Shown here one piece after another: positions 1-64,000 of a stretch of 64,000 nucleotides of DNA. The notes under the pieces are model-generated. The model was not told where the DNA came from. It was given only the letters and a program-made list of their open reading frames with translations, and searched no databases. Made by a program: the position numbers and the translations under genes. Positions within the stretch are counted from its first letter, which is position 1, and each line of letters opens with the position of its first letter. The stretch comes from an uncultured Candidatus Saccharibacteria bacterium (GTDB lineage: Bacteria > Patescibacteriota > Minisyncoccia > Minisyncoccales > Staskawiczbacteraceae): NCBI GenBank assembly GCA_964479955.1, contig CAYZNK010000002.1:71489-135488 (forward strand), read 5' to 3'.

Positions 1-345
1 TTTTTTTCATGGAAGTCATACGGGACAAAGCAAATTGAAAAAACCTGGGCCAAGATAAAAAGCAGGATTGATTCCGGGATTGAATCGGAATTAAAGCTTG
101 CCATAATTGAAGCAGATGATTTTTTAACCGGAATTTTAGACGAGAGGGGATATGAAGAGGGAGATTTTCAGGAAAAAATTAAAAACGCCGCAAATTCATC
201 AACCTTAAATTTGCCTCAAATCATTTGGGCGCACGAAACAAGGAATTCTGTTGTATATAATCCTGATTTTAAAATAAGCAAGGAAGACGCAATAAAAGTT
301 TTACAGACGTACAAAAACGCAATAGATAGTATGGGGTCTGCATAG
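1..345 (+). CDS. hypothetical protein, C-terminal fragment (5' end outside window)
   Basis: Frame 1 is open from base 1 to TAG at 343-345 (...KNAIDSMGSA*). A hairpin plus T-run follows. No family recognised. Confidence 0.5.
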   Translation, partial: FFSWKSYGTKQIEKTWAKIKSRIDSGIESELKLAIIEADDFLTGILDERGYEEGDFQEKIKNAANSSTLNLPQIIWAHETRNSVVYNPDFKISKEDAIKVLQTYKNAIDSMGSA

Positions 346-367
346 TTTTAATTTTTACAGCAAAATT

Positions 368-392
368 AACCGCTTTTCAGGGCGGTTTTTTT
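368..392 (+). terminator. intrinsic terminator
   Basis: aaccgc-ttttcag-gcggtt followed by a T-run. Confidence 0.6.
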
Positions 393-552
393 GTGTTAAG
401 ATTATTAAAATCGGATTTAGTCTACAGGGCTGGAGCTATAAGCAGTAAAACAGTGCTTATGGCAACAAGGCTTATCAGGACAGTCCATGTTATCCTGAAA
501 ATTGTTTTATGTTTGATTTTCATGGAAGTTATATTTTATAAAATATTATATA

Positions 553-963
553 ATGGATTTCAATAAAAAACAAAGGGGAGATATTTTTAAAAAGCTGTTT
601 TTAAAAGCCGGGGCTTTAATTATTACTCTTGTCCTTATAATTTTAATTATTGCAAATATTAAAATTTACAAAAAAAGAAAAAGCCTTGAGTCAGAAATTT
701 TAAGGTATGAACAGCAAATTCAGGAGCTAAAAGACAGAAATAAAGACATAGAAGAGCGTCTGGAAAACTCTGATAACTCAGAGTATATTGAAAAGATAGC
801 AAGAGAAGAGCAAGACATGCAAAAGCCCGGAGAAAGCGTAGTTGCTTTTATTATGCCAGATCAGCAAAACAAGCAAACGCCACAAGGAAATTTTGATTTC
901 ACTAATAAGTGGTTTGGCTGGGCGGCAAGTTTCTGGAGTCATATTTTAAGTATTTTTAAATAA
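553..963 (+). CDS. septum formation initiator (FtsB/DivIC-like)
   Basis: 136 aa with an N-terminal TM helix and a coiled coil. Contains a YIEKIAREEQDMQKPGE motif typical of FtsB/DivIC. Confidence 0.6.
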   Translation: MDFNKKQRGDIFKKLFLKAGALIITLVLIILIIANIKIYKKRKSLESEILRYEQQIQELKDRNKDIEERLENSDNSEYIEKIAREEQDMQKPGESVVAFIMPDQQNKQTPQGNFDFTNKWFGWAASFWSHILSIFK

Positions 964-989
964 TTTACACTGAAACAGTAGGTTGAAGT

Positions 990-1063
990 GCGGGTATAGT
1001 ATAATGGTAGTACACAACCTTCCCAAGGTTGGGGCGTGAGTCCGATTCTCATTACCCGCTCCA
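990..1063 (+). tRNA. tRNA-Gly(CCC), CCA encoded
   Basis: Manual cloverleaf: acceptor gcgggta/tacccgc, anticodon arm caacc-ttCCCaa-ggttg, T arm gtgag-tccgatt-ctcat. 74 nt. Confidence 0.85.
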
Positions 1064-1132
1064 AAATTAAACTTCCAGAACAACGAAAAAATTTTTATCG
1101 TGGAGCAGAATTGTATATATGTTCACGAATAA

Positions 1133-1204
1133 GCCGGAGTAACTCAGTGGTAGAGTAGCTACTTCGTAAGTAGCAAGCCGTGGGTTCAAATCCCACCTCC
1201 GGCT
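1133..1204 (+). tRNA. tRNA-Thr(CGU)
   Basis: Acceptor gccggag/ctccggc, anticodon arm gctac-ttCGTaa-gtagc, T arm gtggg-ttcaaat-cccac. No encoded CCA. Confidence 0.85.
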
Positions 1205-1299
1205 CAGTTGCCAAACACCTCACCCCGCCATGGCTGAGTGAGGTGTTTAGTTTGCAATGGTTGCTTTTTAAAATAATTTGTGTTATTATTAAAATGCGC

Positions 1300-1464
1300 G
1301 AAATTAATAATAAATCAATTGATATGCAGGCTCGGTTGAGCTGAGCACAGCTCCTTTTTAGGGAAAAGTATCCCGCGCCGCTTTTGCGGAATTAAAGCCG
1401 GCAGAAAAGTTATGCTCTCGAGCCCCAAGGGGCGTTGTGCGCGCAACAACGCCCCTCTTTTTTT
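1300..1464 (+). promoter_or_regulatory. structured leader or small RNA ending in a strong terminator, 30 nt upstream of prfB
   Basis: GC-rich block with local hairpins (gagct-gagcac-agctc) and a long-range ggctcg/cgagcc pairing. It ends in ggggcgttgtgc-gc-gcaacaacgcccc plus T7 (1429-1464). Confidence 0.4.
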
Positions 1465-1493
1465 ATATTTAAAAATATGATAATTTAAAATAA

Positions 1494-2613
1494 ATGGCAG
1501 AAAAAAACAGCAAAACAGAAGAATTGAAAAACAGGCTCCATCTTTTGATGGAGCGTCTTTGAGATTGATAGCAAAAAAATAAAGCTATCTGATTTGGAAA
1601 AGGAATCTTTAATGCCTGATTTTTGGAAAGACCCTCAAAAAGCGGCCGCAGTACAGCAGGAAATTTCTTTAATAAAAGAAGAAACTGAAGAAATAGAATC
1701 AACAGAAAAAGATTTGCTTGATTTGGAGTCTTTTGAAAAACTTTTATTAGAAGATAAAGAAATGGATCCGGAGATTGAAAAAAAACGGGGGGCCGTTGAA
1801 AAAAAAATAGAAAAGCAGGAATTTAAAGTTTTTCTCTCTGGAAAATATGATAAAAATAATGCTATATTGGAAATATACTCTGGGGCAGGAGGTCAGGATT
1901 CGCAGGATTGGGCAACAATGCTTTTGCGTATGTATGAAAAATATTGCGCAAGAAAAAGTTTCAAGATAAGCATTTTGCATCAGGCGTTTGGAGAGTCAGG
2001 AGGGCCAGAAGGAAGAATTGGCACAAAGAACGTTGTTGCGCAAATAAAAGGAAAATATGCATACGGATTTTTAAGAAGAGAAAGTGGCGTCCATAGGCTT
2101 GTAAGAATTTCTCCTTTTAATGCGCAAAAACTTAGGCACACTTCTTTTGCAATAGTTAATGTTCTGCCAGAATTGGATAACGCAGGCAATGAAATTAATA
2201 TTAGTCCGGATGATTTGAAAATTGATACATTTAAAGCTTCGGGTCCCGGCGGGCAATATGTAAATAAAACAGAGTCGGCTGTAAGGATAACGCATATTCC
2301 AACCGGAATTGTTGTTTCTTCGCAATCAGAGAGATTACAGGGGAGGAACAAAGAAAACGCAATGAAAATTTTGGAATCAAAACTTTACCAGTTAAAAGAA
2401 GAATCGCACGCAAAGGAATTAAAAGAAATAAAAGGAGACTTGGTTCCGGCAAGCTGGGGAAACCAAATAAGGTCATATGTTTTGCACCCTTATAAAATGG
2501 TTAAGGATTTGAGGACGCAGTATGAAACCTCAGACGCAGATTCTGTTTTGGAGGGAGATTTGGAGAAGTTTATAGAATCGCAACTGAGAACTATAACCAA
2601 CAAAAATGATTAA
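1494..2613 (+). CDS. prfB: peptide chain release factor 2 with programmed +1 frameshift: join(1494..1559,1561..2613)
   Basis: ORF0 MAEKNSKTEELKNRLHLLMERL ends at CTT TGA G (TGA 1560-1562). The +1 frame from GAG 1561 is the same frame as track ORF 1594..2613. SPF and GGQ motifs are present. Confidence 0.9.
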
Positions 2614-3286
2614 ATTTAATAATGTAACAAAAATTTATCCCCCAAAGTCAATTGTCCTGCAGGATATTTCTTTTGAGATAAAAAAGGGAGAGTTTGTTTC
2701 TGTGGTTGGAAAATCGGGGTCTGGAAAAACCAGCTTAACAAGGTTGATACTTGGTTTGGAAGAGCCCACAACAGGAGAGGTTTTTTTTGAAGACACAAAT
2801 ATGAGCAATATTGATTCTTTGCAGCTCCAGAAGATGAGAAGGAAAATTGGGGTTGTTTATCAGGATTATAAATTATTGCCCACAAAAACAGTTTGGGAAA
2901 ATGTTGCTTATGTTATGGCAGTGGAGGGCAAAAAAGACAGCGAAATAAATTCAGAAGTCCCAAAAATATTGAATATAATAGGGCTTGAGGGAAAAGAGTT
3001 AAATTTTCCTTCAGAGCTTTCAGGCGGAGAACAGCAAAGGCTTGCTATTGCCAGGGCGCTTGTAAATCATCCTGATTTAATTATTGCAGACGAGCCATGC
3101 GCAAACCTTGACCCTTATAACACATACGAAGTGATTTCGCTTTTACAAAAAATAAACCAGGCAGGCAAAACAATTATTCTTGCCACCCATGACAAAGAGA
3201 CAATAAACAAGTTAGGCAAAAGGGTGATTACCATTGAAAAGGGGAGAGTTGTAAGGGATGAAGAAGCCGGCAGGTTCATAATTTAA
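2606..3286 (+). CDS. ftsE: cell division ATP-binding protein FtsE
   Basis: Walker A GKSGSGKT, ABC signature LSGGEQQR and Walker B present. Followed by ftsX. Confidence 0.9.
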   Translation: MIKFNNVTKIYPPKSIVLQDISFEIKKGEFVSVVGKSGSGKTSLTRLILGLEEPTTGEVFFEDTNMSNIDSLQLQKMRRKIGVVYQDYKLLPTKTVWENVAYVMAVEGKKDSEINSEVPKILNIIGLEGKELNFPSELSGGEQQRLAIARALVNHPDLIIADEPCANLDPYNTYEVISLLQKINQAGKTIILATHDKETINKLGKRVITIEKGRVVRDEEAGRFII

Positions 3287-3418
3287 ATGAGGAAGGAGTG
3301 AAAATAAATTTTCACTCCGACCGAATGTAAAATTATATAAAAATTAAAATAGTTTTTCTATAATTTAAATGAGGAAGAAATGAAAATTTATTTTCATTTC
3401 GACTGAATGTAAAATTAT
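3278..3418 (+). repeat. tandem duplication (period 82 nt) of the ftsE stop region plus a hairpin
   Basis: ataatttaaatgagg...gaatgtaaaattat occurs twice. Hairpin 1 is ggagtgaaaa-taa-attttcactcc and hairpin 2 is gaaatgaaaa-ttt-attttcatttc (paired substitutions). Confidence 0.8.
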
Positions 3419-3452
3419 CAGGTTATAATCGTAAAATATTAAACCTTAAATA

Positions 3453-4367
3453 ATGATTACTTATTTAAAAAGGATTTTAAAATTTGCGTTTCAGGATTTT
3501 AACAGAAATAAGGGAATTTCCATTGCTGCAATTTTTGTTTTGATGATTACAATGATGCTTGTAAGCGGAATTTTTCTGACACAGGGAATGATGTCTTACT
3601 TAATTTCCGAAGTAAAAAATAAAATAGATATTACAGCATACTTTAAAGACGACACTTCAGAAGAAGAAATTTTGGCTGTCAAAGATGCAATATTGGCATC
3701 TTCTTCTGACATAAAAAACATAAAATATATTTCAAGGGAGCAGGCTCTGGTATCATTCAATCAAAAGCACGGAGACGATGCGGTTTTATTAAGGGCATTA
3801 GAGCAGGTTGGAGACAACCCGTTTTTGCCGTCTTTAAACATTGTCACAAATGGGGAGACAGCCCAGTATGAGCAGATTTCAAACACACTGGAAACTTCAA
3901 ATTATGCCAAGCTCATTGAAAAAGTTGATTATTCTGAAAAAAAAGATACAATAGAAAAGGTTTATTCAATTACCTCAAATGTCAATAAATTTGGCATAGT
4001 GGCCGGAATTGTTTTAATTATTATTGCAGTTTTAGTTGTTTTCAACACTATAAAGCTGGCTGTTGAGAGCTCAAAGGCGGAAATAAGTACAATGAGAATA
4101 GTTGGGGCTTCCGACTGGTTTGTAAAAGGGCCGTTTATAATCCAAGGGGTTATCTATGGGGTCATAGGATTTTTGATAAGCGCATTATTGCTGGGGATGT
4201 TTACTTATCTGCTCTCACCAAAAATTGCGCTAGTGCTTCCGGGATTTGATTTGTACGATTATTACTTTTCGCGATTTTGGCTCCTGTCTTTAATACAATT
4301 GATTTTTGGAGTTGGTGTGGGAATTGCCTCCAGCCTTATTGTAATAAAAAAGCATTTGGATATTTAG
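3453..4367 (+). CDS. ftsX: cell division permease-like protein FtsX
   Basis: 304 aa with an N-terminal TM, an extracytoplasmic domain and 3 C-terminal TMs. Sits downstream of ftsE. Confidence 0.85.
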   Translation: MITYLKRILKFAFQDFNRNKGISIAAIFVLMITMMLVSGIFLTQGMMSYLISEVKNKIDITAYFKDDTSEEEILAVKDAILASSSDIKNIKYISREQALVSFNQKHGDDAVLLRALEQVGDNPFLPSLNIVTNGETAQYEQISNTLETSNYAKLIEKVDYSEKKDTIEKVYSITSNVNKFGIVAGIVLIIIAVLVVFNTIKLAVESSKAEISTMRIVGASDWFVKGPFIIQGVIYGVIGFLISALLLGMFTYLLSPKIALVLPGFDLYDYYFSRFWLLSLIQLIFGVGVGIASSLIVIKKHLDI

Positions 4368-4381
4368 GAATTTAAAATCAT

Positions 4382-4452
4382 TGCGGGATCGTCTAATGGT
4401 AGGACATCGCCCTCTGGAGGCGAGTATCTTGGTTCGAATCCAAGTCCCGCAG
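4382..4452 (+). tRNA. tRNA-Gln(CUG)
   Basis: Acceptor tgcggga/tcccgca, anticodon arm tcgcc-ctCTGga-ggcga, T arm cttgg-ttcgaat-ccaag. 71 nt. Confidence 0.85.
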
Positions 4453-4454
4453 CA

Positions 4455-4619
4455 TTAGCAATCTTCAATATCTTTAGATATTGAAGATTGGTATTGTTAA
4501 GGCGGACTTTGTATGAGAACCAAGCCCCCGAATTGCGCCGAGCCAACAGGGAACCCCGCCACAGCGGGGCGAGGCGGCAATGCTTTCGAGAACTGCCTTC
4601 GAATCCAAGTCCCGCAGCA
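4455..4619 (+). repeat. tRNA-3'-end-associated hairpin element (copy at tRNA-Gln)
   Basis: Parts in order: a 15-bp AT palindrome (4459-4490), an inverted diverged copy of the tRNA-Gln 3' part, cccccgaattg, the hairpin cgaggc-ggcaat-gctttcg, then an exact 22-nt direct copy of the tRNA 3' end (4598-4619 = 4433-4454). Confidence 0.75.
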
Positions 4620-4739
4620 GTTTGAGTAAATTTTTAGGCGTTGCTAAATGCCTTAAAATTTACTCTTATAACAGCGGATTTTGTATAATAACCTTTAAAA
4701 TGGTTGAGTATATAATATTTCTATAGCGCGTTTTACTTT

Positions 4740-5372
4740 ATGAAAAATATTATGAAAAATAAAATAATAACAATAATAATCTTAATCGTTGTTGTTATAG
4801 TTTTGGCAGGAGGCATTGTTTATTATATAAAACAAAATAAACCAATGTCTGGAATCGGTATTACAGAAAATAATCAGACGGCTAATGAGGAGCAACTACC
4901 AAACAAAATAGTGACTGATGATTTTTCCATTACTCTTCCAATAGGATGGAGCAAAACTACTAATACGGTGCCAGGTGTTTTGGCTTTGGCTGCCAATCCT
5001 AATGAAAAGATTAATGACGAAGCAGCAGAAAAGATTAATTTTAAAAGTTATTTAGCAATAAGTTCCGAAGCGCTTTCCGGAAAAAATTTGGAAGAATATA
5101 TGCAATCTACCAAAAATGAAATACAAGCAACGATTTCCGGAACTATTTTTAGTAATGAAAATGCTTTAATAATAAACAATAGGTCTGCCCGCGCCGTTGA
5201 GGCAGAAATGACTCAGCAGGGAGTGGATTTTAAAGTTTTAATGGTTGTAATCAATGGAAACAGAGATAGTGTTTGGGTATTATCCTACAACACTACAAAA
5301 AATGATTGGGCTGGTTATAAAGATCATTTTGCCGAAAGCGCTAAAAGTTTTATCATAAAGAGTGAAAATTAA
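4740..5372 (+). CDS. membrane-anchored or exported hypothetical protein
   Basis: 210 aa with an N-terminal hydrophobic anchor. No motif recognised. Confidence 0.6.
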   Translation: MKNIMKNKIITIIILIVVVIVLAGGIVYYIKQNKPMSGIGITENNQTANEEQLPNKIVTDDFSITLPIGWSKTTNTVPGVLALAANPNEKINDEAAEKINFKSYLAISSEALSGKNLEEYMQSTKNEIQATISGTIFSNENALIINNRSARAVEAEMTQQGVDFKVLMVVINGNRDSVWVLSYNTTKNDWAGYKDHFAESAKSFIIKSEN

Positions 5373-5670
5373 AAATTGAAAAAAATCCGACAATAGAACA
5401 AAAAGACTTAATACCAATCTCAAGTCTTTTTTTAAGTTTATTTTTGTTTTATTCTTCTGTCTTTGCCGTGGCTTAAATCTAATCTTTTTGCCAAATTGGC
5501 AGGTATTGTTTTAACCCTTAAATTTTTTATAGGGCGGGGGATTGGTTTTTGCCCCTGATTTTTTTTGGAAAAATATTGATTCATGCCTTTATTATACACT
5601 AAAATTAAAAAGCTTTTAATTGCCAAAATTTTTTGTTAAAATAAAATAATAAAATTAAAATTTTAATATT

Positions 5671-5982
5671 ATGGCAAATATTGAAAAAAGAGACCCTGTG
5701 CTGGTTGTTATTTTAAGTATAATCACACTGGGCATATACATAATTTACTGGTTTGTAAAAACCAAAGAAGAAATGAAATCCCTTGGAGCCGATATTCCAA
5801 CAGCTTGGTTGATAATAGTTCCTGTTGCCAATGTTTATCTGCTTTATAAATACTGTGAAGGGTTTTCTGTTTATGTTAAAAAAGATAATATGGGGTCCGT
5901 ATGGTTTTTAGTTGCCTTGGCAATCCATATTTTAATAATTCCAATTATTCAAGTTGAGTTAAATAAATTGGCAGAAGCTTAA
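5671..5982 (+). CDS. small membrane protein (DUF4234-like)
   Basis: 103 aa with 3 TMs. The ILSIITLGIYIIYWF motif resembles DUF4234. Confidence 0.5.
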   Translation: MANIEKRDPVLVVILSIITLGIYIIYWFVKTKEEMKSLGADIPTAWLIIVPVANVYLLYKYCEGFSVYVKKDNMGSVWFLVALAIHILIIPIIQVELNKLAEA

Positions 5983-5985
5983 TTT

Positions 5986-6897
5986 ATGGCTTATTGGCTG
6001 ATTGTTATAATAATAGCGTATTTCTTTTTTGCTCTGTCTGCTCTTGGGGATAAGCTTGTTTTGGCTGGCCCCGCAAACCCCAAGGCATATGTGTTTTATG
6101 TTGGGTTATTGAGCATACTGGCTGTTTTTTTGATTCCGTTCGTTGGAATTAAAATTCCCACAACGGGCATGTTTTTTCTGATTGCACTTGATGCAATTAT
6201 TTTTTATATTGCTTTGTATTTTGGGTTTGTGGCAGTTGAAAAATTTGAGATTTCAAGGGTTGCTGTAACAATAGGGGCAACCCAGCCCATATTTATATTT
6301 TTTGTTTCATGGATTTTTTGGGGGTACCAGGGAATTGGATTTTTGGGATTTTTGGCGTTTATTTTTTTGTTTTTAGGAAGCATTATTGTTTCTTTTGACA
6401 AGAAGCTGGAATTTAAAAACAAATACCTGGCGCTTACTCTTTTTGCATCATTGATGTATTCTTTTGATTATTTGATGTCAAAATACATTTTTGAATATTT
6501 TTCCTTTTGGCACGGAATAATATTCAAAAGCGTATTTTTATTTTTAATTTCCATTAGCTTAATTTTAATAAAAAAGAACAGGCAGGAAATCTTAAAGAAA
6601 AATAAAAATTCAGAAAAACAGAAATCATTTGGCAAGTTATTTTTAGCAACGCAGGCATGCGGGGCAGGGGCTAATGTTTTGCAGAGTTTTGCTATTTTTC
6701 TAACGCCGGTGGGATTTTTGCCGGTTTTAAATTCATTAAGGGGATTGCAATATATTTTCTTGTTTACATTTACTTTGTTTATAACGCGTTTTTTCCCTAA
6801 AATCCTCAAAGAAAAAATTTCAAAGAAAACAATAACCAGAAAGGCATTTTCCATTCTTTTAATTATTCTTGGCCTGACGGCTTTGATTTTTTGCTAA
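5986..6897 (+). CDS. polytopic membrane protein, DMT/EamA-like
   Basis: 303 aa with about 10 hydrophobic helices. The family call is tentative. Confidence 0.45.
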   Translation: MAYWLIVIIIAYFFFALSALGDKLVLAGPANPKAYVFYVGLLSILAVFLIPFVGIKIPTTGMFFLIALDAIIFYIALYFGFVAVEKFEISRVAVTIGATQPIFIFFVSWIFWGYQGIGFLGFLAFIFLFLGSIIVSFDKKLEFKNKYLALTLFASLMYSFDYLMSKYIFEYFSFWHGIIFKSVFLFLISISLILIKKNRQEILKKNKNSEKQKSFGKLFLATQACGAGANVLQSFAIFLTPVGFLPVLNSLRGLQYIFLFTFTLFITRFFPKILKEKISKKTITRKAFSILLIILGLTALIFC

Positions 6898-6954
6898 ATA
6901 TTGACTTTAAGTGATTTTTTTATTAACCTATTATTAATCTAAACAAATTGAGCA

Positions 6955-7134
6955 AGCGTGCTTTTCCGGGGTGGCTTGGCAGATTCTTACCCCTTGACAT
7001 GCCAGAAGGTTAGGACCCTCCAAATTTTCCTGACTTTCTTTTGCCAGCCACCCTTTTGTTCTTTAAGGTTCCGCCCTTGGGCGGGTCCATCTTGCCCCGG
7101 GCCGCTGTGTCTTTATGACCCAGCGGCCTTTTTT
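6955..7134 (+). ncRNA. candidate structured small RNA, class unknown
   Basis: GC-rich island in an AT-rich spacer. Contains the helix ggggtggcttggcag/ctgccagccaccc and the hairpin ccgccc-ttg-ggcgg. Terminator is ggccgctg...cagcggcc plus T6 (7099-7134). Confidence 0.45.
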
Positions 7135-7179
7135 GATGAAATCTGAAAAATCTCACAGATTTGATTTACAGACAAGGGA

Positions 7180-7207
7180 TTGACAATCTTTTTTGTTTTG
7201 GTATGAT
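7180..7207 (+). promoter_or_regulatory. sigma70-type promoter
   Basis: TTGACA, 16-nt spacer, TATGAT. Confidence 0.55.
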
Positions 7208-7213
7208 TAAGAT

Positions 7214-7362
7214 AAACATCCTTGTGGGTGTGCTGGCGAACGGCGCTTGGAGCCCTTGCGCAGCCCTAGGCAAGGGCTCCTCTTTGCACTTTTATATTTC
7301 CTAATCATTCCGCTTTGAGCGGATTGCGTTCATTCTGGGGGTGCTGAAAAGTTCAGTACCCC
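7214..7362 (+). ncRNA. candidate structured small RNA, class unknown
   Basis: Lies downstream of the promoter above. Hairpins ggagcccttgc...gcaagggctcc and ccgc-tttga-gcgg. Strong terminator gggggtgctgaa-aa-gttcagtaccccc plus T-run. Confidence 0.5.
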
Positions 7363-7406
7363 CTATTTTTTTATAAAAAAAAGAAATAAAATAAAACTTT
7401 TATCAG

Positions 7407-7435
7407 TTGACCAACCTATATTTTTTTGTTAAAAT
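7407..7435 (+). promoter_or_regulatory. sigma70-type promoter of the tRNA-Ile locus
   Basis: TTGACC, 17-nt spacer, TAAAAT. Confidence 0.5.
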
Positions 7436-7455
7436 TTAAACAGGTTTTGTTGCTT

Positions 7456-7482
7456 GGGCATTAATTCAGTGGTAGAACGCTG
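7456..7482 (+). pseudogene. tRNA-Ile 5' fragment (positions about 1-28)
   Basis: gggcattaattcagtggtagaacgctg versus the gene's gggcgattagttcagtggtagaacgctg (1 indel, 1 mismatch). Confidence 0.7.
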
Positions 7483-7502
7483 AACTGGTTAGTGGAAATG
7501 GT

Positions 7503-7577
7503 GGGCGATTAGTTCAGTGGTAGAACGCTGTCCTGATAAGACAGAGGTCAAAGGTCCGATTCCTTTATCGCCCACCA
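7503..7577 (+). tRNA. tRNA-Ile(GAU), CCA encoded
   Basis: Acceptor gggcgat/atcgccc, anticodon arm ctgtc-ctGATaa-gacag, T arm aaagg-tccgatt-ccttt. 75 nt. Confidence 0.85.
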
Positions 7578-7622
7578 TTTCCACTAAAAGCGCACATATA
7601 AAAAATAAATAAAAAAGCTTTG

Positions 7623-7663
7623 TAAGACAGAGGCCAAAAGTCCGATTCCTTTATCGCCCACCA
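7623..7663 (+). pseudogene. tRNA-Ile 3' fragment (positions about 37-76 including CCA)
   Basis: taagacagaggccaaaagtccgattcctttatcgcccacca has 2 mismatches to 7537-7577. Confidence 0.75.
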
Positions 7664-7688
7664 AAGTTTTAAAAAACAAAACAAAAAT

Positions 7689-8033
7689 ATGAACAAAAAA
7701 AATCTTATAATATTATTAGCTGTTTTGGTTTTAGTATTGATTGTGGGGTTATTTTTGTTTAAAACTTTTGAAAACAATAATTCTGGAGTTGAAAATTCAC
7801 TTGGCGGAGCCAATACAGAATCTTTAAATAATGAAGATGAAAATCAAAATGAGACAACGCCGCAAATACAGGTAGAAGCAGAAGGACAAACGGGTCAGGG
7901 GGAGCTTCTTATTTGCGTTGACGAGTGCGGAAACGGGATTTGCCAAGAGCCTGCCCCGGATTGCGGAGAAGATGGAACTTATAACTGCGTATGCCCGGAA
8001 AATCCAGAGATTTGTCCGCAGGATTGTAATTAA
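7689..8033 (+). CDS. secreted or anchored small protein with a Cys-rich C-terminal module
   Basis: 114 aa with a signal/anchor. There are 9 Cys in the last 40 residues (CVDECGNGICQ...CPENPEICPQDCN). A terminator follows at 8040-8062. Confidence 0.65.
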   Translation: MNKKNLIILLAVLVLVLIVGLFLFKTFENNNSGVENSLGGANTESLNNEDENQNETTPQIQVEAEGQTGQGELLICVDECGNGICQEPAPDCGEDGTYNCVCPENPEICPQDCN

Positions 8034-8116
8034 AAAATAAACCGCCTTTTGGGCGGTTTTTGATTGCTTAATTGCGTATATAAAGGTAAAATTAAATAAT
8101 TAATCTTAAATTATAA

Positions 8117-8698
8117 ATGCCAGCTGAAGTAAAAATTTTAGTTAAAGGATACACTAATGCAGATTCTGCAGCGGAATTAGACAAAGAAAAAACTTGCGCT
8201 ACTGTAAGTCTTGTCAGGGACGGGGATTTGATAATGATTGTTGACCCGGGAGTTTTGGAAAACCGGCAGATTTTAATTGATGCATTAAAAAAAGAAGGAT
8301 TGGAAACAAAAGATATAAATGTTGTTTGTATAACCCATTCGCACATAGACCATTACTTAAATGCAGGGATATTTCCAAATGCAAAAATTTTGGAATTTTT
8401 TGGATTATGGGACGGAAATGCTGTCCAAGAATGGGATGGGCAGTTTTCTCCCAATATCAAAATTTTAAAGACGCCGGGACATGATTATACAAGCATAACG
8501 ATTTTTGTAAAAACAAAAGAGGGGGTTGTGGCAATATGCGGAGATGTTTTTTGGAAAGAAAATTTTCCCGAAAATCCGGAAGATGATATTTATGCCTCAG
8601 ACCATAAAAAGTTGAAAGAAAGCAGAAAAAAGGTTTTGGAATTATCAGATTGGGTAATACCCGGTCATTCGGGAATCTATAAACCGGCAAAAAAATAA
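8117..8698 (+). CDS. MBL-fold metallo-hydrolase
   Basis: HSHIDH (HxHxDH) motif in a 193-aa protein. Confidence 0.75.
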   Translation: MPAEVKILVKGYTNADSAAELDKEKTCATVSLVRDGDLIMIVDPGVLENRQILIDALKKEGLETKDINVVCITHSHIDHYLNAGIFPNAKILEFFGLWDGNAVQEWDGQFSPNIKILKTPGHDYTSITIFVKTKEGVVAICGDVFWKENFPENPEDDIYASDHKKLKESRKKVLELSDWVIPGHSGIYKPAKK

Positions 8699-8732
8699 AG
8701 GCCAAGTTTTTTAAACTTCAGCCAAAACGAAT

Positions 8733-10040
8733 ATGAATAAAAAAATATTATTTTTACTGTTTCTTGTAGGCTTTTGTTTTCTGATGCCATTGGCCATATC
8801 GGCGCACCGTCCGGTTATTGTTTTTTTATCTGAAGGAAATACACAGATACAAGAACCGCAAATTTCTCAAGCTTTTTATGATGAATTAAACGGAGTACCA
8901 AAAAGTTATTATATAGATTCTGGCGTTGATTTCAATCTATATATAAATCTTTTAGTTCCGGAATTTTCAAATAAAGACGGAAGATATTCAGCAAATATTT
9001 TTTTGATAACAAATGAATCCGAAGAGCAAATTTTTCAGCTTGACGGTTCTTTGGCTAAATGGGACGAATTTTATGAGCCTTTTGGCAGGGATTATTATTT
9101 AAAAGGACCTGAATCAGAAATTCCCCTTTCTTCTGGAAGCTACAGGATAGAGGTTTATTCTGCAGATAATGTCGGAAAATATGTCCTAGCTGTTGGTAAA
9201 GAAGAAAAGTATGATTTTCAGTCTTTGTTGAATATTTATTGGCAGTTACCACTGCTGAAAATCAAATTTTTTCAGACATCTGTTTGGGAATTTTTTCTTA
9301 CGCCCTTTGGAATAGCCGGAGTAGGAATTATAGGAGGCATTTTAATATTTATTGCTGTTTTAAATTATTTGATTCCCGCGGTAGTAGAAAAAATAAAGCA
9401 GAAAAAAGCTGGAGCAATTCTTTTAACTTCTTCTGGAATGAAGATGAAAGATGAAATAATAAAACTTTTGCAAAAGCCCGCTTATGACATAACTTTGGCA
9501 TTTATTACAACCGCCGCAAAACCGCAGGAAAATATTGATTATGCAAAGGAAGACTACAGGATTATGAAGGAGATGGGATTTAACATCCAGGAAGTTGATA
9601 TTGACAATAAAAAAGAGTCAGAACTAATGAAAATATTGGAATTAAAAGATATAATTTTTGTTGAGGGAGGAAATACATTTTATCTTTTGAGTTCAATGAG
9701 AAAATGCAATTTTGAAAAAATCGCTAAAAAATTGATTAAAAAAGGGAAGGTATACTTTGGTTCTTCGGCAGGAAGCATTGTTGCCGGAAAATCAATAAAA
9801 ACAGCCGGTTGGATTGGAGACGAGAATATAACCAAACTAAAAAATTTGAGGGGGCTAGGGTTGGTCTCGTTTAATATTTTTGTGCATTACAGCCCTGAAA
9901 TGGCAGAGAAAATAAAAAAGAAACTGCCTTTCAAGTGGCAGAGAAGAAAGTTTAAATTTTTGACAGATGAGCAGGCGATATTGGTGCAAAATAAAAATAC
10001 TATTTTATTGGGAGAAGGAGAAGAAATAATTATAAAATAA
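8733..10040 (+). CDS. membrane protein with a C-terminal peptidase S51 (PepE-like) domain
   Basis: Signal peptide, about 180-aa outer domain, a TM, then FVEGGNTFYLL...GSSAGSIVAG typical of S51 / class I amidotransferase-like proteins. Confidence 0.6.
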   Translation: MNKKILFLLFLVGFCFLMPLAISAHRPVIVFLSEGNTQIQEPQISQAFYDELNGVPKSYYIDSGVDFNLYINLLVPEFSNKDGRYSANIFLITNESEEQIFQLDGSLAKWDEFYEPFGRDYYLKGPESEIPLSSGSYRIEVYSADNVGKYVLAVGKEEKYDFQSLLNIYWQLPLLKIKFFQTSVWEFFLTPFGIAGVGIIGGILIFIAVLNYLIPAVVEKIKQKKAGAILLTSSGMKMKDEIIKLLQKPAYDITLAFITTAAKPQENIDYAKEDYRIMKEMGFNIQEVDIDNKKESELMKILELKDIIFVEGGNTFYLLSSMRKCNFEKIAKKLIKKGKVYFGSSAGSIVAGKSIKTAGWIGDENITKLKNLRGLGLVSFNIFVHYSPEMAEKIKKKLPFKWQRRKFKFLTDEQAILVQNKNTILLGEGEEIIIK

Positions 10041-10044
10041 TAAC

Positions 10045-10263
10045 ATGAAAATCAGCGTCAAGGCAAAACCAAATTCAAAGGAAGAAAAAATTGAAAAAAT
10101 AGATGAAACAAATTATGTTGTTTTTGTAAAAGAGCCTCCTGAAAAAGGCAAGGCAAACGGGGCTATAAGAAACGCTTTGGCGGTTTATTTTAAAATATCA
10201 TCTGCCAGGGTTAAAATTGTTGCAGGATATTCTTCAAGAAGCAAGATTATTGAGATACTTTAA
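10045..10263 (+). CDS. DUF167 (YggU) family protein
   Basis: 72 aa. KAKPNSK...PEKGKANGAIRNALA...VKIVAGYSSRSKIIEI matches the YggU pattern. Confidence 0.6.
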   Translation: MKISVKAKPNSKEEKIEKIDETNYVVFVKEPPEKGKANGAIRNALAVYFKISSARVKIVAGYSSRSKIIEIL

Positions 10264-10363
10264 CGGTCGCTCTCTAATTGAATAAAATAACAATTTGTGG
10301 TATAATATATTATCGCTGTTTTGCGGTAAAACAGCACGGCTCATTTACAAAAAGGACTTAAAC

Positions 10364-10696
10364 ATGAGACGGTTTCGACGCAAAGTTTTCTATGTTTTTG
10401 TGTTTGGCAGAAATGCCGATATAAGGGGAAGAATTGCAAGAAGGTTTCAACACGGAGAAGTTCGCATTCCAGGAACTTCTAGTTTTGAAGTAAGAATATG
10501 TTTAATAAAAAGCTTAAGAGAATTAAAGAGAGAGGTTAGAACGGCTACCCACTTTTATATTCTGGTGGATGCAGCTATGCCGGAAGACGAAAAGAAGGGT
10601 TTACATGACGCTTTGTGTGATGTCTGCGAGAATGAAACTGTTTCATTAAAGGCGGTAAATTTAATCCGCCAAGAAAGCGCTTTGTACGCTTTCTAA
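10364..10696 (+). CDS. orphan hypothetical protein (GC-richer cassette)
   Basis: ATG at 10364 is preceded by aaagga. Promoter is TTGAAT-17-TATAAT (10279-10307) and the terminator is gctttagc-cccg-gctaaagc plus T-run. The track start at 10295 lies inside the promoter. Confidence 0.55.
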   Translation: MRRFRRKVFYVFVFGRNADIRGRIARRFQHGEVRIPGTSSFEVRICLIKSLRELKREVRTATHFYILVDAAMPEDEKKGLHDALCDVCENETVSLKAVNLIRQESALYAF

Positions 10697-10781
10697 TTTG
10701 TACCTGTTGTTTTTGTATTTTTGCTTTAGCCCCGGCTAAAGCTTTTTTGTTTTTTTAAAAAGCGTTATAATAAATAAAAGT

Positions 10782-11066
10782 ATGGATTATATAACTTTAA
10801 TTCTTTATTTTTTAGCAGGCGTTGTCCAGGATTTTTTCTTTACATTAAATTCAAAGTACATTGCAAAAGAAAAAGTTTTGATGGCTGTTTTGTTTTCTTT
10901 TTTGACTATTTTGATGAGCATGCTTGTTTTATATAATATCTTAAATGATTTAGATTCAAGCAGGAGCCTTTTATCAATTATTGTTTATTCTGTTGGAATA
11001 GCCTGCGGAACCTATATTGCAATGAAAATACCTTCTCCAAAAAACAAAAAACGAAACAATAAGTAA
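10782..11066 (+). CDS. small membrane protein
   Basis: 94 aa with 3 hydrophobic helices. Family not assigned. Confidence 0.55.
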   Translation: MDYITLILYFLAGVVQDFFFTLNSKYIAKEKVLMAVLFSFLTILMSMLVLYNILNDLDSSRSLLSIIVYSVGIACGTYIAMKIPSPKNKKRNNK

Positions 11067-11232
11067 ATTGTCTCAATTTAATTGTTTAATTTTACTGCTT
11101 TTAATGAGGCATTTTTTTAAATAGCGCGCTTTAGTATTGACATTTTAAATATTTCTTTTAGAATAAAAATCAACGGATTTTTTGGTTCAAACCAAAAAAG
11201 ACATTTGGCTCTTTGAAAACGGAGACGGGAAA

Positions 11233-11745
11233 ATGGAAGAAACAAAAAGCTTTACGGAAAAGAGTTCAAGAGGGAGTTTTAACACGGAAGCTGTTTTCTT
11301 AAATGCTAAGCGCCTTGGGAACTTATGCAAAATTATTGCAGAATATTTTGCTTCCAAGGCAAAAAAAGAGGGAAAAATAATAGATGCGGTTGTGGGGCAC
11401 CAAATAATGGCTAGTTTTGTTGCCTATTGGCTGGCAGAAAAAGACCCAAGCGGGCATGATGTTTTGATTATTCCTGCAACTAAAAAGGAGATTTTTCATG
11501 AGCAAAAAAGACTCAGTGGTGTGATAATTGAACCCAGATATCGCATACACATGAAAAACAGGACGTGTTTGGTTGTTTGGGATAAGGCTGAGGCAGAAGA
11601 AATAGTAGAGATTTGCGAATCCGTGTATTTGATGATGGGTGACGTATTGGGGGTTGGCGTTTTTCGCAATGAGAGAAAGGGCGAAATCACTGCCGAATTT
11701 CTTGGTGTGCCGAAACTTTTTTGCGCAATTAACGGCGAGAAATAG
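11233..11745 (+). CDS. hypothetical protein, remote phosphoribosyltransferase-like pattern
   Basis: ATG at 11233 follows ggagacggg. Promoter TTGACA-16-TAGAAT lies at 11137-11164. CLVVWDKAEAEE occupies the place of a PRPP loop. Function uncertain. Confidence 0.45.
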   Translation: MEETKSFTEKSSRGSFNTEAVFLNAKRLGNLCKIIAEYFASKAKKEGKIIDAVVGHQIMASFVAYWLAEKDPSGHDVLIIPATKKEIFHEQKRLSGVIIEPRYRIHMKNRTCLVVWDKAEAEEIVEICESVYLMMGDVLGVGVFRNERKGEITAEFLGVPKLFCAINGEK

Positions 11746-11890
11746 TTATGGCAAGGCTTTAAATGCTGTGGGGAATCCCTGCGGCATTTTCTTTTCAAAT
11801 TTTATAAATATTGCACACATCAAATTCCAAGCCTTGATTTTATTATTCAACAAGGTAAACTGATATAATGATAATTAAAAGAATAAAGAA

Positions 11891-13480
11891 ATGCCCGCCA
11901 AGAAAAAAACAGCCAAGATACCCAAAAAGATTTTAAAAAACAGAAAAGCCCAAAAACCAGTTTTTAAAAAGGGGGTTTTACCAAAGAAAGCAAAGTCAAA
12001 GAAATTATTGCCATCTTTGAGTCAAAAATCCGGAAAAAAAACCGCATTGGCAAGCAACAAAAAATTAAAGAGGATAAAGCCGGAAAAATCACAAGAAAAA
12101 TCTCCTGAAAAACAAAATTTTGTTTTTTCTCCGGAAGCTGTTTTTAAGGCAAAAATAAAGGTTGTTGGAATAGGGGGTGGAGGCGGTTCAATTGTTTCAG
12201 AAATTGGAAAATATTTGGAAAAAGCAACTTTTTTGATTGCAGACACAGATATCAGGGCCTTAAAAAAAAGAACCGGAGTGAAACATCTTTGGTTTGGGGA
12301 AAAATTAACGCACGGCTTGGGAACAGGAGTTAATGTTGACTTGGCAAGACAGGCGGCTCAGGAAGCAAAAGAAAAATTTAAAAATATTTTTGAAGGTCAG
12401 GATATAGTAATTTTTATAGCTTCTCTTGGGGGAGGATTGGGGTCCGGAGCAACTCAGGTTTTTGTTGATGCCGCAAAGGAATTTAAAGGAATAACTCTGG
12501 GAATTTTTACTTTGCCGTTTAAGTTTGAAGGGAAGAATAAGAGCAAAATTGCGCTTGGAGCATTAAAGTCTTTGAAAGAATCCTTAAACATTTCACTTGT
12601 AATTCCAAATGAAAAAATATTTAAAGTCATAAATGTTAATACCCCCATAACAGACGCTTTTTCAATGGTTAACAGAAATTTAATAGGATTTTTGGAAAGT
12701 CTGATTGACTTGATTTACAATCCCGGAATAATTAATATTGATTTTGCGGACTTAAAGTCAATTTTAAAAGGGCAGGGGAATCAGGTGTTTTTAAACACCA
12801 TTGAGGAATCTGGTAAAAATAGGGCGGAAAAAACATGTCAAAATATTTTTACCAATCCATTATTACAAAACTCCAGCTTTACCGCTGAAAATATATTGTT
12901 TAACATATCTGGTTCAGAAAGCCTGTCTATGTTTGAGGTTGAAAAAATAAGCAGTAAAATTTCAGAATTAAATCCAAGAGCAAAAATTATTTTTGGAATT
13001 TCTAAAAATCCAAAATTGAAAGCCAGAATAAAGACAACTCTTTTGGCAACAGGGCCTGCAAAAAGCATAGATTTCCACAGGCATGAGCCGGGAGTAAATT
13101 CATCGGAAGCAGAATCCAAAGAAAGTCAGAATAAATTAAAAAACACAAACACCGCCAAACAAAATAAAAATAAATTAAATCAGAGAAATAAAAATAAGCA
13201 GCAAAACAATCCGCAGAAAATTTTAGAAAATAAATTAATTCCTGGCTTCAAAGAAAAAATCCTTGTATCATCTTCGCTTGCGGACAAAAGATTGGGCGCG
13301 ATTGATGAAGCGCTTTCTTCGGGCGATAATGGAAGCGGAACTTTTGCAAAACACGAAACAATAAGAAGGAGTGGGATAGAAATCAAAAAAGCCCAGGACC
13401 AAGAAGAAAAAAAGAAGCTGGAACAGGAAAAAGAATGGGAAATTCCGGCCTTTTTAAGGAGAATAAAATATAAGTCTTAA
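11891..13480 (+). CDS. ftsZ: cell division protein FtsZ with long basic N- and C-terminal extensions
   Basis: Contains VVGIGGGGGS and the tubulin signature SLGGGLGSGATQ. The first ~85 aa are Lys-rich. Confidence 0.9.
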   Translation: MPAKKKTAKIPKKILKNRKAQKPVFKKGVLPKKAKSKKLLPSLSQKSGKKTALASNKKLKRIKPEKSQEKSPEKQNFVFSPEAVFKAKIKVVGIGGGGGSIVSEIGKYLEKATFLIADTDIRALKKRTGVKHLWFGEKLTHGLGTGVNVDLARQAAQEAKEKFKNIFEGQDIVIFIASLGGGLGSGATQVFVDAAKEFKGITLGIFTLPFKFEGKNKSKIALGALKSLKESLNISLVIPNEKIFKVINVNTPITDAFSMVNRNLIGFLESLIDLIYNPGIINIDFADLKSILKGQGNQVFLNTIEESGKNRAEKTCQNIFTNPLLQNSSFTAENILFNISGSESLSMFEVEKISSKISELNPRAKIIFGISKNPKLKARIKTTLLATGPAKSIDFHRHEPGVNSSEAESKESQNKLKNTNTAKQNKNKLNQRNKNKQQNNPQKILENKLIPGFKEKILVSSSLADKRLGAIDEALSSGDNGSGTFAKHETIRRSGIEIKKAQDQEEKKKLEQEKEWEIPAFLRRIKYKS

Positions 13481-13503
13481 TTTTTTAAAAAAAATTTAAA
13501 AAT

Positions 13504-14388
13504 ATGGCAAAAGAATTGGAAATTAAAAAAGCAATCATTCCTTTGGCCGGTTTTGGAACAAGATTTTTGCCTTTGTCAAAATCATTGCCAAAAGAATTTT
13601 TTCCATTGGTTGACAAGCCGATTATCCAATATATTCTAAATGAGGTTAAAAAATCCGATATAGAAGAAGTAGTTTTTGTGGTAAGTCCAAGGCAAAAAAT
13701 GATTTTGGAGCATTTTAAAAAATCTCCTGATATAGAAAAATTTTTGGCAAAAAGAAACAAGCAGGAAATTTTAAAAGAGTTTAAAGAGTTTGAAAGCCTG
13801 TTTGAAGATATCACGTTTAATTTTGCCGTCCAAAAGGAAGCTTTGGGAGACGGTCATGCTCTATTGCAGGCCGCTCCAAAGATTAAAAATCAGCCGGTTG
13901 CCGTTTCTTTTGGAGATGATATTATTGACTGCGAAACCCCTGCTTTGTTGCAATTAATAAATATTTTTAAAACGTGTTCTGCGCCTGTAATTGGGTTGAA
14001 AGAATTGCCAAGAGAAAAAGTTCCGGCTTATGGATCTGTCGCAGTTGAAAAAATTGCCCATAATCTTTATAAAATCAAAAAAATAATTGAAAAGCCGTCT
14101 CCGTCTGAAATACGTTCAAATTTGGTGATAGCAGGAAAATATATTTTAACTCCGGATGTTTTTGATTATCTCAAAAAAGCCGAGCCCTCCCAAAAAGGGG
14201 AAATCATTTTGGCTGAAGTTTTTGACAAGATGCTGGATGACGGGAAAACAATTTACGGCTATGAACTAAAAGGCGAATGGCTTGAGTGTGGAGATAAAAT
14301 GAAATGGCTGAAGTCATTTTTGTACTTTTCTTTAAAAGACCCTAAATTTGGCAAGGAGTTAAAAGAGTATATAAAAACAATAAAGTAA
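13504..14388 (+). CDS. galU: UTP-glucose-1-phosphate uridylyltransferase
   Basis: AIIPLAGFGTRFLPLSKSLPKEF N-terminal signature. Confidence 0.85.
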   Translation: MAKELEIKKAIIPLAGFGTRFLPLSKSLPKEFFPLVDKPIIQYILNEVKKSDIEEVVFVVSPRQKMILEHFKKSPDIEKFLAKRNKQEILKEFKEFESLFEDITFNFAVQKEALGDGHALLQAAPKIKNQPVAVSFGDDIIDCETPALLQLINIFKTCSAPVIGLKELPREKVPAYGSVAVEKIAHNLYKIKKIIEKPSPSEIRSNLVIAGKYILTPDVFDYLKKAEPSQKGEIILAEVFDKMLDDGKTIYGYELKGEWLECGDKMKWLKSFLYFSLKDPKFGKELKEYIKTIK

Positions 14389-14441
14389 TATAAAATTTTC
14401 AACTCAATAGAAATTAAAAATTGTAAATTAGAAATTTGTTT

Positions 14442-15377
14442 ATGGTTTACGACTTAATAATCATTGGCGGAGGGCCGGCTGGAATAACAGCCGGAATTTA
14501 TGCCGGACGCCAACGGATGAATACGCTTTTGATAACAAAAGAGTTTGGCGGGCAGATGGCAAAAAAGGCTACAGAAGTTTGTAATTACCCGGGATTCCCA
14601 AAAGTTTCCGGAATTGAGCTTATAGAAAAATTTGTTGAGCATTTAAAAATACAGGAAACAGTTGAGATTAAAACAGCAGAAGTAGGAAAAATTGAAAAAC
14701 ATTCAGACGTTTTTACAATCATAACCACAGAGAACGAAAAGATAGAGGGCAGGTCTGTTATTATTGCAACAGGGGCTGACCCAAGGCCATTGGAGGCCAT
14801 AGGAGAAAAAGAGCTTATTGGTAAGGGTGTGGGATATTGCGTCACTTGCGACGGGCCTTTATTTAAAAATAAGACAGTGGCAGTTGTTGGCGGAGGAAAT
14901 TCCGGACTGGAAGCTGCTTTGTTTATGGCAAGGTATGCAAGTAAAATTTATGTTTTGGAATTTGGGTCAGAATTAAAGGCAGACCAGGAAAATAAAAATG
15001 ATGTTGAAAAATCAGATAAAATTGAGGTGATTATAAATGCGGCAGTAAAAGAAATCAAAGGGGACCCGTCAGCCGGTGGTATGGTTAGTTCTTTGGTTTA
15101 TGAAGACCAAATTTCAAAAGAAATGAAAACCCTAGAGGTTCAAGGGGTTTTTATAGAAATTGGCACACAACCTGCAACTTCTTTGGCAAAAGGCTTGGTT
15201 GATTTTACAAAAAGAGACGAAATTATGGTTGAAAGCGAATCTTTTGCAACAAAAACGCCGGGACTTTTTGCCGCCGGAGATAATAATTCGGGGCATCATA
15301 AACAAATAGTCACTGCCGCAGGAGAGGGATGCAAAGCGGCTTTGGCAGCTTACGAATATTTAAGGAAGTCAAAATAA
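14442..15377 (+). CDS. trxB: thioredoxin-disulfide reductase
   Basis: Has the GGGPAG FAD motif, the redox CVTCDG motif and GGGNSG. Confidence 0.85.
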   Translation: MVYDLIIIGGGPAGITAGIYAGRQRMNTLLITKEFGGQMAKKATEVCNYPGFPKVSGIELIEKFVEHLKIQETVEIKTAEVGKIEKHSDVFTIITTENEKIEGRSVIIATGADPRPLEAIGEKELIGKGVGYCVTCDGPLFKNKTVAVVGGGNSGLEAALFMARYASKIYVLEFGSELKADQENKNDVEKSDKIEVIINAAVKEIKGDPSAGGMVSSLVYEDQISKEMKTLEVQGVFIEIGTQPATSLAKGLVDFTKRDEIMVESESFATKTPGLFAAGDNNSGHHKQIVTAAGEGCKAALAAYEYLRKSK

Positions 15378-15378
15378 A

Positions 15379-16623
15379 ATGAGTAAAATAGTATCTGTAA
15401 CAGCAGAGGAAGTAAAAGATTCCAGGGGAAACCCTACCGTGAAAGCCATTGTGGAAACAGACAGGGGTGATTTTTTTGCAATGGTGCCAAGTGGGGCTTC
15501 AACAGGAAAAAATGAAGCTTTGGAATTAAGGGATGCGGATGGAAAAGGGGTTGAAAATGTCATTAAAAATGTAAACGAAATTATTGCTTCAAAGCTAAAG
15601 GGAAAAAATCCTGAAGATCAAAAAGAGATTGACAAACTTATGATCGAATTGGACGGAACAGAAAACAAGTCAAAATTGGGAGCAAATGCTATTTTGGCAG
15701 TATCTATGGCTGTTTGCAGGGCAGGAGCTGATGTAAAAAAGATTCCCTTATATAAACACATTGCAGAATTAGCGGAGAACGGGTCTCCGCTGTTTTCTCC
15801 TTTGCCGATGTTTAATATTTTGAACGGAGGAAGGCATGTCCGAAGGATTCTTACAGAAGGAGGAATCGCCGATAAATTGGATATTCAGGAATTTATGATA
15901 GTTCCGCATAAAAAAACAATGCAGGAAAATTTGATTATATGCAATGATATTTTTTTAAAATTAAAAGAAAATATCAGATTAAATTTTGGAGAAGACTGTC
16001 TTAATTTGGGAGATGAGGGGGGATTTGCTCCTCCTATTAAAAAAATAGACCAGGCATTATTTTTGCTCAAAAGTGTAAGCGAACTCCATAGCAAGGATGT
16101 AAAATTTGCCTTGGATTGTGCGGCTTCAGAATTTTATAAAAATGGCAAATATATATTGGAAGGGCAGGAGCTGGCTAAGTCGCAATTAATGGATTTTTAT
16201 AAAAATTTGGTAAAAGAATTTTCCATAATTTCTATTGAAGACCCGTTTTCAGAAGATGATTGGCAAGGATTTGAAGAAATTACAAAAGATTTAGGAAAAG
16301 AAATTATGATTGTGGGAGATGACCTGACAACAACAAACATTGAGAGGATTAAAGACGCCCACAACAAAAAAGCCATTAACGCCGTTTTAATAAAACTAAA
16401 TCAGATTGGGACTGTATCTGAAACAATTGACGCTATAAACATGACAAAAAGTTATGGCTGGAAAGTCATTGTTTCACATAGAAGCGGAGAAACTACGGAT
16501 GACTTTATTGCTGACTTGGCAGTTGGCGTTGGGGCTGACTTTATTAAAGCAGGCTCTCCCGCAAAAAAAGAAAGAATGGTAAAGTATCAAAGAGTAATAG
16601 AAATAGAAAAAGAAATAACATAA
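15379..16623 (+). CDS. eno: enolase
   Basis: SRGNPTV start and SHRSGETTD motif. Confidence 0.9.
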   Translation: MSKIVSVTAEEVKDSRGNPTVKAIVETDRGDFFAMVPSGASTGKNEALELRDADGKGVENVIKNVNEIIASKLKGKNPEDQKEIDKLMIELDGTENKSKLGANAILAVSMAVCRAGADVKKIPLYKHIAELAENGSPLFSPLPMFNILNGGRHVRRILTEGGIADKLDIQEFMIVPHKKTMQENLIICNDIFLKLKENIRLNFGEDCLNLGDEGGFAPPIKKIDQALFLLKSVSELHSKDVKFALDCAASEFYKNGKYILEGQELAKSQLMDFYKNLVKEFSIISIEDPFSEDDWQGFEEITKDLGKEIMIVGDDLTTTNIERIKDAHNKKAINAVLIKLNQIGTVSETIDAINMTKSYGWKVIVSHRSGETTDDFIADLAVGVGADFIKAGSPAKKERMVKYQRVIEIEKEIT

Positions 16624-16737
16624 AATAAAATCCCAAAGCCCAAAATCCAATGCCCACCCAATAATTAAGACGTTTTAGGATTTAGTCCGTCTAGGATTTA
16701 GTTGGGATTTGGAGTTTGGTATTTAGGATTTCAAAAT

Positions 16738-17400
16738 ATGGCTAAATTGTTTTTACAAAGGCATTTAAAATCACAATGGAATGTTGAAAACAGATTTTCC
16801 GGATGGGTGGATAATCCATTGTCTGAAGAGGGAATTTCGCAAGGGCAAGAGGCGGCCGATTTAATAAAAGACATTGAATTTGATAAAGTATATACTTCTC
16901 CATTATCTAGAAATAAACAAACAGTATCGCGTATTTTTCGGCTGGCCGGCGGGAAATACCCGGTATTTAAATATATGGACGGGAAAATGGGGAAATGGGG
17001 AAATATGTCAGGCCCTGAAAATTTTATGCCGGTTTATGTTTCTGAGGCATTAAACGAAAGATACTATGGAAAATTACAGGGGTTAAACAAATCAGAAACA
17101 ATAGAAAAATACGGAGAAGAACAAGTACATTTGTGGAGAAGAAGCTATAATATAGCTCCGCCGGGAGGGGAATCATTAAAAGATGTTTGTAAAAGAGTGA
17201 ATCCGTTTTTTAAAAAATATGCTGAAAAAGATTTGAAAGAGGGCAAAAATATTTTAATTGTTGCTAGCCACAATAGCTTGAGAGCCATAGTGAAATACGT
17301 TGAGAACATATCCAATGATAAAATAATGGATATTGAATTGCCCTTTGGGTCATTGATAAAATATGAATTTGAAAATAATAAATATAAAAAATTTGCATAA
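16738..17400 (+). CDS. gpmA: 2,3-bisphosphoglycerate-dependent phosphoglycerate mutase
   Basis: Contains RHLKSQWNVENRFSGW, LNERYYG and HNSLRAIVKY. ATG at 16738 was chosen over the TTG at 16702. Confidence 0.85.
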   Translation: MAKLFLQRHLKSQWNVENRFSGWVDNPLSEEGISQGQEAADLIKDIEFDKVYTSPLSRNKQTVSRIFRLAGGKYPVFKYMDGKMGKWGNMSGPENFMPVYVSEALNERYYGKLQGLNKSETIEKYGEEQVHLWRRSYNIAPPGGESLKDVCKRVNPFFKKYAEKDLKEGKNILIVASHNSLRAIVKYVENISNDKIMDIELPFGSLIKYEFENNKYKKFA

Positions 17401-17458
17401 AAACAATAATATATTATAATTGAAATTATTAACATCAAAAATTTAAATAAAAAATTAT

Positions 17459-18508
17459 ATGTTGGATAAAATAAAAGAAAAAGCAATAAACATTTTAGGT
17501 ATTATAATCGGTTTTATAAAAAAACAAGATAAGAAAACAATAACAATAGCGTCTGTGGTAATTGTTGTTATTTTGGCGGCTTTGCTGGCATTTATAAAAA
17601 CAGGTCCCGGATTTTCTGCTTTGAAATTTTGGACATTGGGCGATAAAAAAATTGCAGAAAAAGCAATAGAATATATAAATGATAATGACCTTGCAAGCTC
17701 TGAGGCTTCTTTAGTGAGCTACAGCAGAGAAAGCGGGCTTATTAAAATTAAAATAAAAATAGGGGCAACAGAATTTGATTCTTATATTACAAGGGATGGG
17801 AAATATTTGTTTCCCCAGGTAATTGAGATGAAGGAAGCAGAAGCCAAGAATACCGAAGAATCCACGCCTACTGTTTCTGTTGAAAGCTGTGAAGATATGA
17901 CAAAAACAGACAGCCCCATGCTTGAAGCATATGTGGTTTCAATGTGCCCTTATGGGTTACAGATGCAAAGGGCAATGGCTGACGCTGTAATCAGAGTGCC
18001 GGAATTGGCAAATTATATAAAAGTAAGATATATAGGTTCTGTTTCGGGAAATAAAATTACTGCAATGCACGGAGAAGATGAAGCAACAGAAAATTTCAGG
18101 CAAATTTGCATCAGGGAAGAACAGCCGTCAAAATATTGGAATTATGTTTCCTGCCAGATAAAAGCAGGGGATTCAAAGGGGTGCGAAGCACAGACAGGAG
18201 TAGATTCTTCAAAATTATCAGCTTGTTTGGCGGACAGCAGCAGGGGGATAGCCTATGCAAAAGAAGACTTTGATTTGAATTCCAAATATGGCGTAACAGG
18301 CTCTCCAACTTTGATGATGGCAGACTCCAGAATTTATGAGTCTTCTTTTGGTGGAAGGTCATCGGATGCAATAAAAGAAATAGTCTGTTGCGCGTCAACA
18401 ACAGAGCCGGGATTTTGTTCTCAAACACTTAATACAAGCTCAGCGGCATCGTCTTATTCAGAAAATTATTCAGGATCAGGCGCCACAACGTCAGCTAGCT
18501 GTCAATAG
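17459..18508 (+). CDS. membrane-anchored thioredoxin-fold (DsbA-like) protein with degenerate CPYG motif
   Basis: N-terminal TM. SMCPYG sits where CxxC is expected, and the C-terminal half has several Cys. Tentative. Confidence 0.4.
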   Translation: MLDKIKEKAINILGIIIGFIKKQDKKTITIASVVIVVILAALLAFIKTGPGFSALKFWTLGDKKIAEKAIEYINDNDLASSEASLVSYSRESGLIKIKIKIGATEFDSYITRDGKYLFPQVIEMKEAEAKNTEESTPTVSVESCEDMTKTDSPMLEAYVVSMCPYGLQMQRAMADAVIRVPELANYIKVRYIGSVSGNKITAMHGEDEATENFRQICIREEQPSKYWNYVSCQIKAGDSKGCEAQTGVDSSKLSACLADSSRGIAYAKEDFDLNSKYGVTGSPTLMMADSRIYESSFGGRSSDAIKEIVCCASTTEPGFCSQTLNTSSAASSYSENYSGSGATTSASCQ

Positions 18509-18510
18509 AA

Positions 18511-18744
18511 ATGATTAAAGTATATTCAACACCAACTTGCGTGTATTGCAAGACATTAAAAGGATATTTAAAAACAAACGGAAAAGAATTTGAAGATATT
18601 GATGTTTCCAAAGATGAATCAAAACTTCAGGAAATGATAAAAATGTCAGGCCAAATGGGGGTGCCTGTTTTGGATATTAACGGAGAAATTGTGGTTGGAT
18701 TTGATAAACCAAAAATTGATAAATTGCTTAATATTGTATCTTAA
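18511..18744 (+). CDS. glutaredoxin-like protein
   Basis: 77 aa with a CVYC active site near the N-terminus. Confidence 0.75.
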   Translation: MIKVYSTPTCVYCKTLKGYLKTNGKEFEDIDVSKDESKLQEMIKMSGQMGVPVLDINGEIVVGFDKPKIDKLLNIVS

Positions 18745-18768
18745 TATTAAAATAATAATTTTAAAATT

Positions 18769-19776
18769 ATGACAAAGGTTGCCATAAATGGATTTGGCCG
18801 AATAGGCCGCCAAACTTTTAGAAGGATATTGGAAAATCATTTAGAGCTGGATGTTGTTGCCATAAATGATTTAACAGATAATAAAACACTGGCTCATCTT
18901 TTAAAATATGATTCTGTTTATAAGACGTTAGATAAAGATGTAGGTTATGAAGATGACGGCATCTTGGTTGACGGCAAAAAATACAAAACTTTTTCAGAAA
19001 AAGAGCCAGAAAATTTGCCGTGGAAAGATTTGGGGGTTGATATAGTTTTAGAGTGCACAGGTCTTTTCACAAAAGCAGAGGACGCAAGAAAACATATTAA
19101 AGCCGGAGCCAAAAAAGTGATAATGTCAGCTCCGTCAAAAGATAAAGAAACCCCAGGTTTTGTGCTGGGGGTAAACGCTGATAATTTTGACCCAAAAACA
19201 GTTGATGTTATGGATATGGGTTCTTGCACAACAAACTGCGTGGCCCCCATTTCAAAAGTGCTAAATGATAACTTCAAGATAGTTAAAGGGTTTATGACAA
19301 CAATTCATAGTTATACAAATGACCAAAGAATTTTGGATCTGCCCCACAAAGATTTGAGAAGAGCAAGGTCAGCTGCAATAAATATAATTCCAACATCAAC
19401 GGGAGCTGCCAAAGCTCTTGGTAAAATGATTCCGGAGCTTGACGGAAAAATGGACGGAATTTCGGTAAGAGTGCCCACCCCAACTGTTTCATTGCTGGAT
19501 TTGGTTGTTCAAACAGAAAAACCAGCCACAAAAGAGGAAGTTAATGAAGTTTTCAAAAAAGCCGGCCAGTCAAAAGAATTAAAAGGAATTTTAAAAATTG
19601 AAGAAAACGAATTAGTTTCTTCTGACTTTATAGGAGACAGTTATTCTGCAATAGTTGATTTGGCAGAAACAATGGTAAAAGATAATATGATAAAAGTTGT
19701 TGCATGGTACGACAATGAGCGGGGGTATTCGTGCAGATTAGCCGAGTTTGCGGAGTTTGTGGGAAAGAGGTTGTAA
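18769..19776 (+). CDS. gap: glyceraldehyde-3-phosphate dehydrogenase
   Basis: INGFGRIGR and SCTTNC motifs. Confidence 0.9.
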   Translation: MTKVAINGFGRIGRQTFRRILENHLELDVVAINDLTDNKTLAHLLKYDSVYKTLDKDVGYEDDGILVDGKKYKTFSEKEPENLPWKDLGVDIVLECTGLFTKAEDARKHIKAGAKKVIMSAPSKDKETPGFVLGVNADNFDPKTVDVMDMGSCTTNCVAPISKVLNDNFKIVKGFMTTIHSYTNDQRILDLPHKDLRRARSAAINIIPTSTGAAKALGKMIPELDGKMDGISVRVPTPTVSLLDLVVQTEKPATKEEVNEVFKKAGQSKELKGILKIEENELVSSDFIGDSYSAIVDLAETMVKDNMIKVVAWYDNERGYSCRLAEFAEFVGKRL

Positions 19777-19800
19777 ATATTTGTTAAAATGTAAAAAAAG

Positions 19801-19835
19801 AGCGCCCAGGTGCCATTTGGCACGGGGCGCTTTTG
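19801..19835. terminator. bidirectional terminator shared by gap and the minus-strand cassette
   Basis: An A-run, then agcgccc-a-ggtgcc-attt-ggcac-g-gggcgct, then a T-run. Confidence 0.7.
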
Positions 19836-19846
19836 GGTAGCGGTTG

Positions 19847-20728
19847 CTACATAATAGAGAGTATTTCAATCTCCTCTCGGAGATTGTTGATTTCATCTGA
19901 GAGAAGGGAAATGACTCCCTCTGTCTCAGTGATTTGGGTTTTCAACGATATGCATTCCATTGCATATTGACGGCGGACTGTTATTGATTTGGCTTGTCGG
20001 TTCCAATAGTATCCGGGTGAAACCCAACTTGTATGAGCGTTGCGGGCCGCTTGGAGCATCTTGCTCCTGAGTTCAGCCAAGGTTGTTCTTTCTTCCTTCA
20101 GCTGGTTTTCCAGGCGTAAAAGAAGAACTCTTTTTTCAATCGAGTTTTCAGTAGGCTCGTCTACGGGTCCGATTGTTGACTGGTAGAACCCGCCAGACAA
20201 TGCCGTTGAGATTTCCTCAACCGCAACCTTAACCCGAGGATGGAAGTCCATGGGTTTTGACCGGACTTCCGAAAAGAAAACTCGCACAGGCTCGTTCATC
20301 TGGCGCAAGCACCAGAGAACGCGTTCTTTCATCTTTGAATTTCCTGTCGCAAAAGCGTCTGTGAGCTCTGATACAGCCGCCAAGTTTATAAGCTGTACGG
20401 CTGCTTCCTTGGCAACAGCTCCGTTTGAATCTCCAAGCGCCAAAATCAGCTCTTGGGTGCTTGGCGGAACGCGTATTGCCACTGGCGCAACAGGAACTGT
20501 TGATGCACTTGACGCCGCAGGCTCTTCTGCTGGAGGCCTTTCTGCTGTTGCATATGACTCTGGCACTGCTGGGGCCGTCACTGTTTCCGACGACTCCGAA
20601 GAAGACTCTGGTTTGGCTGGCTCCTTTTTACCCGAGCACGATTGCATGACTGCAAAAAGAATAACAATCAGCACGGCTATGCCTATCCAAGTCTTTTTAC
20701 TGAACAGGTCCACTTTCGGCAGTTTCAC
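19847..20728 (-). CDS. orphan lipoprotein-like protein with a HEAT-like repeat and C-terminal coiled coil (GC-richer cassette)
   Basis: 293-aa ORF in a visibly GC-richer block. GTG start is preceded by aaggagag. Has a signal/anchor ending in ...MQSCSG, a Pro/Ala/Ser/Glu-rich linker and an LILALGDSNGAVAKEAAVQL HEAT-like segment. Confidence 0.7.
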   Translation of the reverse strand: MKLPKVDLFSKKTWIGIAVLIVILFAVMQSCSGKKEPAKPESSSESSETVTAPAVPESYATAERPPAEEPAASSASTVPVAPVAIRVPPSTQELILALGDSNGAVAKEAAVQLINLAAVSELTDAFATGNSKMKERVLWCLRQMNEPVRVFFSEVRSKPMDFHPRVKVAVEEISTALSGGFYQSTIGPVDEPTENSIEKRVLLLRLENQLKEERTTLAELRSKMLQAARNAHTSWVSPGYYWNRQAKSITVRRQYAMECISLKTQITETEGVISLLSDEINNLREEIEILSIM

Positions 20729-20798
20729 TTTGACTCTCCTTATTGTGAATGTGCACAGGGGAAAACACCCCTAAATTTGACTTTTCATCTATATATTT

Positions 20799-20827
20799 AT
20801 CATATCATATTTTTAATTGTTTGTCAA
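20799..20827 (-). promoter_or_regulatory. sigma70-type promoter of the 19847..20728 cassette
   Basis: On the minus strand: TTGACA, 17-nt spacer, TATGAT. Confidence 0.6.
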
Positions 20828-20923
20828 TAGGTAAGATAGAAAGTTGTAAATATGGCATATGTGCATAATTCTGTTTGTTTGTTTTTGTTGTTTTTGTTAA
20901 AATATAATAATTTATAAAATAAT

Positions 20924-21493
20924 ATGAAAATCCAAGTTGAAGTTTCAGCCAGACACATACATATATCAGAAAAAGACGCAAAAATTATTTTTGGAGAAGA
21001 TTTTGAATTAACAAAACTAAAAGACCTTAGCCAGCCTTCTGAATTTGCGGCCAATGAAGTTTTGGATATTGAGGCAAATGGAAACAGAATTTCTAATATA
21101 AGGATTGTTGGTCCCGAGAGGGAAAAAACACAAATAGAGATAAGTAAAACAGATGCGTTTTACTTGGGTATAAACCCGCCCTTAAGATTGTCCGGGGATA
21201 TAGACGGCTCTGCGGGAATAAAAATAATCGGGCCAAAAGGGGGGCTGGAATTGCAGGAAGGGGTGATTATTGCAAAGCGACACATTCATTGCAACAAAGA
21301 CGAGGCCGATAGTTTAAAAATAAAAAACAATGATATTATCTCTGTTAAAATTGAAGGGGATAGAGCAGTTGTTTTTGAAAATGTGGCGGTAAGGGTTGGA
21401 GATAATTATAAGCTATCAATGCATATAGATACAGATGAAGGAAATGCCGCTGGAATTGACAAAATCGGCAGTGGTATAATTTTAAAAATTTAA
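20924..21493 (+). CDS. pduL: phosphate propanoyl/acetyl-transferase PduL
   Basis: Duplicated SARHIHIS / KRHIHC motifs. Confidence 0.8.
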   Translation: MKIQVEVSARHIHISEKDAKIIFGEDFELTKLKDLSQPSEFAANEVLDIEANGNRISNIRIVGPEREKTQIEISKTDAFYLGINPPLRLSGDIDGSAGIKIIGPKGGLELQEGVIIAKRHIHCNKDEADSLKIKNNDIISVKIEGDRAVVFENVAVRVGDNYKLSMHIDTDEGNAAGIDKIGSGIILKI

Positions 21494-21518
21494 AATTAGA
21501 AATTTAAAATTCGTTGAT

Positions 21519-22535
21519 ATGATACTTGTTTTAAATTGCGGAAGCCAATCCGTTAAATGGAAAATTTTTAGCGATAAATTAGAGCTTATAAGGGAAAATA
21601 AACTGGAATTTTTTGATATGTCTGATTTTGAAAGGATTTTAACCGATGAACTTTTAAAAATAAAGGAGGATGTTTCTTTGGTCGGGCACAGGGTTGTTCA
21701 TGGGGGTGAAAAATTCAGAAATCCCGCAGAAATAACAGATGAAACCTTAGAAGAGCTGGAGAAAATCAGTCATTTGGCGCCCCTACACAACCCTTATAAT
21801 ATTTTGGGAATTAAAATTTGCAAGAATATTTTTAAGCAAGCAAAACATATTGCTGTTTTTGATACGGAATTTTTTGCTGATTTGCCGGAGTACGCCCGTA
21901 CTTATGCTTTGCCAGAGTCAGTTTTAAAAGAACTTGGGATAAAAAAATATGGATTTCAGGGGATTTCCCATGAATATGTTGCCCAAAAAGCCGCTGAAAA
22001 ATTAGGAAGGCCGATTGAAGAATTAAGGATAATCACTTGCCATTTAGGCGGAGGGGCAAGTGTTTCTGCTGTTAAAAACGGGAAAGCAATTGATACCTCA
22101 ATGGGTTTTACTCCCCTGGAAGGGCTTGTTATGATGACAAGGTCCGGCAATATTGATGCGGGCATTGTATTTTATTTGGTAGAAAAATTTTCATTGGATA
22201 AAACCAAGGAAATTTTAAACAGAGAGTCAGGGATAAAAGGAATTTGCGGAGAAAGCGACATGCAAAAATTATTAAAAAGAATTGATGCCGGAAACAAGAA
22301 AGCTGAGCTGGCTTTTGATATTTTTGTCTATTCAATTAAAAAATATATCGGTGCATATTATGCTATTTTGGGGGGATGCGATACTTTGGTTTTTACCGGA
22401 TCTGTTGGTTCGGGAAACCCCAAAACGCGCGAGGCGGTTTGTAAAAATTTAAGTATTTTGTCTAATACAAAAATTTTATCAATTGAAACAGATGAAGAAT
22501 TGGCAATTGCCCAAAAAATTAACTCCGTTAAATAA
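21519..22535 (+). CDS. ackA: acetate kinase (short form)
   Basis: ILVLNCGSQSVKW start, HRVVHGG and ITCHLGGGASV motifs. 338 aa. Confidence 0.8.
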   Translation: MILVLNCGSQSVKWKIFSDKLELIRENKLEFFDMSDFERILTDELLKIKEDVSLVGHRVVHGGEKFRNPAEITDETLEELEKISHLAPLHNPYNILGIKICKNIFKQAKHIAVFDTEFFADLPEYARTYALPESVLKELGIKKYGFQGISHEYVAQKAAEKLGRPIEELRIITCHLGGGASVSAVKNGKAIDTSMGFTPLEGLVMMTRSGNIDAGIVFYLVEKFSLDKTKEILNRESGIKGICGESDMQKLLKRIDAGNKKAELAFDIFVYSIKKYIGAYYAILGGCDTLVFTGSVGSGNPKTREAVCKNLSILSNTKILSIETDEELAIAQKINSVK

Positions 22536-22604
22536 TTTTGTTCCGCAGAATAAATTTCAAAGAAATTTATTTAACGAGGTTAATAGAAACTAAATAATAA
22601 AATT

Positions 22605-25082
22605 ATGGAAGATAATAAGAGTATCAAAAATGTTTTATGGTTTTCGGAGCTTGGGATAAAGGATGTTCCGCTTGTTGGTGGGAAAAATGCTTCCTTGGGT
22701 GAGATGAGAAATAACTTGACCGCAAAAGGTGTTCCTATTCCTGATGGTTTTGCCACAACTGCGCCTGCTTTTTTTAAATTTTTGAAAGATACCGGGCTTG
22801 ATGGGAAAATTGAAAATATACTGAAAAATTTAGACACACATAATATAAAAGACTTGCAGACGGCCGGAAAAACTATCCGAACTTTAATTTTAGATTCAAC
22901 TTTGCCAGATGACCTGCAAAAAGACATTGTTGAAGCCTACCAAAAATTATCTTTGCAATATCAAACAGAAAATATTGATGTGGCAGTAAGGTCATCTGCA
23001 ACAGCTGAGGATTTACCGGGAGCCAGTTTTGCAGGTCAGCAGGAAACTTTTTTAAATATTTCAGGGCCAGAAAATGTTGTTTTGGCTGTTAAAAAATGTT
23101 TTGCTTCTTTGTTTACGGACAGGGCAATTGCATACAGAAAGGAAATGGGATTTTCTCATATGCAAGTGGGGCTTTCTGCGGGAGTACAAAAAATGGTAAG
23201 GTCTGACTTAGCTTCATCTGGAGTTATGTTTTCTTGCGACACAGAATCCGGATTTGGAGATGTTGTGTTAATCAACGCAAGTTATGGGCTTGGAGAAAAT
23301 GTTGTTTTGGGAAGGGTTGAGCCTGACCAATATTATGTTTTTCAAACAACTTTAAAAAAAGGATTTAAGCCTGTTTTGCAAAAACATGTTGGTTCAAAGA
23401 TGATTAAAATGATTTACGAAAAACAATCAGCATTAGGTAGGGGAAATAGCACCAAAAATATTACCACAACTAAAAAAGAAAAAGAAAGCTTTGTTTTGAC
23501 TGACGAAGAAATTTTGCAACTGGCAAAATATTCTTTGATTGTGGAAGAGCATTATAAAAGAGAAATGGATATGGAGTGGGCAAAAGACGGCAAGGACGGA
23601 AAACTTTATATTGTCCAGGCAAGGCCAGAGACCGTTCAAAGCAAAAAGAATTTGAAAGTTCTTGAAGAATACATGTTGCAAGTATCAAAAAACAACTTGC
23701 CGACTGACGGACAAAAACCAAAAATATTGGTGGCAGGATTAAGTGTGGGCAGTAAAATTGGAGCTGGAACAGCCCATAAAATAATGGATGCAAAGAATAT
23801 CACCGAATTTAAAAAAGGAGAAGTTTTGATTACAGATATGACAGACCCCGACTGGGTGCCTGCGATGAAATTGGCTTCAGCTATTATTACAGACGAGGGA
23901 GGCAGAACTGCCCATGCGGCAATTGTGTCCCGCGAATTAGGAATTCCATGCATTGTTGGCACAAAAAACGCCACAAAAATTATTAAGTCCGGTAACCCCG
24001 TAACAGTTGACTGCTCCCAAGGAGAGATTGGAAAAGTTTATGAAGGCAAAATTCCTTTTGAAATAAAGAAAACAGATATTTCAAATATTCCTGAAACAAA
24101 AACAAAAATTACAATGAATGTGGGCGAGCCGTCAAATGCGTTTAACTTAAGCTTTATTCCAAATGACGGAGTTGGTTTGGCAAGAGAAGAATTTATAATT
24201 GCAAATGAGATAAAAATTCATCCAAACGCTTTAATAAACTACAAAAAATTAAAACCCACCTTAAGAAAAAAAATTGATGCTTTGATGCTTGGATATGAAA
24301 ATAAAACCCAATTTTATGTTGATAAATTAGCTGAGGGGGTTGGAAAAATAGGGGCGGCTTTTTATCCAAAACCTGTTATTGTGAGGTTTTCGGATTTTAA
24401 AACAAATGAATATAGGTCTTTGGTAGGAGGAGAAATTTATGAGTCAGAAGAGGAAAATCCAATGATTGGATTTAGAGGAGCTTCCAGATATTATGATGAA
24501 AGGTTTAAAGACGCCTTCATATTGGAATGCAAAGCAATTAAAAAAGTCCGTGAAGAATTTGGCTTGGATAATGTTATTCCAATGGTTCCTTTTTGCAGAA
24601 CAGTTGAGGAAGGAAAAAAGGTTTTGCAAATAATGGAAGGGCAGGGGTTGAAAAGGGAACCCTTCGCCCCGCAGAGTGGGGCTCAGGGTCACATAAATCC
24701 TTTAAGGATTTATGTGATGTGTGAAATTCCTTCTAATGTTATTTTGGCTGAAAAATTTTTGGAAATTTTTGATGGATTTTCAATTGGTTCAAATGACTTA
24801 ACCCAATTGACTTTAGGATTGGACAGAGATAATTCGGGTTTGGCGCCAATTGGAAATGAAAAAAATGAGGCAGTAAAAGAGCTCGTTGAAGAAGCAATAA
24901 GAGTTTGCCAAAATAACGGAAAATATATTGGAATTTGCGGACAAGCGCCTTCTGACTTTCCTGATTTTGCGCAGTTTCTTGTTGAAAAAGGCATTGAGTC
25001 AATTTCATTAAATCCGGATTCTGTTTTAAAAACTAAAATTGCAATTGCAGAGACAGAAAGAGTAAATAAATTAAAGAAATAA
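22605..25082 (+). CDS. ppsA: phosphoenolpyruvate synthase (pyruvate, water dikinase)
   Basis: 825 aa with the phosphohistidine region GGRTAHAAIVSRELGIP and the C-terminal MCEIPSN...GSNDLTQ motif. Confidence 0.9.
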   Translation: MEDNKSIKNVLWFSELGIKDVPLVGGKNASLGEMRNNLTAKGVPIPDGFATTAPAFFKFLKDTGLDGKIENILKNLDTHNIKDLQTAGKTIRTLILDSTLPDDLQKDIVEAYQKLSLQYQTENIDVAVRSSATAEDLPGASFAGQQETFLNISGPENVVLAVKKCFASLFTDRAIAYRKEMGFSHMQVGLSAGVQKMVRSDLASSGVMFSCDTESGFGDVVLINASYGLGENVVLGRVEPDQYYVFQTTLKKGFKPVLQKHVGSKMIKMIYEKQSALGRGNSTKNITTTKKEKESFVLTDEEILQLAKYSLIVEEHYKREMDMEWAKDGKDGKLYIVQARPETVQSKKNLKVLEEYMLQVSKNNLPTDGQKPKILVAGLSVGSKIGAGTAHKIMDAKNITEFKKGEVLITDMTDPDWVPAMKLASAIITDEGGRTAHAAIVSRELGIPCIVGTKNATKIIKSGNPVTVDCSQGEIGKVYEGKIPFEIKKTDISNIPETKTKITMNVGEPSNAFNLSFIPNDGVGLAREEFIIANEIKIHPNALINYKKLKPTLRKKIDALMLGYENKTQFYVDKLAEGVGKIGAAFYPKPVIVRFSDFKTNEYRSLVGGEIYESEEENPMIGFRGASRYYDERFKDAFILECKAIKKVREEFGLDNVIPMVPFCRTVEEGKKVLQIMEGQGLKREPFAPQSGAQGHINPLRIYVMCEIPSNVILAEKFLEIFDGFSIGSNDLTQLTLGLDRDNSGLAPIGNEKNEAVKELVEEAIRVCQNNGKYIGICGQAPSDFPDFAQFLVEKGIESISLNPDSVLKTKIAIAETERVNKLKK

Positions 25083-25088
25083 AATTTT

Positions 25089-26123
25089 ATGTACGATATT
25101 ATAACTTTTGGGTCAGCGGCGCAGGATATAGGGATAAAATCAAAGGACTTTAAGGTTTTTGGAGATAATAAAGAATTTGCAACCGGGCAGGGGATTTGTT
25201 TTACGCTTGGTTCAAAGATAAACATTCAGGATATAAGCTTTACGTCAGGGGGAGGGGGGAGCAATGTTGCTGTTGCCTTTGCAAGGCAGGGTTTTAAAAT
25301 CGCTTTTTGCGGAGCGGTTGGGGCAGACAATACCGGCAGAGAAATAATAAAGGAATTAAAAAAAGAAAAAGTGGATGTTAGATTTGTGGTTGAAAAAAAA
25401 GAAAAACAAACAAATCAATCAATCATAATTTTTGATGAAAGCCAGGAGAGGACAATTTTAACATATAGGGGGGCGGCAGAATTATTGACAAGAGAAGATA
25501 TTCCATGGAAAAAAATAAAAGCAAGATGGATATATTTGGCTCCCATGACCGGTTTATTGTGCCTGCCTGACGGCAGACAGACGACACTCTTTGAAGATAT
25601 TGTTAACTTTGCCGCTGAAAATAAGATTAAAATTGCAATCAATCCTTCAAAACAGCAGTTGTCTCTGCCTGAAAATATGTTAAAAAATATTTTGCAAAAA
25701 ACAGATGTCTTGTTTTTAAATCAGGAGGAAGCGTCTTTTTTGACAAAGATTCCTTTTGAAAATGAAGAAGAAATTTTTAAAAAGACAGATGAATTGTGTT
25801 CCGGTGTTGTTGTTATGACAAAAGGCGGCCAGGGAGTTGTTGTTTCAGACGGTAAATATCTTTATTCTGCTTTGCCCAATAATGACAGAAAAATTGTTGA
25901 CACAACGGGGGCAGGAGATTCTTTTGCCGCAGGGTTTTTATCTGACTACATAAGACATAACGGAGATATAGAAAAATCCATACAATTTGGACTTGCAAAT
26001 TCAGAGGCAAATTTGGCAGAAGTTGGAGCAAAAACAGGGCTCTTAAAAAAAGGAGATAATTTTAGCAGGGTTAATGTTGCCAAAGAAGATTGCGGGGAAA
26101 ATAATTTATGCATAAAAAAATAA
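25089..26123 (+). CDS. PfkB-family carbohydrate kinase
   Basis: VDTTGAGDSFAAGF signature. Confidence 0.75.
   Translation: MYDIITFGSAAQDIGIKSKDFKVFGDNKEFATGQGICFTLGSKINIQDISFTSGGGGSNVAVAFARQGFKIAFCGAVGADNTGREIIKELKKEKVDVRFVVEKKEKQTNQSIIIFDESQERTILTYRGAAELLTREDIPWKKIKARWIYLAPMTGLLCLPDGRQTTLFEDIVNFAAENKIKIAINPSKQQLSLPENMLKNILQKTDVLFLNQEEASFLTKIPFENEEEIFKKTDELCSGVVVMTKGGQGVVVSDGKYLYSALPNNDRKIVDTTGAGDSFAAGFLSDYIRHNGDIEKSIQFGLANSEANLAEVGAKTGLLKKGDNFSRVNVAKEDCGENNLCIKK
25562..25586 (+). repeat. CCTGCCTG...CAGRCAGR palindromic element, copy inside the kinase CDS
   Basis: cctgcctgacggcagacagacgaca, translated in frame as CLPDGRQTT. Confidence 0.65.
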
Positions 26124-26127
26124 AGTA

Positions 26128-27030
26128 ATGCAGAGCCTTAAATATTATTTTTACAAAGCTAAAAACAAAAAGTGGGCTGTTCCGCAGTTTAATTTTTCTG
26201 ATTACACCCAGTTAAAGGGGATAGCAAATAAATGCAGCCAAATGAGGTCTCCTTTTATTTTGGGAACCTCTGAGGGCGAAAGTAAATTTTTTGGGTTGCA
26301 GGAAGCCGTGGTCTTGCGTAATACATTACGTAATACGTTACATATCCCGATTTTTTTAAACTTAGACCACGGAAAATCTTTTGAGTATATAAAAAAAGCA
26401 ATAGATGCAGGGTATGATATGGTGCATTTTGACGGTTCAAAATTGCCCATTGAAGAAAATATAGAGATGACAAAGCAAGTTAAAAAATATGCCAAGCATA
26501 AGCAAGGACTGTTTTCTTGCAGGAATATTTTAGTTGAAGGAGAAATAGGAAAAATCGCCACTGATTCTTCAAAAGTTTATGAAGGCAAATTTAAAATTAA
26601 TGAAGAGGATTTAACCTCTCCAATTGATGCCCAAAAATTTGTAAAAGAAACGGCAGTTGATTTGCTGGCAGTTTCAATTGGAAATTTTCACGGAATAGAG
26701 TCCTCTGGAATAAATCCGCCCTTAAGGCTGGATGTTTTAAAGAGTATAAGGGAAACCCTTCGACAAACTCAGAGTAAAACTAAAAATATATTTTTGGTTT
26801 TACACGGCGGGTCAGGAATTTCCGAGGAGAATATTAAAGAAGCAATAAAACAAGGGATTATTAAAATAAACATAAATACTGAATTAAGGCTGGCTTTTTC
26901 AAATAAATTAAAGTCCGAACTTTCAAAAGATGAAATTGTGCCGTATAAATATTTGGCAGAGCCGCAAAGAGAAGTTGAAAAAATAGTTGAGTCAAAAATT
27001 ACCCTGTTTGGCAGCGCAAATAGGGTGTAG
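26128..27030 (+). CDS. fba: class II fructose-bisphosphate aldolase
   Basis: LNLDHGKS and LHGGSG motifs. Confidence 0.85.
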   Translation: MQSLKYYFYKAKNKKWAVPQFNFSDYTQLKGIANKCSQMRSPFILGTSEGESKFFGLQEAVVLRNTLRNTLHIPIFLNLDHGKSFEYIKKAIDAGYDMVHFDGSKLPIEENIEMTKQVKKYAKHKQGLFSCRNILVEGEIGKIATDSSKVYEGKFKINEEDLTSPIDAQKFVKETAVDLLAVSIGNFHGIESSGINPPLRLDVLKSIRETLRQTQSKTKNIFLVLHGGSGISEENIKEAIKQGIIKININTELRLAFSNKLKSELSKDEIVPYKYLAEPQREVEKIVESKITLFGSANRV

Positions 27031-27129
27031 GGTTTACTTTTTAAAAGAAATATATTAATATATTTAATTATCCTGGCAAAGGCGTAATTTGGGCAATAAG
27101 CTCATTTTTGTTATTGCAGGATTCAAAAA

Positions 27130-27351
27130 ATGGCAAAAATAAAATTAGAAAGAGAAAAATGCATTGGTTGCGGGTCATGTACAGCAATATGCTCAAAATA
27201 TTTTGAAATGGCAGAAGACGGGAAGTCTCACATAAAAGACTCCGTAAAAGACGAAGGGACAAATATAGAAGAATTGGAAACAGAAAAAATAGAATGCGCA
27301 GAAACAGCATCAGAATCATGCCCGGCTCAGTGCATACAAATAGAAAAATAA
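27130..27351 (+). CDS. small ferredoxin
   Basis: CIGCGSCTAIC ... CPAQCI. Confidence 0.75.
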   Translation: MAKIKLEREKCIGCGSCTAICSKYFEMAEDGKSHIKDSVKDEGTNIEELETEKIECAETASESCPAQCIQIEK

Positions 27352-27412
27352 AAAACAAAGCACAAAAACCAAAGATAGAATTTTAATCTTGGATTTTTAA
27401 ATTAAATTTACT

Positions 27413-28072
27413 ATGATTTCGTTATCAGCAAAAATTAGAAAAGAAACAGGCAGAAAAACAAGCATACTGAGAAATGCGGGAAGAATTCCGGCTGTTGTTT
27501 ATGGTCACAAAAAAGACAATGTTCTTTTGGATTTAGACTCAAGGGAATTTGAAGAAGTTTACAAGAAAACAGGAGAAAGCTCTTTGATTGAATTAAGCGT
27601 AGAGGGGGAAAAGCAAAAAAAACTTGTTTTGATTCATGATATGCAAAAAGACCCTGTTTCAGATAAGATAGCTCACATTGATTTTTTCCAGGCGGCTTTG
27701 GATGAGGAAACAGAGGTAAGCGTTCCCTTGGTTTTTGAAGGAGAATCTTCGGCCGTCAAAGATTTGGGGGGAACCTTAGTTAAAAACATATCTGAAGTTC
27801 AAGCAAAAGCACTGCCACAAAACTTGCCGCATGAAATTAAGGTTTCAATTGAATCACTGAAAACTTTTGAAGACCATATTTTGATAAAAGATTTAGTTTT
27901 GCCAAAAGATGTAAAAATTATAGCTAGGCCCGAAGAGATTGTTGCTTCTGTTTTGGAACCGTCTAATGTTGAAGAAGAACTAGCAGAAGAAATAAAAGAA
28001 AACGTTGAAGACGTACAAAAAGTTGAAAAAGAAAAGAAAGAAGAAGAGCCAGTAGAGCAAGAAGAGAAATAA
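27413..28072 (+). CDS. rplY: 50S ribosomal protein L25/Ctc
   Basis: RKETGRKTSILRNAGRIPAVVYG start and an acidic C-terminal tail. A terminator follows at 28080-28105. Confidence 0.85.
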   Translation: MISLSAKIRKETGRKTSILRNAGRIPAVVYGHKKDNVLLDLDSREFEEVYKKTGESSLIELSVEGEKQKKLVLIHDMQKDPVSDKIAHIDFFQAALDEETEVSVPLVFEGESSAVKDLGGTLVKNISEVQAKALPQNLPHEIKVSIESLKTFEDHILIKDLVLPKDVKIIARPEEIVASVLEPSNVEEELAEEIKENVEDVQKVEKEKKEEEPVEQEEK

Positions 28073-28122
28073 TTCACAGCCCCGCCTTGGCGGGGTTTTT
28101 TTTATATGATATAAAAAAATAA

Positions 28123-29541
28123 ATGGCATTCTATAAACAAATTTTAACAACATTAGCGCTGGTCGGAATTTTTATTCCATTTTTTGCTTTGGCTGAAGAT
28201 TTGGAAACTACATGCCTTTCAATATCTGAATCAGAAAATGGATGCTCTGGGATGTCAGATCCTGCATGCAGAGAGCTTCTGCAAAAGTGCGCTGACTACT
28301 ATGACCAACAATCAGCCAAAATTACAGAAGATATTTCAAAAACTTCAGAACAAAAAACAACCCTGCAAACCCAAATATCTTCCTTAAAAAAGAAAATAAA
28401 AAATTTAAGCTACGAAATTAATCAGAGTAGCGTGATGGCAAAAAGCCTTAATATACAGATAGCGGATACAAAAGAATCAATAGAAAAAACATCGGAGGAT
28501 ATTAATGACGCCCAATATCAGATTAAGAGTGTTTTAAGGTCTATTTATGAAGAGGACCAGAAATCTTCTTTGGTTGTTTTATTGGAAGGAAGTTTATCCG
28601 ATTTTTTTAGTAATATTATTTATTTGGAGGGATTAAATTCAAAAATTGGCGACTTAATGGAAAGCACCCAAAATCTGCAGAATTACCTTGAAAATCAGAA
28701 AACTCAGATGGACAATGAAGTAGACCAACTGCAGAAAACAATTGCCTTGCAGTCTGCCCAAAAAGCAGAAAACGAGGCTAATAAAAAAACACAGGAAACA
28801 TATTTACAACTTACGGAAGCCCAGTATCAGGAACAGCTTGCAAGTAAAACAGAAATAGAAAAAAACAAAGCCAAGATTCAAGCTTTAATGTTTTCTTTGG
28901 CAGGCACTGATGATACAGAGGCGCCAAGTTTTGGCGAAGCAATAGAAATTGCAAAGAATGTCGGGAGCCTGGTTGGGATAAGGCCGGCATTCCTGCTGGC
29001 AATTATCAGTCAGGAATCCGCAATTGGGCGAAATGTAGGGCAATGCTATTTGTCAGACCCCGCAACCGGATCTGGAAAAAAAATATCAACAGGGGCAACA
29101 GTAATAAGAGTTATGAAACCGACAAGGGATGTACAGCCGTTCCTTTCTATTACAAATTCTCTTGGCAAGGACTCGTATAAAACTCCGGTTTCTTGTTGGA
29201 TACCTGCTTATGTTTCGGGAGTTCCGTACGGCTGGGGAGGGGCAATGGGGCCTGCTCAGTTTATTGCTTCTACATGGAATTTGTATGCTGATAAATTAAA
29301 AGCATTGCTGGGGCATACAGCAGACCCATGGTCAATCAGAGATTCTTTTACGGCTTCGGCTGTATATTTGTATGAATTGGGCGCTGGCGCTAAAACAACG
29401 GCAACAGAAAACAAGGCCGCTGCAAGATATTATGGTGCAGCAGGTTCTTATAATGCCAGCGTCATGAACCGGGCAAACTGTATTCAAACATTTATTGATG
29501 CGGGCACAATGTCAACTTATTGCCAAAATCTTATCTTTTAA
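28123..29541 (+). CDS. secreted coiled-coil protein with a C-terminal lytic-transglycosylase-like domain
   Basis: Signal peptide and a ~230-aa coiled coil. Contains ISQESAIG and GWGGAMGPAQFIASTW (SLT_2-like). Confidence 0.6.
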   Translation: MAFYKQILTTLALVGIFIPFFALAEDLETTCLSISESENGCSGMSDPACRELLQKCADYYDQQSAKITEDISKTSEQKTTLQTQISSLKKKIKNLSYEINQSSVMAKSLNIQIADTKESIEKTSEDINDAQYQIKSVLRSIYEEDQKSSLVVLLEGSLSDFFSNIIYLEGLNSKIGDLMESTQNLQNYLENQKTQMDNEVDQLQKTIALQSAQKAENEANKKTQETYLQLTEAQYQEQLASKTEIEKNKAKIQALMFSLAGTDDTEAPSFGEAIEIAKNVGSLVGIRPAFLLAIISQESAIGRNVGQCYLSDPATGSGKKISTGATVIRVMKPTRDVQPFLSITNSLGKDSYKTPVSCWIPAYVSGVPYGWGGAMGPAQFIASTWNLYADKLKALLGHTADPWSIRDSFTASAVYLYELGAGAKTTATENKAAARYYGAAGSYNASVMNRANCIQTFIDAGTMSTYCQNLIF

Positions 29542-29592
29542 AATCTATAAATTAAAAACCGCCTGATATAAAATACAAAAGGCGGTTTTTAA

Positions 29593-30459
29593 TTATTTCG
29601 GCTTTTCTTCTTTTGATATCTGGAAAGCTTTTATAACCGGTTCTAAATCTCCGTCAACTATTTTTTCCAAATTATGCCAGCTTTTGTTTATTCTGTGGTC
29701 TGTAATTCTGTTTTGAGGATAGTTATATGTTCTTATTTTTTCTGACCGTTTCGCCCAGCCAATTTGTTCTCTTCTTTCTATGGTTAATTTTGATAAATCA
29801 GCTTCTTCTTGTTTCCTTAATAGCCTGGCAGAGAGTAAAGACAAAGCCGTTTCTTTATTCTGCATTTGGTTCCTTTCTGATTGACAGGTAACAACAAGGC
29901 CTGTTGGCTTATGGACAATTCTTACAGCTGACTCTGTTTTGTTTACATATTGTCCGCCGGGACCTGAAGCTTTGTAAGTTGAAATTTCCAGATCAGAAGG
30001 GGAGATATTCACTTCGGTTTTTTGGGGTTTTAACAAAACCGCAACAGTTGCGGTTGAGGTGTGAACCCTGCCTTGCTTTTCTGTTCTGGGGATTCTCTGA
30101 ACCCTATGGACACCGCCTTCATTTTGCAATTCATCATAAGTTCCATTACCTGATAATTCAAAAATAATTTCTTTATATCCGCCTATCGTTGACTGATTGG
30201 AATCCAAAATTCTTTCTTTCCACCCTTTTTTTTGTCCGTATTTAGAGTACATTCTATATAAGTCAGCTGCAAAAAGACCGGCTTCATCTCCTCCTGTGCC
30301 TGCACGTATTTCAATAATCGCTGACTGCTTTTCTCCGGATTCAAAATTAGCGGACATCAAGTCTCCGTTGTTTTTCATTTGTTCTCCGTAGTTTTTCCAA
30401 TCTTCTGCTGTAAACTTTGAAAAATCTGGTTGTTCCATTTTATTCATAAATATTATCAC
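29593..30459 (-). CDS. prfA: peptide chain release factor 1, N-terminally short
   Basis: GGQ motif and RIPRTEKQGRVHTS (PxT position). Only 288 aa, and the AGTGGDEAGLF motif sits at about residue 55. Confidence 0.8.
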   Translation of the reverse strand: MIIFMNKMEQPDFSKFTAEDWKNYGEQMKNNGDLMSANFESGEKQSAIIEIRAGTGGDEAGLFAADLYRMYSKYGQKKGWKERILDSNQSTIGGYKEIIFELSGNGTYDELQNEGGVHRVQRIPRTEKQGRVHTSTATVAVLLKPQKTEVNISPSDLEISTYKASGPGGQYVNKTESAVRIVHKPTGLVVTCQSERNQMQNKETALSLLSARLLRKQEEADLSKLTIERREQIGWAKRSEKIRTYNYPQNRITDHRINKSWHNLEKIVDGDLEPVIKAFQISKEEKPK

Positions 30460-30622
30460 AAAGAGTATATATTGGCAAACTCGTCAGGCAGTAGAATTTT
30501 GGCTTGCTTCGCAAATGGCCGGAGGTCAGCTAAAATTTTACTGCCCGGCTTGATTTTAGAAAGATTTTCTGTTATAAAAATATTGGTTTTGTTATTTAAA
30601 ATAACAAGAGAGGAGGGTATCA

Positions 30623-30835
30623 ATGCCATACTGCAATACCTGTAAAAAAGAAAATAATGACGCTTTGCTTTCAGACGGAAGAAGGTGCTTAAAGTGCCAA
30701 AGAGTGATGGATAACTCAACTGACAACTACTGCAGAATTTGTTCGGAAAAAGAATCTGTTTGCCAGCTTTGTGGCGCCTCTATTGACCCTACAAAGAAAG
30801 GATTTTTTAATGGGGCAGGTTTTAAGTTTCCCTAA
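30623..30835 (+). CDS. small zinc-ribbon protein (4 CxxC pairs)
   Basis: 70 aa with a strong gaggaggg motif 5 nt before the ATG. Candidate promoter TTGATT-17-TATAAA. Terminator gggcgg...cgccc. Confidence 0.6.
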   Translation: MPYCNTCKKENNDALLSDGRRCLKCQRVMDNSTDNYCRICSEKESVCQLCGASIDPTKKGFFNGAGFKFP

Positions 30836-30947
30836 CTAAGTATGGGCGGACGACTGTTCGCCCTTTATATTTAATCCCCGTAGGTTGCCTTTTTCAAAAA
30901 AGTTTGCTATTATAAAAACTATTAAATACTAATCTGTACAAATAGCT

Positions 30948-30981
30948 AATACGTATTGTAATACGTATTACAATACGTATT
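30948..30981. promoter_or_regulatory. operator-like array: 3 copies of the palindrome AATACGTATT at 12-nt spacing
   Basis: Copies at 30948-57, 30960-69 and 30972-81. The whole array is a near-perfect ~38-bp palindrome ending 17 nt upstream of the rpmE ATG. Confidence 0.55.
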
Positions 30982-30998
30982 AATTAGGTAGAATAATA

Positions 30999-31226
30999 AT
31001 GAAAAAAGATATTCATCCAAAATATTACCCAAATTCATCGGTCCGTTGCGCATGCGGGAATTCTTTTAGTGTTGGCTCTACCAAGGAATTTATAGAAACT
31101 GAAGTTTGTTCAAACTGCCATCCATTTTATACCAAAAAAGAAAAAATAATGGATACAACTGGAAGAGTTCAAAAATTCAAAGAAAGGCTTGCAAAGAAAA
31201 AAACAACATCAAAAAAGAAGAAATAA
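30999..31226 (+). CDS. rpmE: 50S ribosomal protein L31
   Basis: MKKDIHPKYY start with two Cys pairs (CACGN / CSNCHPFYT). Confidence 0.9.
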   Translation: MKKDIHPKYYPNSSVRCACGNSFSVGSTKEFIETEVCSNCHPFYTKKEKIMDTTGRVQKFKERLAKKKTTSKKKK

Positions 31227-31349
31227 TATTTAATAAAAGAGGTAAAGCCCTGAGCGACAGCAAAGCGACAAGTCGAAGGGTTTGTATAATTCTTGCGTTC
31301 TTATTTTAATAAGCCCGCACGCAATTATATCCAAATCTCTTACAAATAA

Positions 31350-32054
31350 ATGGCAAAAGGAGAAATTAAAATCAATGTTGAAGAAATGGCAGCGGCCGGA
31401 GTTGGCTTTGGTCATAAAGTTTCAAAGCTTCATCCAAAAATGAAGCAGTATGTGTCTGGCATTAAAAACAATGTCCACACTTTTGATTTAAACAAAACAG
31501 CCATTGAGCTTCAGAAAACGCTTAACTTCATTTCAAAGTTTGTTTCTGAAAATAAACAGATAATATTTGTTGGCACAAAAATCCAGGTACGGGAAATGGT
31601 CAAGTCAGCCGCAAAAGAATGCGGAGTTCCTTATGTTACAGAAAGGTGGCTTGGGGGAACTTTCACAAATTTTGAAACAATTTCAAAAAGGGTTGAATAT
31701 TACAAACAGTTGGAAAGAAAAAAATTGACAGGAGAGCTGGAAAAATATACAAAAAAAGAAAGGCTTATGTTTGATAGAGAAATAGAATCCCTAAGGGTCA
31801 AGTTTGAAGGGATAAAAGATATGGCAAAACTTCCTGATGCGGTTTTTATTTTTGATATGATAAAAGATGAAACATGCGTAAGGGAAGCAAAAATCAAAAA
31901 AATAAAAATTATTGGAATAGCGGATACAAATACAAATCCAGATGTTGCGGACTATCCAATACCCGCAAACGATGACTCAATATCTTCTGTTGGATATATA
32001 TTAGAAAAGACAACAGAGGCAATATTAAACGCAAAAGAAACAATAAAAAAATAA
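31350..32054 (+). CDS. rpsB: 30S ribosomal protein S2
   Basis: GVGFGHKVSKLHPKM and RWLGGTFTNF motifs. Confidence 0.9.
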   Translation: MAKGEIKINVEEMAAAGVGFGHKVSKLHPKMKQYVSGIKNNVHTFDLNKTAIELQKTLNFISKFVSENKQIIFVGTKIQVREMVKSAAKECGVPYVTERWLGGTFTNFETISKRVEYYKQLERKKLTGELEKYTKKERLMFDREIESLRVKFEGIKDMAKLPDAVFIFDMIKDETCVREAKIKKIKIIGIADTNTNPDVADYPIPANDDSISSVGYILEKTTEAILNAKETIKK

Positions 32055-32139
32055 TTTAAGCTAAACCAAAACTCAAAAACCAAAACTCAAAAATATAAAC
32101 TAATTTTGGTCTTTGGTATTTGGTCTTTGATCTTTTTCA

Positions 32140-32724
32140 ATGGTTACTATTGAGCAAATCAAAAAACTTCGCGACGAAACAGGAATTTCTTTGGCAGAAA
32201 TCAAAAAGGCCTTGGAAGAATCAGGAGGAGATGTTGACAAAGCTAGGGATATTTTGAGGATAGTGGGGCAGAAAGTTCTTTATAAAAAAACAGACAGGGA
32301 GACAAGGGCAGGGTTAATTGAATCTTATATCCATCCAACTGGAACAACGGGCGTTTTGCTTGATATAAGATGTGAAACTGATTTTGTTGCTAAAAATCCT
32401 GATTTTAAAAATTTGGCCCATGAAATTTGTTTGCAAATAGTTGCAATGAAGCCTTTGTATGTAAAAGAAGGGGAAATTCCGGAAGAAGCTTTGGATGGAG
32501 AAACTAAAATTTATAAAGAACAGTTGAAAGATTCCGGAAAACCGGAAAATATAGTAAACCAAGTTTTAGAAGGCAAACTAAAAAAATACAAACAGGAAAT
32601 TTCTTTGTTGTCTCAGCCGTGGATTAAAGATGACGCAAAAACAATCCAGAATTTAATTGAGGATACTGTTGGGAAAATAGGGGAGAACATAGAGATAAAA
32701 AGATTCAGCCGTTTTGAAATTTAA
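32140..32724 (+). CDS. tsf: elongation factor Ts (short form)
   Basis: IKKLRDETGISLAEIKKALEESGGD UBA-like start. Lies downstream of rpsB. Confidence 0.85.
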   Translation: MVTIEQIKKLRDETGISLAEIKKALEESGGDVDKARDILRIVGQKVLYKKTDRETRAGLIESYIHPTGTTGVLLDIRCETDFVAKNPDFKNLAHEICLQIVAMKPLYVKEGEIPEEALDGETKIYKEQLKDSGKPENIVNQVLEGKLKKYKQEISLLSQPWIKDDAKTIQNLIEDTVGKIGENIEIKRFSRFEI

Positions 32725-32748
32725 TTTCATATTAAAATTTTTTAGCAG

Positions 32749-33066
32749 ATGATAGAATTATTTTTTTTAATAATTTTAATCGTAAGCTTTGGAGGGATAG
32801 TATTTATTGCTCAGCGCCATTTTAGCGATTTGAATTCTTTGCCCAAGAATGCAACTCACGGGATAAAAAAACACCGTATTATCCTGAATATAGAAGATAA
32901 GCTAAAAGATATTTTTCTTATCATTGAAAAACAGGTGTACTTGCATAAATTTCTTTCCTGGTTAAGGTCAATTATATTGAAGCTTGAGGTTAAGATTGAT
33001 TATTTTTTGCATAATATACGCAAAAAAGCCCAGCAAATTGATAAGATAAGAAAAGAAAAGAAATAG
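32749..33066 (+). CDS. small membrane-anchored hypothetical protein
   Basis: 105 aa with one N-terminal TM. Confidence 0.5.
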   Translation: MIELFFLIILIVSFGGIVFIAQRHFSDLNSLPKNATHGIKKHRIILNIEDKLKDIFLIIEKQVYLHKFLSWLRSIILKLEVKIDYFLHNIRKKAQQIDKIRKEKK

Positions 33067-33077
33067 AAAAATTTGGC

Positions 33078-33149
33078 GCCATTCTAGCTCAACAGCAGAG
33101 CAATGCTTTTGTAAAGCATAGGTTCCGAGTGCAAATCTCGGGAATGGCT
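33078..33149 (+). tRNA. tRNA-Thr(UGU)
   Basis: Acceptor gccattc/gaatggc, D arm gctc-aacagca-gagc, anticodon arm atgct-ttTGTaa-agcat, T arm ccgag-tgcaaat-ctcgg. 72 nt. Confidence 0.8.
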
Positions 33150-33208
33150 CATTGTGCGACAAGAGCCTCTTACGAGGCTTTTGTTTTAATTTATGGTATA
33201 ATATATTA

Positions 33209-34024
33209 ATGCCACGAGATTTTTATAACAACATAGAATATAAAGAAAGGCAGAGTGCGATAATGAAAGATAATTGGAAAAAGGGGGTTTTTGATTCTTT
33301 GCGAAAGAGTTTAAAAAGAAAATGTAAAATTTGTAATAAAATTTTTGAAGTTAAGCCAAGCAATCCAAAAATTTATTGCTCTCATAAATGTTCTGCCGTA
33401 GCAAGTAATACTGGTAGAATTCAATCAGAAGAGACAAAATTAAAAATTAGAAAAGCTTCGTTGGGCCGAAAAAGTCCTTATAAGGGAATAACAAAAACAC
33501 CAAGAGTTAATATTGTTTGTGAAAATCCCAAATGCAAAAAAGAATTTTTAGCAGAAAAATTTAGAAATAGAAAATATTGTAGCAACAAATGCCACATGGC
33601 AGTAACTGGTGGAAAGCCGACCTCGCCAAGAGCTTCAAGGGGCATGGCAGGAATCAGAAAAGATATAAACGATAAAATTTATTTTTATTCGCGCTGGGAA
33701 GCAAATTATGCGCGCCTGCTGAATTATATTGGAATTGAATGGGAATACCAGCCAAAAACTTTTGATTTAAAAACTCAGCACTACACGCCGGATTTTTATT
33801 TGCCCAAAGCCGACACTTATATTGAAATTAAAAATTTTTTGTGGAAATATTCTAAAATTCGCGACGAAAAATTTAGAAAATTATATCCCGCCATAAAACT
33901 AACTTTACTTTTGAAAGACGATTATTTAAAATTAGAAAATAAATATTCACATTTAATCAAAAACTGGGAATACAGAAATAGTCCATTTGAAGGTGGGTGT
34001 AAAATTCAAAAATTAATTGTTTAA
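33209..34024 (+). CDS. free-standing nuclease-like protein: Zn-ribbon repeats, NUMOD3-like motif and a C-terminal PD-(D/E)xK motif
   Basis: Contains CKICNK...YCSHKC, CENPKCKK...YCSNKC, SEETKLKIRKASLGRKSPYKG and YTPDFYLPKADTYIEIK. The ATG at 33209 lies 7 nt after TATAAT (33197-33202), so it may be leaderless. Confidence 0.55.
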   Translation: MPRDFYNNIEYKERQSAIMKDNWKKGVFDSLRKSLKRKCKICNKIFEVKPSNPKIYCSHKCSAVASNTGRIQSEETKLKIRKASLGRKSPYKGITKTPRVNIVCENPKCKKEFLAEKFRNRKYCSNKCHMAVTGGKPTSPRASRGMAGIRKDINDKIYFYSRWEANYARLLNYIGIEWEYQPKTFDLKTQHYTPDFYLPKADTYIEIKNFLWKYSKIRDEKFRKLYPAIKLTLLLKDDYLKLENKYSHLIKNWEYRNSPFEGGCKIQKLIV

Positions 34025-34034
34025 AATTGCATTT

Positions 34035-34325
34035 ATGAAGCAATTAATCATAGGCATAATAGTAAATACCCTGTTTTTTGGCTATATGGCTATTTTAAAT
34101 GAAAAAACAGGCATTATTTTATCGAGAACAAAATTTTATAAAATATTAGACATAATTGCAACAACTGGCTATTCGTTTAGTTTTTTTATTATTATATTAT
34201 CGCCTGGGAATTTAATTGTAAATATCATAATTTGTCTCTTCCTACAATTCTTCATGAATCATGTTATTTGGGGTAGTCTATCGGGAATCATTATTGGAAA
34301 TGCTATAAAAAATAAATTAAAATAA
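34035..34325 (+). CDS. small membrane protein
   Basis: 3 hydrophobic helices. The start is ambiguous (34017 or 34035). Confidence 0.5.
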   Translation: MKQLIIGIIVNTLFFGYMAILNEKTGIILSRTKFYKILDIIATTGYSFSFFIIILSPGNLIVNIIICLFLQFFMNHVIWGSLSGIIIGNAIKNKLK

Positions 34326-34329
34326 ATTT

Positions 34330-34887
34330 ATGGAGCAAGAAAAAATTTTATCACTGCCGATTGAATTAAAGTTTTTTAATCAGGCAGTTACTTTTACAAT
34401 AATTTCAGTTGTTTCTTTTTTTGTTCCCTTTTTTATGGGGCATCCGCAATGGCTGGTTGGCATAATTGTAAATGCCGGATTGTTTTTATCCGCGTTATAT
34501 CTGCCAAAAAAATATTTTTTGCCAATTGCAATTTTTCCAAGCTTAGGAGTCTTGGCAAGAGGATTGGTTTTCGGCCCGCTTACAGCTTTTCTAATTTATT
34601 TTTTGCCGTTTATTTGGTTGGGAAACTTAGTTTTAATTTTAGTATTCAGATTTATTTATTCTAATTTTTTTCAAAATTTTGGGATTGCCGCAATTGTTTC
34701 AGCAATAGTGAAGTTTGCTATGTTGTTTCTGATAGCCAATATTTATTTTAAATTTAATTTTGCGCCGGCAGTTTTTTTGCAGTTAATGGGATTAAACCAG
34801 CTTGCCACAGCCTTAGCTGGCGGAGCAATTGCTTTTATATTTTTAAAATTTAACTTATCTGCCGATAAGGTAGAAACTAAAAATTAA
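34330..34887 (+). CDS. polytopic membrane protein
   Basis: 185 aa with 5-6 TMs. Family not assigned. Confidence 0.55.
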   Translation: MEQEKILSLPIELKFFNQAVTFTIISVVSFFVPFFMGHPQWLVGIIVNAGLFLSALYLPKKYFLPIAIFPSLGVLARGLVFGPLTAFLIYFLPFIWLGNLVLILVFRFIYSNFFQNFGIAAIVSAIVKFAMLFLIANIYFKFNFAPAVFLQLMGLNQLATALAGGAIAFIFLKFNLSADKVETKN

Positions 34888-35682
34888 ATGCCAGAAGAAT
34901 TATCGCCAGAAGCAAGTGAATTAATGGGTTTGATTGATCGTCGGGAAAAAATAGTTGCCATGTTGGCCCCCTCTTTTCCTGTTGTTTTTAATTATCCTGA
35001 AATTGTGGGAATGTTAAAAAGGCTTGGCTTTAAATATGTAGTTGAAGTGGCAAGGGGGGCCGAAGAAACAAATAAACAGCTTTTGGCCCTGATGAAACTG
35101 CACCCTGACAGAAAATATATAACAAATCCCTGTCCAACTATTGTACGGTTGATAAGGAATAAGTATCATTATCTTGTAAGATATTTATCTCCCATTGATT
35201 CTCCTATGATAGCTACAGCCAAAATTGTTGCAAAAGATTATCCAAAATACAAAAAAGTTTTTATAGGACCCTGCCTAGCAAAAAAACTTGAGGCAAAAGA
35301 AGATTATCCGGAGCTTGATATTTTAGTGTTAACATACAAAGAATTACAGGATATCTTTAAATATAAAAATATATCTCCTGAAAAAAAGGACGTATCTGCG
35401 CATTTTGATTTAATAGGGCAGGAAACAAGGCTGTATCCTGTTTCAGGGGGATTGTCCCAGTCTTCTGCAATAATTAAAAAATTTACAGATCCTGAATACG
35501 ATGTAATTTCCGGGCCAGAGCTTTCAAAAAAAGCTTTGGATGAGTTTATTGCCAATTATGACTTGAAAATTTTGGATATTTTAAATTGCGACGGGGGATG
35601 CATAAATGGGCCTGGAATTGTTTCATCGGATTCCCTTGACAGGAGAAGGCAAAAGGTTATAAATTATTGGAATAAGCGTTAG
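34888..35682 (+). CDS. [FeFe]-hydrogenase large-subunit C-terminal-domain-like protein
   Basis: MLAPSFP, NPCPT, FIGPCLAKK and CDGGCINGPG motifs. Confidence 0.6.
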   Translation: MPEELSPEASELMGLIDRREKIVAMLAPSFPVVFNYPEIVGMLKRLGFKYVVEVARGAEETNKQLLALMKLHPDRKYITNPCPTIVRLIRNKYHYLVRYLSPIDSPMIATAKIVAKDYPKYKKVFIGPCLAKKLEAKEDYPELDILVLTYKELQDIFKYKNISPEKKDVSAHFDLIGQETRLYPVSGGLSQSSAIIKKFTDPEYDVISGPELSKKALDEFIANYDLKILDILNCDGGCINGPGIVSSDSLDRRRQKVINYWNKR

Positions 35683-35685
35683 CTA

Positions 35686-35713
35686 TTGACAAGAATTTAT
35701 TTTGGATTAAGAT
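35686..35713 (+). promoter_or_regulatory. 16S rRNA promoter
   Basis: TTGACA, 16-nt spacer, TAAGAT. The same -10 hexamer occurs at the 23S promoter. Confidence 0.6.
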
Positions 35714-36094
35714 ACATATATAACAATTAAAAACATAAAGACAAAATCACTATATATTCTTCCCGTCATTGCGGGATCCCCCGCTAAGCGGGGGAAAAAC
35801 TAAACAGCGTTTTAAGAATATCCGTGAAGGCAGGTTTTAAAGGTCTGTCTTCACGGGTATTTTTTCTTCTTGGCTGAACGGAAAGCCTTTTGATAATTGA
35901 ATAATGGAAACCAGTTTTAAAAACTGGGAAAAAATTGAATTAGCGGAGTGTCCACAGTACTGAAAATTTCTACGAAAATTTTAGCGCTGAGAGAATTCAC
36001 TTCGTGTAATTCGTTTCTTAAAGTTGTTTCGAATCAAAGCTTGTCGAGTGCTTAACTCGACAGTAGTTTATTCTAACTAGAGTAATCAACTTTT

Positions 36095-37556
36095 TTTTGA
36101 GAGTTTGATCCTAGCTCAGGGTGAACGCTGGTAACGTGGATACCGGCATGCAAGTCGAGCGGACCGCAAGGTCAGCGGCGAACGGCATAGTAACACGTGG
36201 GTACAAACCCTTTTCTCGGGTATAGCCAGCCGAAAGGTTGGGTAATTCCCGATAGTTCTCGCAAGAGTAAAGTCGCAAGACGGAAAAGGATTGGCCCGCG
36301 GCCTATCAGATTGTTGGCAGGGTAACGGCCTACCAAGTCTATGACGGGTAGGGGGCGTGAGAGCGCGACCCCCATGAATGGCACTGCGACACGGGCCATA
36401 CTCCTACGGGAGGCTGCAGTCGAGAATCTTCCGCAATGGGCGAAAGCCTGACGGAGCGACGTTACGTGAATGAAGAAGCCCTTCGGGGTGTAAAGTTCTT
36501 TTATGTGGGAATAAGTTATTGAAGGTACCACATGAATAAGAGGATCCTAATTCTGTGCCAGCAGGAGCGGTAATACAGAATCCTCAAGCGTTACCCGGAT
36601 TTATTGGGCGTAAAGGGTCCGTAGGTGGTAAAGTAAGTTTTGAGTTAAACCTCATCGGCTTAACCTTTGAGCTATTCAAAATACTGCTTTACTTGAGGGC
36701 GTTATGGGTGAACGGAACCGACGGAGTAGGGGTGAAATCCGTTGATATCGTCGGGAACACCAAAAGCGAAGGCAGTTCACTGGGGCGACCCTGACACTGA
36801 GGGACGAAAGCGTGGGTAGCAAAAAGGATTAGATACCCTTGTAGTCCACGCCGTAAATGATGAATACTAGCTATTGGCAGTGTCGACCCTGCCAGTGGCG
36901 AAGCTAACGCGTTAAGTATTCCGCCTAGGAAGTACGGTGGCAACACTAAAACTCAAAGGAATAGACGGGGACTCACACAAGCGGTGGACCATGTGGCTTA
37001 ATTCGACAACAAACGAAGAACCTTACCAGGTCTAGAAATCTGCATGAAAGCCTTCAGAAACGTTGGCCCTTCACAAGACATGCAGACAGGTGCTGCATGG
37101 TTGTCGTCAGTTCGTGTCTTGAGACGTACCGTTAATTCGGGTAACGAACGCAACCCTTGCCGTGTGTTTTAAATGTCACACGGGACTGCCCGAGATAATT
37201 GGGAGGAAGGCGAGGATGACGCCAAATCAGCATGGCCCTTTGATGACCTGGGCCGCACACGTGGTACAATGGCCGGTACAATGGGTTTCGATGCCGCAAG
37301 GCGGAGATTAATCTCATCAAAACCGGTCTCAGTTCGGATTGAGGGCTGAAACCCGCCCTCATGAAGCTGGAATCGCTAGTAATCGCCAATCAGCTATGTG
37401 GCGATGAATACGTTCCTGAGTCTTGTACTCACCGCCCGTCAAGCCAAGCGAGCTGGGGATAGCCGAAGTGCCCGCAAGGGCCCTAAGCTAGATTCAGTAA
37501 GAGGGGCTAAGTCGTAACAAGGCACGGCTAGCGGAAGCTGGTCGTAGATCATTTTT
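36095..37556 (+). rRNA. rrs: 16S rRNA (stand-alone; no linked tRNA or 23S)
   Basis: Starts near gagagtttgatcctagctcag and ends ...aagtcgtaacaaggcacggctagcggaagctggtcgtagatcattttttt. Flanked by a processing stem (36013-36036 pairs with 37690-37713) and a terminator at about 37762-37790. Confidence 0.9.
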
Positions 37557-37840
37557 TTAAAATTTTGTATAGAAACCTTTTGGTTTATATACAAAATGGA
37601 ATGTAGTCGGCTCAGAGTGATTCGATAAACTCAGTTCGATGAGTATATCGAATTGTTCTGAAGCATTTTAGCAGATTTGCTTGAAAATCGCATTCGAAAC
37701 AACTTTAAGAAACTAATTTTTCCACAGAAAAATTATCCTGAGATTTTCGAAGGGTAAGACATTACTCCGTCAAAAGCGGAGTTTTGTTTTGATTAAGGTT
37801 GTTCTTGAAAATTAGTTGGAAAAGAATTAAGCTATCTTAT

Positions 37841-38284
37841 ATGGTTCAATATTTTACCTGTGAGGGTTTGCAAAAAATTAAAGACGAATTAAAAGACATA
37901 AAAGAAAATCAGGTGAGAGAAACAAAAAAGCTTATTAAAGAAGCGGCGGCTTTTGGCGACTTAAAAGAAAATGCTGCGTACCACGACGCAAGGGATAAGA
38001 TGTCTTTTTTGAAAGGCAGGATTGAACAATTGGAATGTGCAATCAACGAGGCTGTGATAAGAGAGAAAGATGGAAATGATACGGTTCAGATTGGCTCTGA
38101 AATAAAAATTTTATTTGGCAACTCAGAAGAGAATTATACAATTACATCTCCTACAGAGGCTGATGTTTTAAAAAACAAAATTTCTTATCAGTCGCCCTTG
38201 GGTAAAGAGCTCATGGGTAAAAAAGTGGGTGATAAATTTAAATTCAACGGTAAAACAGAAATAAAAATCTTAGAAATAAAATAA
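37841..38284 (+). CDS. greA: transcription elongation factor GreA
   Basis: GDLKENAAYHDARDK motif. ATG at 37841. Confidence 0.85.
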   Translation: MVQYFTCEGLQKIKDELKDIKENQVRETKKLIKEAAAFGDLKENAAYHDARDKMSFLKGRIEQLECAINEAVIREKDGNDTVQIGSEIKILFGNSEENYTITSPTEADVLKNKISYQSPLGKELMGKKVGDKFKFNGKTEIKILEIK

Positions 38285-38400
38285 ATTATAAAAAACAGAC
38301 GATAGATTTGCCTGTTTTTTTAATTATTCACACTTTTACTATTGCATTGTTTCATTTTTTTTATTTTAATTAAAAAATAGTTTTTATTTTTTTAAAAAAA

Positions 38401-39555
38401 ATGCAATATGATTTTATTGTCATTGGAGCTAACGGAGTGCAGGGAAAAATAGTTGCAAAAGACCTTTTACTTAGTGGATACTCTGTCCTTTTAGCTGCGA
38501 CCGATGACTATAATTTAGACTCTTTGATTGATTTGAAAAAATCGGATTTTACAAATCTTAATTTGGAAAACATTACAAAGGCAAAAAGGGTGATAAAAAA
38601 ATCCGGTGCCCCCGTTGTTGTTAATTGCTCAATAGATGATTACAATTTAGTCGTCACAAAGGTTTGCTTGGAGCTTGGGGTCAATTATATTGATTTGGGC
38701 TCTGAAGAAGATATGACATATGAGCAGTTAAAACTAGATAAAGATTTTAAGGAAAAAAGCATAATAGCCATAACGGGGCTTGGTTCAACTCCAGGAATAA
38801 ACAATGTGATGTTAAGGTCAATTAAAGATGAGTTTGACGCGATAGAAACAGTTAAGCTTGGTTTTGCGTGGAGTTCTAATATGGATAAATTTGTTGTTCC
38901 GTTTTCCATAGATGCTATTGCCTGCGAATTTTCAGAGCCTGCCAAGGTTTTTGAAAACGGAAAATATGTAGAAAAAATGCCAGAAGATTGCAAAGAAAAT
39001 TTTGAGTACAGGGGTCTTGAAAAGCAAAGAACTTTGTTTACAAAACATATAGAGCATCATACATTCCGCGATTTTTTACGAGACAAAGGTATTAAAAATA
39101 TTTTTGTTTATTCAAGTTTTCCCGAATTTTCGTATAGGACAATAAAAACCTTGATCGACTTGGGGCTTGTTTCAAAGCAAAAAATAGATTTTCAAGGGAC
39201 TAAAATCAGTCCGCTTGATTTTACTTCAGAAGCTTTAAAAAGAATTCCTTTTCCTGAAAAATATAAAGAAAAAGAAGTTATATGGCTCAATGTTTCAGGC
39301 AAGAAAGACAGCAAAGACAAGGCTATAAAAATGGAAGCTTTGGCTGAAACTTTGCCAGGATGGGAAGATGCAACCTGTAACATTGATACCGGAATGCCCG
39401 CTTCAATAGCAGCCCAGATGATTTTAAAAGGAGAAATTCCAGAAAAGGGAGTTTTTACGCCAGAGTTTGTGATTCCTCCGGAGCCCTTTTTTAAAGAGCT
39501 TAGTAAAAGAAAGATATTTATTTATAAAGACGGAAAAGTAATAAACCAAAACTAA
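38401..39555 (+). CDS. saccharopine-dehydrogenase-like NAD(P)-binding protein
   Basis: FIVIGANGVQGKIV Rossmann start. 384 aa. Confidence 0.5.
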   Translation: MQYDFIVIGANGVQGKIVAKDLLLSGYSVLLAATDDYNLDSLIDLKKSDFTNLNLENITKAKRVIKKSGAPVVVNCSIDDYNLVVTKVCLELGVNYIDLGSEEDMTYEQLKLDKDFKEKSIIAITGLGSTPGINNVMLRSIKDEFDAIETVKLGFAWSSNMDKFVVPFSIDAIACEFSEPAKVFENGKYVEKMPEDCKENFEYRGLEKQRTLFTKHIEHHTFRDFLRDKGIKNIFVYSSFPEFSYRTIKTLIDLGLVSKQKIDFQGTKISPLDFTSEALKRIPFPEKYKEKEVIWLNVSGKKDSKDKAIKMEALAETLPGWEDATCNIDTGMPASIAAQMILKGEIPEKGVFTPEFVIPPEPFFKELSKRKIFIYKDGKVINQN

Positions 39556-39600
39556 CTAAAAACCACCTTAGATCAGGTGGTTTTTTTGTGTTTTAAAATT

Positions 39601-39696
39601 CTGGTGGACCCGGGGAGGAGTTGCCCGAAGGCATTGCTGTCGCCTTCGGCGCCACAATTCGGGGGGATTCTCCCCGCGCCACTAAATAAAATTTAG
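39601..39696 (-). repeat. tRNA-3'-end-associated hairpin element (copy at tRNA-Ala)
   Basis: Minus-strand order: AT palindrome actaaat-aaa-atttagt, inverted copy ggcgcggggagaatc, ccccccgaattg, hairpin gaaggc-gacagcaat-gccttc, then a direct copy ctccccgggtccac plus CA. 39604-39617 is identical to 39696-39709. Confidence 0.7.
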
Positions 39697-39767
39697 TGGA
39701 CCCGGGGAGAATCGAACTCCCAGCTTCTCGTTGCAAACGAGATGTGTTGCCACTATACCACGGGCCC
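39697..39767 (-). tRNA. tRNA-Ala(UGC)
   Basis: Acceptor gggcccg/cgggtcc with the G3:U70 pair, anticodon arm tctcg-ttTGCaa-cgaga, T arm gggag-ttcgatt-ctccc. Confidence 0.8.
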
Positions 39768-39859
39768 TCATATTGATTTTTATTTTATCTTAATTCTCGG
39801 TTTTTTTCAAGTTAATTGATGTTTGTTGTAAAAGATGATAATTTTAAATCAAATCAGAT

Positions 39860-41899
39860 ATGTGGCAGAGCTTTAGAAAAAATCCCAGCAACAATGCGGT
39901 TTTGACAATTGAAGATAATGGTTTTAAAAAATCAGAAACTTTTGTTTTTAAAACGGGCGGATTGATTTGGGCAACGCCGGTAATTGATGAAAAAGAAACA
40001 ATATATGTGGGGTCAGCAGACAAATATTTTTATTCAATTGACAACACGGGAAACTTAAATTGGAAGTACAAAATTACAGATAGTTTGGACTCTTTGATAG
40101 ATTCTGCGGGAGTTATACTGGATGACAAAGTTGTTATTCCCGGAGGAGATGGGTATATCCACGCAGTTAACAGGGAGACAGGAGAGTTGATTTGGAAATT
40201 TAAAGCTTATCACGCAAAAGATTCAGAGCAAGCAAGCGGCGAATTAGTCAATTCTCTTGAAGGAAATATAGCAATAAATAACGGCCTTTTGTATGCGGGT
40301 TCAGACAATGGCTATATGTATTGCTTGGACAAAAACGGCAAAGAAATCTGGAATTTTAAAACAGGGATGATGATTTGGTCTTGCCCCTGTTTTTTTGATG
40401 AAAAAATAGCATTTGGGTCTTTAGACGGATATTTATATTTGCTGGATTCTTCAAACGGGAAACTATTAGATAAGAAAAAAATAGGGGAGATAAAGGCCTC
40501 ACCTGTTTATGACAAAGAAAATAATTTGATATTTGTGGGCACAAGCTCTGGAAAAATGTATTCCTTCAAAATACTTCAGGGAAAATTAAAAAAGAGATGG
40601 GTTTTAAATTTTAAAAAAGAAATTTATTCTTCTGCTGCATATTATCAAAACAATCTTTATTTTGCCGCAGGAAATAGTTTTTATTCTGTGGATTATAACG
40701 GAAAAACTTTGTGGAAGTACAATACATTTTCTAAAGTTTCATCTTCTCCTGTTATTATTGAAGGCCAAGGCGTAATTTTTGGGGCAGAAAACGGAAAACT
40801 TTATGCTTTGAATTTTGAGGGCCAAAGAATTTGGTCTTTCAAAACTTCAGACGGTTTGCATAAGGTAAATTTGGATTCTTCTCCTGCCATAAGCAAAAGT
40901 GGAAACATATATGTTGGCTCTTATAATGGAAATGTTTATAAAATTCCCTATGAATATTGCCTAAAAAATAACGATGAAAAATGCGAGTTTGGCGGCATAT
41001 CTGATGAGCCAATTTATGAAGGCAAAAATTTTAAATTTGAAGACGCAGACTCAAATTTAAAAGACAATTTTGGGGCGGGCCTGTCAGAACCATTAAGAAT
41101 TAAAATGTTTGCCTTTAAAAATGGAAGCTACTTGGAAAATTCTGCTTTGAATTCTGTAAAAATAAGCGTAAGCCCCAATGTAAGCTTTACATATCAAATA
41201 TCTTCTGACGGAAAATACATAGATATTATTCCAAATGATTTTTGGCAAGAAAAAACAGATTACAAAATATCTATAAAAGCAAATTATTATCAAAAAACTA
41301 ATTTTATTTTTGATTTATTTAAGAGTTTCTTTTTGCCCAAAATTGAAGGCACTTTAAGTTTTTCAACAAAAGAAAAAGGATGTGAAAATTTTCAAGAGCA
41401 AAAGTTTTTTATAAAAGACCTTTCTTTGTATCAGCCTTTGGCAATGAATACTTTGGTGGCGGCTGCCCTAGACGGGCAAAAATACATTGCAGAGTTTTCA
41501 TTAAAAGAAGAAAATAAAATTGGAATAATTTTAAACCCGGCATATGAATCTGACGGAAAATTTTTAAAAATGCCCGCCTCATCGGCGGGTGAAAAAATTC
41601 AAAGCAGGCAGATAGTTTTGAGCGGAATTTTAAACGGAAAATATTTTGTTGCAAAGGGAAGCCTTGAATTGTCTGCAATGGGCGGAACAATACCATTTAA
41701 AGATGCAGTATTTTCCGGTAAAATTGAAAACAACAAAATTGAAAACGGAATGTTTTTTACAAAAATAAACTGCCTTAAAATAAAGGGAAACTCAAAAAAT
41801 TACAATTTGCCGTTTAATATAATAAGCGAAATCTGCGGCAGAGACCTTAATATAACAGTTCTGGCGGGTTTTTCAGGAGAAAGCATTGTTGAATTTTAA
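39860..41899 (+). CDS. PQQ-like beta-propeller repeat protein
   Basis: Repeated YVGS.DG.(L/M)Y.(L/I)D...G...W blades. 679 aa. Confidence 0.7.
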   Translation: MWQSFRKNPSNNAVLTIEDNGFKKSETFVFKTGGLIWATPVIDEKETIYVGSADKYFYSIDNTGNLNWKYKITDSLDSLIDSAGVILDDKVVIPGGDGYIHAVNRETGELIWKFKAYHAKDSEQASGELVNSLEGNIAINNGLLYAGSDNGYMYCLDKNGKEIWNFKTGMMIWSCPCFFDEKIAFGSLDGYLYLLDSSNGKLLDKKKIGEIKASPVYDKENNLIFVGTSSGKMYSFKILQGKLKKRWVLNFKKEIYSSAAYYQNNLYFAAGNSFYSVDYNGKTLWKYNTFSKVSSSPVIIEGQGVIFGAENGKLYALNFEGQRIWSFKTSDGLHKVNLDSSPAISKSGNIYVGSYNGNVYKIPYEYCLKNNDEKCEFGGISDEPIYEGKNFKFEDADSNLKDNFGAGLSEPLRIKMFAFKNGSYLENSALNSVKISVSPNVSFTYQISSDGKYIDIIPNDFWQEKTDYKISIKANYYQKTNFIFDLFKSFFLPKIEGTLSFSTKEKGCENFQEQKFFIKDLSLYQPLAMNTLVAAALDGQKYIAEFSLKEENKIGIILNPAYESDGKFLKMPASSAGEKIQSRQIVLSGILNGKYFVAKGSLELSAMGGTIPFKDAVFSGKIENNKIENGMFFTKINCLKIKGNSKNYNLPFNIISEICGRDLNITVLAGFSGESIVEF

Positions 41900-41964
41900 T
41901 AAAAATTGATGATATTTATTGGGTTTATTATTGAAAAGCCGTCCTTAATTGGGCGGTTTTTGCG

Positions 41965-41993
41965 TTGACAAAAAATAGCGCAACGAGTAAAGT
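41965..41993 (+). promoter_or_regulatory. sigma70-type promoter of cassette 42057..43073
   Basis: TTGACA, 17-nt spacer, TAAAGT. Confidence 0.55.
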
Positions 41994-42056
41994 AAAAATG
42001 TGTTCTTTACATATTGCCCTAAATAGCTGGGCGTAATCAAGTTTGGGAGTTTTGCC

Positions 42057-43073
42057 ATGAGTAATGTTGTTTCCACAAAGTCTGTAGAAGAAGCGAAACC
42101 CGTTCACCCGTTGGCTAATTTTATGCCAACATCTTTCCAGTCGTTTGACGATTGGCTTGCAAGGTGGAATAGTGCTACAGTTACGCAGGAAAGATTGGGA
42201 TTGCTTCATTGTATGCAAACTATTGAATATTGGCTTGAGAAAACCGAGCAATCCGTGTTTTTTCTTCTTGACGTAGCTAACGGATGGGAAACAGGAAACC
42301 CTTTTCGTTGTTATCATCGTCATTACAATGCTGATGACATCAATAAGAGTCGCGAAATCATTTCGCGCAAGGCATTTGATGTCTTATGCGTTAAATTGTT
42401 TGCTTCTGGCAAACAAGATTACCCGCCTTTATGGTGGTGGATGTTGGAAAAACAAGAGACTTTTGACAAACTTCTTAACTTTTGCGGCCCCGAAGCTAGG
42501 AATTATTATAAACCGTTTGCAGGAGGGCAGGTGAGCCACCAGGTGGAGGTGTATGGCAGTTTTCTGCAAGAGTTTAGCCGTTTGGGATGGACTTATTCGC
42601 GGCGCTCCAATAGACAAGGCGAGGTTGCAAACGAGGATGAAATTCGGGCGCGCCTTGTTGCTGCCCGACCTCAATTTATAGATATCCTTAGGTATTTGGG
42701 TCAACTTAATTGGCTTAATCGGCCGATGGGTTGTTATGGTGGTGACTTTCCAGAGCTTGATAAACCCTCTATTAGTAAATTGAGGGAAATCGTTTTTGAG
42801 ACAGAATTATTGCTCCCCCCACAGGATTTTCATTCGCCGGCAGAGCATAGCCGTAAGCCGAAGAATTTGCGCGAAGCTATTCTCGGAGCTTCTGTTGCTG
42901 CAGAAGTTCTTGTATTAAATGATATCCGTCTGGCAGAGCGCAATAGAATTAAGGCAGCTTGGAGAAAATCTAGGCGCAAACACGAAAATATGGAACGTAT
43001 AAGCCGCCTGGAAAAAATTGAAAAAGCAAAAAGGACTTTGGATGAGGAGGCCGCGCGGCTTACCGGCCAATAG
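42057..43073 (+). CDS. orphan hypothetical protein (GC-richer cassette)
   Basis: 338-aa ORF with tgggag 7 nt before the ATG. Trp-rich with a basic coiled-coil tail. Terminator cctccgc...gcggagg plus T7. No family recognised. Confidence 0.7.
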   Translation: MSNVVSTKSVEEAKPVHPLANFMPTSFQSFDDWLARWNSATVTQERLGLLHCMQTIEYWLEKTEQSVFFLLDVANGWETGNPFRCYHRHYNADDINKSREIISRKAFDVLCVKLFASGKQDYPPLWWWMLEKQETFDKLLNFCGPEARNYYKPFAGGQVSHQVEVYGSFLQEFSRLGWTYSRRSNRQGEVANEDEIRARLVAARPQFIDILRYLGQLNWLNRPMGCYGGDFPELDKPSISKLREIVFETELLLPPQDFHSPAEHSRKPKNLREAILGASVAAEVLVLNDIRLAERNRIKAAWRKSRRKHENMERISRLEKIEKAKRTLDEEAARLTGQ

Positions 43074-43120
43074 GGATTTTAGTTTGAGTCCCAATCCTCC
43101 GCTGATACATTAAGCGGAGG

Positions 43121-43187
43121 TTTTTTTATTGCAATTTTATAAAATAAAAGTTAAATTAAATAAATTGAAATATGAGCTTATCAATTC
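43121..43187 (+). repeat. duplicated copy of the ychF promoter and first 5 codons (decayed copy)
   Basis: About 65 nt with 4 mismatches to 43669-43733. It reads ATGAGCTTATCAATT and then diverges to a stop. Confidence 0.8.
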
Positions 43188-43370
43188 AGCTTTGTGATTA
43201 AAATCCTACCGCGGAGATATGAAAAAATTATAACAAGTCGAGACGAATAGGAAAGAATCGTTCATTTAATATTGGTTTGATAGGGTGATGCTTGGTTGAC
43301 ATTAGCGATTTCAAGTGATAAAGTTTTAATTGGCTCTTCTTAACTCTAAACAAGAAAGGAAAGGTGAGTC

Positions 43371-43610
43371 ATGGCAAATAAAATGCCAACAGTTTATCAA
43401 CTTATACCGCCACTCGCGGTAAGAATGACCCAAGAAGTTCACATCGGAATGGGCCCTGAAGGATTTTCCCTCAAAAAGCACGAACGAGGAATTGCTTCTG
43501 GTACTCTCGGATTTTGCACAATCGAAGGGAGACCCAGATTGGGATTCCAGGTCACTTTCGCGGGTTTGGACTTTGTTCTTCCACAAGAGTTCATAGAGCT
43601 CGTTCCGTAA
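43371..43610 (+). CDS. orphan small protein (GC-richer cassette)
   Basis: 79 aa with aggaaaggtgag just before the ATG. Promoter TTGACA-17-TAAAGT at 43296-43324. Terminator ggggtggctgaacagtcaccc plus T-run. Confidence 0.6.
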   Translation: MANKMPTVYQLIPPLAVRMTQEVHIGMGPEGFSLKKHERGIASGTLGFCTIEGRPRLGFQVTFAGLDFVLPQEFIELVP

Positions 43611-43668
43611 TAAAGTGAATCTCAATCCTTCCATGGTTTGTGCCTATGGGGTGGCTGAACAGTCACCC

Positions 43669-43733
43669 TTTTTTATTGCAATTTTGTGAAATAAAAGTTA
43701 AATTAAATGAATTGAAATATGAGTTTATCAATT
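43669..43733 (+). repeat. native copy of the duplicated ychF 5' region
   Basis: See 43121-43187. Confidence 0.8.
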
Positions 43734-44789
43734 GGGATTGTGGGGTTGCCGAATGTGGGCAAGTCTACTTTATTCAAAACTCTAACTAAAAAGGAAGTTG
43801 ATATCGCAAACTATCCTTTTTGTACCATTGACCCTAATGTTGGGGTTGTTTTGGTTCCTGACCAGAGGGTTGATAAGTTAGCTGAAATATCAAAATCAAA
43901 AAAGAAAATTTATGCAACAGTGGACTTTGTGGATATTGCGGGCCTTGTAAAAGGAGCTTCGCAAGGAGAGGGTTTGGGAAACAAATTTTTGTCGCATATC
44001 CGCGAAGTGGATGCTGTGCTTTACGTTTTGCGGGCATTTAAAAATTCAGATATTATAAATACCCAACAGGATATTGACCCCTTAAGAGATAAAGAAATTT
44101 TGGATGTGGAGCTTATTTTAAAAGATTTGGAAACAATAAATAAAAGAATTGACGGATTAGAAGGTGATGTAAGAGCAGGAAAAAAAGATGCGATTAAGGA
44201 AATGGCTATTTTGCAAAAAGCAAAAGAATTTTTAACTCAGGAAAAATTATTGTGCGACATTAATTTTTTAGATGAAGAAAAAGAAATTTTAAATAGTTTT
44301 CAGCTTTTGACCTTAAAGCCAAGATTGTATTTGTTGAACGGAAAAGAGGAAGAAATAGAAGAGAGCGTAATGCAGTCCTTCGCCTCGGGCTTGGGACAAA
44401 AAAATTCCGTTTTTTTGGACGTGCAATCTGAATACGAGAGCGAAGGATTATCGCCAGAAGAAAGAGTTGAACTGGGATTGCCCGGATTGTCTGAAACAGA
44501 TGTTTTGGTAAAAAAATCTTATGAGCTTTTAAGTCTTATAACTTTTTTGACAACAGGAGAAGATGAAACACGAGCATGGACAATAAAGAGAGGGGATATG
44601 GCCCCTGTTGCGGGAGCTGCAATTCATAGCGATTTTCAGGAAAAATTTGTAAAAGCAGAAGTTGTTTTTTGGGAAGATTTAATTAAGAGCGGAGGGTACG
44701 CCAAAGCCCGCGAAAAAGGACTTATTCGCACAGAGGGAAAAGAATATGTTGTGCAAGATGGCGATGTCATCGAGTTTAAGCATGGTTAA
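43719..44789 (+). CDS. ychF: redox-regulated ATPase YchF
   Basis: [12 protein letters not shown] and [10 protein letters not shown] motifs with a C-terminal TGS-like end. Confidence 0.9.
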
Positions 44790-44932
44790 AATATATTAAA
44801 ATATATAAAGATTCAATCATACTGAGGAGCGTTAGCGACGAATGGGTTATTGAATTTAGACACGGATAACATCAACGAATAACGAATTCCGCCTGCGGCG
44901 GATTACGAATATACGAATTCATAAAAGCGAAA

Positions 44933-45235
44933 ATGGAATTTACTATCAATAATATAGAAGAAAATGTTGTAGTTGTTGCCAGGAGAATTGGTTATTTGAT
45001 TATTGATACAAAAGAAAATGGGGAATATAATTTAGTTAGGAGATTAACGCAGGGAAATTATCCAAGGTTTCATATTTACGCAAAAGTTCAGGGAGATAAA
45101 TATATTTTTAGTTTGCACTTAGACCAAAAAGCTCCCATATATAAAGGGAGTCATGCGCACAGCGGAGAATATGCCGGGCCTGTTGTGGACGCTGAAGCAG
45201 ATAGAATTTGCGAAGTGTTAGGAAAATCAGAATAA
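44933..45235 (+). CDS. hypothetical protein
   Basis: 100-aa ORF with AT-rich backbone composition. No family recognised. Confidence 0.55.
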   Translation: MEFTINNIEENVVVVARRIGYLIIDTKENGEYNLVRRLTQGNYPRFHIYAKVQGDKYIFSLHLDQKAPIYKGSHAHSGEYAGPVVDAEADRICEVLGKSE

Positions 45236-45370
45236 AACCCTATCACCAATTTCAGCCAAGTTAAAAGGTAAGATATACTTTGAAGGCGAAGTGCCTTCGG
45301 CTGTTAATTTTGTAATATAAAGTCAGCGGTGAAATTGGTGAGGGGTTATTGCGACGGTAAGGTATAAATC
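45236..45370. repeat. hairpin-core element, copy A
   Basis: About 80% identical by eye to 57591-57732. Terminal inverted repeat is aaccctatcaccaatttc / gaaattggtgaggggtt, and the inner hairpin is gaagg-cgaagtg-ccttc. Confidence 0.75.
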
Positions 45371-45499
45371 CTTCGACTTCGCTCAGGCCTTCGGCTCTGA
45401 TAGTCTCGGACTCGAAGAGATATTTTCTGCGGAAAATAAAAGCCCTGCAAACCGTAGAAGAGCAGTGAGCAGGGCATAAAGAAGGATGAATCCGACGGA

Positions 45500-45823
45500 T
45501 TATTCAACGTATCCGCAAGAGTTTTCAATGGAGTAGTAAAGAGTGATTTCTGCACCCTCCTTGATCTTTTCGTGACAGAATTCTCCTTTGCAAGATAATC
45601 CTTTTATCCTGCAGACCAATTTGAAAAGCTGGAATTTGGTTTCGTCAAAGACGATAGACATCACCTCTGCTGAAATGGCAGTTGACTTCTCCTGATAAGA
45701 CAGGAAGAAAACAGGAAGATTTCCGGGACGCCTTTTAATGAGGGCTTCCCATAAGGGTAGGTTGGTTGGACCGTCTTTGACCAAGATTTTTTCCGTTTCT
45801 ATTTCCAATGCGGCGTTACTCAT
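45500..45823 (-). CDS. orphan hypothetical protein (GC-richer cassette)
   Basis: 107 aa with agggaga 5 nt before the ATG. Terminator gccctgc...gcagggc plus T-run at 45440-45478 (minus strand). Confidence 0.65.
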   Translation of the reverse strand: MSNAALEIETEKILVKDGPTNLPLWEALIKRRPGNLPVFFLSYQEKSTAISAEVMSIVFDETKFQLFKLVCRIKGLSCKGEFCHEKIKEGAEITLYYSIENSCGYVE

Positions 45824-45871
45824 TGCAATCTCCCTAAAGAGCGTGTTTTGTAAATTTACTCCCTATTATTT

Positions 45872-45900
45872 ATTATATCATAATAAAATACCTATGTCAA
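45872..45900 (-). promoter_or_regulatory. consensus sigma70-type promoter of cassette 45500..45823
   Basis: On the minus strand: TTGACA, 17-nt spacer, TATAAT. Confidence 0.65.
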
Positions 45901-45947
45901 ATCTTTCACCATTGAAAAATACTTTTTAAAAATAAACATAAAGAATC

Positions 45948-46760
45948 ATGAATTTATATAATCTAAAGCAAAAATACAGCCAGTATGATGAAGATTCAAT
46001 ATTAAAAGTTTTATATGAAGATAATCATATAATTGCCGTTGTAAAGCCAGCTAGTGTTTTAACGCAAGCTGATGGGTCAGGAGAAAAATGTTTAATGGAC
46101 ATTGTTAAAGATTATTTAAAAGAAAAATATAAAAAACCGGGAAATATTTTTTTGGGATTGGTGCATAGGTTAGACAAGCCGGTGCAGGGGATTGTGCTGT
46201 TTGCAAAAACTTCAAAAGGGGCTTCAAGGCTGTCAGAGCAGTTTAGAAACCACACTATACAAAAAACTTACCACGCTGTTGTTTTTGGCAAGCCAAAAAT
46301 GGACAAGGGAGAAATTAAAGAAAAAATAAATAAAATTTCTTTTTTTGCAGAAGGCTTTGCAGAAAAATCAGATAAAGAGCTTTTGGAAGAAATTAAAAAG
46401 GCAACAAAAACAAGGACAGCTGAGCTTAGCTGGGAAGTTATAAAATGTGGAAAACCCTTCGACACGGCTCAGGGCAAAAGTTGTTACACACTTTTGAAAG
46501 TTTTACCAAAGACCGGAAGGTTTCATCAAATAAGGGTGCAAATGGCAAATATGGGAAACCCTATTTTGGGAGATAGAAAATATATCCCCGATTCTATTAC
46601 CTGCCTGTCCGGCAGGCAGGTGCGACAAACTAAAGATATATGGAAAGATGAAAAATCAATTGCGCTGGCTGCTACGGGAATTGTTTTTAAAACAGCCACA
46701 GGAGATAAACAAATCAGCTTGGAAATTCCTTTACCTGAAGAATGGAAAAAATATATATAG
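45948..46760 (+). CDS. RluA-family pseudouridine synthase
   Basis: HRLDKPVQGIVLFAKT catalytic motif and FHQIRVQM. Carries two GC-rich in-frame inserts. Confidence 0.8.
   Translation: MNLYNLKQKYSQYDEDSILKVLYEDNHIIAVVKPASVLTQADGSGEKCLMDIVKDYLKEKYKKPGNIFLGLVHRLDKPVQGIVLFAKTSKGASRLSEQFRNHTIQKTYHAVVFGKPKMDKGEIKEKINKISFFAEGFAEKSDKELLEEIKKATKTRTAELSWEVIKCGKPFDTAQGKSCYTLLKVLPKTGRFHQIRVQMANMGNPILGDRKYIPDSITCLSGRQVRQTKDIWKDEKSIALAATGIVFKTATGDKQISLEIPLPEEWKKYI
46600..46629 (+). repeat. CCTGCCTG...CAGGCAGG palindromic element, copy inside the RluA-family CDS
   Basis: cctgcctg-tccgg-caggcagg-tgcgacaaa with a 9-bp perfect stem, translated as CLSGRQVRQ. Confidence 0.7.
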
Positions 46761-47001
46761 GTATAGCCAAACGCCTTATATTTCATCTGCTAGTTTGCGG
46801 GATATCAATCCTTCGACACGGCTCAGGATCTCCGCTCGTTGTTGCTCGCTACGAGTTATCCACAGTGTTAAGGGTTGATTTGTTTTTTCAAAATAGGGAT
46901 AATAATATAATATGCAAAAAGGTCGATTTATCCGTTAAATCGCCGAAAGGCATCGGATAATTTAGATTTAATTTGCTTTATCAACTAATATAATAAAAAA
47001 T

Positions 47002-47688
47002 ATGACATATAGTGAATGGTTTTTATCAATTATCCAGCCGTTTTTGCAGGAATTTATATTCTTTTTGGCTAATTTGTTATTAGCTATTATTGTTTTCGTA
47101 ATAGGATATCTGATTTCTGCTGGAATTGGGAAATTGATATCAGAAATATTAAGAAGCCTAAGGTTTAACAAGCTCTTTGAAAAAGAGGGATGGAGAAAGG
47201 CATTGCAAAGGGCAAACATAGAGGTTAACCCTGCCGAATTTATAGGGGCAATTTTCAAATGGATTTTTGTGGTTGTTTCTTTGGCAGTTGCCGTTGATGT
47301 TTTAAACCTTACAATGTTTACAGGGCTTTTGACGCAGGTGATTAATTACTTGCCAAACCTGATTGCAGCCGTATTGGTATTTATTGTTGCAATAATCATT
47401 TCTGATATTATAGAAAAAATTGTCAGGATTACAGTTGAAAGATTAAAAGTAAATTATGGATATGTTGCTTCGTCAATTGTAAAATGGGCAATTTGGGTTT
47501 TTGCTTTTTTCTTGATATTGGACAGCCTTTTGCCTGCATCTCTTTTGGTTAAAACCTTGTATACCGGAATAGTTTACGGAGTAATAGGAGCTTTGGCATT
47601 AGGCATTGGATTGGCAATTGGACTGGGCGGAAAGGAAACTGCCGCAAAAATTATTTCAGAAATGCACAGAAGGTTTGAAGAAAGATAA
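47002..47688 (+). CDS. membrane protein with TM-helix repeats (mechanosensitive-channel-related pattern)
   Basis: 228 aa with 5-6 TMs. Tentative family call. Confidence 0.45.
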   Translation: MTYSEWFLSIIQPFLQEFIFFLANLLLAIIVFVIGYLISAGIGKLISEILRSLRFNKLFEKEGWRKALQRANIEVNPAEFIGAIFKWIFVVVSLAVAVDVLNLTMFTGLLTQVINYLPNLIAAVLVFIVAIIISDIIEKIVRITVERLKVNYGYVASSIVKWAIWVFAFFLILDSLLPASLLVKTLYTGIVYGVIGALALGIGLAIGLGGKETAAKIISEMHRRFEER

Positions 47689-47921
47689 AACATAGATATT
47701 TGACTGCCTCATTATTTTGAGGCTTATAAAAGATAAACGCTCTCCTTAAAGATTTTGGAGAGTGAAACAAAAAGACGCGTACGTACCGCGCCTTTTTGTT
47801 TATATCCATACTACATTTTATTGTGCGATAGCTGTCAAATTCATTTAGAATTTTGAAAACAAAAAGAGAGCTGGTCAGTGCTCTTATTGTTTAACGACCG
47901 GCAACTTACTGTCGCCTTGAT

Positions 47922-48068
47922 TTAATCAGGAAGTAAAGCGCCGCACCTGTTGCAGGAATGCAACACTCGGCCGTACTTATATCGATGGGGGATTGGCGTG
48001 TGGTATCCGCCATTGGGACAGCCACAAAGCCATACAACACGAATGTACTCCCAAATCTTTTTTAGCAT
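47922..48068 (-). CDS. orphan 48-aa zinc-ribbon-like peptide (GC-richer cassette)
   Basis: Own translation: MLKKIWEYIRVVWLCGCPNGGYHTPIPHRYKYGRVLHSCNRCGALLPD*. aaaggaaaa lies upstream. Minus-strand terminator is agagc-actgacca-gctct plus T-run. Below the ORF-track size cutoff. Confidence 0.4.
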   Translation of the reverse strand: MLKKIWEYIRVVWLCGCPNGGYHTPIPHRYKYGRVLHSCNRCGALLPD

Positions 48069-48345
48069 GGCAGTTTTTCCTTTCTTGTTATAGAAAATTT
48101 GACTCGCCGATATGTGGTTGGTAGATTAACTACTATTAAGTTAATAATATCATATATAAAATACTTTGTCAATAGTAAATTTAAGATTGAGAAAGATTAA
48201 AAATTTAAAATTCCGACTGAACACAGCGGGGGCGGTTTGGCTATTGAGTCTTCACCATTTGTAACGGAGAACTTGCGATAGGTGTTTAAACAAACCTTGT
48301 AAATAGCAATACCATAGATTTTTTTCATTGGGAAATGGTGAAGAC

Positions 48346-48374
48346 TTGACAGGGGTTTAAAAATAAATTAAGAT
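48346..48374 (+). promoter_or_regulatory. 23S-5S rRNA promoter
   Basis: TTGACA, 17-nt spacer, TAAGAT. The right arm of a 14-bp inverted repeat abuts the -35 element. Confidence 0.55.
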
Positions 48375-49020
48375 ATAATTACATGATGAAAAAACAAACC
48401 AATAAATTTAACAAAACAAGCGGATGATTGTCTGACTTTTTGTGTTAGTAGATGACCGCTTGAATAAGCGGTTTTAAATTTATTGAAAATCAGTTTGCCG
48501 GCGATTGAAAATATAAATTGTTTTCAGCCGCGGGTTAATTGATTGAAGCGGAAGCAAAGATTGCTTTTTGAAAATTTAACCCTGTTAAATGTTTTAAATA
48601 ACAAATTGCCTACCAGCAATTTTTAACAGGTTCTTCCCAATTAATTTTAGACATGGGGTCTTTTTAATTGGGGAAAGTAGGTAAGTCCTGTTAAAATTTT
48701 AACAGGATAAAGCATAAAATTAAGTTCACATTTGCGTTGATGATTCAGCGCAAAAAAGTAAACTTACGCAAAAAGATAAGCTTAACAATTAAGTTTATCG
48801 AAGGATAGGTTATAAGCGAATGGCGGATGCCTTGGGATATTGATGCGATGAAGGACGTGGCGTGCCTGCGATAAGCATCGGGGAGGTGGCTAGCAACCTT
48901 TGATCCGGTGATTTCCGAATGGGAAAACCTTATTGTGTTAATCCACAATAACCCCGCCTTGGCGGGGAGCGTACCCGGTGAAGTGAAACATCTCAGTAGC
49001 CGGAGGAAAAGAGAACAAAA

Positions 49021-49289
49021 GTCCTACAACTTACAAATTTTATCAATTTAGCGAAGCGAATTTTGAGACAAATTCGCGACGCGAGGAGCAGTGCGTGCCA
49101 AGTGGCACGAGAGCGACGAAGCAACAAAGAATTTGGCCAAAATTCGTTCGCCCGAAGGGAAACGAAAAAAATGGCTGATTTCTTTGTTGCAACTTCGTTA
49201 ACGTAGTTAACACTATGTTTCCTCGTTGCGCCTCGAAATCATCACATTTTTTCGTTTCTAAATATGACGAAATTTGTAAGTTGTAGGAC
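49021..49289 (+). other. 23S insertion sequence 1 (IVS-like), closed by a 20-bp perfect helix
   Basis: gtcctacaacttacaaattt (49021-40) pairs with aaatttgtaagttgtaggac (49270-89). It lies between GAGGAAAAGA and AGTAGTGGCGAGCGAA. Confidence 0.75.
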
Positions 49290-49346
49290 AAGTTATATCC
49301 TTAGTAGTGGCGAGCGAAAAGGATACAGCCTAAACTAATTTTTTTA

Positions 49347-49505
49347 CACCGCTACTTTTTGATAATTTTCGTAACGAAATAAAATAATTTTGCGCGAGAA
49401 TTTGGAAATGCAAGGAGGTTTGCCAAGTGGCAAGCCGACGAGCAGTTACAAATTTGTAGCCGAAATTATTAATTGCAGTAGAAAAGTTATCAGAAAGTAG
49501 CGGTG
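49347..49505 (+). other. 23S insertion sequence 2 (IVS-like), closed by a 19-bp helix
   Basis: caccgctactttttgataa pairs with ttatcagaaagtagcggtg (one G-U pair). It shares a gccaagtggca...cgacga.gca block with insertion 1. Confidence 0.7.
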
Positions 49506-49861
49506 AAATTAGGGTTGTAAGGTTGTAGCGTCAGGAGCGTTATTTATTCTTCGTATAGTCGAAGAACGAATAATGCTTGCTGAGAGAGAAAATTTAGATA
49601 AAGGTTTTAATAGAAGCACTCTGGAAAGAGGCGCCATAGAAGGTAATAGCCCTGTATATAAAAAAACTATTTATGCTCTTTGCTATGATACTTGAGTACT
49701 GTCGGGCATGATAACCTGGCAGGAATCTACCGGAACTATCCGGTAAGGCTAAATAATCAATATCACCGATAGTGAACCAGTACCGTGAGGGAAAGGTGAA
49801 AAGCAGGGGGTTGACCCCGATGAAATAGTACCTGAAACCATTTGCTTACAAAGAGTCGGAG

Positions 49862-49943
49862 GTCTTCACCTTTTGGGTGTTGAGTTTAATTGTGGAACAA
49901 AACAATTTCCACAAAAATAATTTGACCTTCAAAAGGTGAAGAC
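49862..49943 (+). other. 23S insertion sequence 3 in the helix-25 region
   Basis: gtcttcacctttt pairs with aaaaggtgaagac, a 13-bp perfect stem. Confidence 0.7.
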
Positions 49944-50586
49944 TGACGGCGTGCTTTTTGTAGAACGAGCCAACGAGTTTGAATAATCAATAGTCTAAGC
50001 CCTTACGGGGCGGAGGCACAGCGAAAGCGAGTGTTAAAAGCGCGAAAAATTATATTGGTTGTTCAAGACCCGAAGCCAGACGAGCTTACCGCGAGCAGGA
50101 TGAACCCGGGCGAAAGCCAGGGGGAGGTCCGAACCAGTGAGTCGTGCAATTCTCTTGGATGACTTGTGGTAAGGAGTGAAAAGCTAATCGAGTTTGGTAA
50201 TAGCTGGTTCTTCCCGAAACAGCTTTGGGGCTGGCGTGTACAAACTATTTTCCGGGGGTAGAGCACTGAATAGAATTCCGTGGAGTTTCTCCAGGTCTTC
50301 TAATCAAACTCCGAATACCGGAAAAACTATGTATGCAGTAAGAACGCGGGGGCTAAGCTCCGCGCTCAAAACGGAAACAGCCGAGATCATCGTCTAAGGT
50401 CCCTAAATTAGGCTAAGTGCTAAGAAGGAGGTATTTTACCCTTGACAGGCAGAAAGTTAGCTTAGAGGTAGCTATCTTTTAAAGAGTGTGTAACAACCCA
50501 CTGCCCAAACTTTCCCGCTTGCGGGAGAGAGGGGTGAGATGCGCCAAAGATTTCCGGGGCTAAAGTCTAATACCGAAGACATGGAT

Positions 50587-50712
50587 TCATTCGCATCACA
50601 CTGCGTGTGATGTTAAATGACCAAAAACCAAAAACCAAAAATATTTAATATTTTGGGATTTGAGAATTGGAATTTGGGAATTTAAGCATCGTGCGAAGCG
50701 CGATGCGAGTGA
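50587..50712 (+). other. 23S insertion sequence 4 in the helix-45 region
   Basis: tcattcgcatc pairs with gatgcgagtga. It contains a CA-repeat / UG-repeat hairpin (50621-50683). Confidence 0.65.
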
Positions 50713-51003
50713 GTGGTAGGGAAGCATTCTGAGGGCATTGAAGCAGGAGGGTAACCGACTGTGGAGCGCTCAGAAGAGAGAATGTTGGCCTGAGTAACCG
50801 CATTGCGCGTGAAAGCCGCGCACACCGAAAGTCCAAGGTTTCCTTGGCAATGGTATTCAACCAAGGGTTAGGCGGTCCTAAGGCAAACCTGAAAGGGGTA
50901 GCTGACGGACAGTTGGTTAATATTCCAACCCTTTTTTATCCGTTCAATAAAGTGCGGAATTTAGTAGGTAAAGCGATTTATTGGATTATCGTTGTTAGTC
51001 AGA

Positions 51004-51030
51004 CCTGTCTGCCGTCAGGCAGGCGCAAGA
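51004..51030 (+). repeat. CCTGYCTG...CAGGCAGG palindromic element, copy inside 23S
   Basis: cctgtctg-ccgt-caggcagg-cgcaaga. Confidence 0.6.
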
Positions 51031-51420
51031 ATGGCTAACGGAAGGTCTCTTTATGGGGCTGACTTTACTGAGCAAGTTTCCAAGAAAAGCTTTATTTAAA
51101 TAGGATAAAGAAACCGTACCGTAAACCGACACAGGTGGACAAGCGTAAGTATGCTAAGGTGAACGGGTGAAACCTCGTTAAGGAACTCGGCAAATCAGTG
51201 GCCGTAAGTTCGCAATATGGCCTGCCCGACACGCAAGTGTTTAGGGCTGCAACAAACGTACTTCAACCGACTGTTTATCAAAAACACAGCTCTCTGCTAA
51301 CTCGTAAGAGGATGTATAGGGGGTGAGGCCTGACCAGTGTTGGAATGTTAAGTTTGGGGGTCCAAGCCGCAAGGTTTGGGCTCACTGAATGAAGCACCAA
51401 TGAACGTCGGCGATAACTAT

Positions 51421-52151
51421 AGACTGACGATTGTAGTTATAAAATTTGGCTATATGCTGGAAACTCCGGGTATGTTGAACTACTATCCGTTACTATGATA
51501 AAATATATAGTAATGGAAGTAAAAATGTTTAAACGCGGACAATCAGCAGGAAAGACTTTTGACGAGAAACTCGCTAACTACTTGAGCGGTTTTACTGATG
51601 GCGAAGGAAGCTTCAATATTTCAGTAATTAATCGTGAGAAAGACTATAAACACGGCTGGAAAATCAGCTTGTGTTTCAATATTTCTCAAAAAGATGACAC
51701 AATACCAAGATTATTTAAGGATTTTCTTGATTGCGGTAAAATAAGATACCGCAAAGATGGAATTTGTTATTTTGATGTTAGAAAAACAAAAGATTTAACA
51801 AATATTGTTGTGCCATTCTTTAAAAAATTTCCAGTGCGTTCAAAGAAAAATGAAACTTTTCAGATTTTTTGTGAGGCGTTGGAGATTGTTAAATGTAAAA
51901 AACATTTAACAAAATCCGGAATGAAAAAAATTCTGGATTTGAGAAATAAAATTGTAGTTGGCAGAAAAAGAAAGTATACAAATTCAGAGATACTTTCTAC
52001 TTATAATCAAAAGAATCCTCAGAGACTATACGCCAAACCCCGCTTAGCGGGGAAGATATAGTCCGACCTGCATAGCGATATGCAGAATATAATAGAAATA
52101 TTATATCAAGATACTAAAACTGACTTAATTTAGTATTAGTAACATAAAAAG
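51421..52151 (+). mobile_element. group I intron in the helix-69 loop (after the U equivalent to E. coli U1917)
   Basis: The exon ends ...gataactaT and resumes aatcgtccaaaggtagcg. Intron guide gtagttat (51433-40) pairs with the 8 exon nt ataactat via G-U at the splice site. The intron ends in G and has the core motif aagatatagtccgacc. Confidence 0.8.
51495..52061 (+). CDS. LAGLIDADG homing endonuclease (intron-encoded)
   Basis: YLSGFTDGEGSFNISV motif. The ORF lies inside intron 1 and ends within the core motif. Confidence 0.8.
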   Translation: MIKYIVMEVKMFKRGQSAGKTFDEKLANYLSGFTDGEGSFNISVINREKDYKHGWKISLCFNISQKDDTIPRLFKDFLDCGKIRYRKDGICYFDVRKTKDLTNIVVPFFKKFPVRSKKNETFQIFCEALEIVKCKKHLTKSGMKKILDLRNKIVVGRKRKYTNSEILSTYNQKNPQRLYAKPRLAGKI

Positions 52152-52815
52152 AATCGTCCAAAGGTAGCGTAATCCCTTGCCGGGTAAGTTCCGGCCCGCA
52201 TGAATGGCTTAACGAGTTGAAGACTGTCTCAACGAGGTGCCCGGTGAAAATGCAATAGCAGTGAAGATGCTGCTTACCTGCGGCTAGACGGGAAGACCCC
52301 GGAAGCTTTACTGTAGTTTGATATTGGGTTATGGTTTTTAATGCGTAGCGTAGTGGGGAGGATATGAAACGGCATTTTCGGATGTCGCGGATCCGCCAAT
52401 GAAACACCCATCTTTGGGAATTATAATTCTAATCCACGCCTCAACGGCGGGTGACAGTGTTAAACGGGCAGTTTAAGTGGGGCACTTGCCTCCTAAAAAG
52501 TAATGGAGGCGTTTAAAGGTCAGCTAGCTTCGGATGGAAATCGAAGCGATAGTGTAAAGGCAAAAGCTGGCTTTACTGCAAGACGGCTATGTCACGCAGT
52601 TGCGAAAGCAGAACTTAGTGAACCGACTTGTTTTTATAGAAAACAAGAAGATCATCAGCCAAAAGCTACTCCGGGGATAACAGGCTGGTAGAGCCCGAGC
52701 GTCCATAGCGACGGCTCTGTTCGGCACCTCGATGTCGGCTCAACTTATCCTGGGGCTGGAGCAGGTCCCAAGGGTCCGGCTGTTCGCCGGTTAAAAAGTT
52801 ACGCGAGCTGGGTTC

Positions 52816-52846
<31 letters not shown>

Positions 52847-52884
52847 ACCGCAGGCGTTGAGTTTTGAGGAGATTTGTTCCTAGT

Positions 52885-53667
52885 AAAATTTTGCTACTTC
52901 GTAAAGTAATTTACGATGACAATTCGGCTAATAACGGTGAAACCTTAAAAGTTATGGTTCGTTGATAATCATTATTGAATTCGGTCCAATAATAATGGTA
53001 CAATTAACTTGAGGACCAATAATAATTTAAGGCAATACCGTGGGAAGTCAATCTAAAATAAATTTATCATATATAGCAGGTTTTCTGGACGGAGATGGCA
53101 GTCTTATGTTTCAAATAAAGAAGCGCAAAGATTGCAAATTAAAAAGTAGATTTATGGCAACTGTTTGTTTTTACCAAGACGGTCGCCACGAAAAACCACT
53201 TTTTTGGATCAAAAGAATTCTCGGTATCGGTTTTATTTCCCGTCGTAAAGATGGAATGACCGAACTGAGAATAAATGGCTTTAAACAAGTAAAAGAAATT
53301 TTGCAAAAGTTAATGCCGTTCATTAGATTTAAAAGAGAACAGGCAAAAGCCCTTTATGGAGCTGTTAGTCTTTTAAATCAAAAAGAAACAAGGTTATTAG
53401 ACAAAAAAGATTTACTAAAATTAGTGAATTTTATAATAACCATCCAAAAAAATAATTACATCGCCAGAAAAAAGAAAACCAAAGCAGATATTTTTAAAAT
53501 TTTAGGTCTGACCCCGTAACGACTGATCCTGAGTCCTGAGTTTATTGAAGGACGAAGGAGAGATAGAAGTGAGATATCTTCTATAACATGCCGACTCCCC
53601 AATTCGCCAGTTGGCGAAAGGGAGAAGATATAGTCTATGCACGTGGTGACACGTGGTTTAAAACATG
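52885..53667 (+). mobile_element. group I intron inside the sarcin-ricin loop (after the U equivalent to E. coli U2656)
   Basis: The exon reads ...ttcctagT | intron | ACGAGAGGACCGG. Guide gcta (52893-96) pairs with exon tagt via G-U. The intron ends in G and has the core motif agaagatatagtc. Confidence 0.7.
53040..53519 (+). CDS. LAGLIDADG homing endonuclease (intron-encoded)
   Basis: YIAGFLDGDGSLMFQI motif. 159 aa with a GTG start, inside intron 2. Confidence 0.8.
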   Translation: MGSQSKINLSYIAGFLDGDGSLMFQIKKRKDCKLKSRFMATVCFYQDGRHEKPLFWIKRILGIGFISRRKDGMTELRINGFKQVKEILQKLMPFIRFKREQAKALYGAVSLLNQKETRLLDKKDLLKLVNFIITIQKNNYIARKKKTKADIFKILGLTP

Positions 53668-53985
53668 ACGAGAGGACCGGAATGAACTGACCTCTGGTGT
53701 ACCAGTTGTTCTGCCAAGAGCATCGCTGGGTAGCTAAGTCGGGAATAGATAAGCGCTGAAAGCATATAAGCGCGAAACTAACTCCAAGATGAGAACTCAA
53801 GACCCTTAAAGGTCTAATGATTCCCCGCAGATGACGGGGTTGATAGGCTCCAGGTGTAAGTCCCGTAAGGGATTCAGCCGGGGAGTACTAATAAATCATT
53901 TATCCTTCGATATACTTAGTTTTTAAGTTATCGGGTAAGTTTACAGAACTTAATTTTAAATTTTCAAATCCGGAAATTGAGTTTT

Positions 53986-54098
53986 CCGGTGGCGACTATG
54001 CTGGAGTTGTCCCACCTGATCCCATTCCGAACTCAGAAGTGAAATACTCTAAGGCCGATGGTAGCGCTTATGCGCGAGAGTAGGTAGTTGCCACCAGA
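53986..54098 (+). rRNA. rrf: 5S rRNA
   Basis: ccggtggcgactatgc...cccattccgaactcagaagtgaaa...gtaggtagttgccaccag. Confidence 0.85.
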
Positions 54099-54113
54099 GA
54101 ACTCAATAAAAAA

Positions 54114-54143
54114 AACGCCTTAAAAATCAAGAGCGTTTTTTTT
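54114..54143 (+). terminator. terminator of the 23S-5S unit
   Basis: aacgc-cttaaaaatcaaga-gcgtt plus T8. Confidence 0.6.
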
Positions 54144-54204
54144 GTTGCATATTAAAAGATGTTGATGTAAAATAACTTTGATTACCTTAAATTGTTTTTA
54201 TCAA

Positions 54205-55041
54205 ATGGAATTTTTTGCGCCCAAAACAAACAACAAGAAAAAGAAAATAAAAAAAATAGCTGTAATTACAGTTATTCTGTGCATAGTTATTTTTACAGTT
54301 GCTTTTTTTAATTTCCAAATAAAGAATTTTTTTTATACTTCTTCCCAGCCAATCAGAAATTATTTTTTGTCAGCAGGATTATCAGCTTCAAATCAGATTA
54401 ATTCTTTATTCAATTTTTCAAAAGTATACAGAGAAAACGAAGAGCTTAAAGAAAAAAATTACGAACTTTTAGCAAAAATATCATTGTTGCTTAAAAATCA
54501 GGAAGAAAATAGGGCCATAAACGACGTATTTCCTGTCTGCCAGGAAAAAAGTTTTACCGTTGTCATGGCAAAGATGTCAGGGTATGACAATCAGGATATG
54601 ATTTCTATAGACAGAGGAGCAGAAGATGGCATAGAAGAGGGCATGCCTGTTATAAATCAGCACAATGTCCTTTTTGGAAAAATATATAAAGTTTATAAAA
54701 ATTTTTCCCAGGTGATGCTCATTTCAAATAAAAACAGTGTTGTAAGCGCTCAAATTCAGCAGCAGAATTTAGAAGATATTGCAGTTAAGGGTTCAATAAA
54801 AGGAGAGGGGGGTCTTTCTGCTCTCTTGGACCTTGTCCCAATTGACTCTCCTATAAGTTCCGGCCAGACATTGACAGTGTCCGCGCTTGACCAGACGTTT
54901 CCAAAAGATATCTTAGTGGGAGAAATATCCGAAGTTTTGAAAAATGATCAAAAGCCTTTTCAACAGGCAAAAATAAGTCTGTTTTTTGATCTAAAAAACG
55001 CAGAAAACCTGTTTGTTATAACAAATTATAAGAAAAATTAA
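54205..55041 (+). CDS. mreC: rod shape-determining protein MreC
   Basis: N-terminal TM and a coiled coil. Lies upstream of mreD and PBP2. ATG at 54205 was preferred over the TTG at 54178. Confidence 0.75.
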   Translation: MEFFAPKTNNKKKKIKKIAVITVILCIVIFTVAFFNFQIKNFFYTSSQPIRNYFLSAGLSASNQINSLFNFSKVYRENEELKEKNYELLAKISLLLKNQEENRAINDVFPVCQEKSFTVVMAKMSGYDNQDMISIDRGAEDGIEEGMPVINQHNVLFGKIYKVYKNFSQVMLISNKNSVVSAQIQQQNLEDIAVKGSIKGEGGLSALLDLVPIDSPISSGQTLTVSALDQTFPKDILVGEISEVLKNDQKPFQQAKISLFFDLKNAENLFVITNYKKN

Positions 55042-55583
55042 TGTGGATAAAAATTTTAATCTCTGCCATTTTGTTTTATTTTATCGTGCTTCTGCAGAAC
55101 AGTTTTTTTGTTTATTTTAATATTTTTGGGGCGGTTCCAAACTTTATTTTTATTTTTTTCTTTTTTCTGGTTTTCTTCAGCAAAAAAAAAGATTATTATG
55201 AAACAATTTTTTATTCTCTGACTGCCGGGTTTTTTTCGGATATTTTTTCCCCATTCAAAATGGGAATTTCAATTGCTCTGCTTTTAATGATTGGGGTTCT
55301 GATTAAGAAAGTTATTTTAACTTTAAGAGAAAGGGAGGAAAAATATCCTCTTATTTATTTTGTTGCAATATTTACAGCATCATTTTTGGCTTATTGCGTA
55401 TCGCTGGAGATTTACTTGTGCATTTTAAGCCAATGCCAAATTTTATCAATTTTTAGCGCAAGCTTTTTAACAGAATTTTTTTATACGCTATTTTTTGCGG
55501 CGCTTATTTTTTTAATTTGCAAAAAATTTTTGAAAAATAAAAAAGACAGCTTGCAAACAGGCTTATTAAAAAATGTTTTCTAA
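55041..55583 (+). CDS. mreD: rod shape-determining protein MreD
   Basis: 180 aa with about 5 TMs. The start overlaps the mreC stop and the gene sits between mreC and PBP2. Confidence 0.65.
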   Translation: MWIKILISAILFYFIVLLQNSFFVYFNIFGAVPNFIFIFFFFLVFFSKKKDYYETIFYSLTAGFFSDIFSPFKMGISIALLLMIGVLIKKVILTLREREEKYPLIYFVAIFTASFLAYCVSLEIYLCILSQCQILSIFSASFLTEFFYTLFFAALIFLICKKFLKNKKDSLQTGLLKNVF

Positions 55584-57495
55584 TAAATACAGATTAAAAA
55601 AGGCTTTTGCCGACATTGAAACACACGAAGTTTTTTTGGACAAACTGGCAAAAGCAAAAGAGCAGGAACTTGGAATATCGGAAAAAAAGTTGGAAGTTCC
55701 TTTGCAGGAAAAAATATCCTATGTGCTTTTGTTTATTTTTTTGCTGATAGAGATTATTTTCTTGTCAAAAACTTTTTACCTACAAATTATTGACGGAAAA
55801 AAGCTTTATACTGCAGCAGAAAATAATAAAGGAAACGAAAGCCTTATAATTCCGGAAAGGGGAATAATATACGACATTAACTTAAAAAAACTTGTTTCAA
55901 ATTCTCCTGCCTATGACCTGGTTTGTGACAAAAGGTTTTTTTCATATTCATCTTTGCAGGCAATAAGCGAAATAAATTCAATATCGGAAATATTGGGGTT
56001 AAATCCAATGGAATTGCAAAAACAAATTGAAAATTCAAAATCTTCTGAAATTATTATTTCAGAAGGATTGGACCATGAAAGCCTTCTTGTTTTAGAGTCT
56101 AAAATAGGAAACCTTGAAGGGTGCAGAATAGTTCAAAACACAATAAGGAATTATCAATATGGGCAGATTCTCTCGCATATTTTGGGATATATGGGGAGAA
56201 TAAACAGCGATGAATACAGTAATCTTAAAGGGTATGCCATAAATGATAAAATTGGGAAATTGGGGATTGAAAAATATTATGAAGATTATCTAAGAGGAAC
56301 GCCGGGACAATCAAGAATTATAAAGTCTGCAACAGGGGAAAAGGAGCAGAAAGAAACAATTTCAGAGCCTGTTGCCGGCAATAATCTGGTTTTAAACATA
56401 AACGCGGACTTACAAAAAAAAGTTTATGAGGCCTTAGAATCAAGTATAAAAAATCTTGGCTCAAAAAAGGGGGCTGCAGTTGCAATAGACCCAAGGACAG
56501 GGGCTGTTTTAGCTCTGGTTTCTTATCCTTCTTATGACGACAATTTATTTTCAGGCGGAATTTCTTCTGAAGATTACAGCCTTATAGAAAAAGAAGAATC
56601 TCTTTTTAACAGGGCGATTCAAGCAAAATATCCTACTGGCTCTACAATCAAGCCTTTTGAAGCCGCAGGGGCTTTGGAGGAAAATATTATTTCTCCGGAA
56701 AAAAAGATAAACGACATAGGCTATATAGAAGTCAAAAGCAAATACGACCCCAATGTTGTCTGGAGGTATGGAGGGGTAACGCCCCATGGATGGGTTGATA
56801 TGAAAGAAGCCATTGCTGTTTCTTCAAACATATATTTTTATACAGTTGGCGGAGGCTATGAAGACCAGCAGGGATTGGGACCCGCAAGAATCAAAGAATA
56901 TCTTGAATTATTTGGCTGGGGAAAGAAAACAGGGGTTGACCTGCCCAATGAATTTGAGGGATTTATACCAACTCCGGAATGGAAACAGCAGAATATAAAA
57001 GAATCCTGGTGGGACGGAGACACTTATAACCTTTCAATTGGACAAAGCTATCTTGAAGTAACTCCTTTGCAAGTGGCTTATGCATATTCTGCAATTGCAA
57101 ACAGCGGAACTTTGTATAAGCCCCAGATTATAAACAAAATAATTGAATCGGCGGAGAACAATGACATATTATTAAAAAGTTTTGCGCCTGAAATTATTAG
57201 AGAAAATTTTATTGATAAAGAAAATTTGCAAATTGTAAGAGAGGGCATGAGAGATTGCGTTCAGGAAAGCTATGGCTCTGCATATTATTTAAACAGCTTG
57301 CCCGTTGACGTTGCGGCAAAAACAGGTACAGCAGAAACTGGCAGAGACGGATATTACAACGCATGGATTTCAACTTTTGCTCCATATGAAAATCCGGAAA
57401 TTGTTTTTGTTGCCACAATTGAAAATGTTGAGGGATTAAGGTCTGCAACTCTGCCGGTTGCGTATAATGTACTTGACTGGTATTTCAGTAGATAA
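55573..57495 (+). CDS. mrdA: penicillin-binding protein 2 (elongation transpeptidase)
   Basis: STIKPF (SxxK), SSN and KTGTAE motifs. 640 aa. Confidence 0.85.
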   Translation: MFSNKYRLKKAFADIETHEVFLDKLAKAKEQELGISEKKLEVPLQEKISYVLLFIFLLIEIIFLSKTFYLQIIDGKKLYTAAENNKGNESLIIPERGIIYDINLKKLVSNSPAYDLVCDKRFFSYSSLQAISEINSISEILGLNPMELQKQIENSKSSEIIISEGLDHESLLVLESKIGNLEGCRIVQNTIRNYQYGQILSHILGYMGRINSDEYSNLKGYAINDKIGKLGIEKYYEDYLRGTPGQSRIIKSATGEKEQKETISEPVAGNNLVLNINADLQKKVYEALESSIKNLGSKKGAAVAIDPRTGAVLALVSYPSYDDNLFSGGISSEDYSLIEKEESLFNRAIQAKYPTGSTIKPFEAAGALEENIISPEKKINDIGYIEVKSKYDPNVVWRYGGVTPHGWVDMKEAIAVSSNIYFYTVGGGYEDQQGLGPARIKEYLELFGWGKKTGVDLPNEFEGFIPTPEWKQQNIKESWWDGDTYNLSIGQSYLEVTPLQVAYAYSAIANSGTLYKPQIINKIIESAENNDILLKSFAPEIIRENFIDKENLQIVREGMRDCVQESYGSAYYLNSLPVDVAAKTGTAETGRDGYYNAWISTFAPYENPEIVFVATIENVEGLRSATLPVAYNVLDWYFSR

Positions 57496-57503
57496 ATTTA
57501 TTG

Positions 57504-57533
57504 CCTGCCTGCCGGTAGGCAGGTACGACAAAA
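57504..57533 (+). repeat. CCTGCCTG...AGGCAGG palindromic element, intergenic copy
   Basis: cctgcct-gccggt-aggcagg-tacgacaaaa. Confidence 0.65.
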
Positions 57534-57590
57534 TAGTCATTGCGGTTTCTGACACCGCAATGACTATTTTTATTTGCAGCAGATAAAATA

Positions 57591-57732
57591 AACCCCATCA
57601 CCAATTTCATTCAAATAAAAGGTAAGACATAGTTTTGAAAGGCGAAGCGCTTTCGGCTGTCAGTGTTGCGATACAAAGTCAGTGGTAAAATTGGTGAGGG
57701 GTTTTGCGGCGGTAAATGTAATTATCCGCCGC
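57591..57732. repeat. hairpin-core element, copy B
   Basis: Terminal inverted repeat aaccccatcaccaatttc / aaaattggtgaggggtt and inner hairpin gaaag-gcgaagcg-ctttc. Homologous to 45236-45370. Confidence 0.75.
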
Positions 57733-58449
57733 AAAAAAAAGAGCGCCGTGCTATGCTCTTCCCAGTGCCGCCTTATGGAATTGGGCGGGGATTTTTTAAG
57801 GGTGAGCGATAAACACGGCGCAAAATGCAGCAAAGCCTCATTTTCGAGAGCTCGTAGGGATAGGGTTTTCCACCATAACAGGTACCGTCCCCGTAGCCCA
57901 ACATCACTGCATTTGAATGATAGACTGACAGGAGGCCCGCTTGTGCACAACAACGGGCTTTTGTGTTTGCGTTCTTGCCGCAGGCAAACTCTTTACGGGC
58001 GGTACAATATTTCCGCCGGTTGAAGCTGTGCCACACTAAGTTGGCCAAATATCAAACCGTGTGGATGGGATGCCCCATTTGCTCTGCTCAACTGCGTCTA
58101 GGAGCATAATGGGATATTCTGGGCTGATCCTTCACTTCCGCTAGATCCCGCGAACTTAGTTGAGCTGAGTTGCGATACGCAAGGTAAGTGAAGGACTGCA
58201 TCAGCGCAGTAGAATTTTTCCAATTTCACGGTAGTCGCTATAGGATGCGAAATCCTGCCAACTCCCTGTCAGTCTTGTATGAAAAGTGCATGCGAGTTTC
58301 TTGCTTGGTCCTTTACAGGATGGGGAGAAACTCTATTTTTTGTTTTGCAACACTAGTCTGTACCCCAAAACTAGCGAAGATTCCAGCTGTCTTTTTTTCG
58401 AGGCATCTCCCGCCGGAATTTACGGAAATGCACGCTATTTTGAAAAGAT
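57733..58449 (-). ncRNA. candidate ~700-nt non-coding transcript, or a decayed cassette; class unknown
   Basis: GC-richer block with a minus-strand promoter at 58456-58484 and a weak stem plus U8 at 57733-57759. It has only overlapping 90-113 aa ORFs on both strands with non-protein-like sequences. Several long-range helices are present (for example tccttcactt / aagtgaagga). Confidence 0.4.
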
Positions 58450-58455
58450 GTTTTT

Positions 58456-58484
58456 ATCTTAGCATATAGCAATTCTCCTGTCAA
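58456..58484 (-). promoter_or_regulatory. sigma70-type promoter driving the 58449->57733 unit
   Basis: On the minus strand: TTGACA, 17-nt spacer, TAAGAT. A second TTGACA lies 20 nt upstream. Confidence 0.55.
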
Positions 58485-58600
58485 GGGTTGTGCTAGTTTG
58501 TCAAGTTTGTTATTATTAATAAAATAAAATATTTAAAAAAATAAAAATATAATTATTTAGCAGAAAGTTGATTTTTAAAGTTGAATTTCTGCTACCCGAT

Positions 58601-60058
58601 ATGGCAACTATTGATGAATTAAGAAAAATTAGAATTGAAAAATTAAGAAAACTGCAGGCAGCCGGAATTTTGGCATACCCGGCAAAAACCAATAGAACCC
58701 ACACCATAAAAGAAGCCTTAGAGCAGTTTTCAAAGTTGGAAAAATCAAAAGAAACAATTGTTTTGGCAGGCAGGATAATGGCGCAAAGGGGGCACGGAAA
58801 AGCTTCTTTTATTGATATATATGACGGAGATAAAATTCAGGTAATTTTAAAAGAAGATAAATTGGGGGAAAAAGGATACAAGTTTTTTGCAGATATTTTT
58901 GACATTGCTGATTTTGTTGAGATAAAAGGAACGCTTTTTACAACTCAAAAAGGAGAAAAAACAATTGAGGCAGAAGATTATAAAATGTTGGCAAAAACCC
59001 TATTGCCTTTGCCTGAAAAATGGCACGGAATTTGCGATGTTGAAGAATGTTTGAGAAAAAGATATTTGGACATTCTGTTTAATCCGGAAGTAAAAGAAAT
59101 GGTTGAAAAGAGAACTGTTTTTTGGGCCTCAATGCGTGAATTTTTGGTTAAAAAAGGATTTATGGAAGTTGAAACGCCTGTTTTGGAAACAACACCCGGG
59201 GGAGCTGATGCCAGACCCTTTATAACTCATCACAACGCATTGGATATGGACTTATATTTAAGGATTTCAATGGGTGAATTATGGCAAAAAAAATTGATGG
59301 TTGCAGGTTTTCAAAAGACATTTGAAATTGGAAGGCAGTTCAGAAACGAGGGCATGGACCAAGAGCATTTGCAGGATTATACGCAGGTAGAATTTTATTG
59401 GGCGTATGCTGACGCGCAGATGGGCATGGAGTTGGCAGAACAAATGTATAAATATGTTGCAGAAAAAACTTTTGGAAAATTAAAATTTAAAATCCGAGGA
59501 CTTGATGTTGATTTTGGAAAAAAGTGGGAAAAGTATGACTATAAAACAGAAATATCAAAGCACACAAAAGTGAATATAGAAGAAGCAAGCTTGAATGAAA
59601 TGGAAAAAGCTTTGCAAAAATTGGAGATTGAATACGATAAAAAAGGGTTTAATAAGATAAGGGCAATGGATTGCTTGTGGAAATATTGCCGCAAAAAAAT
59701 TGCAGGACCGGGATTTTTAGTGCATCAGCCAATAGATCTTGACCCTTTGGCAAAAAAAGACGAAAAAAATCCAAATTATTCTCAAAGATTCCAGATAATT
59801 ATTGCAGGGTCAGAAATGGGAAAGGGATACTCTGAATTAAACGACCCCATTGACCAGGAAAAAAGATTTCAGGAACAACAGGAATTGCGCGAAAAGGGAG
59901 ATGAAGAGGCGCAGAGATACGACAAGGATTTTGTTGAGGCTTTAGAGCATGGCATGCCTCCAACCTGCGGATTTGGGGTTTCTGAAAGACTGTTTGCATT
60001 TTTAATGGATAAGCCCGCAAGAGAATGCCAGATTTTTCCTTTGATGAGACCAAAATAA
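58601..60058 (+). CDS. lysS: lysine-tRNA ligase (class II)
   Basis: FRNEGMD motif 2 region, GGADARPF, and a C-terminal motif 3 region. ATG at 58601. Confidence 0.9.
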   Translation: MATIDELRKIRIEKLRKLQAAGILAYPAKTNRTHTIKEALEQFSKLEKSKETIVLAGRIMAQRGHGKASFIDIYDGDKIQVILKEDKLGEKGYKFFADIFDIADFVEIKGTLFTTQKGEKTIEAEDYKMLAKTLLPLPEKWHGICDVEECLRKRYLDILFNPEVKEMVEKRTVFWASMREFLVKKGFMEVETPVLETTPGGADARPFITHHNALDMDLYLRISMGELWQKKLMVAGFQKTFEIGRQFRNEGMDQEHLQDYTQVEFYWAYADAQMGMELAEQMYKYVAEKTFGKLKFKIRGLDVDFGKKWEKYDYKTEISKHTKVNIEEASLNEMEKALQKLEIEYDKKGFNKIRAMDCLWKYCRKKIAGPGFLVHQPIDLDPLAKKDEKNPNYSQRFQIIIAGSEMGKGYSELNDPIDQEKRFQEQQELREKGDEEAQRYDKDFVEALEHGMPPTCGFGVSERLFAFLMDKPARECQIFPLMRPK

Positions 60059-60123
60059 AACTAAATCGCGAATTAAACGCCTCATACTGGTCCGCCGACT
60101 GGCGGATGAGGCGTTTGTGTTGC

Positions 60124-60378
60124 TTAAAATAGTAAAAAAAAGCCCCTTTTGCAAACTCGGGGCATAAAAGAGGCAACTTGATGTATTCCGCAAAAATTTT
60201 CTTTTCCGGCAGTTTCAATAATTTTTTGCCAGAAAAGAGATATGAGGAATATTGCGAGCGCGTTAAAGAACAAAATCTTGGGCACCCATAACAGAGAGAC
60301 AGGAGCATGATGCTCCAAAGCTATCCCTGCTACTACATAACTGATTGAAACTGCGCAGGTGATGAGATTTTTTTTCAT
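60124..60378 (-). CDS. small two-TM protein, paralog 1
   Basis: 84 aa with gggggaag before the ATG and promoter TTGACA-17-TATTAT. Loop motif ALEHHAPV. Caveat: the 3' end overlaps a terminator-like hairpin. Confidence 0.45.
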   Translation of the reverse strand: MKKNLITCAVSISYVVAGIALEHHAPVSLLWVPKILFFNALAIFLISLFWQKIIETAGKENFCGIHQVASFMPRVCKRGFFLLF

Positions 60379-60436
60379 TTTTCTTCCCCCGTTGAGTGTT
60401 CTGTATATTTTATAATATTATGTGTTAAGTTTTTTG

Positions 60437-60622
60437 TCAAGGGTTTGGCTGGATTTTTTTTATTGTTAGAATTGTAATCCAGAGACCAAAGAATATTGAG
60501 GTTAAAATAATGGCCTCATCCCACCAGCAGTCCGGAGTTTTGAGAGGCGATAAAGAAAGGATGAATAAAAAGTATATGATCAGAACTGAAATCATTAGGG
60601 TTGTTTTGAGGAAAACGGACAT
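60437..60622 (-). CDS. small two-TM protein, paralog 2
   Basis: 61 aa with tggaga before the ATG and the same TM-loop-TM layout. Confidence 0.45.
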   Translation of the reverse strand: MSVFLKTTLMISVLIIYFLFILSLSPLKTPDCWWDEAIILTSIFFGLWITILTIKKIQPNP

Positions 60623-60801
60623 GATTATGTCTCCAGGTAAAGATATAAATTAAATTGTCCAACGAGCTGTTTTTATTTTATTATTTATAAAGTATTTGTG
60701 TCAAGCATATGCAAAAAAAGACCCCGTAAAATCGCTTGCGCTATTGCGGGGTATATAATAAGGCCGATAGGCCACCTTTTGTTGGGACATTTTTGCCATA
60801 T

Positions 60802-61113
60802 CTAATTTATCTGGAGTAGGCGGTCGTATTTCTCGCAATAACTATTTGGCAAACCGCAGCAAGAGAGGTAGCGAAGTTTCTTTTGGCTAATCGGAAACAC
60901 TTCGCCACATTTATTGCACCGGAAGGTTTCTCCAATTTTCACGATTTTGGCAAACAAAAACTTGACTACCGGTATGCCGCCAAACAGGACAGTTATAACC
61001 AAACATGCGTCAATAATCGGCACCGGAGTATGTATTTCCAGCGCAAGAGTCAGGAGAACAAACCATCCAACGAGCATCAATGTCACCAGGGTAATCTTCA
61101 GGATTTCAAGCAT
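60802..61113 (-). CDS. small two-TM protein with a C-terminal Cys cluster, paralog 3
   Basis: 103 aa with aaggaaaag before the ATG. Loop motif ALEIHTPV, then CNKC...CC...C. Terminator accccg...cggggt plus T7. Confidence 0.55.
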   Translation of the reverse strand: MLEILKITLVTLMLVGWFVLLTLALEIHTPVPIIDACLVITVLFGGIPVVKFLFAKIVKIGETFRCNKCGEVFPISQKKLRYLSCCGLPNSYCEKYDRLLQIN

Positions 61114-61343
61114 CGTCTTTTCCTTTTAAAATAGGGGATTGTATGTTAAAGTTCAATATATTTTTATATCATATCTTTTATTTATTAGTCAAGATGTTGT
61201 AGGGTTTGTTTAACTTTGATATTATAAATAAATAATGTAATTTTATAAGATAAATAGAAGTTGCCCCTCGCCCCTCGTCGCTTTGCTCCTCGGGGTTTGC
61301 TGACCTGCGGGCTCGGGACGATTTCTTACTTCGTAGAAATCGC

Positions 61344-62591
61344 ATGTTAGATATTAATTTTATAAGAAATAACCCAGACAAAGTTAAACAGGCCTGCAAG
61401 AATAAAAATGTCCAAATTAGCGTTGAGCTGGTTTTGGATTTGGATAAAGAAAAAAGACAATTGCTTACAGAGATTGAAAATTTAAAGGCAGAACAAAATA
61501 AAATTTCAAGGGGAGGAAAGGACAACAAAGTTTTAATTAGCCAGGCAAAAGAAATAAAAGAAAAAATAAAATCCCTGGAACCTGATTTGGAAAGGGTTGA
61601 CTTGGAATTTAAAGATTTGCTTTTGCAGTTGCCCAACATTCCGTTTGAAGATGCACCCGTTGGCAAGGATGATTCTGAAAATGTTATTGTGCGACAAGTC
61701 GGGAAAAAACCAATTTATTTGGGATTCAAGCCAAAAGACTATATGGAATTGGGAGAAAAGTTAGATGTTATTGATACTGAAAGAGCAGGAAAAGTTGCGG
61801 GTTCAAGATTCGGATATTTAAAGGGTTCTTTGCCTTTGCTTGAATTTGCTTTAATAAAATTGGTAATGGACACAGTGATAAAAGAGGGGTTTATACCTGT
61901 GATTCCTCCTGTTATGCTAAAAAATCAAATGGCAAGAGGTACGGGATATTTTGAGGCAGCTGACGAAAAAGAGGCATATTATTTGCCGCAAGATGATATG
62001 TATTTGGCAGGAACTTCGGAGCAGTCGCTGGTTTCAATGCACGCAAACGAAATTTTAGAATTAAAAAATTTGCCAAAAAGATATGTTGGGTTCTCAACAT
62101 GTTTTAGAAGAGAAGCGGGGAGTTATGGAAAAGATACAAGGGGAATTTTAAGGGTCCACCAGTTTGATAAGCTGGAAATGGTAATTTTTTCAAAGCCGGA
62201 AGACTCAAAAGAAGAACATAAATTGCTTTTATCAATCGAAGAAAAATTGATGAAAGCTTTAAAATTGCCTTATCGGGTTATAAATATTTGCACAGGAGAT
62301 TTAGGAAGGCCGGCTGCAAAAAAATATGACATTGAAACATGGCTACCATCAGAAGGAAAATACAGGGAAACGCATTCTTGTTCAAACTGCACGGACTTTC
62401 AAGCAAGAAGACTGAATATAAGATGTAAAGATGGTAAAAATAAAATAAATTTTGTACATACACTAAATGGAACAGCTTTTGCAATAGGAAGAATTTTAAT
62501 AATGATAATGGAAAATTATCAGCAGAGAGACGGTTCAATAAAGGTGCCGAAGGTTTTGCAAAAATACGCAGGAATAAAAAAAATAAAATAG
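61344..62591 (+). CDS. serS: serine-tRNA ligase
   Basis: N-terminal coiled coil, FRREAGSYGKDTRG and TLNGTA motifs. Confidence 0.9.
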   Translation: MLDINFIRNNPDKVKQACKNKNVQISVELVLDLDKEKRQLLTEIENLKAEQNKISRGGKDNKVLISQAKEIKEKIKSLEPDLERVDLEFKDLLLQLPNIPFEDAPVGKDDSENVIVRQVGKKPIYLGFKPKDYMELGEKLDVIDTERAGKVAGSRFGYLKGSLPLLEFALIKLVMDTVIKEGFIPVIPPVMLKNQMARGTGYFEAADEKEAYYLPQDDMYLAGTSEQSLVSMHANEILELKNLPKRYVGFSTCFRREAGSYGKDTRGILRVHQFDKLEMVIFSKPEDSKEEHKLLLSIEEKLMKALKLPYRVINICTGDLGRPAAKKYDIETWLPSEGKYRETHSCSNCTDFQARRLNIRCKDGKNKINFVHTLNGTAFAIGRILIMIMENYQQRDGSIKVPKVLQKYAGIKKIK

Positions 62592-62594
62592 CCA

Positions 62595-63344
62595 GTGGAA
62601 AAAATAATCAACGGAATCAAAACAAATTATTTAGTTTTTGGAGAAGGCAAGCCCTTTTTGATTTTGCATGGATGGGGGTCTGCGTCTAACAGGTGGATTG
62701 TTGAGGCTGAAATAATAGCCAAAAAAGGATATAAAGTTATTGTGCCCGACTTGCCAGGATTTGGAGAAAGCGGAAAACTGACAAGGCCGTGGAAAGTTAA
62801 TGATTATGTAAAATGGGCAGAAGATTTTTTAGATAGTCTTGAGGTGCAAAATTTTTATCTATTAGGGTACTCGTTTGGTGGAGCCTTGGCTGCAAAAATA
62901 GCCATTAAGTATCCGCAAAGAGTGCAAAAACTTTTTTTGGCGGCATCTGCTGTCATAAGAAAGAAGACGGCAAAGAAAAGTTTTGCCGGGAAATTGGCAA
63001 AAATTGTAAAGATATTTTACTTTCTGCCCCTTTATTCTTTTTTTAGGAAAGCGGTATACAAATTTATCATAAGAAAAAGCGACTATATATACACAGAGGG
63101 AATAATGAAAGAAACGTATTTGAATATAATAGAGGACGATGTCTCATACAAGCTGTCGTTTATAAAAGTTTCCACTGTTATCATCTGGGGGGACAGAGAC
63201 CAGTCAGTTCCCATTGAAAACGCCAAGACAATAAATCAAAAAATAAAAAATTCAAAACTGATAATAATACCCGGGGCAGACCATTTAATGCATAAAAATT
63301 TACCGGAAACTTTAGCTGAGAAGATAACCGACAATTTGGATTGA
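62595..63344 (+). CDS. alpha/beta hydrolase
   Basis: HGWG and the GYSFGG nucleophile elbow. GTG start. Confidence 0.7.
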   Translation: MEKIINGIKTNYLVFGEGKPFLILHGWGSASNRWIVEAEIIAKKGYKVIVPDLPGFGESGKLTRPWKVNDYVKWAEDFLDSLEVQNFYLLGYSFGGALAAKIAIKYPQRVQKLFLAASAVIRKKTAKKSFAGKLAKIVKIFYFLPLYSFFRKAVYKFIIRKSDYIYTEGIMKETYLNIIEDDVSYKLSFIKVSTVIIWGDRDQSVPIENAKTINQKIKNSKLIIIPGADHLMHKNLPETLAEKITDNLD

Positions 63345-63390
63345 TAAATTTTAGAAAACTGGCCAATAAAAAAGCTATTAAATTTTTCTT

Positions 63391-64000
63391 ATGTTTCTTT
63401 TTTTTAATATTGTTTGTTACATCAGAAACTCAAAATATATTTTGTTTTGGTTGTATTTGTGGCAGTTAAAAGAATATCATATAGGGAGATTTTTAGACCA
63501 TTTCAGAACACATAACGGCAAAAAGCTTATAGTTAACCCTCTTTTTCTGGCAAAGATTGCTCTTTTAATATTATTTTATTTTTTGTCATCAAAATCTTGG
63601 GCGTGGTATTCTTTACTTTCCATAATTTATCTTTTTGAATCAATTTTGTTCTTGGGGCAAATATTCAAAAAAACATATAAGAGCCCGGTCAGAACAACCA
63701 AAATTTTGTTTTTGACATGCGCTTCTTTTTCCGTTGCTATAATTTATTTTTCCCTGATTTTAATATTTTCTCCATTTCAATTATTCCCGTTTTGGTTTTT
63801 ACTTTTTGATATTTTGGCTCCTATTTTTGTTTCTTTTCCGGTGCTTTTATTTCAGCCGTTATCTGTTTTTGCAAGAAATATTATTTTAAAAAAAGCTAAG
63901 GATAAAATTTCTAAATTCAAGGATTTAAAAGTTATCGCCATTACGGGGTCATACGGAAAAACAACAACAAAAGAGTTTTTAACAACCATTCTATCTCAAA
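63391..64000 (+). CDS. murF: Mur ligase (MurF-like) with N-terminal membrane domain, 5' part (runs off the window)
   Basis: Own translation from ATG 63391 is open to the window end. It has 5-6 hydrophobic helices and then VIAITGSYGKTTTKEF (Mur ligase P-loop). Confidence 0.65.
   Translation, partial: MFLFFNIVCYIRNSKYILFWLYLWQLKEYHIGRFLDHFRTHNGKKLIVNPLFLAKIALLILFYFLSSKSWAWYSLLSIIYLFESILFLGQIFKKTYKSPVRTTKILFLTCASFSVAIIYFSLILIFSPFQLFPFWFLLFDILAPIFVSFPVLLFQPLSVFARNIILKKAKDKISKFKDLKVIAITGSYGKTTTKEFLTTILSQ

Follow-up and report, generated by a model that had tools for sequence, protein, structure and literature searches.

Among the described systems that come closest to the locus analysed here are the tRNA-targeting integrative elements, i.e. 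islands and prophages with tyrosine integrases, whose sublocation classes Williams is said to have set out in 2002. Folded single-strand sites are known from the CTX phage, whose attP(+) Val and colleagues reportedly described as such a site in 2005, from other Xer-exploiting elements and, in the form of attC, from integrons. In addition, bacterial genomes harbour MITE-like palindromic repeats (Correia, RPE, REPIN and ERIC), and freestanding homing-endonuclease cassettes can bring in a replacement piece of their own target, as in the case of the Allomyces atp6 GIY-YIG element and of the T4 seg genes. Although the genomes of bacteria of the candidate phyla radiation (CPR) are tiny, selfish insertions abound in their tRNA and rRNA genes. 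The tRNA group I introns of Patescibacteria occupy position 35/36 of the anticodon loop and are self-splicing (PMC13011429).

We analysed a window of 64,000 nucleotides (the whole stretch of DNA, numbered from its first letter), in which a structured unit follows an intact tRNA-Gln gene and a second copy follows tRNA-Ala. On the evidence of sequence comparison, the element is one of a family in Staskawiczbacteria-like CPR bacteria, and it looks like a new miniature mobile element; no description of such an element was found in the literature searched. The upstream genes of the window are prfB, ftsE and ftsX, and the named FtsX homologues come from Candidatus Staskawiczbacteria or Patescibacteria. 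The 23S rRNA gene carries an insertion of ~1.1 kb and is unlinked from the 16S gene, each of which is typical of the candidate phyla radiation. Relatives were sampled by collecting ftsX loci from 43 metagenome contigs, together with loci obtained via exact-protein look-ups (all designated by L numbers below), and each tRNA in the fetched loci was checked for nearby copies of its own ends.

Layout of the element at tRNA-Gln

The earlier note on this DNA had reported an exact 22-nt duplication of the tRNA-Gln 3' end, and both copies were located. The features of the locus, all on the plus strand, are listed below.

4382-4453, plus strand: intact tRNA-Gln (anticodon CTG), called by ARAGORN and by Rfam (tRNA, 61.6 bits)
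4433-4454, plus strand: DC1, first copy of the 22-nt repeat, the last 22 nt of tRNA-Gln
4428-4524, plus strand: H1, 97-nt quasi-palindrome
4459-4490, plus strand: AT-rich top of H1, with arms at 4459-4473 and 4476-4490
4502-4524, plus strand: IC, inverted imperfect copy of tRNA positions 49-72, 74% complementary to 4428-4450
4525-4597, plus strand: conserved GC-rich core, also in the tRNA-Ala copy, with compensatory changes in L001, L057, L091 and L093
4525-4535, plus strand: CCCCCGAATTG, start of the core
4532-4535 with 4578-4581, plus strand: P1, AUUG/CAAU, pairing backed by related copies
4536-4539 with 4573-4576, plus strand: P2, CGCC/GGCG, pairing backed by related copies
4554-4569, plus strand: inner GC hairpin, CCCCGC-CACA-GCGGGG
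4583-4590, plus strand: UUCG-loop hairpin, pairing backed by related copies
4591-4597, plus strand: core linker
4598-4619, plus strand: DC2, exact repeat of DC1, adjoining the native flank
4620-4668, plus strand: native tRNA-Gln trailer with a terminator-like hairpin (inverted repeat, about 4624-4665), aligned to the L001 and L003 flanks

The 22-nt repeat, TTCGAATCCAAGTCCCGCAGCA, spans the T-loop, the T-stem 3' strand, the acceptor 3' strand, G73 and CA. It occurs exactly twice in the window, at 4433-4454 and 4598-4619, with no third match when three mismatches are allowed, and none of 100 shuffles gave a match even at three mismatches. The second copy had been proposed not to be a tRNA and, in agreement, neither ARAGORN nor Rfam made a tRNA call at DC2, which is read as the putative displaced original end of tRNA-Gln because it is contiguous with the native flank. 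The unit that follows the tRNA measures 165 nt, and its body ~143 bp.

A palindrome rich in AT and an inverted copy of the tRNA 3' part had been described as separate parts of this interval. Both are indeed there, but they belong to a single 97-nt quasi-palindrome, H1, which starts with the T-stem 5' strand and hence within the tRNA itself. Its left arm is made of the tRNA T-arm, the 3' end and a new trailer, and its right arm is an inverted copy of these. When folded as DNA, H1 (4428-4524) reaches -24.3 kcal/mol, compared to -6.3 for shuffled sequences (z -8.0). The AT-rich top, which looks like a terminator, is followed by a conserved GGTATT. IC, for which an alternative self-fold (CUUUG-loop-CCAAG) can be drawn, matches the T-stem 5' strand too, outside the duplicated block, and the integrated state, or the target, therefore fits it better than a free circle.

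The core (4525-4597) has a GC content of 62% versus ~35% nearby and, in the family, follows the conserved pattern CCCCCGAATTG ... GCAATGCCTTCGGGCAAC. The GC hairpin that had been noticed in this region was recovered as CCCCGC-CACA-GCGGGG, whereas the comparison of copies does not back the proposed hairpin cgaggc/gctttcg but AUUG/CAAU, CGCC/GGCG and a UUCG-loop hairpin.

The sole ORF of at least 50 aa over the Gln element, with 60 aa, a TTG start and the opposite strand (4364-4546), crosses the tRNA-Gln gene and was taken to be spurious. A Pfam scan of 26 window ORFs detected no integrase, recombinase or transposase domain. Within the element there was no leftover of an integrase and no fragment of any other ORF, and neither an autonomous nor a full-length parent element was seen in any fetched locus. 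In Rfam 15, no family matched any of the copies and the tRNAs alone gave matches. At permissive E-values no consistent family appeared for the Gln (window, L002) or the Ala copies (window, L093); weak matches to the glycine riboswitch and to permuted tmRNA, far below threshold, were obtained with the Ala copy and were absent from the Gln copies.

A few candidate readings of the locus were discarded. The minimum-energy fold suggested an intron (tRNA 5' part, 165-nt insert, DC2); the tRNA, however, is contiguous and no intron model matches. A pseudo-tRNA on the minus strand, made of IC, core and DC2, would have no D or anticodon arm, received no tRNA call and is disfavoured by the G.U pairs, which fit the plus strand. 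As to an internal promoter, a weak extended -10-like sequence, TGGTATTNT, follows the AT hairpin, with nothing comparable in the Ala copy.

A second copy downstream of tRNA-Ala

The earlier note had suggested a search for the same modules beside other tRNAs, and this search was successful: CCCCCGAATTG (39665-39655) and AGGCG..GCCTTCG (39645-39626) lie on the minus strand, downstream of tRNA-Ala. The whole Ala element downstream of the tRNA occupies 39604-39695, and its features are the following.

39696-39767, minus strand: tRNA-Ala (anticodon TGC), called by ARAGORN and Rfam
39709-39696, minus strand: DC1 of the Ala element, the last 14 nt of tRNA-Ala
39661-39713, minus strand: H1 of the Ala element (DNA fold -21.9 kcal/mol, z -7.6)
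39618-39665, minus strand: core of the Ala element, common with the Gln core and conserved in L089, L091 and L093
39604-39617, minus strand: DC2 of the Ala element, CTCCCCGGGTCCAC, identical to the last 14 nt of tRNA-Ala

Specifically, on the minus strand tRNA-Ala is followed by the short hairpin CCACTAAAT-TTT-ATTTAGTGG and then by GGCGCGGGGAGAATC (39680-39666), an imperfect inverted copy of the tRNA-Ala 3' part. In H1 the tRNA 3' part and the trailer CTAAAT pair with ATTTAG and this inverted copy, so that the hairpin runs into tRNA-Ala just as the Gln H1 runs into tRNA-Gln. The core reads CCCCCGAATTG-TGG-CGCC-GAA-GGCG-ACAG-CAATG-CCTTCGGG-CAACTC. DC2, with the CAG after it, reads ACCA, and the native trailer and terminator (about 39587-39558) come next.

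The Gln and Ala elements have the core in common but differ in their arms, which match the respective tRNA. The direct repeats differ in length, with 22 nt from the T-loop in the Gln element versus 14 nt from the T-stem in the Ala one. By direct reading, the repeat boundaries showed no GTTRRRY/RYYYAAC sites and no dif XerC/XerD arms, and no crossover motif was common to the two versions. The Ala IC copies the trailer of the gene (ACTA, giving TAGT) and not ACCA, which points to DNA as its template. This trailer copy, together with the mismatches in the acceptor stem, led us to reject both a cDNA origin of IC from the mature tRNA and a role of IC as primer-binding site.

Relatives with and without the element

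Seven distinct element copies were found in Staskawiczbacteria-like metagenome contigs, the further copies being those of L001/L002/L046, L057, L089/L090, L091 and L093; further copies thus exist both within the window and in relatives. In L001, L002 and L046, whose FtsX is 94% identical, the Gln element is present after tRNA-Gln, with the 22-nt copy and IC unchanged and with substitutions in the hairpins. In L003/L047 (77% identical), tRNA-Gln runs straight into ..TCGTGGACTTTTTAAGTAAAGTT.., and this flank corresponds to the L001 flank after DC2, with 74% identity over ~100 nt. The window flank after DC2 aligns with the L003/L047 flank too, although it is more diverged. Judged from these alignments, the L003/L047 tRNA-Gln locus is an empty site and the Gln unit is an insertion. 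The empty site of L003 also indicates that DC2 and the hairpin downstream of it represent the original tRNA end and its trailer.

A diverged copy follows tRNA-Gln(TTG) in L057 (FtsX 67% identical), and the closest FtsX relatives of this locus, L058 (95%) and L079 (93%), are without the element and have other tRNA-Gln haplotypes. Likewise, L098/L099, which share their samples of origin with L002 and L046 and have an FtsX 95% identical to that of the window, show another tRNA-Gln allele with no 3' element, plus a 5' tRNA fragment whose D-loop contains a 40-nt GC hairpin. The ~143 bp Gln interior is common to three Gln lineages.

The Ala element is found in L089/L090 and in L093, whose neighbouring genes are 90% and 87% identical, respectively. 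In L091 (88%), the tRNA-Ala is gone, with only CCACTAAA left, and unrelated genes lie between the tRNA-Ala site and the element. The four distinct Ala copies (five contigs) have the same core, with bodies of 78 to 109 nt. Across the loci compared, the presence of the element among close relatives is patchy.

No additional copies were retrieved from all fetched loci (~0.8 Mb) by a relaxed regex and blastn-short. Exact core-pattern scans, which demanded exact motifs and would let diverged copies escape, were run on IMG/VR viral contigs and on the GTDB species representatives and returned either nothing or only chance matches in coding DNA of unrelated genomes; the family therefore looks narrow. 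A blastn search against phages gave nothing relevant.

Compensatory changes and sequence constraint

The DNA folds of H1 reach z-scores from -6 to -8.5 in five copies, with the equivalent hairpins of L057 and L001 at -7.1 and -5.9, respectively. Each hairpin is preserved by compensatory or wobble substitutions. A bulged C and mismatches are common to the window, L001 and L057, and the AT hairpin arms vary in sequence in L001 and L057 with their pairing kept. In the core, P2 pairs CGCC with GGCG in the window, UGCC with GGCG in L001 and CGACGAG with CUCGUCG in L057, and it is replaced by CTCGCC-loop-GGCGAG in L089, L091 and L093. The inner hairpin CCCCGC/GCGGGG of the window has a G.U pair in L001 and becomes GUCGC-GAA-GCGAC in L057. 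Most copies have CC/GG as the stem of the UUCG hairpin, where the window has CU/AG, and the IC hairpin GGGGA-GAA-UCCCC is changed to GGAGA-GAA-UCUCC in L093. A MAFFT alignment misplaced the variable hairpin region of the copies.

The pairing partner of IC can be followed in L057. The T-stem is CTTGG/CCAAG in the window and CTAGG/CCTAG in the L057 tRNA, i.e. a change from U-A to A-U, and the L057 IC changes at both positions in a manner that mirrors the T-stem, while its other mismatches are kept; two of its three differences from the window IC are of this kind. These mirrored changes are in keeping with an IC that pairs to the whole T-arm (H1), or to itself, and not with one that pairs to DC2 alone. 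In terms of duplex energy, the Gln IC binds the tRNA side at -22.7 kcal/mol versus -12.2 for DC2, the latter being no better than shuffled sequences (-10.8 +/- 2.5 kcal/mol), and the Ala IC at -34.5 versus -24.6 kcal/mol. L091 and L093 show decayed pairing between IC and the direct copy. The idea of IC:DC2 as principal closing helix was downgraded on both grounds, the shuffled-level energy in the Gln element and the decay in these two loci.

On the tRNA-sense strand, ~11 G.U cells were counted as opposed to ~3 A.C cells, and this excess indicates that the folded strand is the tRNA strand at both loci. Outside P2, the Ala core is 97-100% conserved, including L091 and L093, whose tRNA-derived arms have drifted. 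The window and L001 have 84.8% identity in the Gln element body, compared to 73.4% at third codon positions (ftsX) and 49% in the adjacent flank; for the window and L089, the values are 92.3% in the Ala element body and 67.3% at third codon positions of the neighbouring gene. By these comparisons, the conservation of the element exceeds the neutral level as gauged at synonymous sites.

Other insertions at tRNA genes

Several tRNA loci of these genomes carry other small insertions. In the window, fragments of an older tRNA-Ile copy surround the present tRNA-Ile, a NUMOD3-motif ORF lies directly 3' of tRNA-Thr(TGT), and two LAGLIDADG ORFs are found in and after the 23S gene. At tRNA-Gln, L003, L004 and L054 contain GIY-YIG ORFs, duplicated 5' tRNA fragments and GC double hairpins, and L054, L065, L070, L075 and L076 contain replacement tRNA cassettes between short inverted repeats, with old 3' ends from a different allele in L070. 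Fragment duplications of tRNAs accompanied by GC hairpins were recorded for the window tRNA-Ile and in L003, L004, L054, L070 and L098. The tRNA genes in these genomes are, to judge from the loci compared, hot spots for small insertions.

Comparison with described systems

The locus resembles the tRNA-targeting integrative elements in its insertion at the tRNA 3' part, with an intact tRNA at one end that is apparently restored by the element copy, in the displaced direct repeat, which extends over 14-22 nt from the T-arm to a point just beyond the discriminator, and in the empty site of relatives (L003/L047 versus L001). It differs from them in its body of only ~80-145 bp with no integrase or other ORF, in the inverted target copy and the conserved hairpin core, and in that the Gln and Ala versions have no crossover motif in common. 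With CTX attP and attC it has in common an imperfect hairpin formed by a site copy and an inverted, mismatched partner, a structure that is kept more than its sequence and a central hairpin of variable length; the integrated order, site-element-site, is compatible as well, and the enzyme would likewise act in trans. On the other hand, neither dif nor GTTRRRY/RYYYAAC core sites are present, the target is a tRNA gene, and the inverted copy covers target bases beyond the duplicated block. Any link to XerCD or IntI would be hypothetical, as would a single-stranded intermediate.

As for the MITE-like repeats, the likeness lies in the size (80-170 bp), in the lack of an ORF, in the rod-like imperfect palindrome, in the mobilisation in trans that we would assume here and in possible transcription. 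In contrast to these repeats, there is no short target-site duplication of fixed length, the repeats of 22 and 14 nt being tRNA-specific; the outer arms reproduce the adjacent tRNA rather than forming terminal repeats specific to the element; the inverted copy is internal and not terminal; and copies were seen solely beside tRNAs, with two in 64 kb. Homing-endonuclease cassettes are alike in the partial target duplication that keeps the gene functional, in GC-rich hairpins at the junctions and in the setting, tRNA-Gln being a hot spot in relatives, but the element has no GIY-YIG, LAGLIDADG or HNH ORF, such ORFs being confined to neighbouring or related tRNA loci. Moreover, it lies on the 3' side of the tRNA, whereas the GIY-YIG cassettes of L003, L004 and L054 are on the 5' side, and no sequence similarity to these cassettes was found. 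Finally, the group I introns of Patescibacteria concern the same phylum and tRNA genes as targets (PMC13011429); in our case, however, nothing interrupts the tRNA, an insert of 95-165 nt is too small and there is no Rfam intron match.

Origin of the element

The explanation that we favour, and to which we would give an even chance, is that of a structured, ORF-less and non-autonomous element which inserts at tRNA 3' ends with the help of an enzyme supplied in trans; this enzyme, the single-stranded intermediate and the chemistry of recombination are our inferences. In its free form, the element would carry a single copy of the tRNA 3' segment, and its recombination with the same segment of the chromosomal tRNA gene would generate an att-type duplication. 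The tRNA would be restored by the element-borne 3' segment, with the displaced segment left as the second repeat, and the order after insertion would be the intact tRNA (DC1), the new trailer, IC, the rod-like core, and DC2 with the native trailer and terminator. The att site may be presented as a folded single strand, namely the H1 hairpin of the tRNA-sense strand, since a body of 80-145 bp is too small for a duplex circle and since an imperfect complement of the target is part of the element itself. The enzyme would act in trans and would not be encoded by the element, and the conserved core could represent a protein-binding or folding module. As the core is conserved despite decayed pairing in L091 and L093, its function may be independent of the tRNA-derived arms, which speaks against this scheme. 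In a variant of it, the homing endonucleases that are frequent near tRNAs here could drive homing of the element by double-strand-break repair.

The att-type duplication around a miniature element proposed by the earlier note is in keeping with the empty site, the tRNA-Ala member, the copies in relatives and the patchy presence, but no integrase, full-length parent or recombination mechanism was found, and the repeats are of unequal length (22 versus 14 nt). In addition, no excised form or junction was observed, which counts against a mobile element. A more specific possibility, which we consider quite unlikely, is that the inverted copy acts as a built-in guide: the folded strand (DNA or RNA) would rebuild, or pair with, the T-arm and acceptor of the target, a trans-acting recombinase or structure-specific nuclease would carry out the insertion, and the swap of the arms (Gln/Ala) would retarget the element.

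Since the core is conserved and the structure is strand-specific, the main rival is a tRNA-linked RNA function, namely a non-coding RNA gene, not itself mobile, which would be co-transcribed with the tRNA or transcribed just after it. IC would then pair with the tRNA 3' half or with DC2, and the unit could serve as a tRNA-3'-end mimic, a sponge or a processing module, such as a minihelix-like substrate for RNase P, RNase Z or the CCA-adding enzyme. An RNA pairing with or mimicking the tRNA 3' half had also been envisaged by the earlier note, and that all hairpins are kept on the tRNA-sense strand at both loci, with the G.U pairs favouring that strand, speaks for it. So do the UUCG tetraloop with its compensatory change from CC/GG to CU/AG, the conservation of the Ala core even where the tRNA is lost (L091), an evolution slower than that of third codon positions, the Ala copy, which ends in ACCA and keeps a G.U at a 3:70-like position, and the fold of the whole tRNA-plus-element transcript (z -5.1). 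Nevertheless, IC pairs better with the tRNA side than with DC2, its Gln helix with DC2 staying at the shuffled level; single-sequence folds from IC to DC2 have weak z-scores (+0.3 to -3.0); there is no Rfam match and no convincing promoter between tRNA and core; and the absence from the equally close relatives L098/L099, L058 and L079 argues against a core host gene. All considered, we hold this possibility to be rather unlikely.

Two further explanations regard the locus as the residue of another event. A rearrangement scar would arise from endonuclease cleavage or template switching at a tRNA gene, with a GC-rich hairpin filler captured at the junction, and would leave the tRNA 3' part in a direct-inverted-direct arrangement resembling a tandem inversion duplication. 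The order DC1, IC, DC2 and the palindromic junctions have this form, the trailer copied by IC (CTA in the Ala element, and not the mature CCA) implies an origin from DNA, homing-endonuclease genes are abundant near these tRNAs (NUMOD3 and LAGLIDADG, with GIY-YIG in relatives), and fragment duplications with GC hairpins occur at the other tRNAs mentioned above (window tRNA-Ile, L003, L004, L054, L070, L098). A pure scar is, however, distinctly unlikely because two tRNAs and the distant lineage of L057 (FtsX 67% identical) have the same core and architecture, and independent scars would not have at least 35 conserved core bases in common; moreover, the new H1 trailer differs from the native one, and conservation above the neutral level and compensatory changes are not accounted for. 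The remnant of a large tRNA-integrated island or prophage, reduced by deletion of its interior to attL, attR and arm sequences, would explain the direct repeats of the tRNA 3' end, a classic island signature, and would also fit the unrelated genes between the tRNA-Ala site and the element in L091 and to the excisionase-like HTH and methylase genes further downstream in L001. It is nonetheless highly improbable, as independent deletions would not produce the same ~143 bp interior in three Gln lineages and the same Ala core, and the interior is a conserved hairpin set with no integrase remnant or ORF fragment.

In conclusion, a mobile structured element as favoured here would add a very small, gene-less class to the insertions at tRNA 3' ends, one that leaves the tRNA unbroken. 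The partial tRNA duplicates and the locus haplotypes can mislead tRNA annotation, the prediction of att sites and islands, and strain-level metagenome assembly. If the hairpin is a folded attachment site or a guide, single-strand recombination of the CTX/attC kind would be extended to tRNA targets. Should the guide reading be true, the family would constitute a retargetable, ORF-less, hairpin-att integration system for the tRNA genes of CPR bacteria, with a compact way of retargeting insertion through the exchange of short arms.

Duplicated 5′ tRNA-Gln fragments and complete tRNA genes beside tRNA remnants

By inspecting tRNA-Gln in relatives (L-numbers denote their loci on metagenome contigs), we observed a duplicated 5′ tRNA fragment of 15-21 nt, whose D-loop often carries an inserted GC-rich single or double hairpin of 30-40 nt, at the following loci:

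L003, 10926-11310
L004, 11036-11429
L054, about 5100-5500
L078
L098, 1829-1995

This arrangement is a 5′-side counterpart of the 3′ element, the ORF-less hairpin-rich insertion studied here. Small GIY-YIG ORFs (84-100 aa) lie between the duplicated fragment and the intact tRNA in relatives; in L098, an AT spacer alone takes the place of the ORF.

Several relatives also have complete tRNA-Gln genes enclosed by inverted repeats, about 10 nt long, in leader and trailer; these genes adjoin remnants of a different tRNA-Gln allele:

L054, 5230-5500
L065
L070, 7016-7200
L075
L076

Specifically, two GC hairpins split the T-loop of the remnant in L070, and in the old tRNA of L054 the D, anticodon and T loops each hold hairpins.

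A nested arrangement was observed in the window itself at tRNA-Ile (7455-7662), where older tRNA-Ile fragments lie on both sides of the functional gene:

7455-7483, 5′ part of the older tRNA-Ile, decayed
7503-7577, functional tRNA-Ile
7620-7662, 3′ part of the older tRNA-Ile, anticodon loop through CCA (41 nt, 2 mismatches)

On either side of the functional gene, in its leader and trailer, stand the arms of an inverted repeat, ttagtggaaatggt / accatttccactaa; the gene looks like a replacement tRNA cassette.

Endonuclease-type ORFs at tRNA-Thr and the rRNA genes, and a structured element in two copies

The relevant features of the window are:

33078-33150, tRNA-Thr(TGT)
36093-37559, 16S gene, unlinked, 11 kb from the 23S gene
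45238-45345, structured element, copy 1, about 3.5 kb upstream of the 23S gene
51495-52061, LAGLIDADG ORF inside the 23S insertion
53040-53519, second LAGLIDADG ORF, between the 23S and 5S genes
57595-57700, structured element, copy 2, about 3.5 kb downstream of the 5S gene

tRNA-Thr(TGT) and, no more than 2 nt behind it, a 290-aa ORF together occupy 33078-34024. The ORF bears a NUMOD3 motif, which serves homing endonucleases as a DNA-binding module; at this spot the relative's locus L089 has other genes. The 23S rRNA gene contains an insertion of about 1.1 kb, because its match (region 48803-54096) spans 4079 nt for a model of 2925 positions. The two copies of the structured element, about 105 nt long, are 88% identical. 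The element has a 16-bp closing stem (AACCCYATCACCAATTT / AAATTGGTGAGGGGTT) with the hairpin GAAGGC-GAAG-GCCTTC inside it and, when compared with Rfam, gave no match at E≤1.

Larger variation and the tRNA-Gln trailer

In L001, and equally in L002, we found one further feature about 150 nt past the 3′ element:

L001 11300-11787, excisionase-like HTH ORF, together with the beginning of a DNA methyltransferase (DGSIDLIITS motif)

Both genes are absent from the window. Like the 3′ element, they lie in the variable stretch that separates ftsX from the DUF4234 gene, and they may be a mobile insertion independent of that element. In L091, a relative with the core of the tRNA-Ala-type element, the usual place of the tRNA-Ala gene (2816-3050) is without it; the tRNA's last bases plus trailer (CCACTAAA), adjoining the element, are the sole remainder, and the ORFs upstream are unrelated. 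It looks as if a larger insertion, or else a rearrangement, took place precisely at the 3′ end of tRNA-Ala.

Another type of insertion, of about 130 nt, lies 3′ of tRNA-Gln in L051 (11005-11178). In this case, the flanking direct repeat consists of CCA and 22 nt of trailer (tcacatgctaagtc.ggtgact); the insertion ends in a diverged tRNA-3′-like sequence. In addition, the trailer motif tcacatgctaagtcaggtgactga.. is present again 3′ of tRNA-Gln in L004, L055, L073 and L079, and may be a conserved trailer RNA.

What the first reader, a model, noticed from the sequence alone, without database searches (positions are those of the whole stretch)
7456..7663. tRNA-Ile(GAU) flanked by a 5'-half copy upstream and a 3'-half copy downstream, with a 19-bp leader-trailer helix
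Upstream, 7456-7482 copies tRNA positions about 1-28. Downstream, 7623-7663 copies positions about 37-76 including CCA, with 2 mismatches. The break points meet at the anticodon stem-loop. The intact gene is embedded in an extended helix: agtggaaatggt+gggcgat (7491-7509) pairs with atcgccc+accatttccact (7567-7585), which sequesters the encoded CCA. Possible explanations are an old tRNA gene disrupted at the anticodon loop by DNA carrying a replacement copy, decay of a tandem array, or a processing arrangement. tRNA-Ile(GAU) and tRNA-Ala(UGC) usually sit in the 16S-23S spacer, so the helix may be a relic of rRNA-operon processing stems.
Basis: seen in the sequence. Interest (0 to 1): 0.55.

Follow-up and report, generated by a model that had tools for sequence, protein, structure and literature searches.

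The report
tRNA gene nested inside its predecessor
An intact isoleucine tRNA gene, clamped by a 21-bp stem, sits on a 135-base insert that split an older copy of the same gene at its anticodon; relatives carry the same arrangement, sometimes several layers deep, which I could not find described.

Summary
tRNA-Ile(GAU) lies at 7503-7577. A decayed copy of its positions 1-34 lies at 7456-7487, and a copy of positions 36-76 lies at 7623-7663. A perfect 21-bp leader-trailer helix pairs 7489-7509 with 7567-7587.

Relatives settle the history. A syntenic relative (L066) has a plain tRNA-Ile at the same promoter, so it is an empty site. Others (L003, L065, L054, L016) carry the same insert. L016 and L031 are nested in several layers, and their outer 5' and 3' pieces match each other rather than the inner gene. 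So a cassette of arm, whole tRNA-Ile, arm and a small hairpin was inserted between anticodon positions 34 and 35 of a resident tRNA-Ile. This is not tandem-array decay.

A metagenome scan found 38 more such loci in candidate-phyla-radiation (Patescibacteria) bacteria. Many lie in the 16S-23S spacer, and tRNA-Ala nests inside tRNA-Ala.

In the window's AT-rich clade all 8 outer copies are defective, so they are relics. The helix is kept by compensatory changes (97.9% paired) and is absent from plain genes.

How the cassette moves is unknown. Whether GC-rich relatives, whose outer copies are intact, splice it out is also unknown. I found no description in the literature held here.

The parts
7407..7435 (+). 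Promoter-like site (TTGACC, 17 nt, TAAAAT, with TG). It would drive a transcript that begins about 20 nt before the outer 5' half.
   Evidence: Found by the scan. The same hexamers, and roughly the same spacing to the first tRNA base, occur in L003, L054 and the empty-site relative L066.
7456..7487 (+). Outer 5' half: a relic of the resident tRNA-Ile, positions 1-34, ending at G34. It has a 1-nt deletion in the acceptor strand, G10 changed to A, and anticodon-stem TC changed to AA.
   Evidence: It starts about 20 nt after the -10 hexamer, close to where the plain gene starts in L066.
7488..7622 (+). The inserted cassette as a whole (135 nt): G, 14-nt left arm, complete tRNA-Ile, right arm, small A-rich hairpin. 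G7622 stands where A35 of the outer gene should be.
   Evidence: Boundaries come from the profile alignment of the half copies and from comparison with L016, L028 and L057, where the 3' piece starts at A35.
7489..7502 (+). Left arm (leader) TTAGTGGAAATGGT. It pairs with 7574-7587.
   Evidence: Perfect inverted repeat. Covariation across 11 elements. Two compensatory double changes against L054.
7503..7577 (+). Inner, intact tRNA-Ile(GAU) with encoded CCA. It is the only tRNA-Ile gene called in the 64-kb window.
   Evidence: Its cloverleaf is regular (alignment).
7574..7587 (+). Right arm: ACCA (discriminator plus CCA of the inner tRNA) plus trailer TTTCCACTAA.
7587..7621 (+). Second small hairpin of the cassette (AAAGC ... 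GCTTT) with an A-rich loop. Homologous spacers carrying TAAAAAATAAATA-like loops occur in L016, L028, L031, L056, L057 and L059.
   Evidence: Fold. Sequences. The stem covaries in L059, L031 and L056 (GGAAAATA/TATTTTCC against GGAAACTT/AAGTTTCC).
7623..7663 (+). Outer 3' half: a relic of the resident tRNA-Ile, positions 36-76 including CCA. It has 2 substitutions, one of which breaks the T stem.
   Evidence: Its downstream flank (AAGTTTT...) resembles the flank of the plain gene in L066.

Best explanation
**What it is.** The locus is a resident tRNA-Ile(GAU) gene that was split between anticodon positions 34 and 35. The splitting agent was a compact 135-nt cassette that carries its own complete tRNA-Ile. 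The inner gene (7503-7577) now does the work. The two outer pieces (7456-7487 and 7623-7663) are co-transcribed, decaying remnants of the older gene.

**The cassette.** It has 14-nt complementary arms that extend the inner acceptor stem to 21 bp, plus a second small hairpin. Together these bring its two ends side by side.

**Why it is tolerated and why it nests (inferred).** The cassette replaces the essential gene it destroys, so the insertion is tolerated. It also re-creates an intact target, so it can be invaded again. That would produce the two- to four-layer nests seen in relatives.

**How it moves and is lost (inferred).** Spread is most likely at the DNA level. The candidates are homologous recombination or homing, using the universally conserved tRNA halves as homology arms, or a hairpin-element transposition that targets tRNA loops. 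Loss would occur by deletion between the direct repeats.

**What the helix does (inferred).** The arms are kept paired by selection. The most likely role is at the RNA level, as a roughly 21-bp processing or folding stem that releases the inner tRNA from a transcript full of half-tRNA sequence. A role as a single-stranded DNA hairpin during transfer is possible.

**Shown:** the insertion history, the relic state of the outer halves, covariation of the helix, and the wide distribution.
**Inferred:** the means of mobility and the role of the helix.
For: 1. **Empty site.** L066 has a matching promoter-like sequence, a plain uninterrupted tRNA-Ile of the GGGCGAT...ATCGCCCACCA allele, a similar downstream flank, and a similar gene order: small membrane protein, an extra aminoacyl-tRNA synthetase gene, MBL hydrolase, S51 peptidase, FtsZ. 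L006 and L008 are also plain.

2. **Same insert in relatives.** L002/L003 (MBL protein 83% identical), L065 (81%) and L054, which shares the promoter-like sequence and the 3' flank, all carry it.

3. **Nesting, not tandem order.** In L016 the order is 5' piece A, 5' piece B, whole gene C, 3' piece B. The acceptor strands of B (GGGCTCA/TGAGCCC) match each other and differ from C (GGGCGAT/ATCGCCC). Each layer has its own 14-bp arm pair. The same holds for L031, L054 and L023.

4. **Reciprocal invasions.** The GGGCGAT allele sits inside GGGCCCG in L054, and GGGCCCG sits inside GGGCGAT in L056.

5. **Outer copies are dead in this clade.** All 8 assembled outer copies have broken stems or lack A35. 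The window's copy has 5 stem defects.

6. **The helix is under structural constraint.** Across 11 elements, 97.9% of cells are paired, 10 of 17 pairs changed on both sides, and 0 of 500 shuffles reach the observed score. Slid controls pair at 39-49%. In L054 the CCA itself changed (C75 to T) together with its leader partner. Plain genes have no such helix.

7. **Recombination among copies.** The L003 and L065 halves are identical to the inner gene where visible. The T/C difference in the D loop (GTGGTAGAAC in the window, GTGGCAGAAC in L003) is shared by the half and the gene within each genome. The AACTG variant of the 5' half tracks the cassette subtype, not the resident allele.

8. **Breadth.** 38 true loci came from one metagenome scan. 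Among relatives reached by gene neighbourhood rather than by the pattern, 5 of 8 are nested.

9. **Cognate rule.** tRNA-Ala is nested inside a tRNA-Ala-like gene in L037, using the same arm family.
Against: - No enzyme or mobility intermediate was identified. There is no target-site duplication and no second copy of the arms in the window.
- No carrier was found on viral contigs.
- The metagenome pattern required a 5' half, so frequencies from that scan are biased.
- In GC-rich relatives, 10 of 11 outer copies with both halves are flawless after in-silico removal of the inserts. That would also fit true splicing.
- Compensatory changes between orthologous loci could reflect allele replacement by recombination rather than selection in place.
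- A thermodynamic test of the folding-clamp idea was weak. The inner acceptor stem still forms with probability 0.57-0.92 when the leader is shuffled.
Confidence: 0.72

Rival explanations
1. The cassette is a true tRNA intron that happens to contain a tRNA. The outer halves are exons that are spliced and ligated, so the locus yields two tRNA-Ile molecules.
For: The interruption is in the anticodon loop, and the two helices bring the insert's ends together. The 14-nt complementary arms recall archaeal split tRNAs. GC-rich relatives have flawless outer copies with a precise 35/36 partition. L026 and L029 share homologous inserts yet differ by four compensated pairs in their outer exons.
Against: In the window the outer copy has a deleted acceptor base, mismatches in the D, anticodon and T stems, and G instead of A35. 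All 8 outer copies of this clade are defective. I found no bulge-helix-bulge geometry and no group I intron match. Many relatives have orphan 5' pieces whose 3' partners are deleted: L024, L035, L038, L040, L051. Small hairpin inserts occur only in outer copies that have an intact cognate copy next to them. The outer tRNA-Ala in L037 lacks G3:U70.
Confidence: 0.07
2. The fragments are leftovers of a tandem array of tRNA-Ile genes that lost the 3' part of the first copy and the 5' part of the third.
For: Three tRNA-Ile-related segments lie in direct orientation within 210 nt.
Against: Both break points fall at the anticodon, and both outer ends fall at the mature tRNA ends. In relatives the outer 5' and 3' pieces match each other and differ from the middle gene. 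The arm pairs are nested. An empty-site relative has one gene, not an array.
Confidence: 0.03
3. The 3' half copy is an attachment-site scar (attL/attR) of an integrase-driven element that integrated into the tRNA-Ile anticodon loop and was later almost entirely deleted.
For: A direct repeat running from the anticodon loop to the exact 3' end is the classic footprint of integration at tRNA genes (established knowledge of tyrosine-integrase att sites). The repeat is 41 nt at 95% identity.
Against: Only 45 nt lie between the repeats, and there is no integrase. It does not explain the upstream 5' half, the arm complementarity, or the nested layers. No viral contig carries this tRNA 3' end.
Confidence: 0.04
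4. The arrangement is a functional device. The co-transcribed half-tRNAs, or the long stem, act as regulatory RNAs or decoys, and they are kept for that reason.
For: The halves lie downstream of the predicted promoter, so they are probably co-transcribed with the gene. The 5' half forms its own hairpin, and the AACTG variant recurs in several lineages. The helix and spacer are more conserved than the upstream intergenic DNA.
Against: The halves decay differently in each lineage and are often deleted. Plain loci do without them. The AACTG variant tracks the cassette subtype, which fits co-transfer.
Confidence: 0.05

Closest known systems
Archaeal split and intron-containing tRNA genes (Nanoarchaeum equitans split tRNAs, Caldivirga tri-split tRNAs, mobile introns of Thermoproteales)
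   Same: The tRNA is interrupted in or next to the anticodon loop. Complementary sequences of about 14 nt follow the 5' part and precede the 3' part. Relatives have insertions at several loop positions. (The literature is summarised in PMC10714607; the rest is from my own knowledge.)
   Different: The host is bacterial. No bulge-helix-bulge motif was seen. The interrupting sequence contains a whole cognate tRNA gene. In this clade the outer parts are defective rather than spliced.
Bacterial group I introns in tRNA anticodon loops (e.g. cyanobacterial tRNA-Leu(UAA), Azoarcus tRNA-Ile)
   Same: A bacterial tRNA gene is interrupted inside the anticodon loop. The 34/35 site is the one used by the tRNA-Leu intron (own knowledge).
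   Different: The insert is only 135 nt, has no ribozyme core and gives no Rfam intron match. It carries a tRNA, and the exons are decayed.
Integrative elements (phages, islands) that insert into tRNA genes and carry a replacement for the displaced part
   Same: They target a tRNA gene, the element restores function, and a displaced partial copy is left as a direct repeat.
   Different: Here the whole tRNA is replaced and both halves are displaced. There is no integrase or other gene, the insert is 135 nt, and the insertion is recursive and nested.
Twintrons (introns inside introns) and homing elements
   Same: The element re-creates or contains its own target, which gives nested layers. Flanking markers appear to be co-transferred, as the AACTG variant is.
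   Different: No splicing and no endonuclease gene was shown. The damage is compensated by a spare gene copy, not by excision.
Hairpin-forming non-autonomous elements (MITEs, REP doublets/REPINs)
   Same: Short inverted-repeat arms form one long hairpin. GC-rich relatives have related cargo-free hairpins, with a 4-5-nt extension (consensus about CNTG) at the 5' end of the cargo-free hairpins and, as its reverse complement, at the 3' end of the tRNA-carrying ones.
   Different: The window has a single copy, no target-site duplication, a tRNA as cargo, and insertions only in tRNA loops as far as seen.
RNase III processing stems around rRNAs, and intervening sequences in bacterial rRNA
   Same: A perfect leader-trailer duplex of about 21 bp encloses a stable RNA. 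GC-rich relatives carry the nests inside rRNA operons.
   Different: The duplex encloses a tRNA and includes its CCA. Plain tRNA-Ile genes of relatives lack it. Cleavage was not tested.

Membership tests
Protein-spliced (bulge-helix-bulge) tRNA intron | Exons rejoin to give a functional cloverleaf and anticodon. | tested here: not met
   The assembled outer copy of the window has 5 stem defects and the loop CTGGTAA instead of CTGATAA. All 8 outer copies of the clade are defective.
Protein-spliced (bulge-helix-bulge) tRNA intron | Two 3-nt bulges separated by a 4-bp helix at the splice sites. | tested here: inconclusive
   In the predicted fold, one junction lies 1 nt from the long helix and the other lies next to the second hairpin. 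No such motif was seen. This rests on inspection only; no dedicated motif search was run.
Protein-spliced (bulge-helix-bulge) tRNA intron | A splicing endonuclease and an RNA ligase are encoded by the organism. | not testable with these tools
   Only 64 kb of the genome is in hand, and no query sequence for the enzyme was available.
Group I intron in a bacterial tRNA | A conserved ribozyme core detectable by the Rfam intron models, and a length above about 200 nt. | tested here: not met
   No intron family matched at E up to 10 in 6700-7900 or up to 1 in L037. The insert is 135 nt.
Integrase-mediated insertion at a tRNA gene | A direct repeat of the tRNA 3' part bounds an element that encodes (or once encoded) an integrase. 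| tested here: not met
   The repeat is present, but only 45 nt and no ORF lie between the copies. The 5' half and the nested arms are unexplained. The viral scan found 0 hits.
Split tRNA genes (Nanoarchaeum type) | Separately transcribed, intact halves are joined through complementary flanks. | tested here: not met
   Complementary 14-nt flanks exist. However, the halves lie in one predicted transcription unit around a whole tRNA, and they are defective.
MITE / REPIN-type hairpin element | Inverted-repeat arms that form a hairpin. | tested here: met
   A 21-bp perfect inverted repeat, with arms that covary.
MITE / REPIN-type hairpin element | Many dispersed copies per genome, and target-site duplication or an associated transposase. 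| tested here: not met
   The arms are unique in the 64 kb. There is no duplication at the junctions. A transposase could not be tested.
Decayed tandem tRNA array | Fragments lie in serial order, each being the remnant of an independent neighbouring copy. | tested here: not met
   Outer 5' and 3' pieces pair with each other across the inner gene in L016, L031, L054 and L023. A single gene occupies the empty site.
RNase III processing stem | A conserved duplex of about two helical turns enclosing the mature RNA. | tested here: met
   The duplex is 20-24 bp in all 11 elements, and pairing is kept by compensatory change.
RNase III processing stem | Cleavage within the stem by RNase III. | not testable with these tools
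   This needs RNA end mapping or an in-vitro assay.

The most novel reading that the evidence does not exclude
The cassette may be a bacterial tRNA-hosting intron. In GC-rich Patescibacteria the outer copies are flawless, the partition falls exactly at 35/36, and there are further small hairpins in the D, variable and T loops. There, an unknown protein machinery (not group I, not obviously bulge-helix-bulge) would splice the nested genes, so that one locus in the 16S-23S spacer would yield two or three tRNA-Ile molecules. The window would then be a degenerate descendant in which splicing was lost and only the innermost gene survives.
Probability: 0.2. Interest if true: 0.95.

Novelty: categorically new. 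Interest (0 to 1): 0.8.

Why it matters
If correct, this adds a new strategy to the ways selfish or neutral DNA can settle in an essential gene. Instead of splicing itself out, as introns and inteins do, or restoring only the displaced end, as integrative elements do, the insert brings a full spare copy of the gene it breaks. Because it thereby rebuilds its own target, it can be invaded again and forms nests.

It bears on three wider questions:
- how split and intron-containing tRNA genes arise;
- why the anticodon loop is the favoured break point;
- how recombination shapes the single-copy RNA genes of ultra-small bacteria.

In practice, these loci confuse tRNA annotation (half genes, false "intron" calls) and break metagenome assemblies at the repeats. 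One contig here, L065, starts inside the inner tRNA gene.

The intact outer copies in GC-rich relatives make it directly testable whether protein-dependent tRNA splicing exists in bacteria.

Tried and rejected
- **Exact-protein look-ups.** For two of the window's neighbouring genes these found nothing. The third gave a contig too short to reach the tRNA.
- **Viral carriers.** A scan for the tRNA 3' end and a scan for the nested pattern each gave 0 hits.
- **Rfam at permissive thresholds.** No intron or ribozyme family matched around the locus or in a three-layer relative. Only chance microRNA-like hits to the long stem appeared.
- **Bulge-helix-bulge geometry.** I looked for it by eye at AT-type and GC-type junctions and did not see it.
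- **Integron-like GTTRRRY sites.** I considered these at the left junction (G|TTAGTGG) and dropped the idea, because other subtypes lack the motif.
- **Tandem-array and fold-back duplication models.** Rejected on the nested matching of the outer halves.
- **Folding-clamp test.** Shuffling the leader lowers the predicted probability of the inner acceptor stem only modestly, so the result is inconclusive (one search had an indexing error and should be ignored).
- **Spliced-alignment script.** A greedy version mixed layers in multi-layer loci, so I assembled the outer copies by hand.
- **Literature.** Seven searches (candidate phyla radiation plus tRNA introns, bulge-helix-bulge plus Patescibacteria, nested tRNA, and others) found no description.
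- **Source organism.** The cluster look-up did not name it.

Full report
**1. The observation**

ARAGORN and Rfam place one tRNA-Ile(GAU) at 7503-7577, scoring 71.6 bits with CCA encoded.

- The repeat finder shows a 41-nt copy of its positions 36-76 at 7623-7663, 39/41 identical and ending exactly at CCA.
- It also shows a perfect 21-bp inverted repeat, 7489-7509 with 7567-7587.
- A tRNA-Ile profile and a spliced alignment place the upstream copy at 7456-7487, positions 1-34. It has one deleted base in the acceptor strand and three substitutions.
- The arms and the D-arm 14-mer occur nowhere else in the window.
- None of the other five tRNAs has a comparable leader-trailer helix.
- A promoter-like site at 7407-7435 precedes the 5' copy by about 20 nt.

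The description is therefore correct, and it cannot be due to chance.

**2. The organism**

The window holds bacterial 16S, 23S and 5S genes that are unlinked. It is 36.6% G+C. The neighbouring MBL-fold hydrolase has its best named relatives in Candidatus Staskawiczbacteria. This is a candidate-phyla-radiation (Patescibacteria) genome.

**3. Close relatives**

I fetched contigs that encode homologues of the downstream hydrolase. These loci were chosen by gene neighbourhood, not by the pattern.

- L002/L003 (protein 83% identical, same gene order) carry the same arrangement, and both half copies are 100% identical to the inner gene.
- L065 (81%) carries it too. Its contig starts inside the inner tRNA gene, so only the part from the inner 3' end onward is visible.
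- L054, from the metagenome scan, shares the promoter-like sequence and the 3' flank. It carries the same cassette inside a different resident allele, GGGCCCG/CGGGCCC.
- L066 (70%) has a matching promoter-like sequence and a similar gene order downstream, with one extra aminoacyl-tRNA synthetase gene. It has a plain, uninterrupted tRNA-Ile of the GGGCGAT...ATCGCCCACCA allele, starting at a similar distance from the -10 hexamer, with a similar 3' flank. This is an empty site.
- L006 and L008 are also plain.

None of the plain genes has a leader-trailer helix.

**4. Nesting**

L016 is a Staskawiczbacteria genome bin. It reads:

- 5' piece A, arm
- 5' piece B, arm
- whole gene C
- arm, hairpin, 3' piece B
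- arm

The acceptor strands of B (GGGCTCA and TGAGCCC) fit each other and differ from C. Each layer has its own perfectly complementary 14-nt arm pair, with sequences different from the window's.

This order, with matching halves around a different inner gene, cannot come from decay of a tandem array. It is what repeated insertion into the anticodon of the current inner gene would give.

In L016, L028 and L057 the partition is exact: the 5' piece ends at G34 and the 3' piece starts at A35. In the window, G7622 stands in place of A35.

**5. Breadth**

One metagenome scan searched for a tRNA-Ile 5' half followed within 8-30 nt by the start of another tRNA-Ile. It returned 39 loci, of which 38 are true and about 30 are distinct.

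*An AT-rich group, which includes the window.* The arms abut the tRNA and include TGGT/ACCA, and a second hairpin with an A-rich loop follows.

*A GC-rich group.*
- The inserts sit between positions 35 and 36, and in some layers at other loop positions.
- The arms are 14-17 bp and not contiguous with the acceptor stem.
- There are up to four 5' layers (L040).
- The outer copies carry additional small GC hairpins in the D, variable and T loops.
- Several of these loci are bacterial rRNA operons in which the nest lies between 16S and tRNA-Ala/23S.
- In L037, tRNA-Ala is itself nested inside a tRNA-Ala-like gene, using the same arm family.

Another relative, L062, shows a nest with a different tRNA-Ile type, an insertion near 31/32, and again a 14-bp arm pair.

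Among the eight relatives reached through gene neighbourhood, five are nested.

**6. Are the outer copies alive?**

I assembled the outer copies by removing the inserts in silico and counted stem mismatches.

- *AT-rich group.* All 8 are defective. Six lack A35, and the others have broken anticodon, T or acceptor stems. The window's copy has defects in all four stems.
- *GC-rich group.* 10 of 11 copies that retain both halves are flawless and have the loop CTGATAA.

However, many GC-rich loci have orphan 5' pieces whose 3' partners are gone (L024, L035, L038, L040, L051). L033 is a mismatched recombinant. The outer tRNA-Ala of L037 lacks the G3:U70 pair.

The simplest reading has three parts:
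- Outer copies are dispensable.
- Nests are young where the outer copies are intact.
- Nests are lost quickly by deletion between the direct repeats.

True splicing in the GC-rich lineages is not excluded.

**7. The helix**

I aligned eleven AT-type elements. The 17 pairs counted are 7 acceptor pairs plus 10 arm pairs.

- 97.9% of cells are paired.
- 10 pairs changed on both sides, including 7 of the 10 arm pairs.
- No shuffle out of 500 reaches the observed score.
- Slid controls pair at 39-49%.

Between the window and L054 there are two compensated double changes and one C·A intermediate. One double change alters the encoded CCA (C75 to T) together with its leader partner. Pairing, not the CCA, is therefore what is kept.

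The predicted fold of the transcript shows four features (z-scores about -6 and -7.5):
- the 21-bp clamp with the T arm and part of the tRNA body (the D-arm region is drawn differently from the cloverleaf);
- the second hairpin;
- a hairpin within the 5' half;
- residual pairing of the outer acceptor strands.

Plain genes lack the helix, so it belongs to the cassette. A test of the idea that it protects the inner tRNA from mispairing with the halves gave only a modest effect. Its constant length of about two helical turns would suit RNase III, but that is inference.

**8. Recombination**

- Within each genome, the half copies share variants with the inner gene: the D-loop base is T in the window and C in L003.
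- The L003 halves are fully homogenised.
- The 3' half of L059 carries the inner gene's acceptor strand.
- The AACTG variant of the 5' half occurs with three cassette subtypes and four resident alleles, but never with the CACA subtype. This looks like co-transfer of a flanking marker.

These points favour spread by recombination or homing through the conserved tRNA halves. No enzyme was identified. There is no target-site duplication, and no viral carrier was found.

**9. Comparison with known systems**

The locus fails the tests for:
- a group I intron: no model match, 135 nt;
- an integrase scar: no element or integrase, and the 5' half is unexplained;
- a split tRNA: defective halves in one predicted transcription unit;
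- a tandem array.

A bulge-helix-bulge motif was not seen, but I checked only by inspection. The locus shares hairpin arms with MITE/REPIN-type elements, but it is single-copy and carries a tRNA.

Seven literature searches found no description of tRNA genes nested in copies of themselves in these bacteria. The library is incomplete, so prior description elsewhere cannot be ruled out.

**10. Verdict**

The finding is real. The locus belongs to a widespread, recursive and apparently undescribed family. The insertion history, the relic state of the halves and the structural conservation of the helix are shown. The mode of mobility and the role of the helix are inferred.

Noticed in passing
window 39596-39709 (minus strand, downstream of tRNA-Ala 39696-39767): tRNA-Ala(UGC) is followed 92 nt downstream by a second 22-nt copy of its 3' end that includes CCA (the gene itself lacks CCA). 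Between the two lies an inverted copy of the same 3' end. This may be another relic of the same kind of event.
   Followed up: partly
window 6950-7365: A GC-rich non-coding block sits just upstream of the tRNA-Ile promoter. It has a strong promoter-like site (7180-7207) and terminator-like hairpins (7270-7287, 7337-7363). It is conserved in L003, with compensating changes in the last hairpin, and no Rfam family matches. A comparable hairpin plus T-run precedes the promoter-like sequence upstream of tRNA-Ile in L025, L043, L054, L066 and L006. It is probably one or two unclassified small RNAs.
   Followed up: partly
window 990-1063, 7503-7577, 33078-33150: The T loops are unusual. tRNA-Gly and tRNA-Ile have TCCGATT (C where the near-universal U55 should be). 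tRNA-Thr(UGU) has TGCAAAT. Only 2 of the 6 tRNAs encode CCA.
   Followed up: no
window 36093-37559, 48803-52881, 51495-52061: The rRNA genes are unlinked: 16S and 23S lie 11 kb apart, and tRNA-Ala is on the opposite strand. The 23S match spans 4079 nt against a 2925-nt model. It contains a 188-aa ORF with a LAGLIDADG-like motif (LSGFTDGEGSF), which suggests an intron with a homing endonuclease.
   Followed up: partly
L037 3760-3995; L040 (oriented region printed): tRNA-Ala(UGC) is nested inside pieces of a second tRNA-Ala-like gene, inserted at about position 38/39 and using the same arm family as the tRNA-Ile nests of that genome. The outer copy lacks the G3:U70 pair and carries an extra small hairpin.
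   Followed up: partly
L047 11158-11400: An intact tRNA-Gln is followed by a 5'-truncated second tRNA-Gln that carries GC-rich hairpin inserts. These end in the same GGCGGGGTGAAG motif seen in the D-loop insert of outer tRNA-Ile copies.
   Followed up: no
L024/L047, L026, L029, L034, L037, L044, L058 (outer tRNA-Ile copies): Short GC-rich hairpins are inserted in the D loop, at the anticodon-stem/variable-loop junction, or in the T loop. Most have the form of a 4-nt extension followed by CCCCGC...GCGGGG. They occur only in outer copies that have an intact cognate gene inside them. The tRNA-carrying arms show the mirror-image form, with the extension at the 3' end.
   Followed up: partly

Follow-up and report, generated by a model that had tools for sequence, protein, structure and literature searches.

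The window, a 64,000-nt stretch of DNA from a Staskawiczbacteria-type Parcubacterium (CPR) with a tiny genome, carries eleven small genes in nine units that stand apart from 50 backbone genes. Such a unit, or cassette, is self-contained and holds one gene; it comprises a near-consensus sigma-70 promoter, a leader of 35-75 nt, an AAGGAG-type Shine-Dalgarno (SD) motif, a small open reading frame that is often Cys-rich or membrane-spanning, and an intrinsic terminator. The cassettes separate housekeeping operons from one another, and many of them run in the opposite direction.

Cassette 1 (10278-10750, plus strand) has a TTGAAT-17-TATAAT promoter (10278-10306), a leader with AAAAAGGA, an ORF for 110 aa (10364-10696) and a terminator at 10723-10742. 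Its ortholog at the matching site of the related locus L010 shares 71% amino acid identity, with a dN/dS of 0.22 and AGGAA kept. Cassette 2 (11137-11800, plus) combines a TTGACA-16-TAGAAT promoter, CGGAGA 8 nt 5' of the ATG, a 170-aa ORF (11233-11745) and a terminator at 11761-11789. It has three homologs of 53-71% identity and is syntenic in L010 (dN/dS 0.25), where promoter and GGAG are identical. Cassette 3 (19790-20827, minus) is preceded by a TTGACA-17-TATGAT promoter (20827-20799), carries AAGGAG 7 nt 5' of a GTG start and ends in a hairpin terminator at about 19833-19792. It encodes a 293-aa protein (20728-19847) with an N-terminal hydrophobic anchor, a P/A/S/E-rich linker and a C-terminal coiled coil. 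This gene is also syntenic in L010 (78-80% amino acid identity, dN/dS 0.24, GC 0.50), and AGGAG is kept even though the region of the motif contains an indel. Cassette 4 (30550-30870, plus) is divergent from a release-factor paralog (29593-30447, minus). TTGATT-17-TATAAA and GAGGAGGG, 6-7 nt 5' of the ATG, precede a 70-aa ORF (30623-30835) with four CxxC pairs, resembling a double zinc ribbon, and a terminator at 30844-30863.

Cassette 5 (41965-43125, plus) encodes a 338-aa protein (42057-43073) that is all-alpha with a long C-terminal helix in a confident AF2 model (pLDDT 81). Its TTGACA-17-TAAAGT promoter is followed by a 57-nt leader with the invariant motif GCCCTAAATAGCTGGGCGTAA at 42016-42036 and GGGAG 7 nt 5' of the ATG; the terminator lies at about 43097-43125. 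Cassette 6 (43187-43668, plus) is an insertion. On either side of it lies a 65-nt direct repeat (43122-43186 and 43669-43733; the two are 94% identical), a duplication of the ychF promoter together with the first 15 coding bases of ychF. The cassette comprises a TTGACA-17-TAAAGT promoter (43296), AAAGGAAAGGTGAG, a 79-aa ORF (43371-43610) and a terminator at 43648-43669, is missing from the syntenic site of the relative L003 and is identical in the strain L001. Cassette 7 (45433-45900, minus) has a perfect TTGACA-17-TATAAT promoter, AGGGAG twice in its leader, the second 6 nt 5' of the ATG, a 107-aa ORF (45823-45500) and a hairpin terminator. Its L001 ortholog is 91% identical (dN/dS 0.31), only 2 relatives were found among 1.8 billion representatives, and the matching L003 slot is occupied by a non-homologous GGAG-led gene. 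Cassette 8 (47860-48172, minus), identical in L001, bears a TTGACA-17-TATTAT promoter, AAAGGAAAA, a putative Cys-rich ORF of 48 aa (48068-47922) and a terminator at 47884-47867.

Cassettes 9-11 (60075-61192, minus) form a tandem array, each member with its own promoter and purine motif. They are predicted to encode three small proteins with two transmembrane segments each, which are distantly similar and may be paralogs: 103 aa (61113-60802; TTGACT promoter at about 61192, AAAAGGAAAAG), 61 aa (60622-60437; promoter at 60704, TGGAGA) and 84 aa (60378-60124; promoter at 60440, GGGGGAAG, terminator at about 60114-60075). Eighty loci with the same LysRS gene next door yielded no homolog, and the same slot in these loci often holds other small minus-strand SD-led genes.

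The eleven cassette genes are richer in GC than the 50 backbone genes (0.426 vs 0.344, p=1e-6), also at third codon positions (GC3 0.431 vs 0.303, p=5e-7), and their leaders would pair far better with a canonical anti-SD (predicted -7.6 vs -0.4 kcal/mol, p=6e-7). GGA occurs within -20 to -4 in 11/11 of them and in 5/50 backbone genes (p=1e-8), with the cassette motifs 5-9 nt from the start codon. GGAG or GAGG precedes six of the eleven and a single backbone gene, the latter an internal start wrongly chosen. The top-ranking promoter matches of the window (TTGACA without mismatch, a spacer of 16-18 nt, good -10) belong to eight cassettes, to the 16S and 23S rRNA genes and to two GC-rich units that are unannotated. 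Most units end in a hairpin followed by a T-run, and the minus strand holds 6/11 cassette genes (4/9 loci) as opposed to 1/50 backbone protein genes.

A sequence-only reading of this DNA had described the cassettes as a class distinct in composition and signals, with higher G+C and near-consensus promoters of their own amid SD-less housekeeping starts, and the measurements support it on all these points. It was too sweeping elsewhere. It gave each unit a GGAG-type motif, and five motifs (10364, 43371, 47922, 60124 and 60802) are of the AGGA/GGAA type only; a terminator of its own, which 60437-60622 lacks; and a mostly antisense orientation, which the counts reduce to a strong minus-strand enrichment. 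It also called the products orphans: a Pfam search returned no family at its threshold, but several have homologs in relatives. The Cys content of the class (2.8%) is near-random, suggesting that some of the small ORFs may not be real proteins. As the genes were originally picked by these traits, the association was re-tested on all window ORFs and on independent loci, where it holds. Seven of the eleven genes occur at identical junctions in the independent assemblies L001 and L010; these seven are thus not chimeric joins, a concern the same reading had raised.

The 16S rRNA ends in AGAUCAUUUUUUUA (37546-37559, plus strand), where a U-run stands in the place of the anti-SD CCUCC. The tail reads as GAUCAUUUUUUUA, with U's for CCUCC, and its alignment to the Rfam model (AGAUCAUUUUUUUA vs GGAUcACCUCCUUu) establishes that CCUCC is absent, as had been noted from the letters alone. 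This view of the 16S covers 64 kb, the contig being at least 267 kb long; in the approximately 1 Mb of lineage DNA searched, neither a second 16S 3' end nor GAUCACCUCC was found. A U-tailed 16S also occurs in the relative L003/L011. The tail is known for two genomes, that of the window and that of L002-L004/L011, and for the other relatives we infer SD-blindness from their SD-poor backbones. The loss of CCUCC is itself already known for part of the Parcubacteria: the available portion of the published survey reports it for about half of them, with the anti-SD present in 48% (PMC9297842).

The same contrast runs through related genomes. In the 80 related loci, selected through LysRS alone, an SD core precedes 2.0% of genes of at least 200 aa (n=349) and 22% of ORFs with a GC3 excess of at least 0.10, 66% of which lie on the minus strand (OR 4.9, p=3e-8), so SD motifs are not equally common in the backbone. 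Across loci of 13 relatives, 22/42 GC3-high genes have an SD-like motif vs 15/174 others (p=1e-9). The lineage consensus is aAAGGAGa, and the spacing of GGAG is sharply peaked at 6-8 nt (24/50 occurrences). In backbone leaders, A is enriched at -5/-6 and -11/-12, and runs of A reach right up to the ATG. Given the SD contrast in the 80 loci, the cassettes belong to a real, lineage-wide second gene class.

Of the eleven cassette genes, at least five are true protein genes under purifying selection, as judged from a dN/dS of 0.22-0.31 or from membership of the conserved 338-aa family; comparative evidence of translation covers these five. The genes at 10364, 11233 and 19847 are syntenic in L010 at a dS of 0.5-0.8, equal to that of the backbone, with dN/dS of about 0.23, and the SD-like motif is kept in all three ortholog pairs at this divergence. 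Members of the 338-aa family were found in Staskawiczbacteria-type genomes alone, and every such locus recovered has one. In every member the gene exceeds its locus in GC (0.41-0.52 vs 0.32-0.43), and all leaders share the invariant 21-nt motif. Of 13 leaders, 10 have GGAG or GAGG at 4-10 nt, where shuffling predicts 0.78, the rest of the leader having diverged around it; the conserved GGGAG/AGGAG amounts to a purine run of only 5 nt. The window's member at 42057 is syntenic in L003, which likewise has no anti-SD, and keeps its GC excess, promoter, leader and GGAG. These four genes are old, and neither the GC excess nor the SD-like motif of such old members is decaying; both are maintained.

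The class as a whole is of mixed age, with some members long inherited vertically and others gained, lost or replaced between strains. The 95%-identical strain L001 carries one extra cassette, whose leader has AAGGATAAGGAGG plus AAGGAG; leaders of its family form a covarying hairpin and a GGAGG/CCUC pairing, and the protein family is present in genomes of 36% and 55% GC. The turnover between strains fits an import of signals for part of the class. Recent acquisition, as first proposed, therefore agrees with the 43371 insertion and the extra L001 cassette but not with 10364, 11233, 19847 and 42057, given their synteny in relatives. The homologs found are all on Staskawiczbacteria-type or other CPR-like contigs, and donor-side homologs were absent from 5.8 billion proteins, viral contigs, phages and plasmids. 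Viral contigs and phage and plasmid records held no relatives of the cassette proteins, PHROGs gave no significant match, and PADLOC defence models a single weak coiled-coil match (E=0.003). With homologs from the same lineage only, the phage, plasmid or partner-cell donor suggested earlier has no support. The other option of that earlier suggestion, genes translated as a class apart, may still hold. Phage morons or prophage genes were rejected on the housekeeping neighbours and on the absence of PHROG matches and of viral-contig or phage-record relatives. Integron cassettes were rejected because every unit has its own promoter and no 3' repeat is shared except a 130-nt element at two sites; no integrase was found among 32 backbone ORFs scanned against Pfam.

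We interpret the cassettes as flexible, lineage-specific accessory genes of an anti-SD-less bacterium in which the motif may still serve as a working initiation element, a reading we hold tentatively and to which we give slightly less than an even chance. The cell's own ribosomes would respond to the motif in some way that does not involve canonical CCUCC pairing. A candidate reader is weak G.U/A-U pairing, in preserved register, with the U-tract now standing in the anti-SD's place and with the retained GAUCA; another is some RNA or protein that recognises GGAG. The class leaders are predicted to pair weakly with the actual tail, only slightly better than shuffled leaders do (-3.5 vs -2.75 kcal/mol, p=0.017). 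Backbone genes would initiate without an SD, via A-rich upstream sequence as in Bacteroidia. Their A-runs are not at SD spacing, so a general mechanism in which the U-tail reads purines is not seen. That a non-CCUCC component (an RNA or protein acting in trans, or a minority of the ribosomes) reads the canonical SD as a dedicated channel for accessory genes seems unlikely to us.

The motifs could instead be imported signals. The cassettes would then come from a gene pool circulating horizontally among Parcubacteria, with features shaped in SD-using donors, and AAGGAG would be a tolerated relic because initiation in this host needs no SD. The complete cassette present or absent between L001 and its relative, the 43371 insertion with its 65-nt flanking duplication, missing in L003, the non-homologous cassettes in matching slots, the exactly canonical consensus and spacing, the family spanning genomes of 36% and 55% GC and the 48% of Parcubacteria that retain an anti-SD (PMC9297842, in the portion available) all point this way. 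Against it, old members keep motif and GC excess at backbone-like synonymous divergence, the 338-aa family is confined to Staskawiczbacteria-type genomes and syntenic in one that is anti-SD-less, and donor-side homologs are missing from the 5.8 billion proteins and the viral, phage and plasmid sequences searched; we consider import somewhat unlikely as the general explanation. An artefact of chimeric joins, or of non-coding GC-rich stretches with chance ORFs and purine motifs, receives hardly any credence from us. The limitation of comparative support to 5/11 ORFs, the random-like Cys content and the existence of GC-rich non-coding units with similar promoters and terminators are compatible with it, but the identical junctions in independent assemblies largely refute it for 7/11 genes, and the dN/dS of 0.22-0.31, the conserved protein families and a motif position far from chance argue against it further.

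Recognition of GGA(G) by a CsrA-like or other post-transcriptional regulator, or its membership of a structured leader, would leave the ribosome out altogether. GGA is present in 11/11 leaders and doubled in several (AGGGAG twice at 45500; AAGGATAAGGAGG plus AAGGAG in the L001 cassette), and the long conserved leaders, with the 21-nt motif of the 338-aa family and the covarying hairpin and GGAGG/CCUC of the extra L001 family, would suit such a role. We nevertheless rate it as quite improbable: the 6-8 nt spacing peak and the AAGGAG consensus are traits of an SD read by ribosomes, no CsrA homolog was found in 335 kb of lineage DNA, and leaders designed to sequester an SD are sensible only if the SD is needed. 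A hidden anti-SD, that is, a second 16S, a trans-acting RNA with CCUCC or partner-cell ribosomes translating the class specifically, appears very improbable. It would explain why canonical SD geometry is conserved where the visible 16S cannot pair, and the window does contain unannotated structured GC-rich RNAs bounded by promoter and terminator, one with a hairpin and then CCUCCU at 57935 (minus). However, the approximately 1 Mb of lineage DNA held no second 16S 3' end or GAUCACCUCC, and a single rRNA operon is the norm in CPR genomes. The 80 loci flanking LysRS contain no homolog of the RNA with CCUCCU, and an RNA at 6945-7137, also with CCUCC, is missing from L010; given these absences, neither is a conserved component.

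Pairing of the SD with the anti-SD is the textbook means of start-site selection in bacteria, and an SD motif is assumed to lose its meaning once the anti-SD is gone. Here, one lineage combines anti-SD loss and SD-less housekeeping genes with a minority of genes whose correctly spaced SD is seemingly under selection, and this minority also shows a stable GC offset. Functional motifs would imply a new way of reading the SD and two-channel translation in very small cells. Motifs that are relics would mark an accessory gene pool and make gene flow between SD-using and SD-blind CPR lineages measurable. Either way, they provide a simple sequence signature for finding accessory genes in these genomes and something concrete to probe by ribosome profiling or reconstitution.

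The closest published parallel is the Parcubacteria subgroup of Tsurumaki et al. (2022, RNA 28:1041, PMC9297842), in which the anti-SD is lost and SD helices are thought not to form, and which shares with our host the CCUCC-less 16S tail, the SD-less backbone and membership of the Parcubacteria. The portion of that paper available to us describes only the rRNA loss, and no mention of a minority with conserved canonical SDs was found in it; our literature search likewise returned no other report of an SD-bearing minority in anti-SD-less Parcubacteria. According to the available parts of four reports (PMC7797042, PMC9976891, PMC13000453, PMC13000457), Bacteroidia have SD-blind ribosomes in which bS21, bS18 and bS6 sequester the anti-SD, and an SD-bearing rpsU that feeds back on this sequestration. 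The SD-poor genome, the upstream adenines and the small set of strong-SD genes handled as a separate class are common to both systems, and the A-rich backbone leaders resemble the SD-independent initiation described there (PMC13000457, in part). Unlike in Bacteroidia, the anti-SD sequence itself is gone here, and SDs precede many unrelated accessory genes specific to the lineage; a bS21 homolog was not found in the lineage DNA searched. The 60124-61113 array is reminiscent of type I toxin-antitoxin loci in its tandem, individually promoted, tiny two-helix membrane proteins and its intergenic slot, a resemblance only, with no family match. As stand-alone intergenic units of deviant GC, often antisense and in part strain-variable, the cassettes also resemble genomic islets and phage morons, from which they differ in having no prophage context, integrase, PHROG match or donor homolog. 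Recent imports are expected to lose their deviant composition; unlike islets and morons, several of the units described here are old, syntenic and still deviant.

The window has a GC content of 36.6% and carries nearly all of its genes on the plus strand, among them the housekeeping genes for a release factor, FtsE/X, FtsZ, enolase, GAPDH, LysRS and SerRS. The host is a Parcubacteria (CPR) bacterium, since one presumed orphan has homologs named Candidatus Staskawiczbacteria and the loci of relatives are syntenic with the window. Two tandem 59-nt repeats (3278-3418), 88% identical and with a hairpin each, lie between the ftsE-like gene and the ftsX-like one.

Eleven small genes, the cassettes (10364, 11233, 19847, 30623, 42057, 43371, 45500, 47922 and a trio at 60124-61113), stand out from this AT-rich backbone. 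All of the ORFs, motifs, promoters and terminators ascribed to them in the sequence-only reading were recovered, and the compositional difference it had perceived by eye is real: GC is 0.426 in the 11 cassette genes vs 0.344 in 50 backbone genes, and GC3 is 0.431 vs 0.303. Its proposal that a Shine-Dalgarno (SD) motif marks cassettes only also holds, with an upstream GGA in 11/11 vs 5/50 genes and GGAG/GAGG in 6/11 vs 1/50. Predicted pairing to a canonical anti-SD averages -7.6 kcal/mol for the cassette genes and -0.4 for the backbone genes. The lone backbone GGAG/GAGG case is a misassigned start. The gene encodes a release-factor paralog (29593-30447, minus) that combines an RF-1 domain with a PCRF domain missing its N-terminal portion; the gene's true leader is AT-rich, so the apparent motif is an internal site. 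A frameshifted prfB beneath the 30623 unit was likewise dismissed in favor of this shorter paralog; the full-length release factor lies at 1612-2613.

In the window, TTGACA occurs in exact form with a good -10 element at 14 promoters. Eight of these serve cassettes, three are the 16S pair and the 23S site, two serve GC-rich units without annotation, and the last lies within a gene. As the same reading had it, the products cannot be placed in known families: no cassette protein has a Pfam match at threshold, and PHROGs and PADLOC searches of the orphan proteins returned nothing above threshold. None of the leaders or GC-rich units has a match in Rfam. Selection for mRNA structure as the source of the high GC is not supported, as fold z-scores (-1.8 vs -1.1) do not differ significantly.

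The rRNA genes are unlinked, with 11 kb and protein genes between 16S (36093-37559) and 23S (48803-52881). At 4,079 nt, the latter exceeds its 2,925-nt model by 1.1 kb, and it is accompanied by LAGLIDADG ORFs and a group I intron signal. The intron match is weak and internal (51910-52085), a 188-aa ORF also lies inside the gene (51495-52061), and a separate LAGLIDADG ORF (53040-53519) precedes the 5S gene at 53988. The 16S tail reads GAUCAUUUUUUUA, with a U-rich anti-SD region. Aligned to the Rfam model, it gives AGAUCAUUUUUUUA opposite the model's GGAUcACCUCCUUu, and the U's stand base-for-base in place of the anti-SD, which bears out the earlier remark that CCUCC is missing. The tail of a syntenic relative (L003/L011) is the same, so that the loss is read from two independent 16S tails, in this host from the one in the 64-kb window. 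Such loss is already published: PMC9297842 detects the anti-SD motif in only 48% of Parcubacteria.

Comparison with another relative's locus, L010, whose backbone proteins are 81-98% identical to those of the window, dates several cassettes. Genes 10364, 11233 and 19847 occupy the same sites there and are 70-80% identical. Their dN/dS values of 0.22-0.25, together with a dS (0.5-0.83) in the same range as that of adjoining housekeeping genes (0.33-0.86), show that they encode proteins and were inherited vertically together with the backbone. GC has been kept at 0.44, 0.41 and 0.50, respectively, and L010 retains the motifs AGGAA, CGGAGA and AGGAG, the third of them even though an indel has reshuffled its surroundings. 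The 107-aa gene 45500 has a dN/dS of 0.31 relative to the ~95%-identical strain L001 and just two relatives among 1.8 billion representative proteins. With 42057, described next, comparative evidence for coding covers five of the eleven window genes.

Gene 42057 encodes a 338-aa protein and is no orphan, as it has 10 homologs in the protein collection. Nine loci of this family were found in GTDB genomes, and homologs and loci are all of the Staskawiczbacteria type. L002-L004 and L011 have the gene at the same position, a little 5' of ychF. All members exceed their locus in GC (0.41-0.52 vs 0.32-0.43), their GC3 reaches 0.59, and nearly all have a TTGACA promoter. GGAG/GAGG lies 4-10 nt from the start in 10/13 leaders against 0.78 expected when each leader is shuffled, although family members are not phylogenetically independent and such counts therefore overstate the number of independent events. 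A leader motif, GCCCTAARTARCTGGGCRTA, is invariant in all members. Over its 21 nt, at 42016-42036 and ~25 nt upstream of the start, it reads GCCCTAARTARCTGGGCRTAA, and it is present at every locus of the family (L003, L005, L007, L008, L012-L019). The element has a 4-bp stem and a conserved 9-nt loop, shows no covariation and matches nothing in Rfam; the remainder of the leader varies in sequence and length. The element is conserved beyond the protein, whose identity falls to 32%. Probably a conserved factor binds there. The AF2 model of the protein is confident (pLDDT 81) and all-alpha, with a C-terminal helix of 58 residues, and no PDB fold matched it at E<0.1.

Some cassettes are young or mobile. 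Downstream of ychF and before the following gene, L001 carries on the minus strand an extra 560-nt cassette that is absent from the window (TTGACA-17-TATAAT, AAGGAG-7-ATG, 93 aa, terminator). At 43371 the unit has been inserted between two 65-nt direct repeats, each a copy of the ychF promoter with the first five codons, and it is missing from L003. The slot of 45500, which lies between a 100-aa gene and one for a pseudouridine synthase, is taken in L003 by a GGAG-led minus-strand gene that is not homologous to it. The three small membrane proteins of the window occur in 0/80 LysRS-sharing loci, many of which have other small minus-strand SD-led genes in the position of the trio. Recent acquisition, as proposed for the cassettes at large, thus covers at most part of the class: it fits the extra cassette of L001 and the 43371 insertion, but not the three vertically inherited genes or the syntenic 42057 family.

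From 39738 to 49794, stretches as long as 2 kb with zero differences from L001 are interspersed with others that diverge from it by 10-20% (e.g. ychF), which indicates frequent homologous recombination among related strains. The 100% identity of 42057 and 43371 to L001 was dropped as a sign of a cassette-specific sweep because the whole region is a recombination mosaic in which backbone blocks are identical too. A ~130-nt repeat (45240-45370 and 57590-57720; L001 4330-4484) with copies 81-85% identical has 14-nt terminal inverted repeats, CCCCTCACCAATTT / AAATTGGTGA(T)GGGG, and lies just 3' of two distinct minus-strand units. In form it resembles a miniature inverted-repeat (MITE-like) element.

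A phage or plasmid source had also been suggested, and the searches give it no support. Every homolog belongs to this lineage or to other CPR-like contigs. The orphans match neither PHROGs nor the defence models of PADLOC, relatives of the 338-aa family are absent from viral contigs and from phage and plasmid records, and relatives of 19847 from viral contigs, the one collection searched for them. The extra L001 protein is one of 36 in a wider family, found in genomes of 36% and 55% GC, again with AAGGAGG and a conserved, covarying structured leader (L001 4835-4957; L100, L101, L102 5884-6006; L103 3685-3807). A covarying hairpin, CCUGCU-CGUAUGA-ACAGG, is followed by an AAGGAGG able to pair with a CCUC segment and then by the actual SD. 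The layout, which matches no Rfam family, looks like that of a riboswitch or attenuator. The 55% GC contig, L100, has a TATAAT-like hexamer ~7-12 nt before housekeeping starts (e.g. 5802, 7391, 2685, 3233), suggesting leaderless mRNAs, and small hypothetical genes of the same locus have GGAGG motifs; the two-class pattern may exist here in another version.

Three further GC-rich units are putative RNA genes. The unit at 57740-58484 (minus, ~700 nt, GC 0.46), absent from the sequence-only reading, has a promoter (TTGACA-17-TAAGAT, 58484), a hairpin terminator near 57745, a fold z-score of -3.1 and, at 57935, CCUCCU right after a hairpin. It is a candidate large non-coding RNA, with no ORF that convinces, no Pfam or Rfam match and no homolog in 80 related loci. 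Two small promoter- and terminator-bounded units upstream of tRNA-Ile, at 6945-7137 (plus, z -5.0) and 7214-7372 (plus, z -5.8), are likely small RNAs, neither with an Rfam match. The former has a long closed hairpin with CCCUCC and is absent from L010, where the latter is 85% conserved. The last 41 nt of tRNA-Ile (7537-7577) recur 86 nt downstream (7623-7663, 95% identical), and a tRNA-like stretch just upstream (7451-7492) is 79% identical to the tRNA 5' half. These partial copies may have been left by an earlier integration or duplication.

Relatives reached through cluster members and homologs of window proteins repeat the pattern: in 13 loci, 22/42 GC3-high genes are SD-like vs 15/174 of the rest. 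A cleaner test comes from 80 LysRS-anchored metagenome loci (652 kb), as they were chosen without regard to cassettes. There, 2.0% of genes of at least 200 aa (n=349) have an SD core, vs 22% of ORFs whose GC3 excess is 0.10 or more, 66% of which are on the minus strand (OR 4.9, p=3e-8). Class proteins are richer in Cys (2.8% vs 1.0%) and paired CxxC motifs (9/59 vs 5/667), with no enrichment of hydrophobic segments. We conclude that the lineage has a second gene class, accessory, mostly small, GC-richer and autonomously transcribed, which keeps a canonical SD in its old members and sits in genomes with an SD-less backbone and, where visible, a 16S without anti-SD.

How such a host reads the motif admits several answers. 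We tentatively favor continued function, in which the motif would act by a non-canonical route. The obvious such route, reading of purine runs through G·U and A-U pairing with the U-tract located exactly where CCUCC was, has little support, because predicted energies are weak, class leaders pair with the actual 16S tail barely better than shuffled leaders, and the backbone has no purine signal at SD spacing (its A-runs lie at spacing 0-4, not 6-8). Nothing convincing was found for CsrA, bS21 or S1 in the 335 kb of lineage DNA searched.

The motif could instead be a relic maintained in a gene pool shared among Parcubacteria, which seems somewhat unlikely to us. Class GC3 regressed on host GC3, meant to tell an external pool from an internal equilibrium, gives a slope of 0.34 +/- 0.24 (an earlier value of 0.83 was dropped as biased by the filter used). 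That it is a regulator-binding element is improbable; in the 80 loci GGAG ends 6-8 nt before the start in 24/50 occurrences, the consensus is aAAGGAGa, and geometry and sequence are both those of a canonical SD. A hidden anti-SD source we hold to be quite improbable, and the search for a free CCUCC-bearing RNA gave only non-conserved candidates. An artefact is hardly credible: 7/11 cassette genes have identical junctions in independent assemblies (L001, a Logan run; L010, an ENA assembly), so that chimeric joins are excluded for these seven. The units at 30.5-30.9 kb and 60.0-61.2 kb are the ones seen in a single assembly.

Under the favored reading of continued function, the backbone would be translated alongside by leaders of another kind. 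These have A at -5/-6 and -11/-12 and A-runs touching the ATG, and in this they resemble the SD-blind Bacteroidia, for which PMC13000457 describes an upstream-adenine signal of such a kind.
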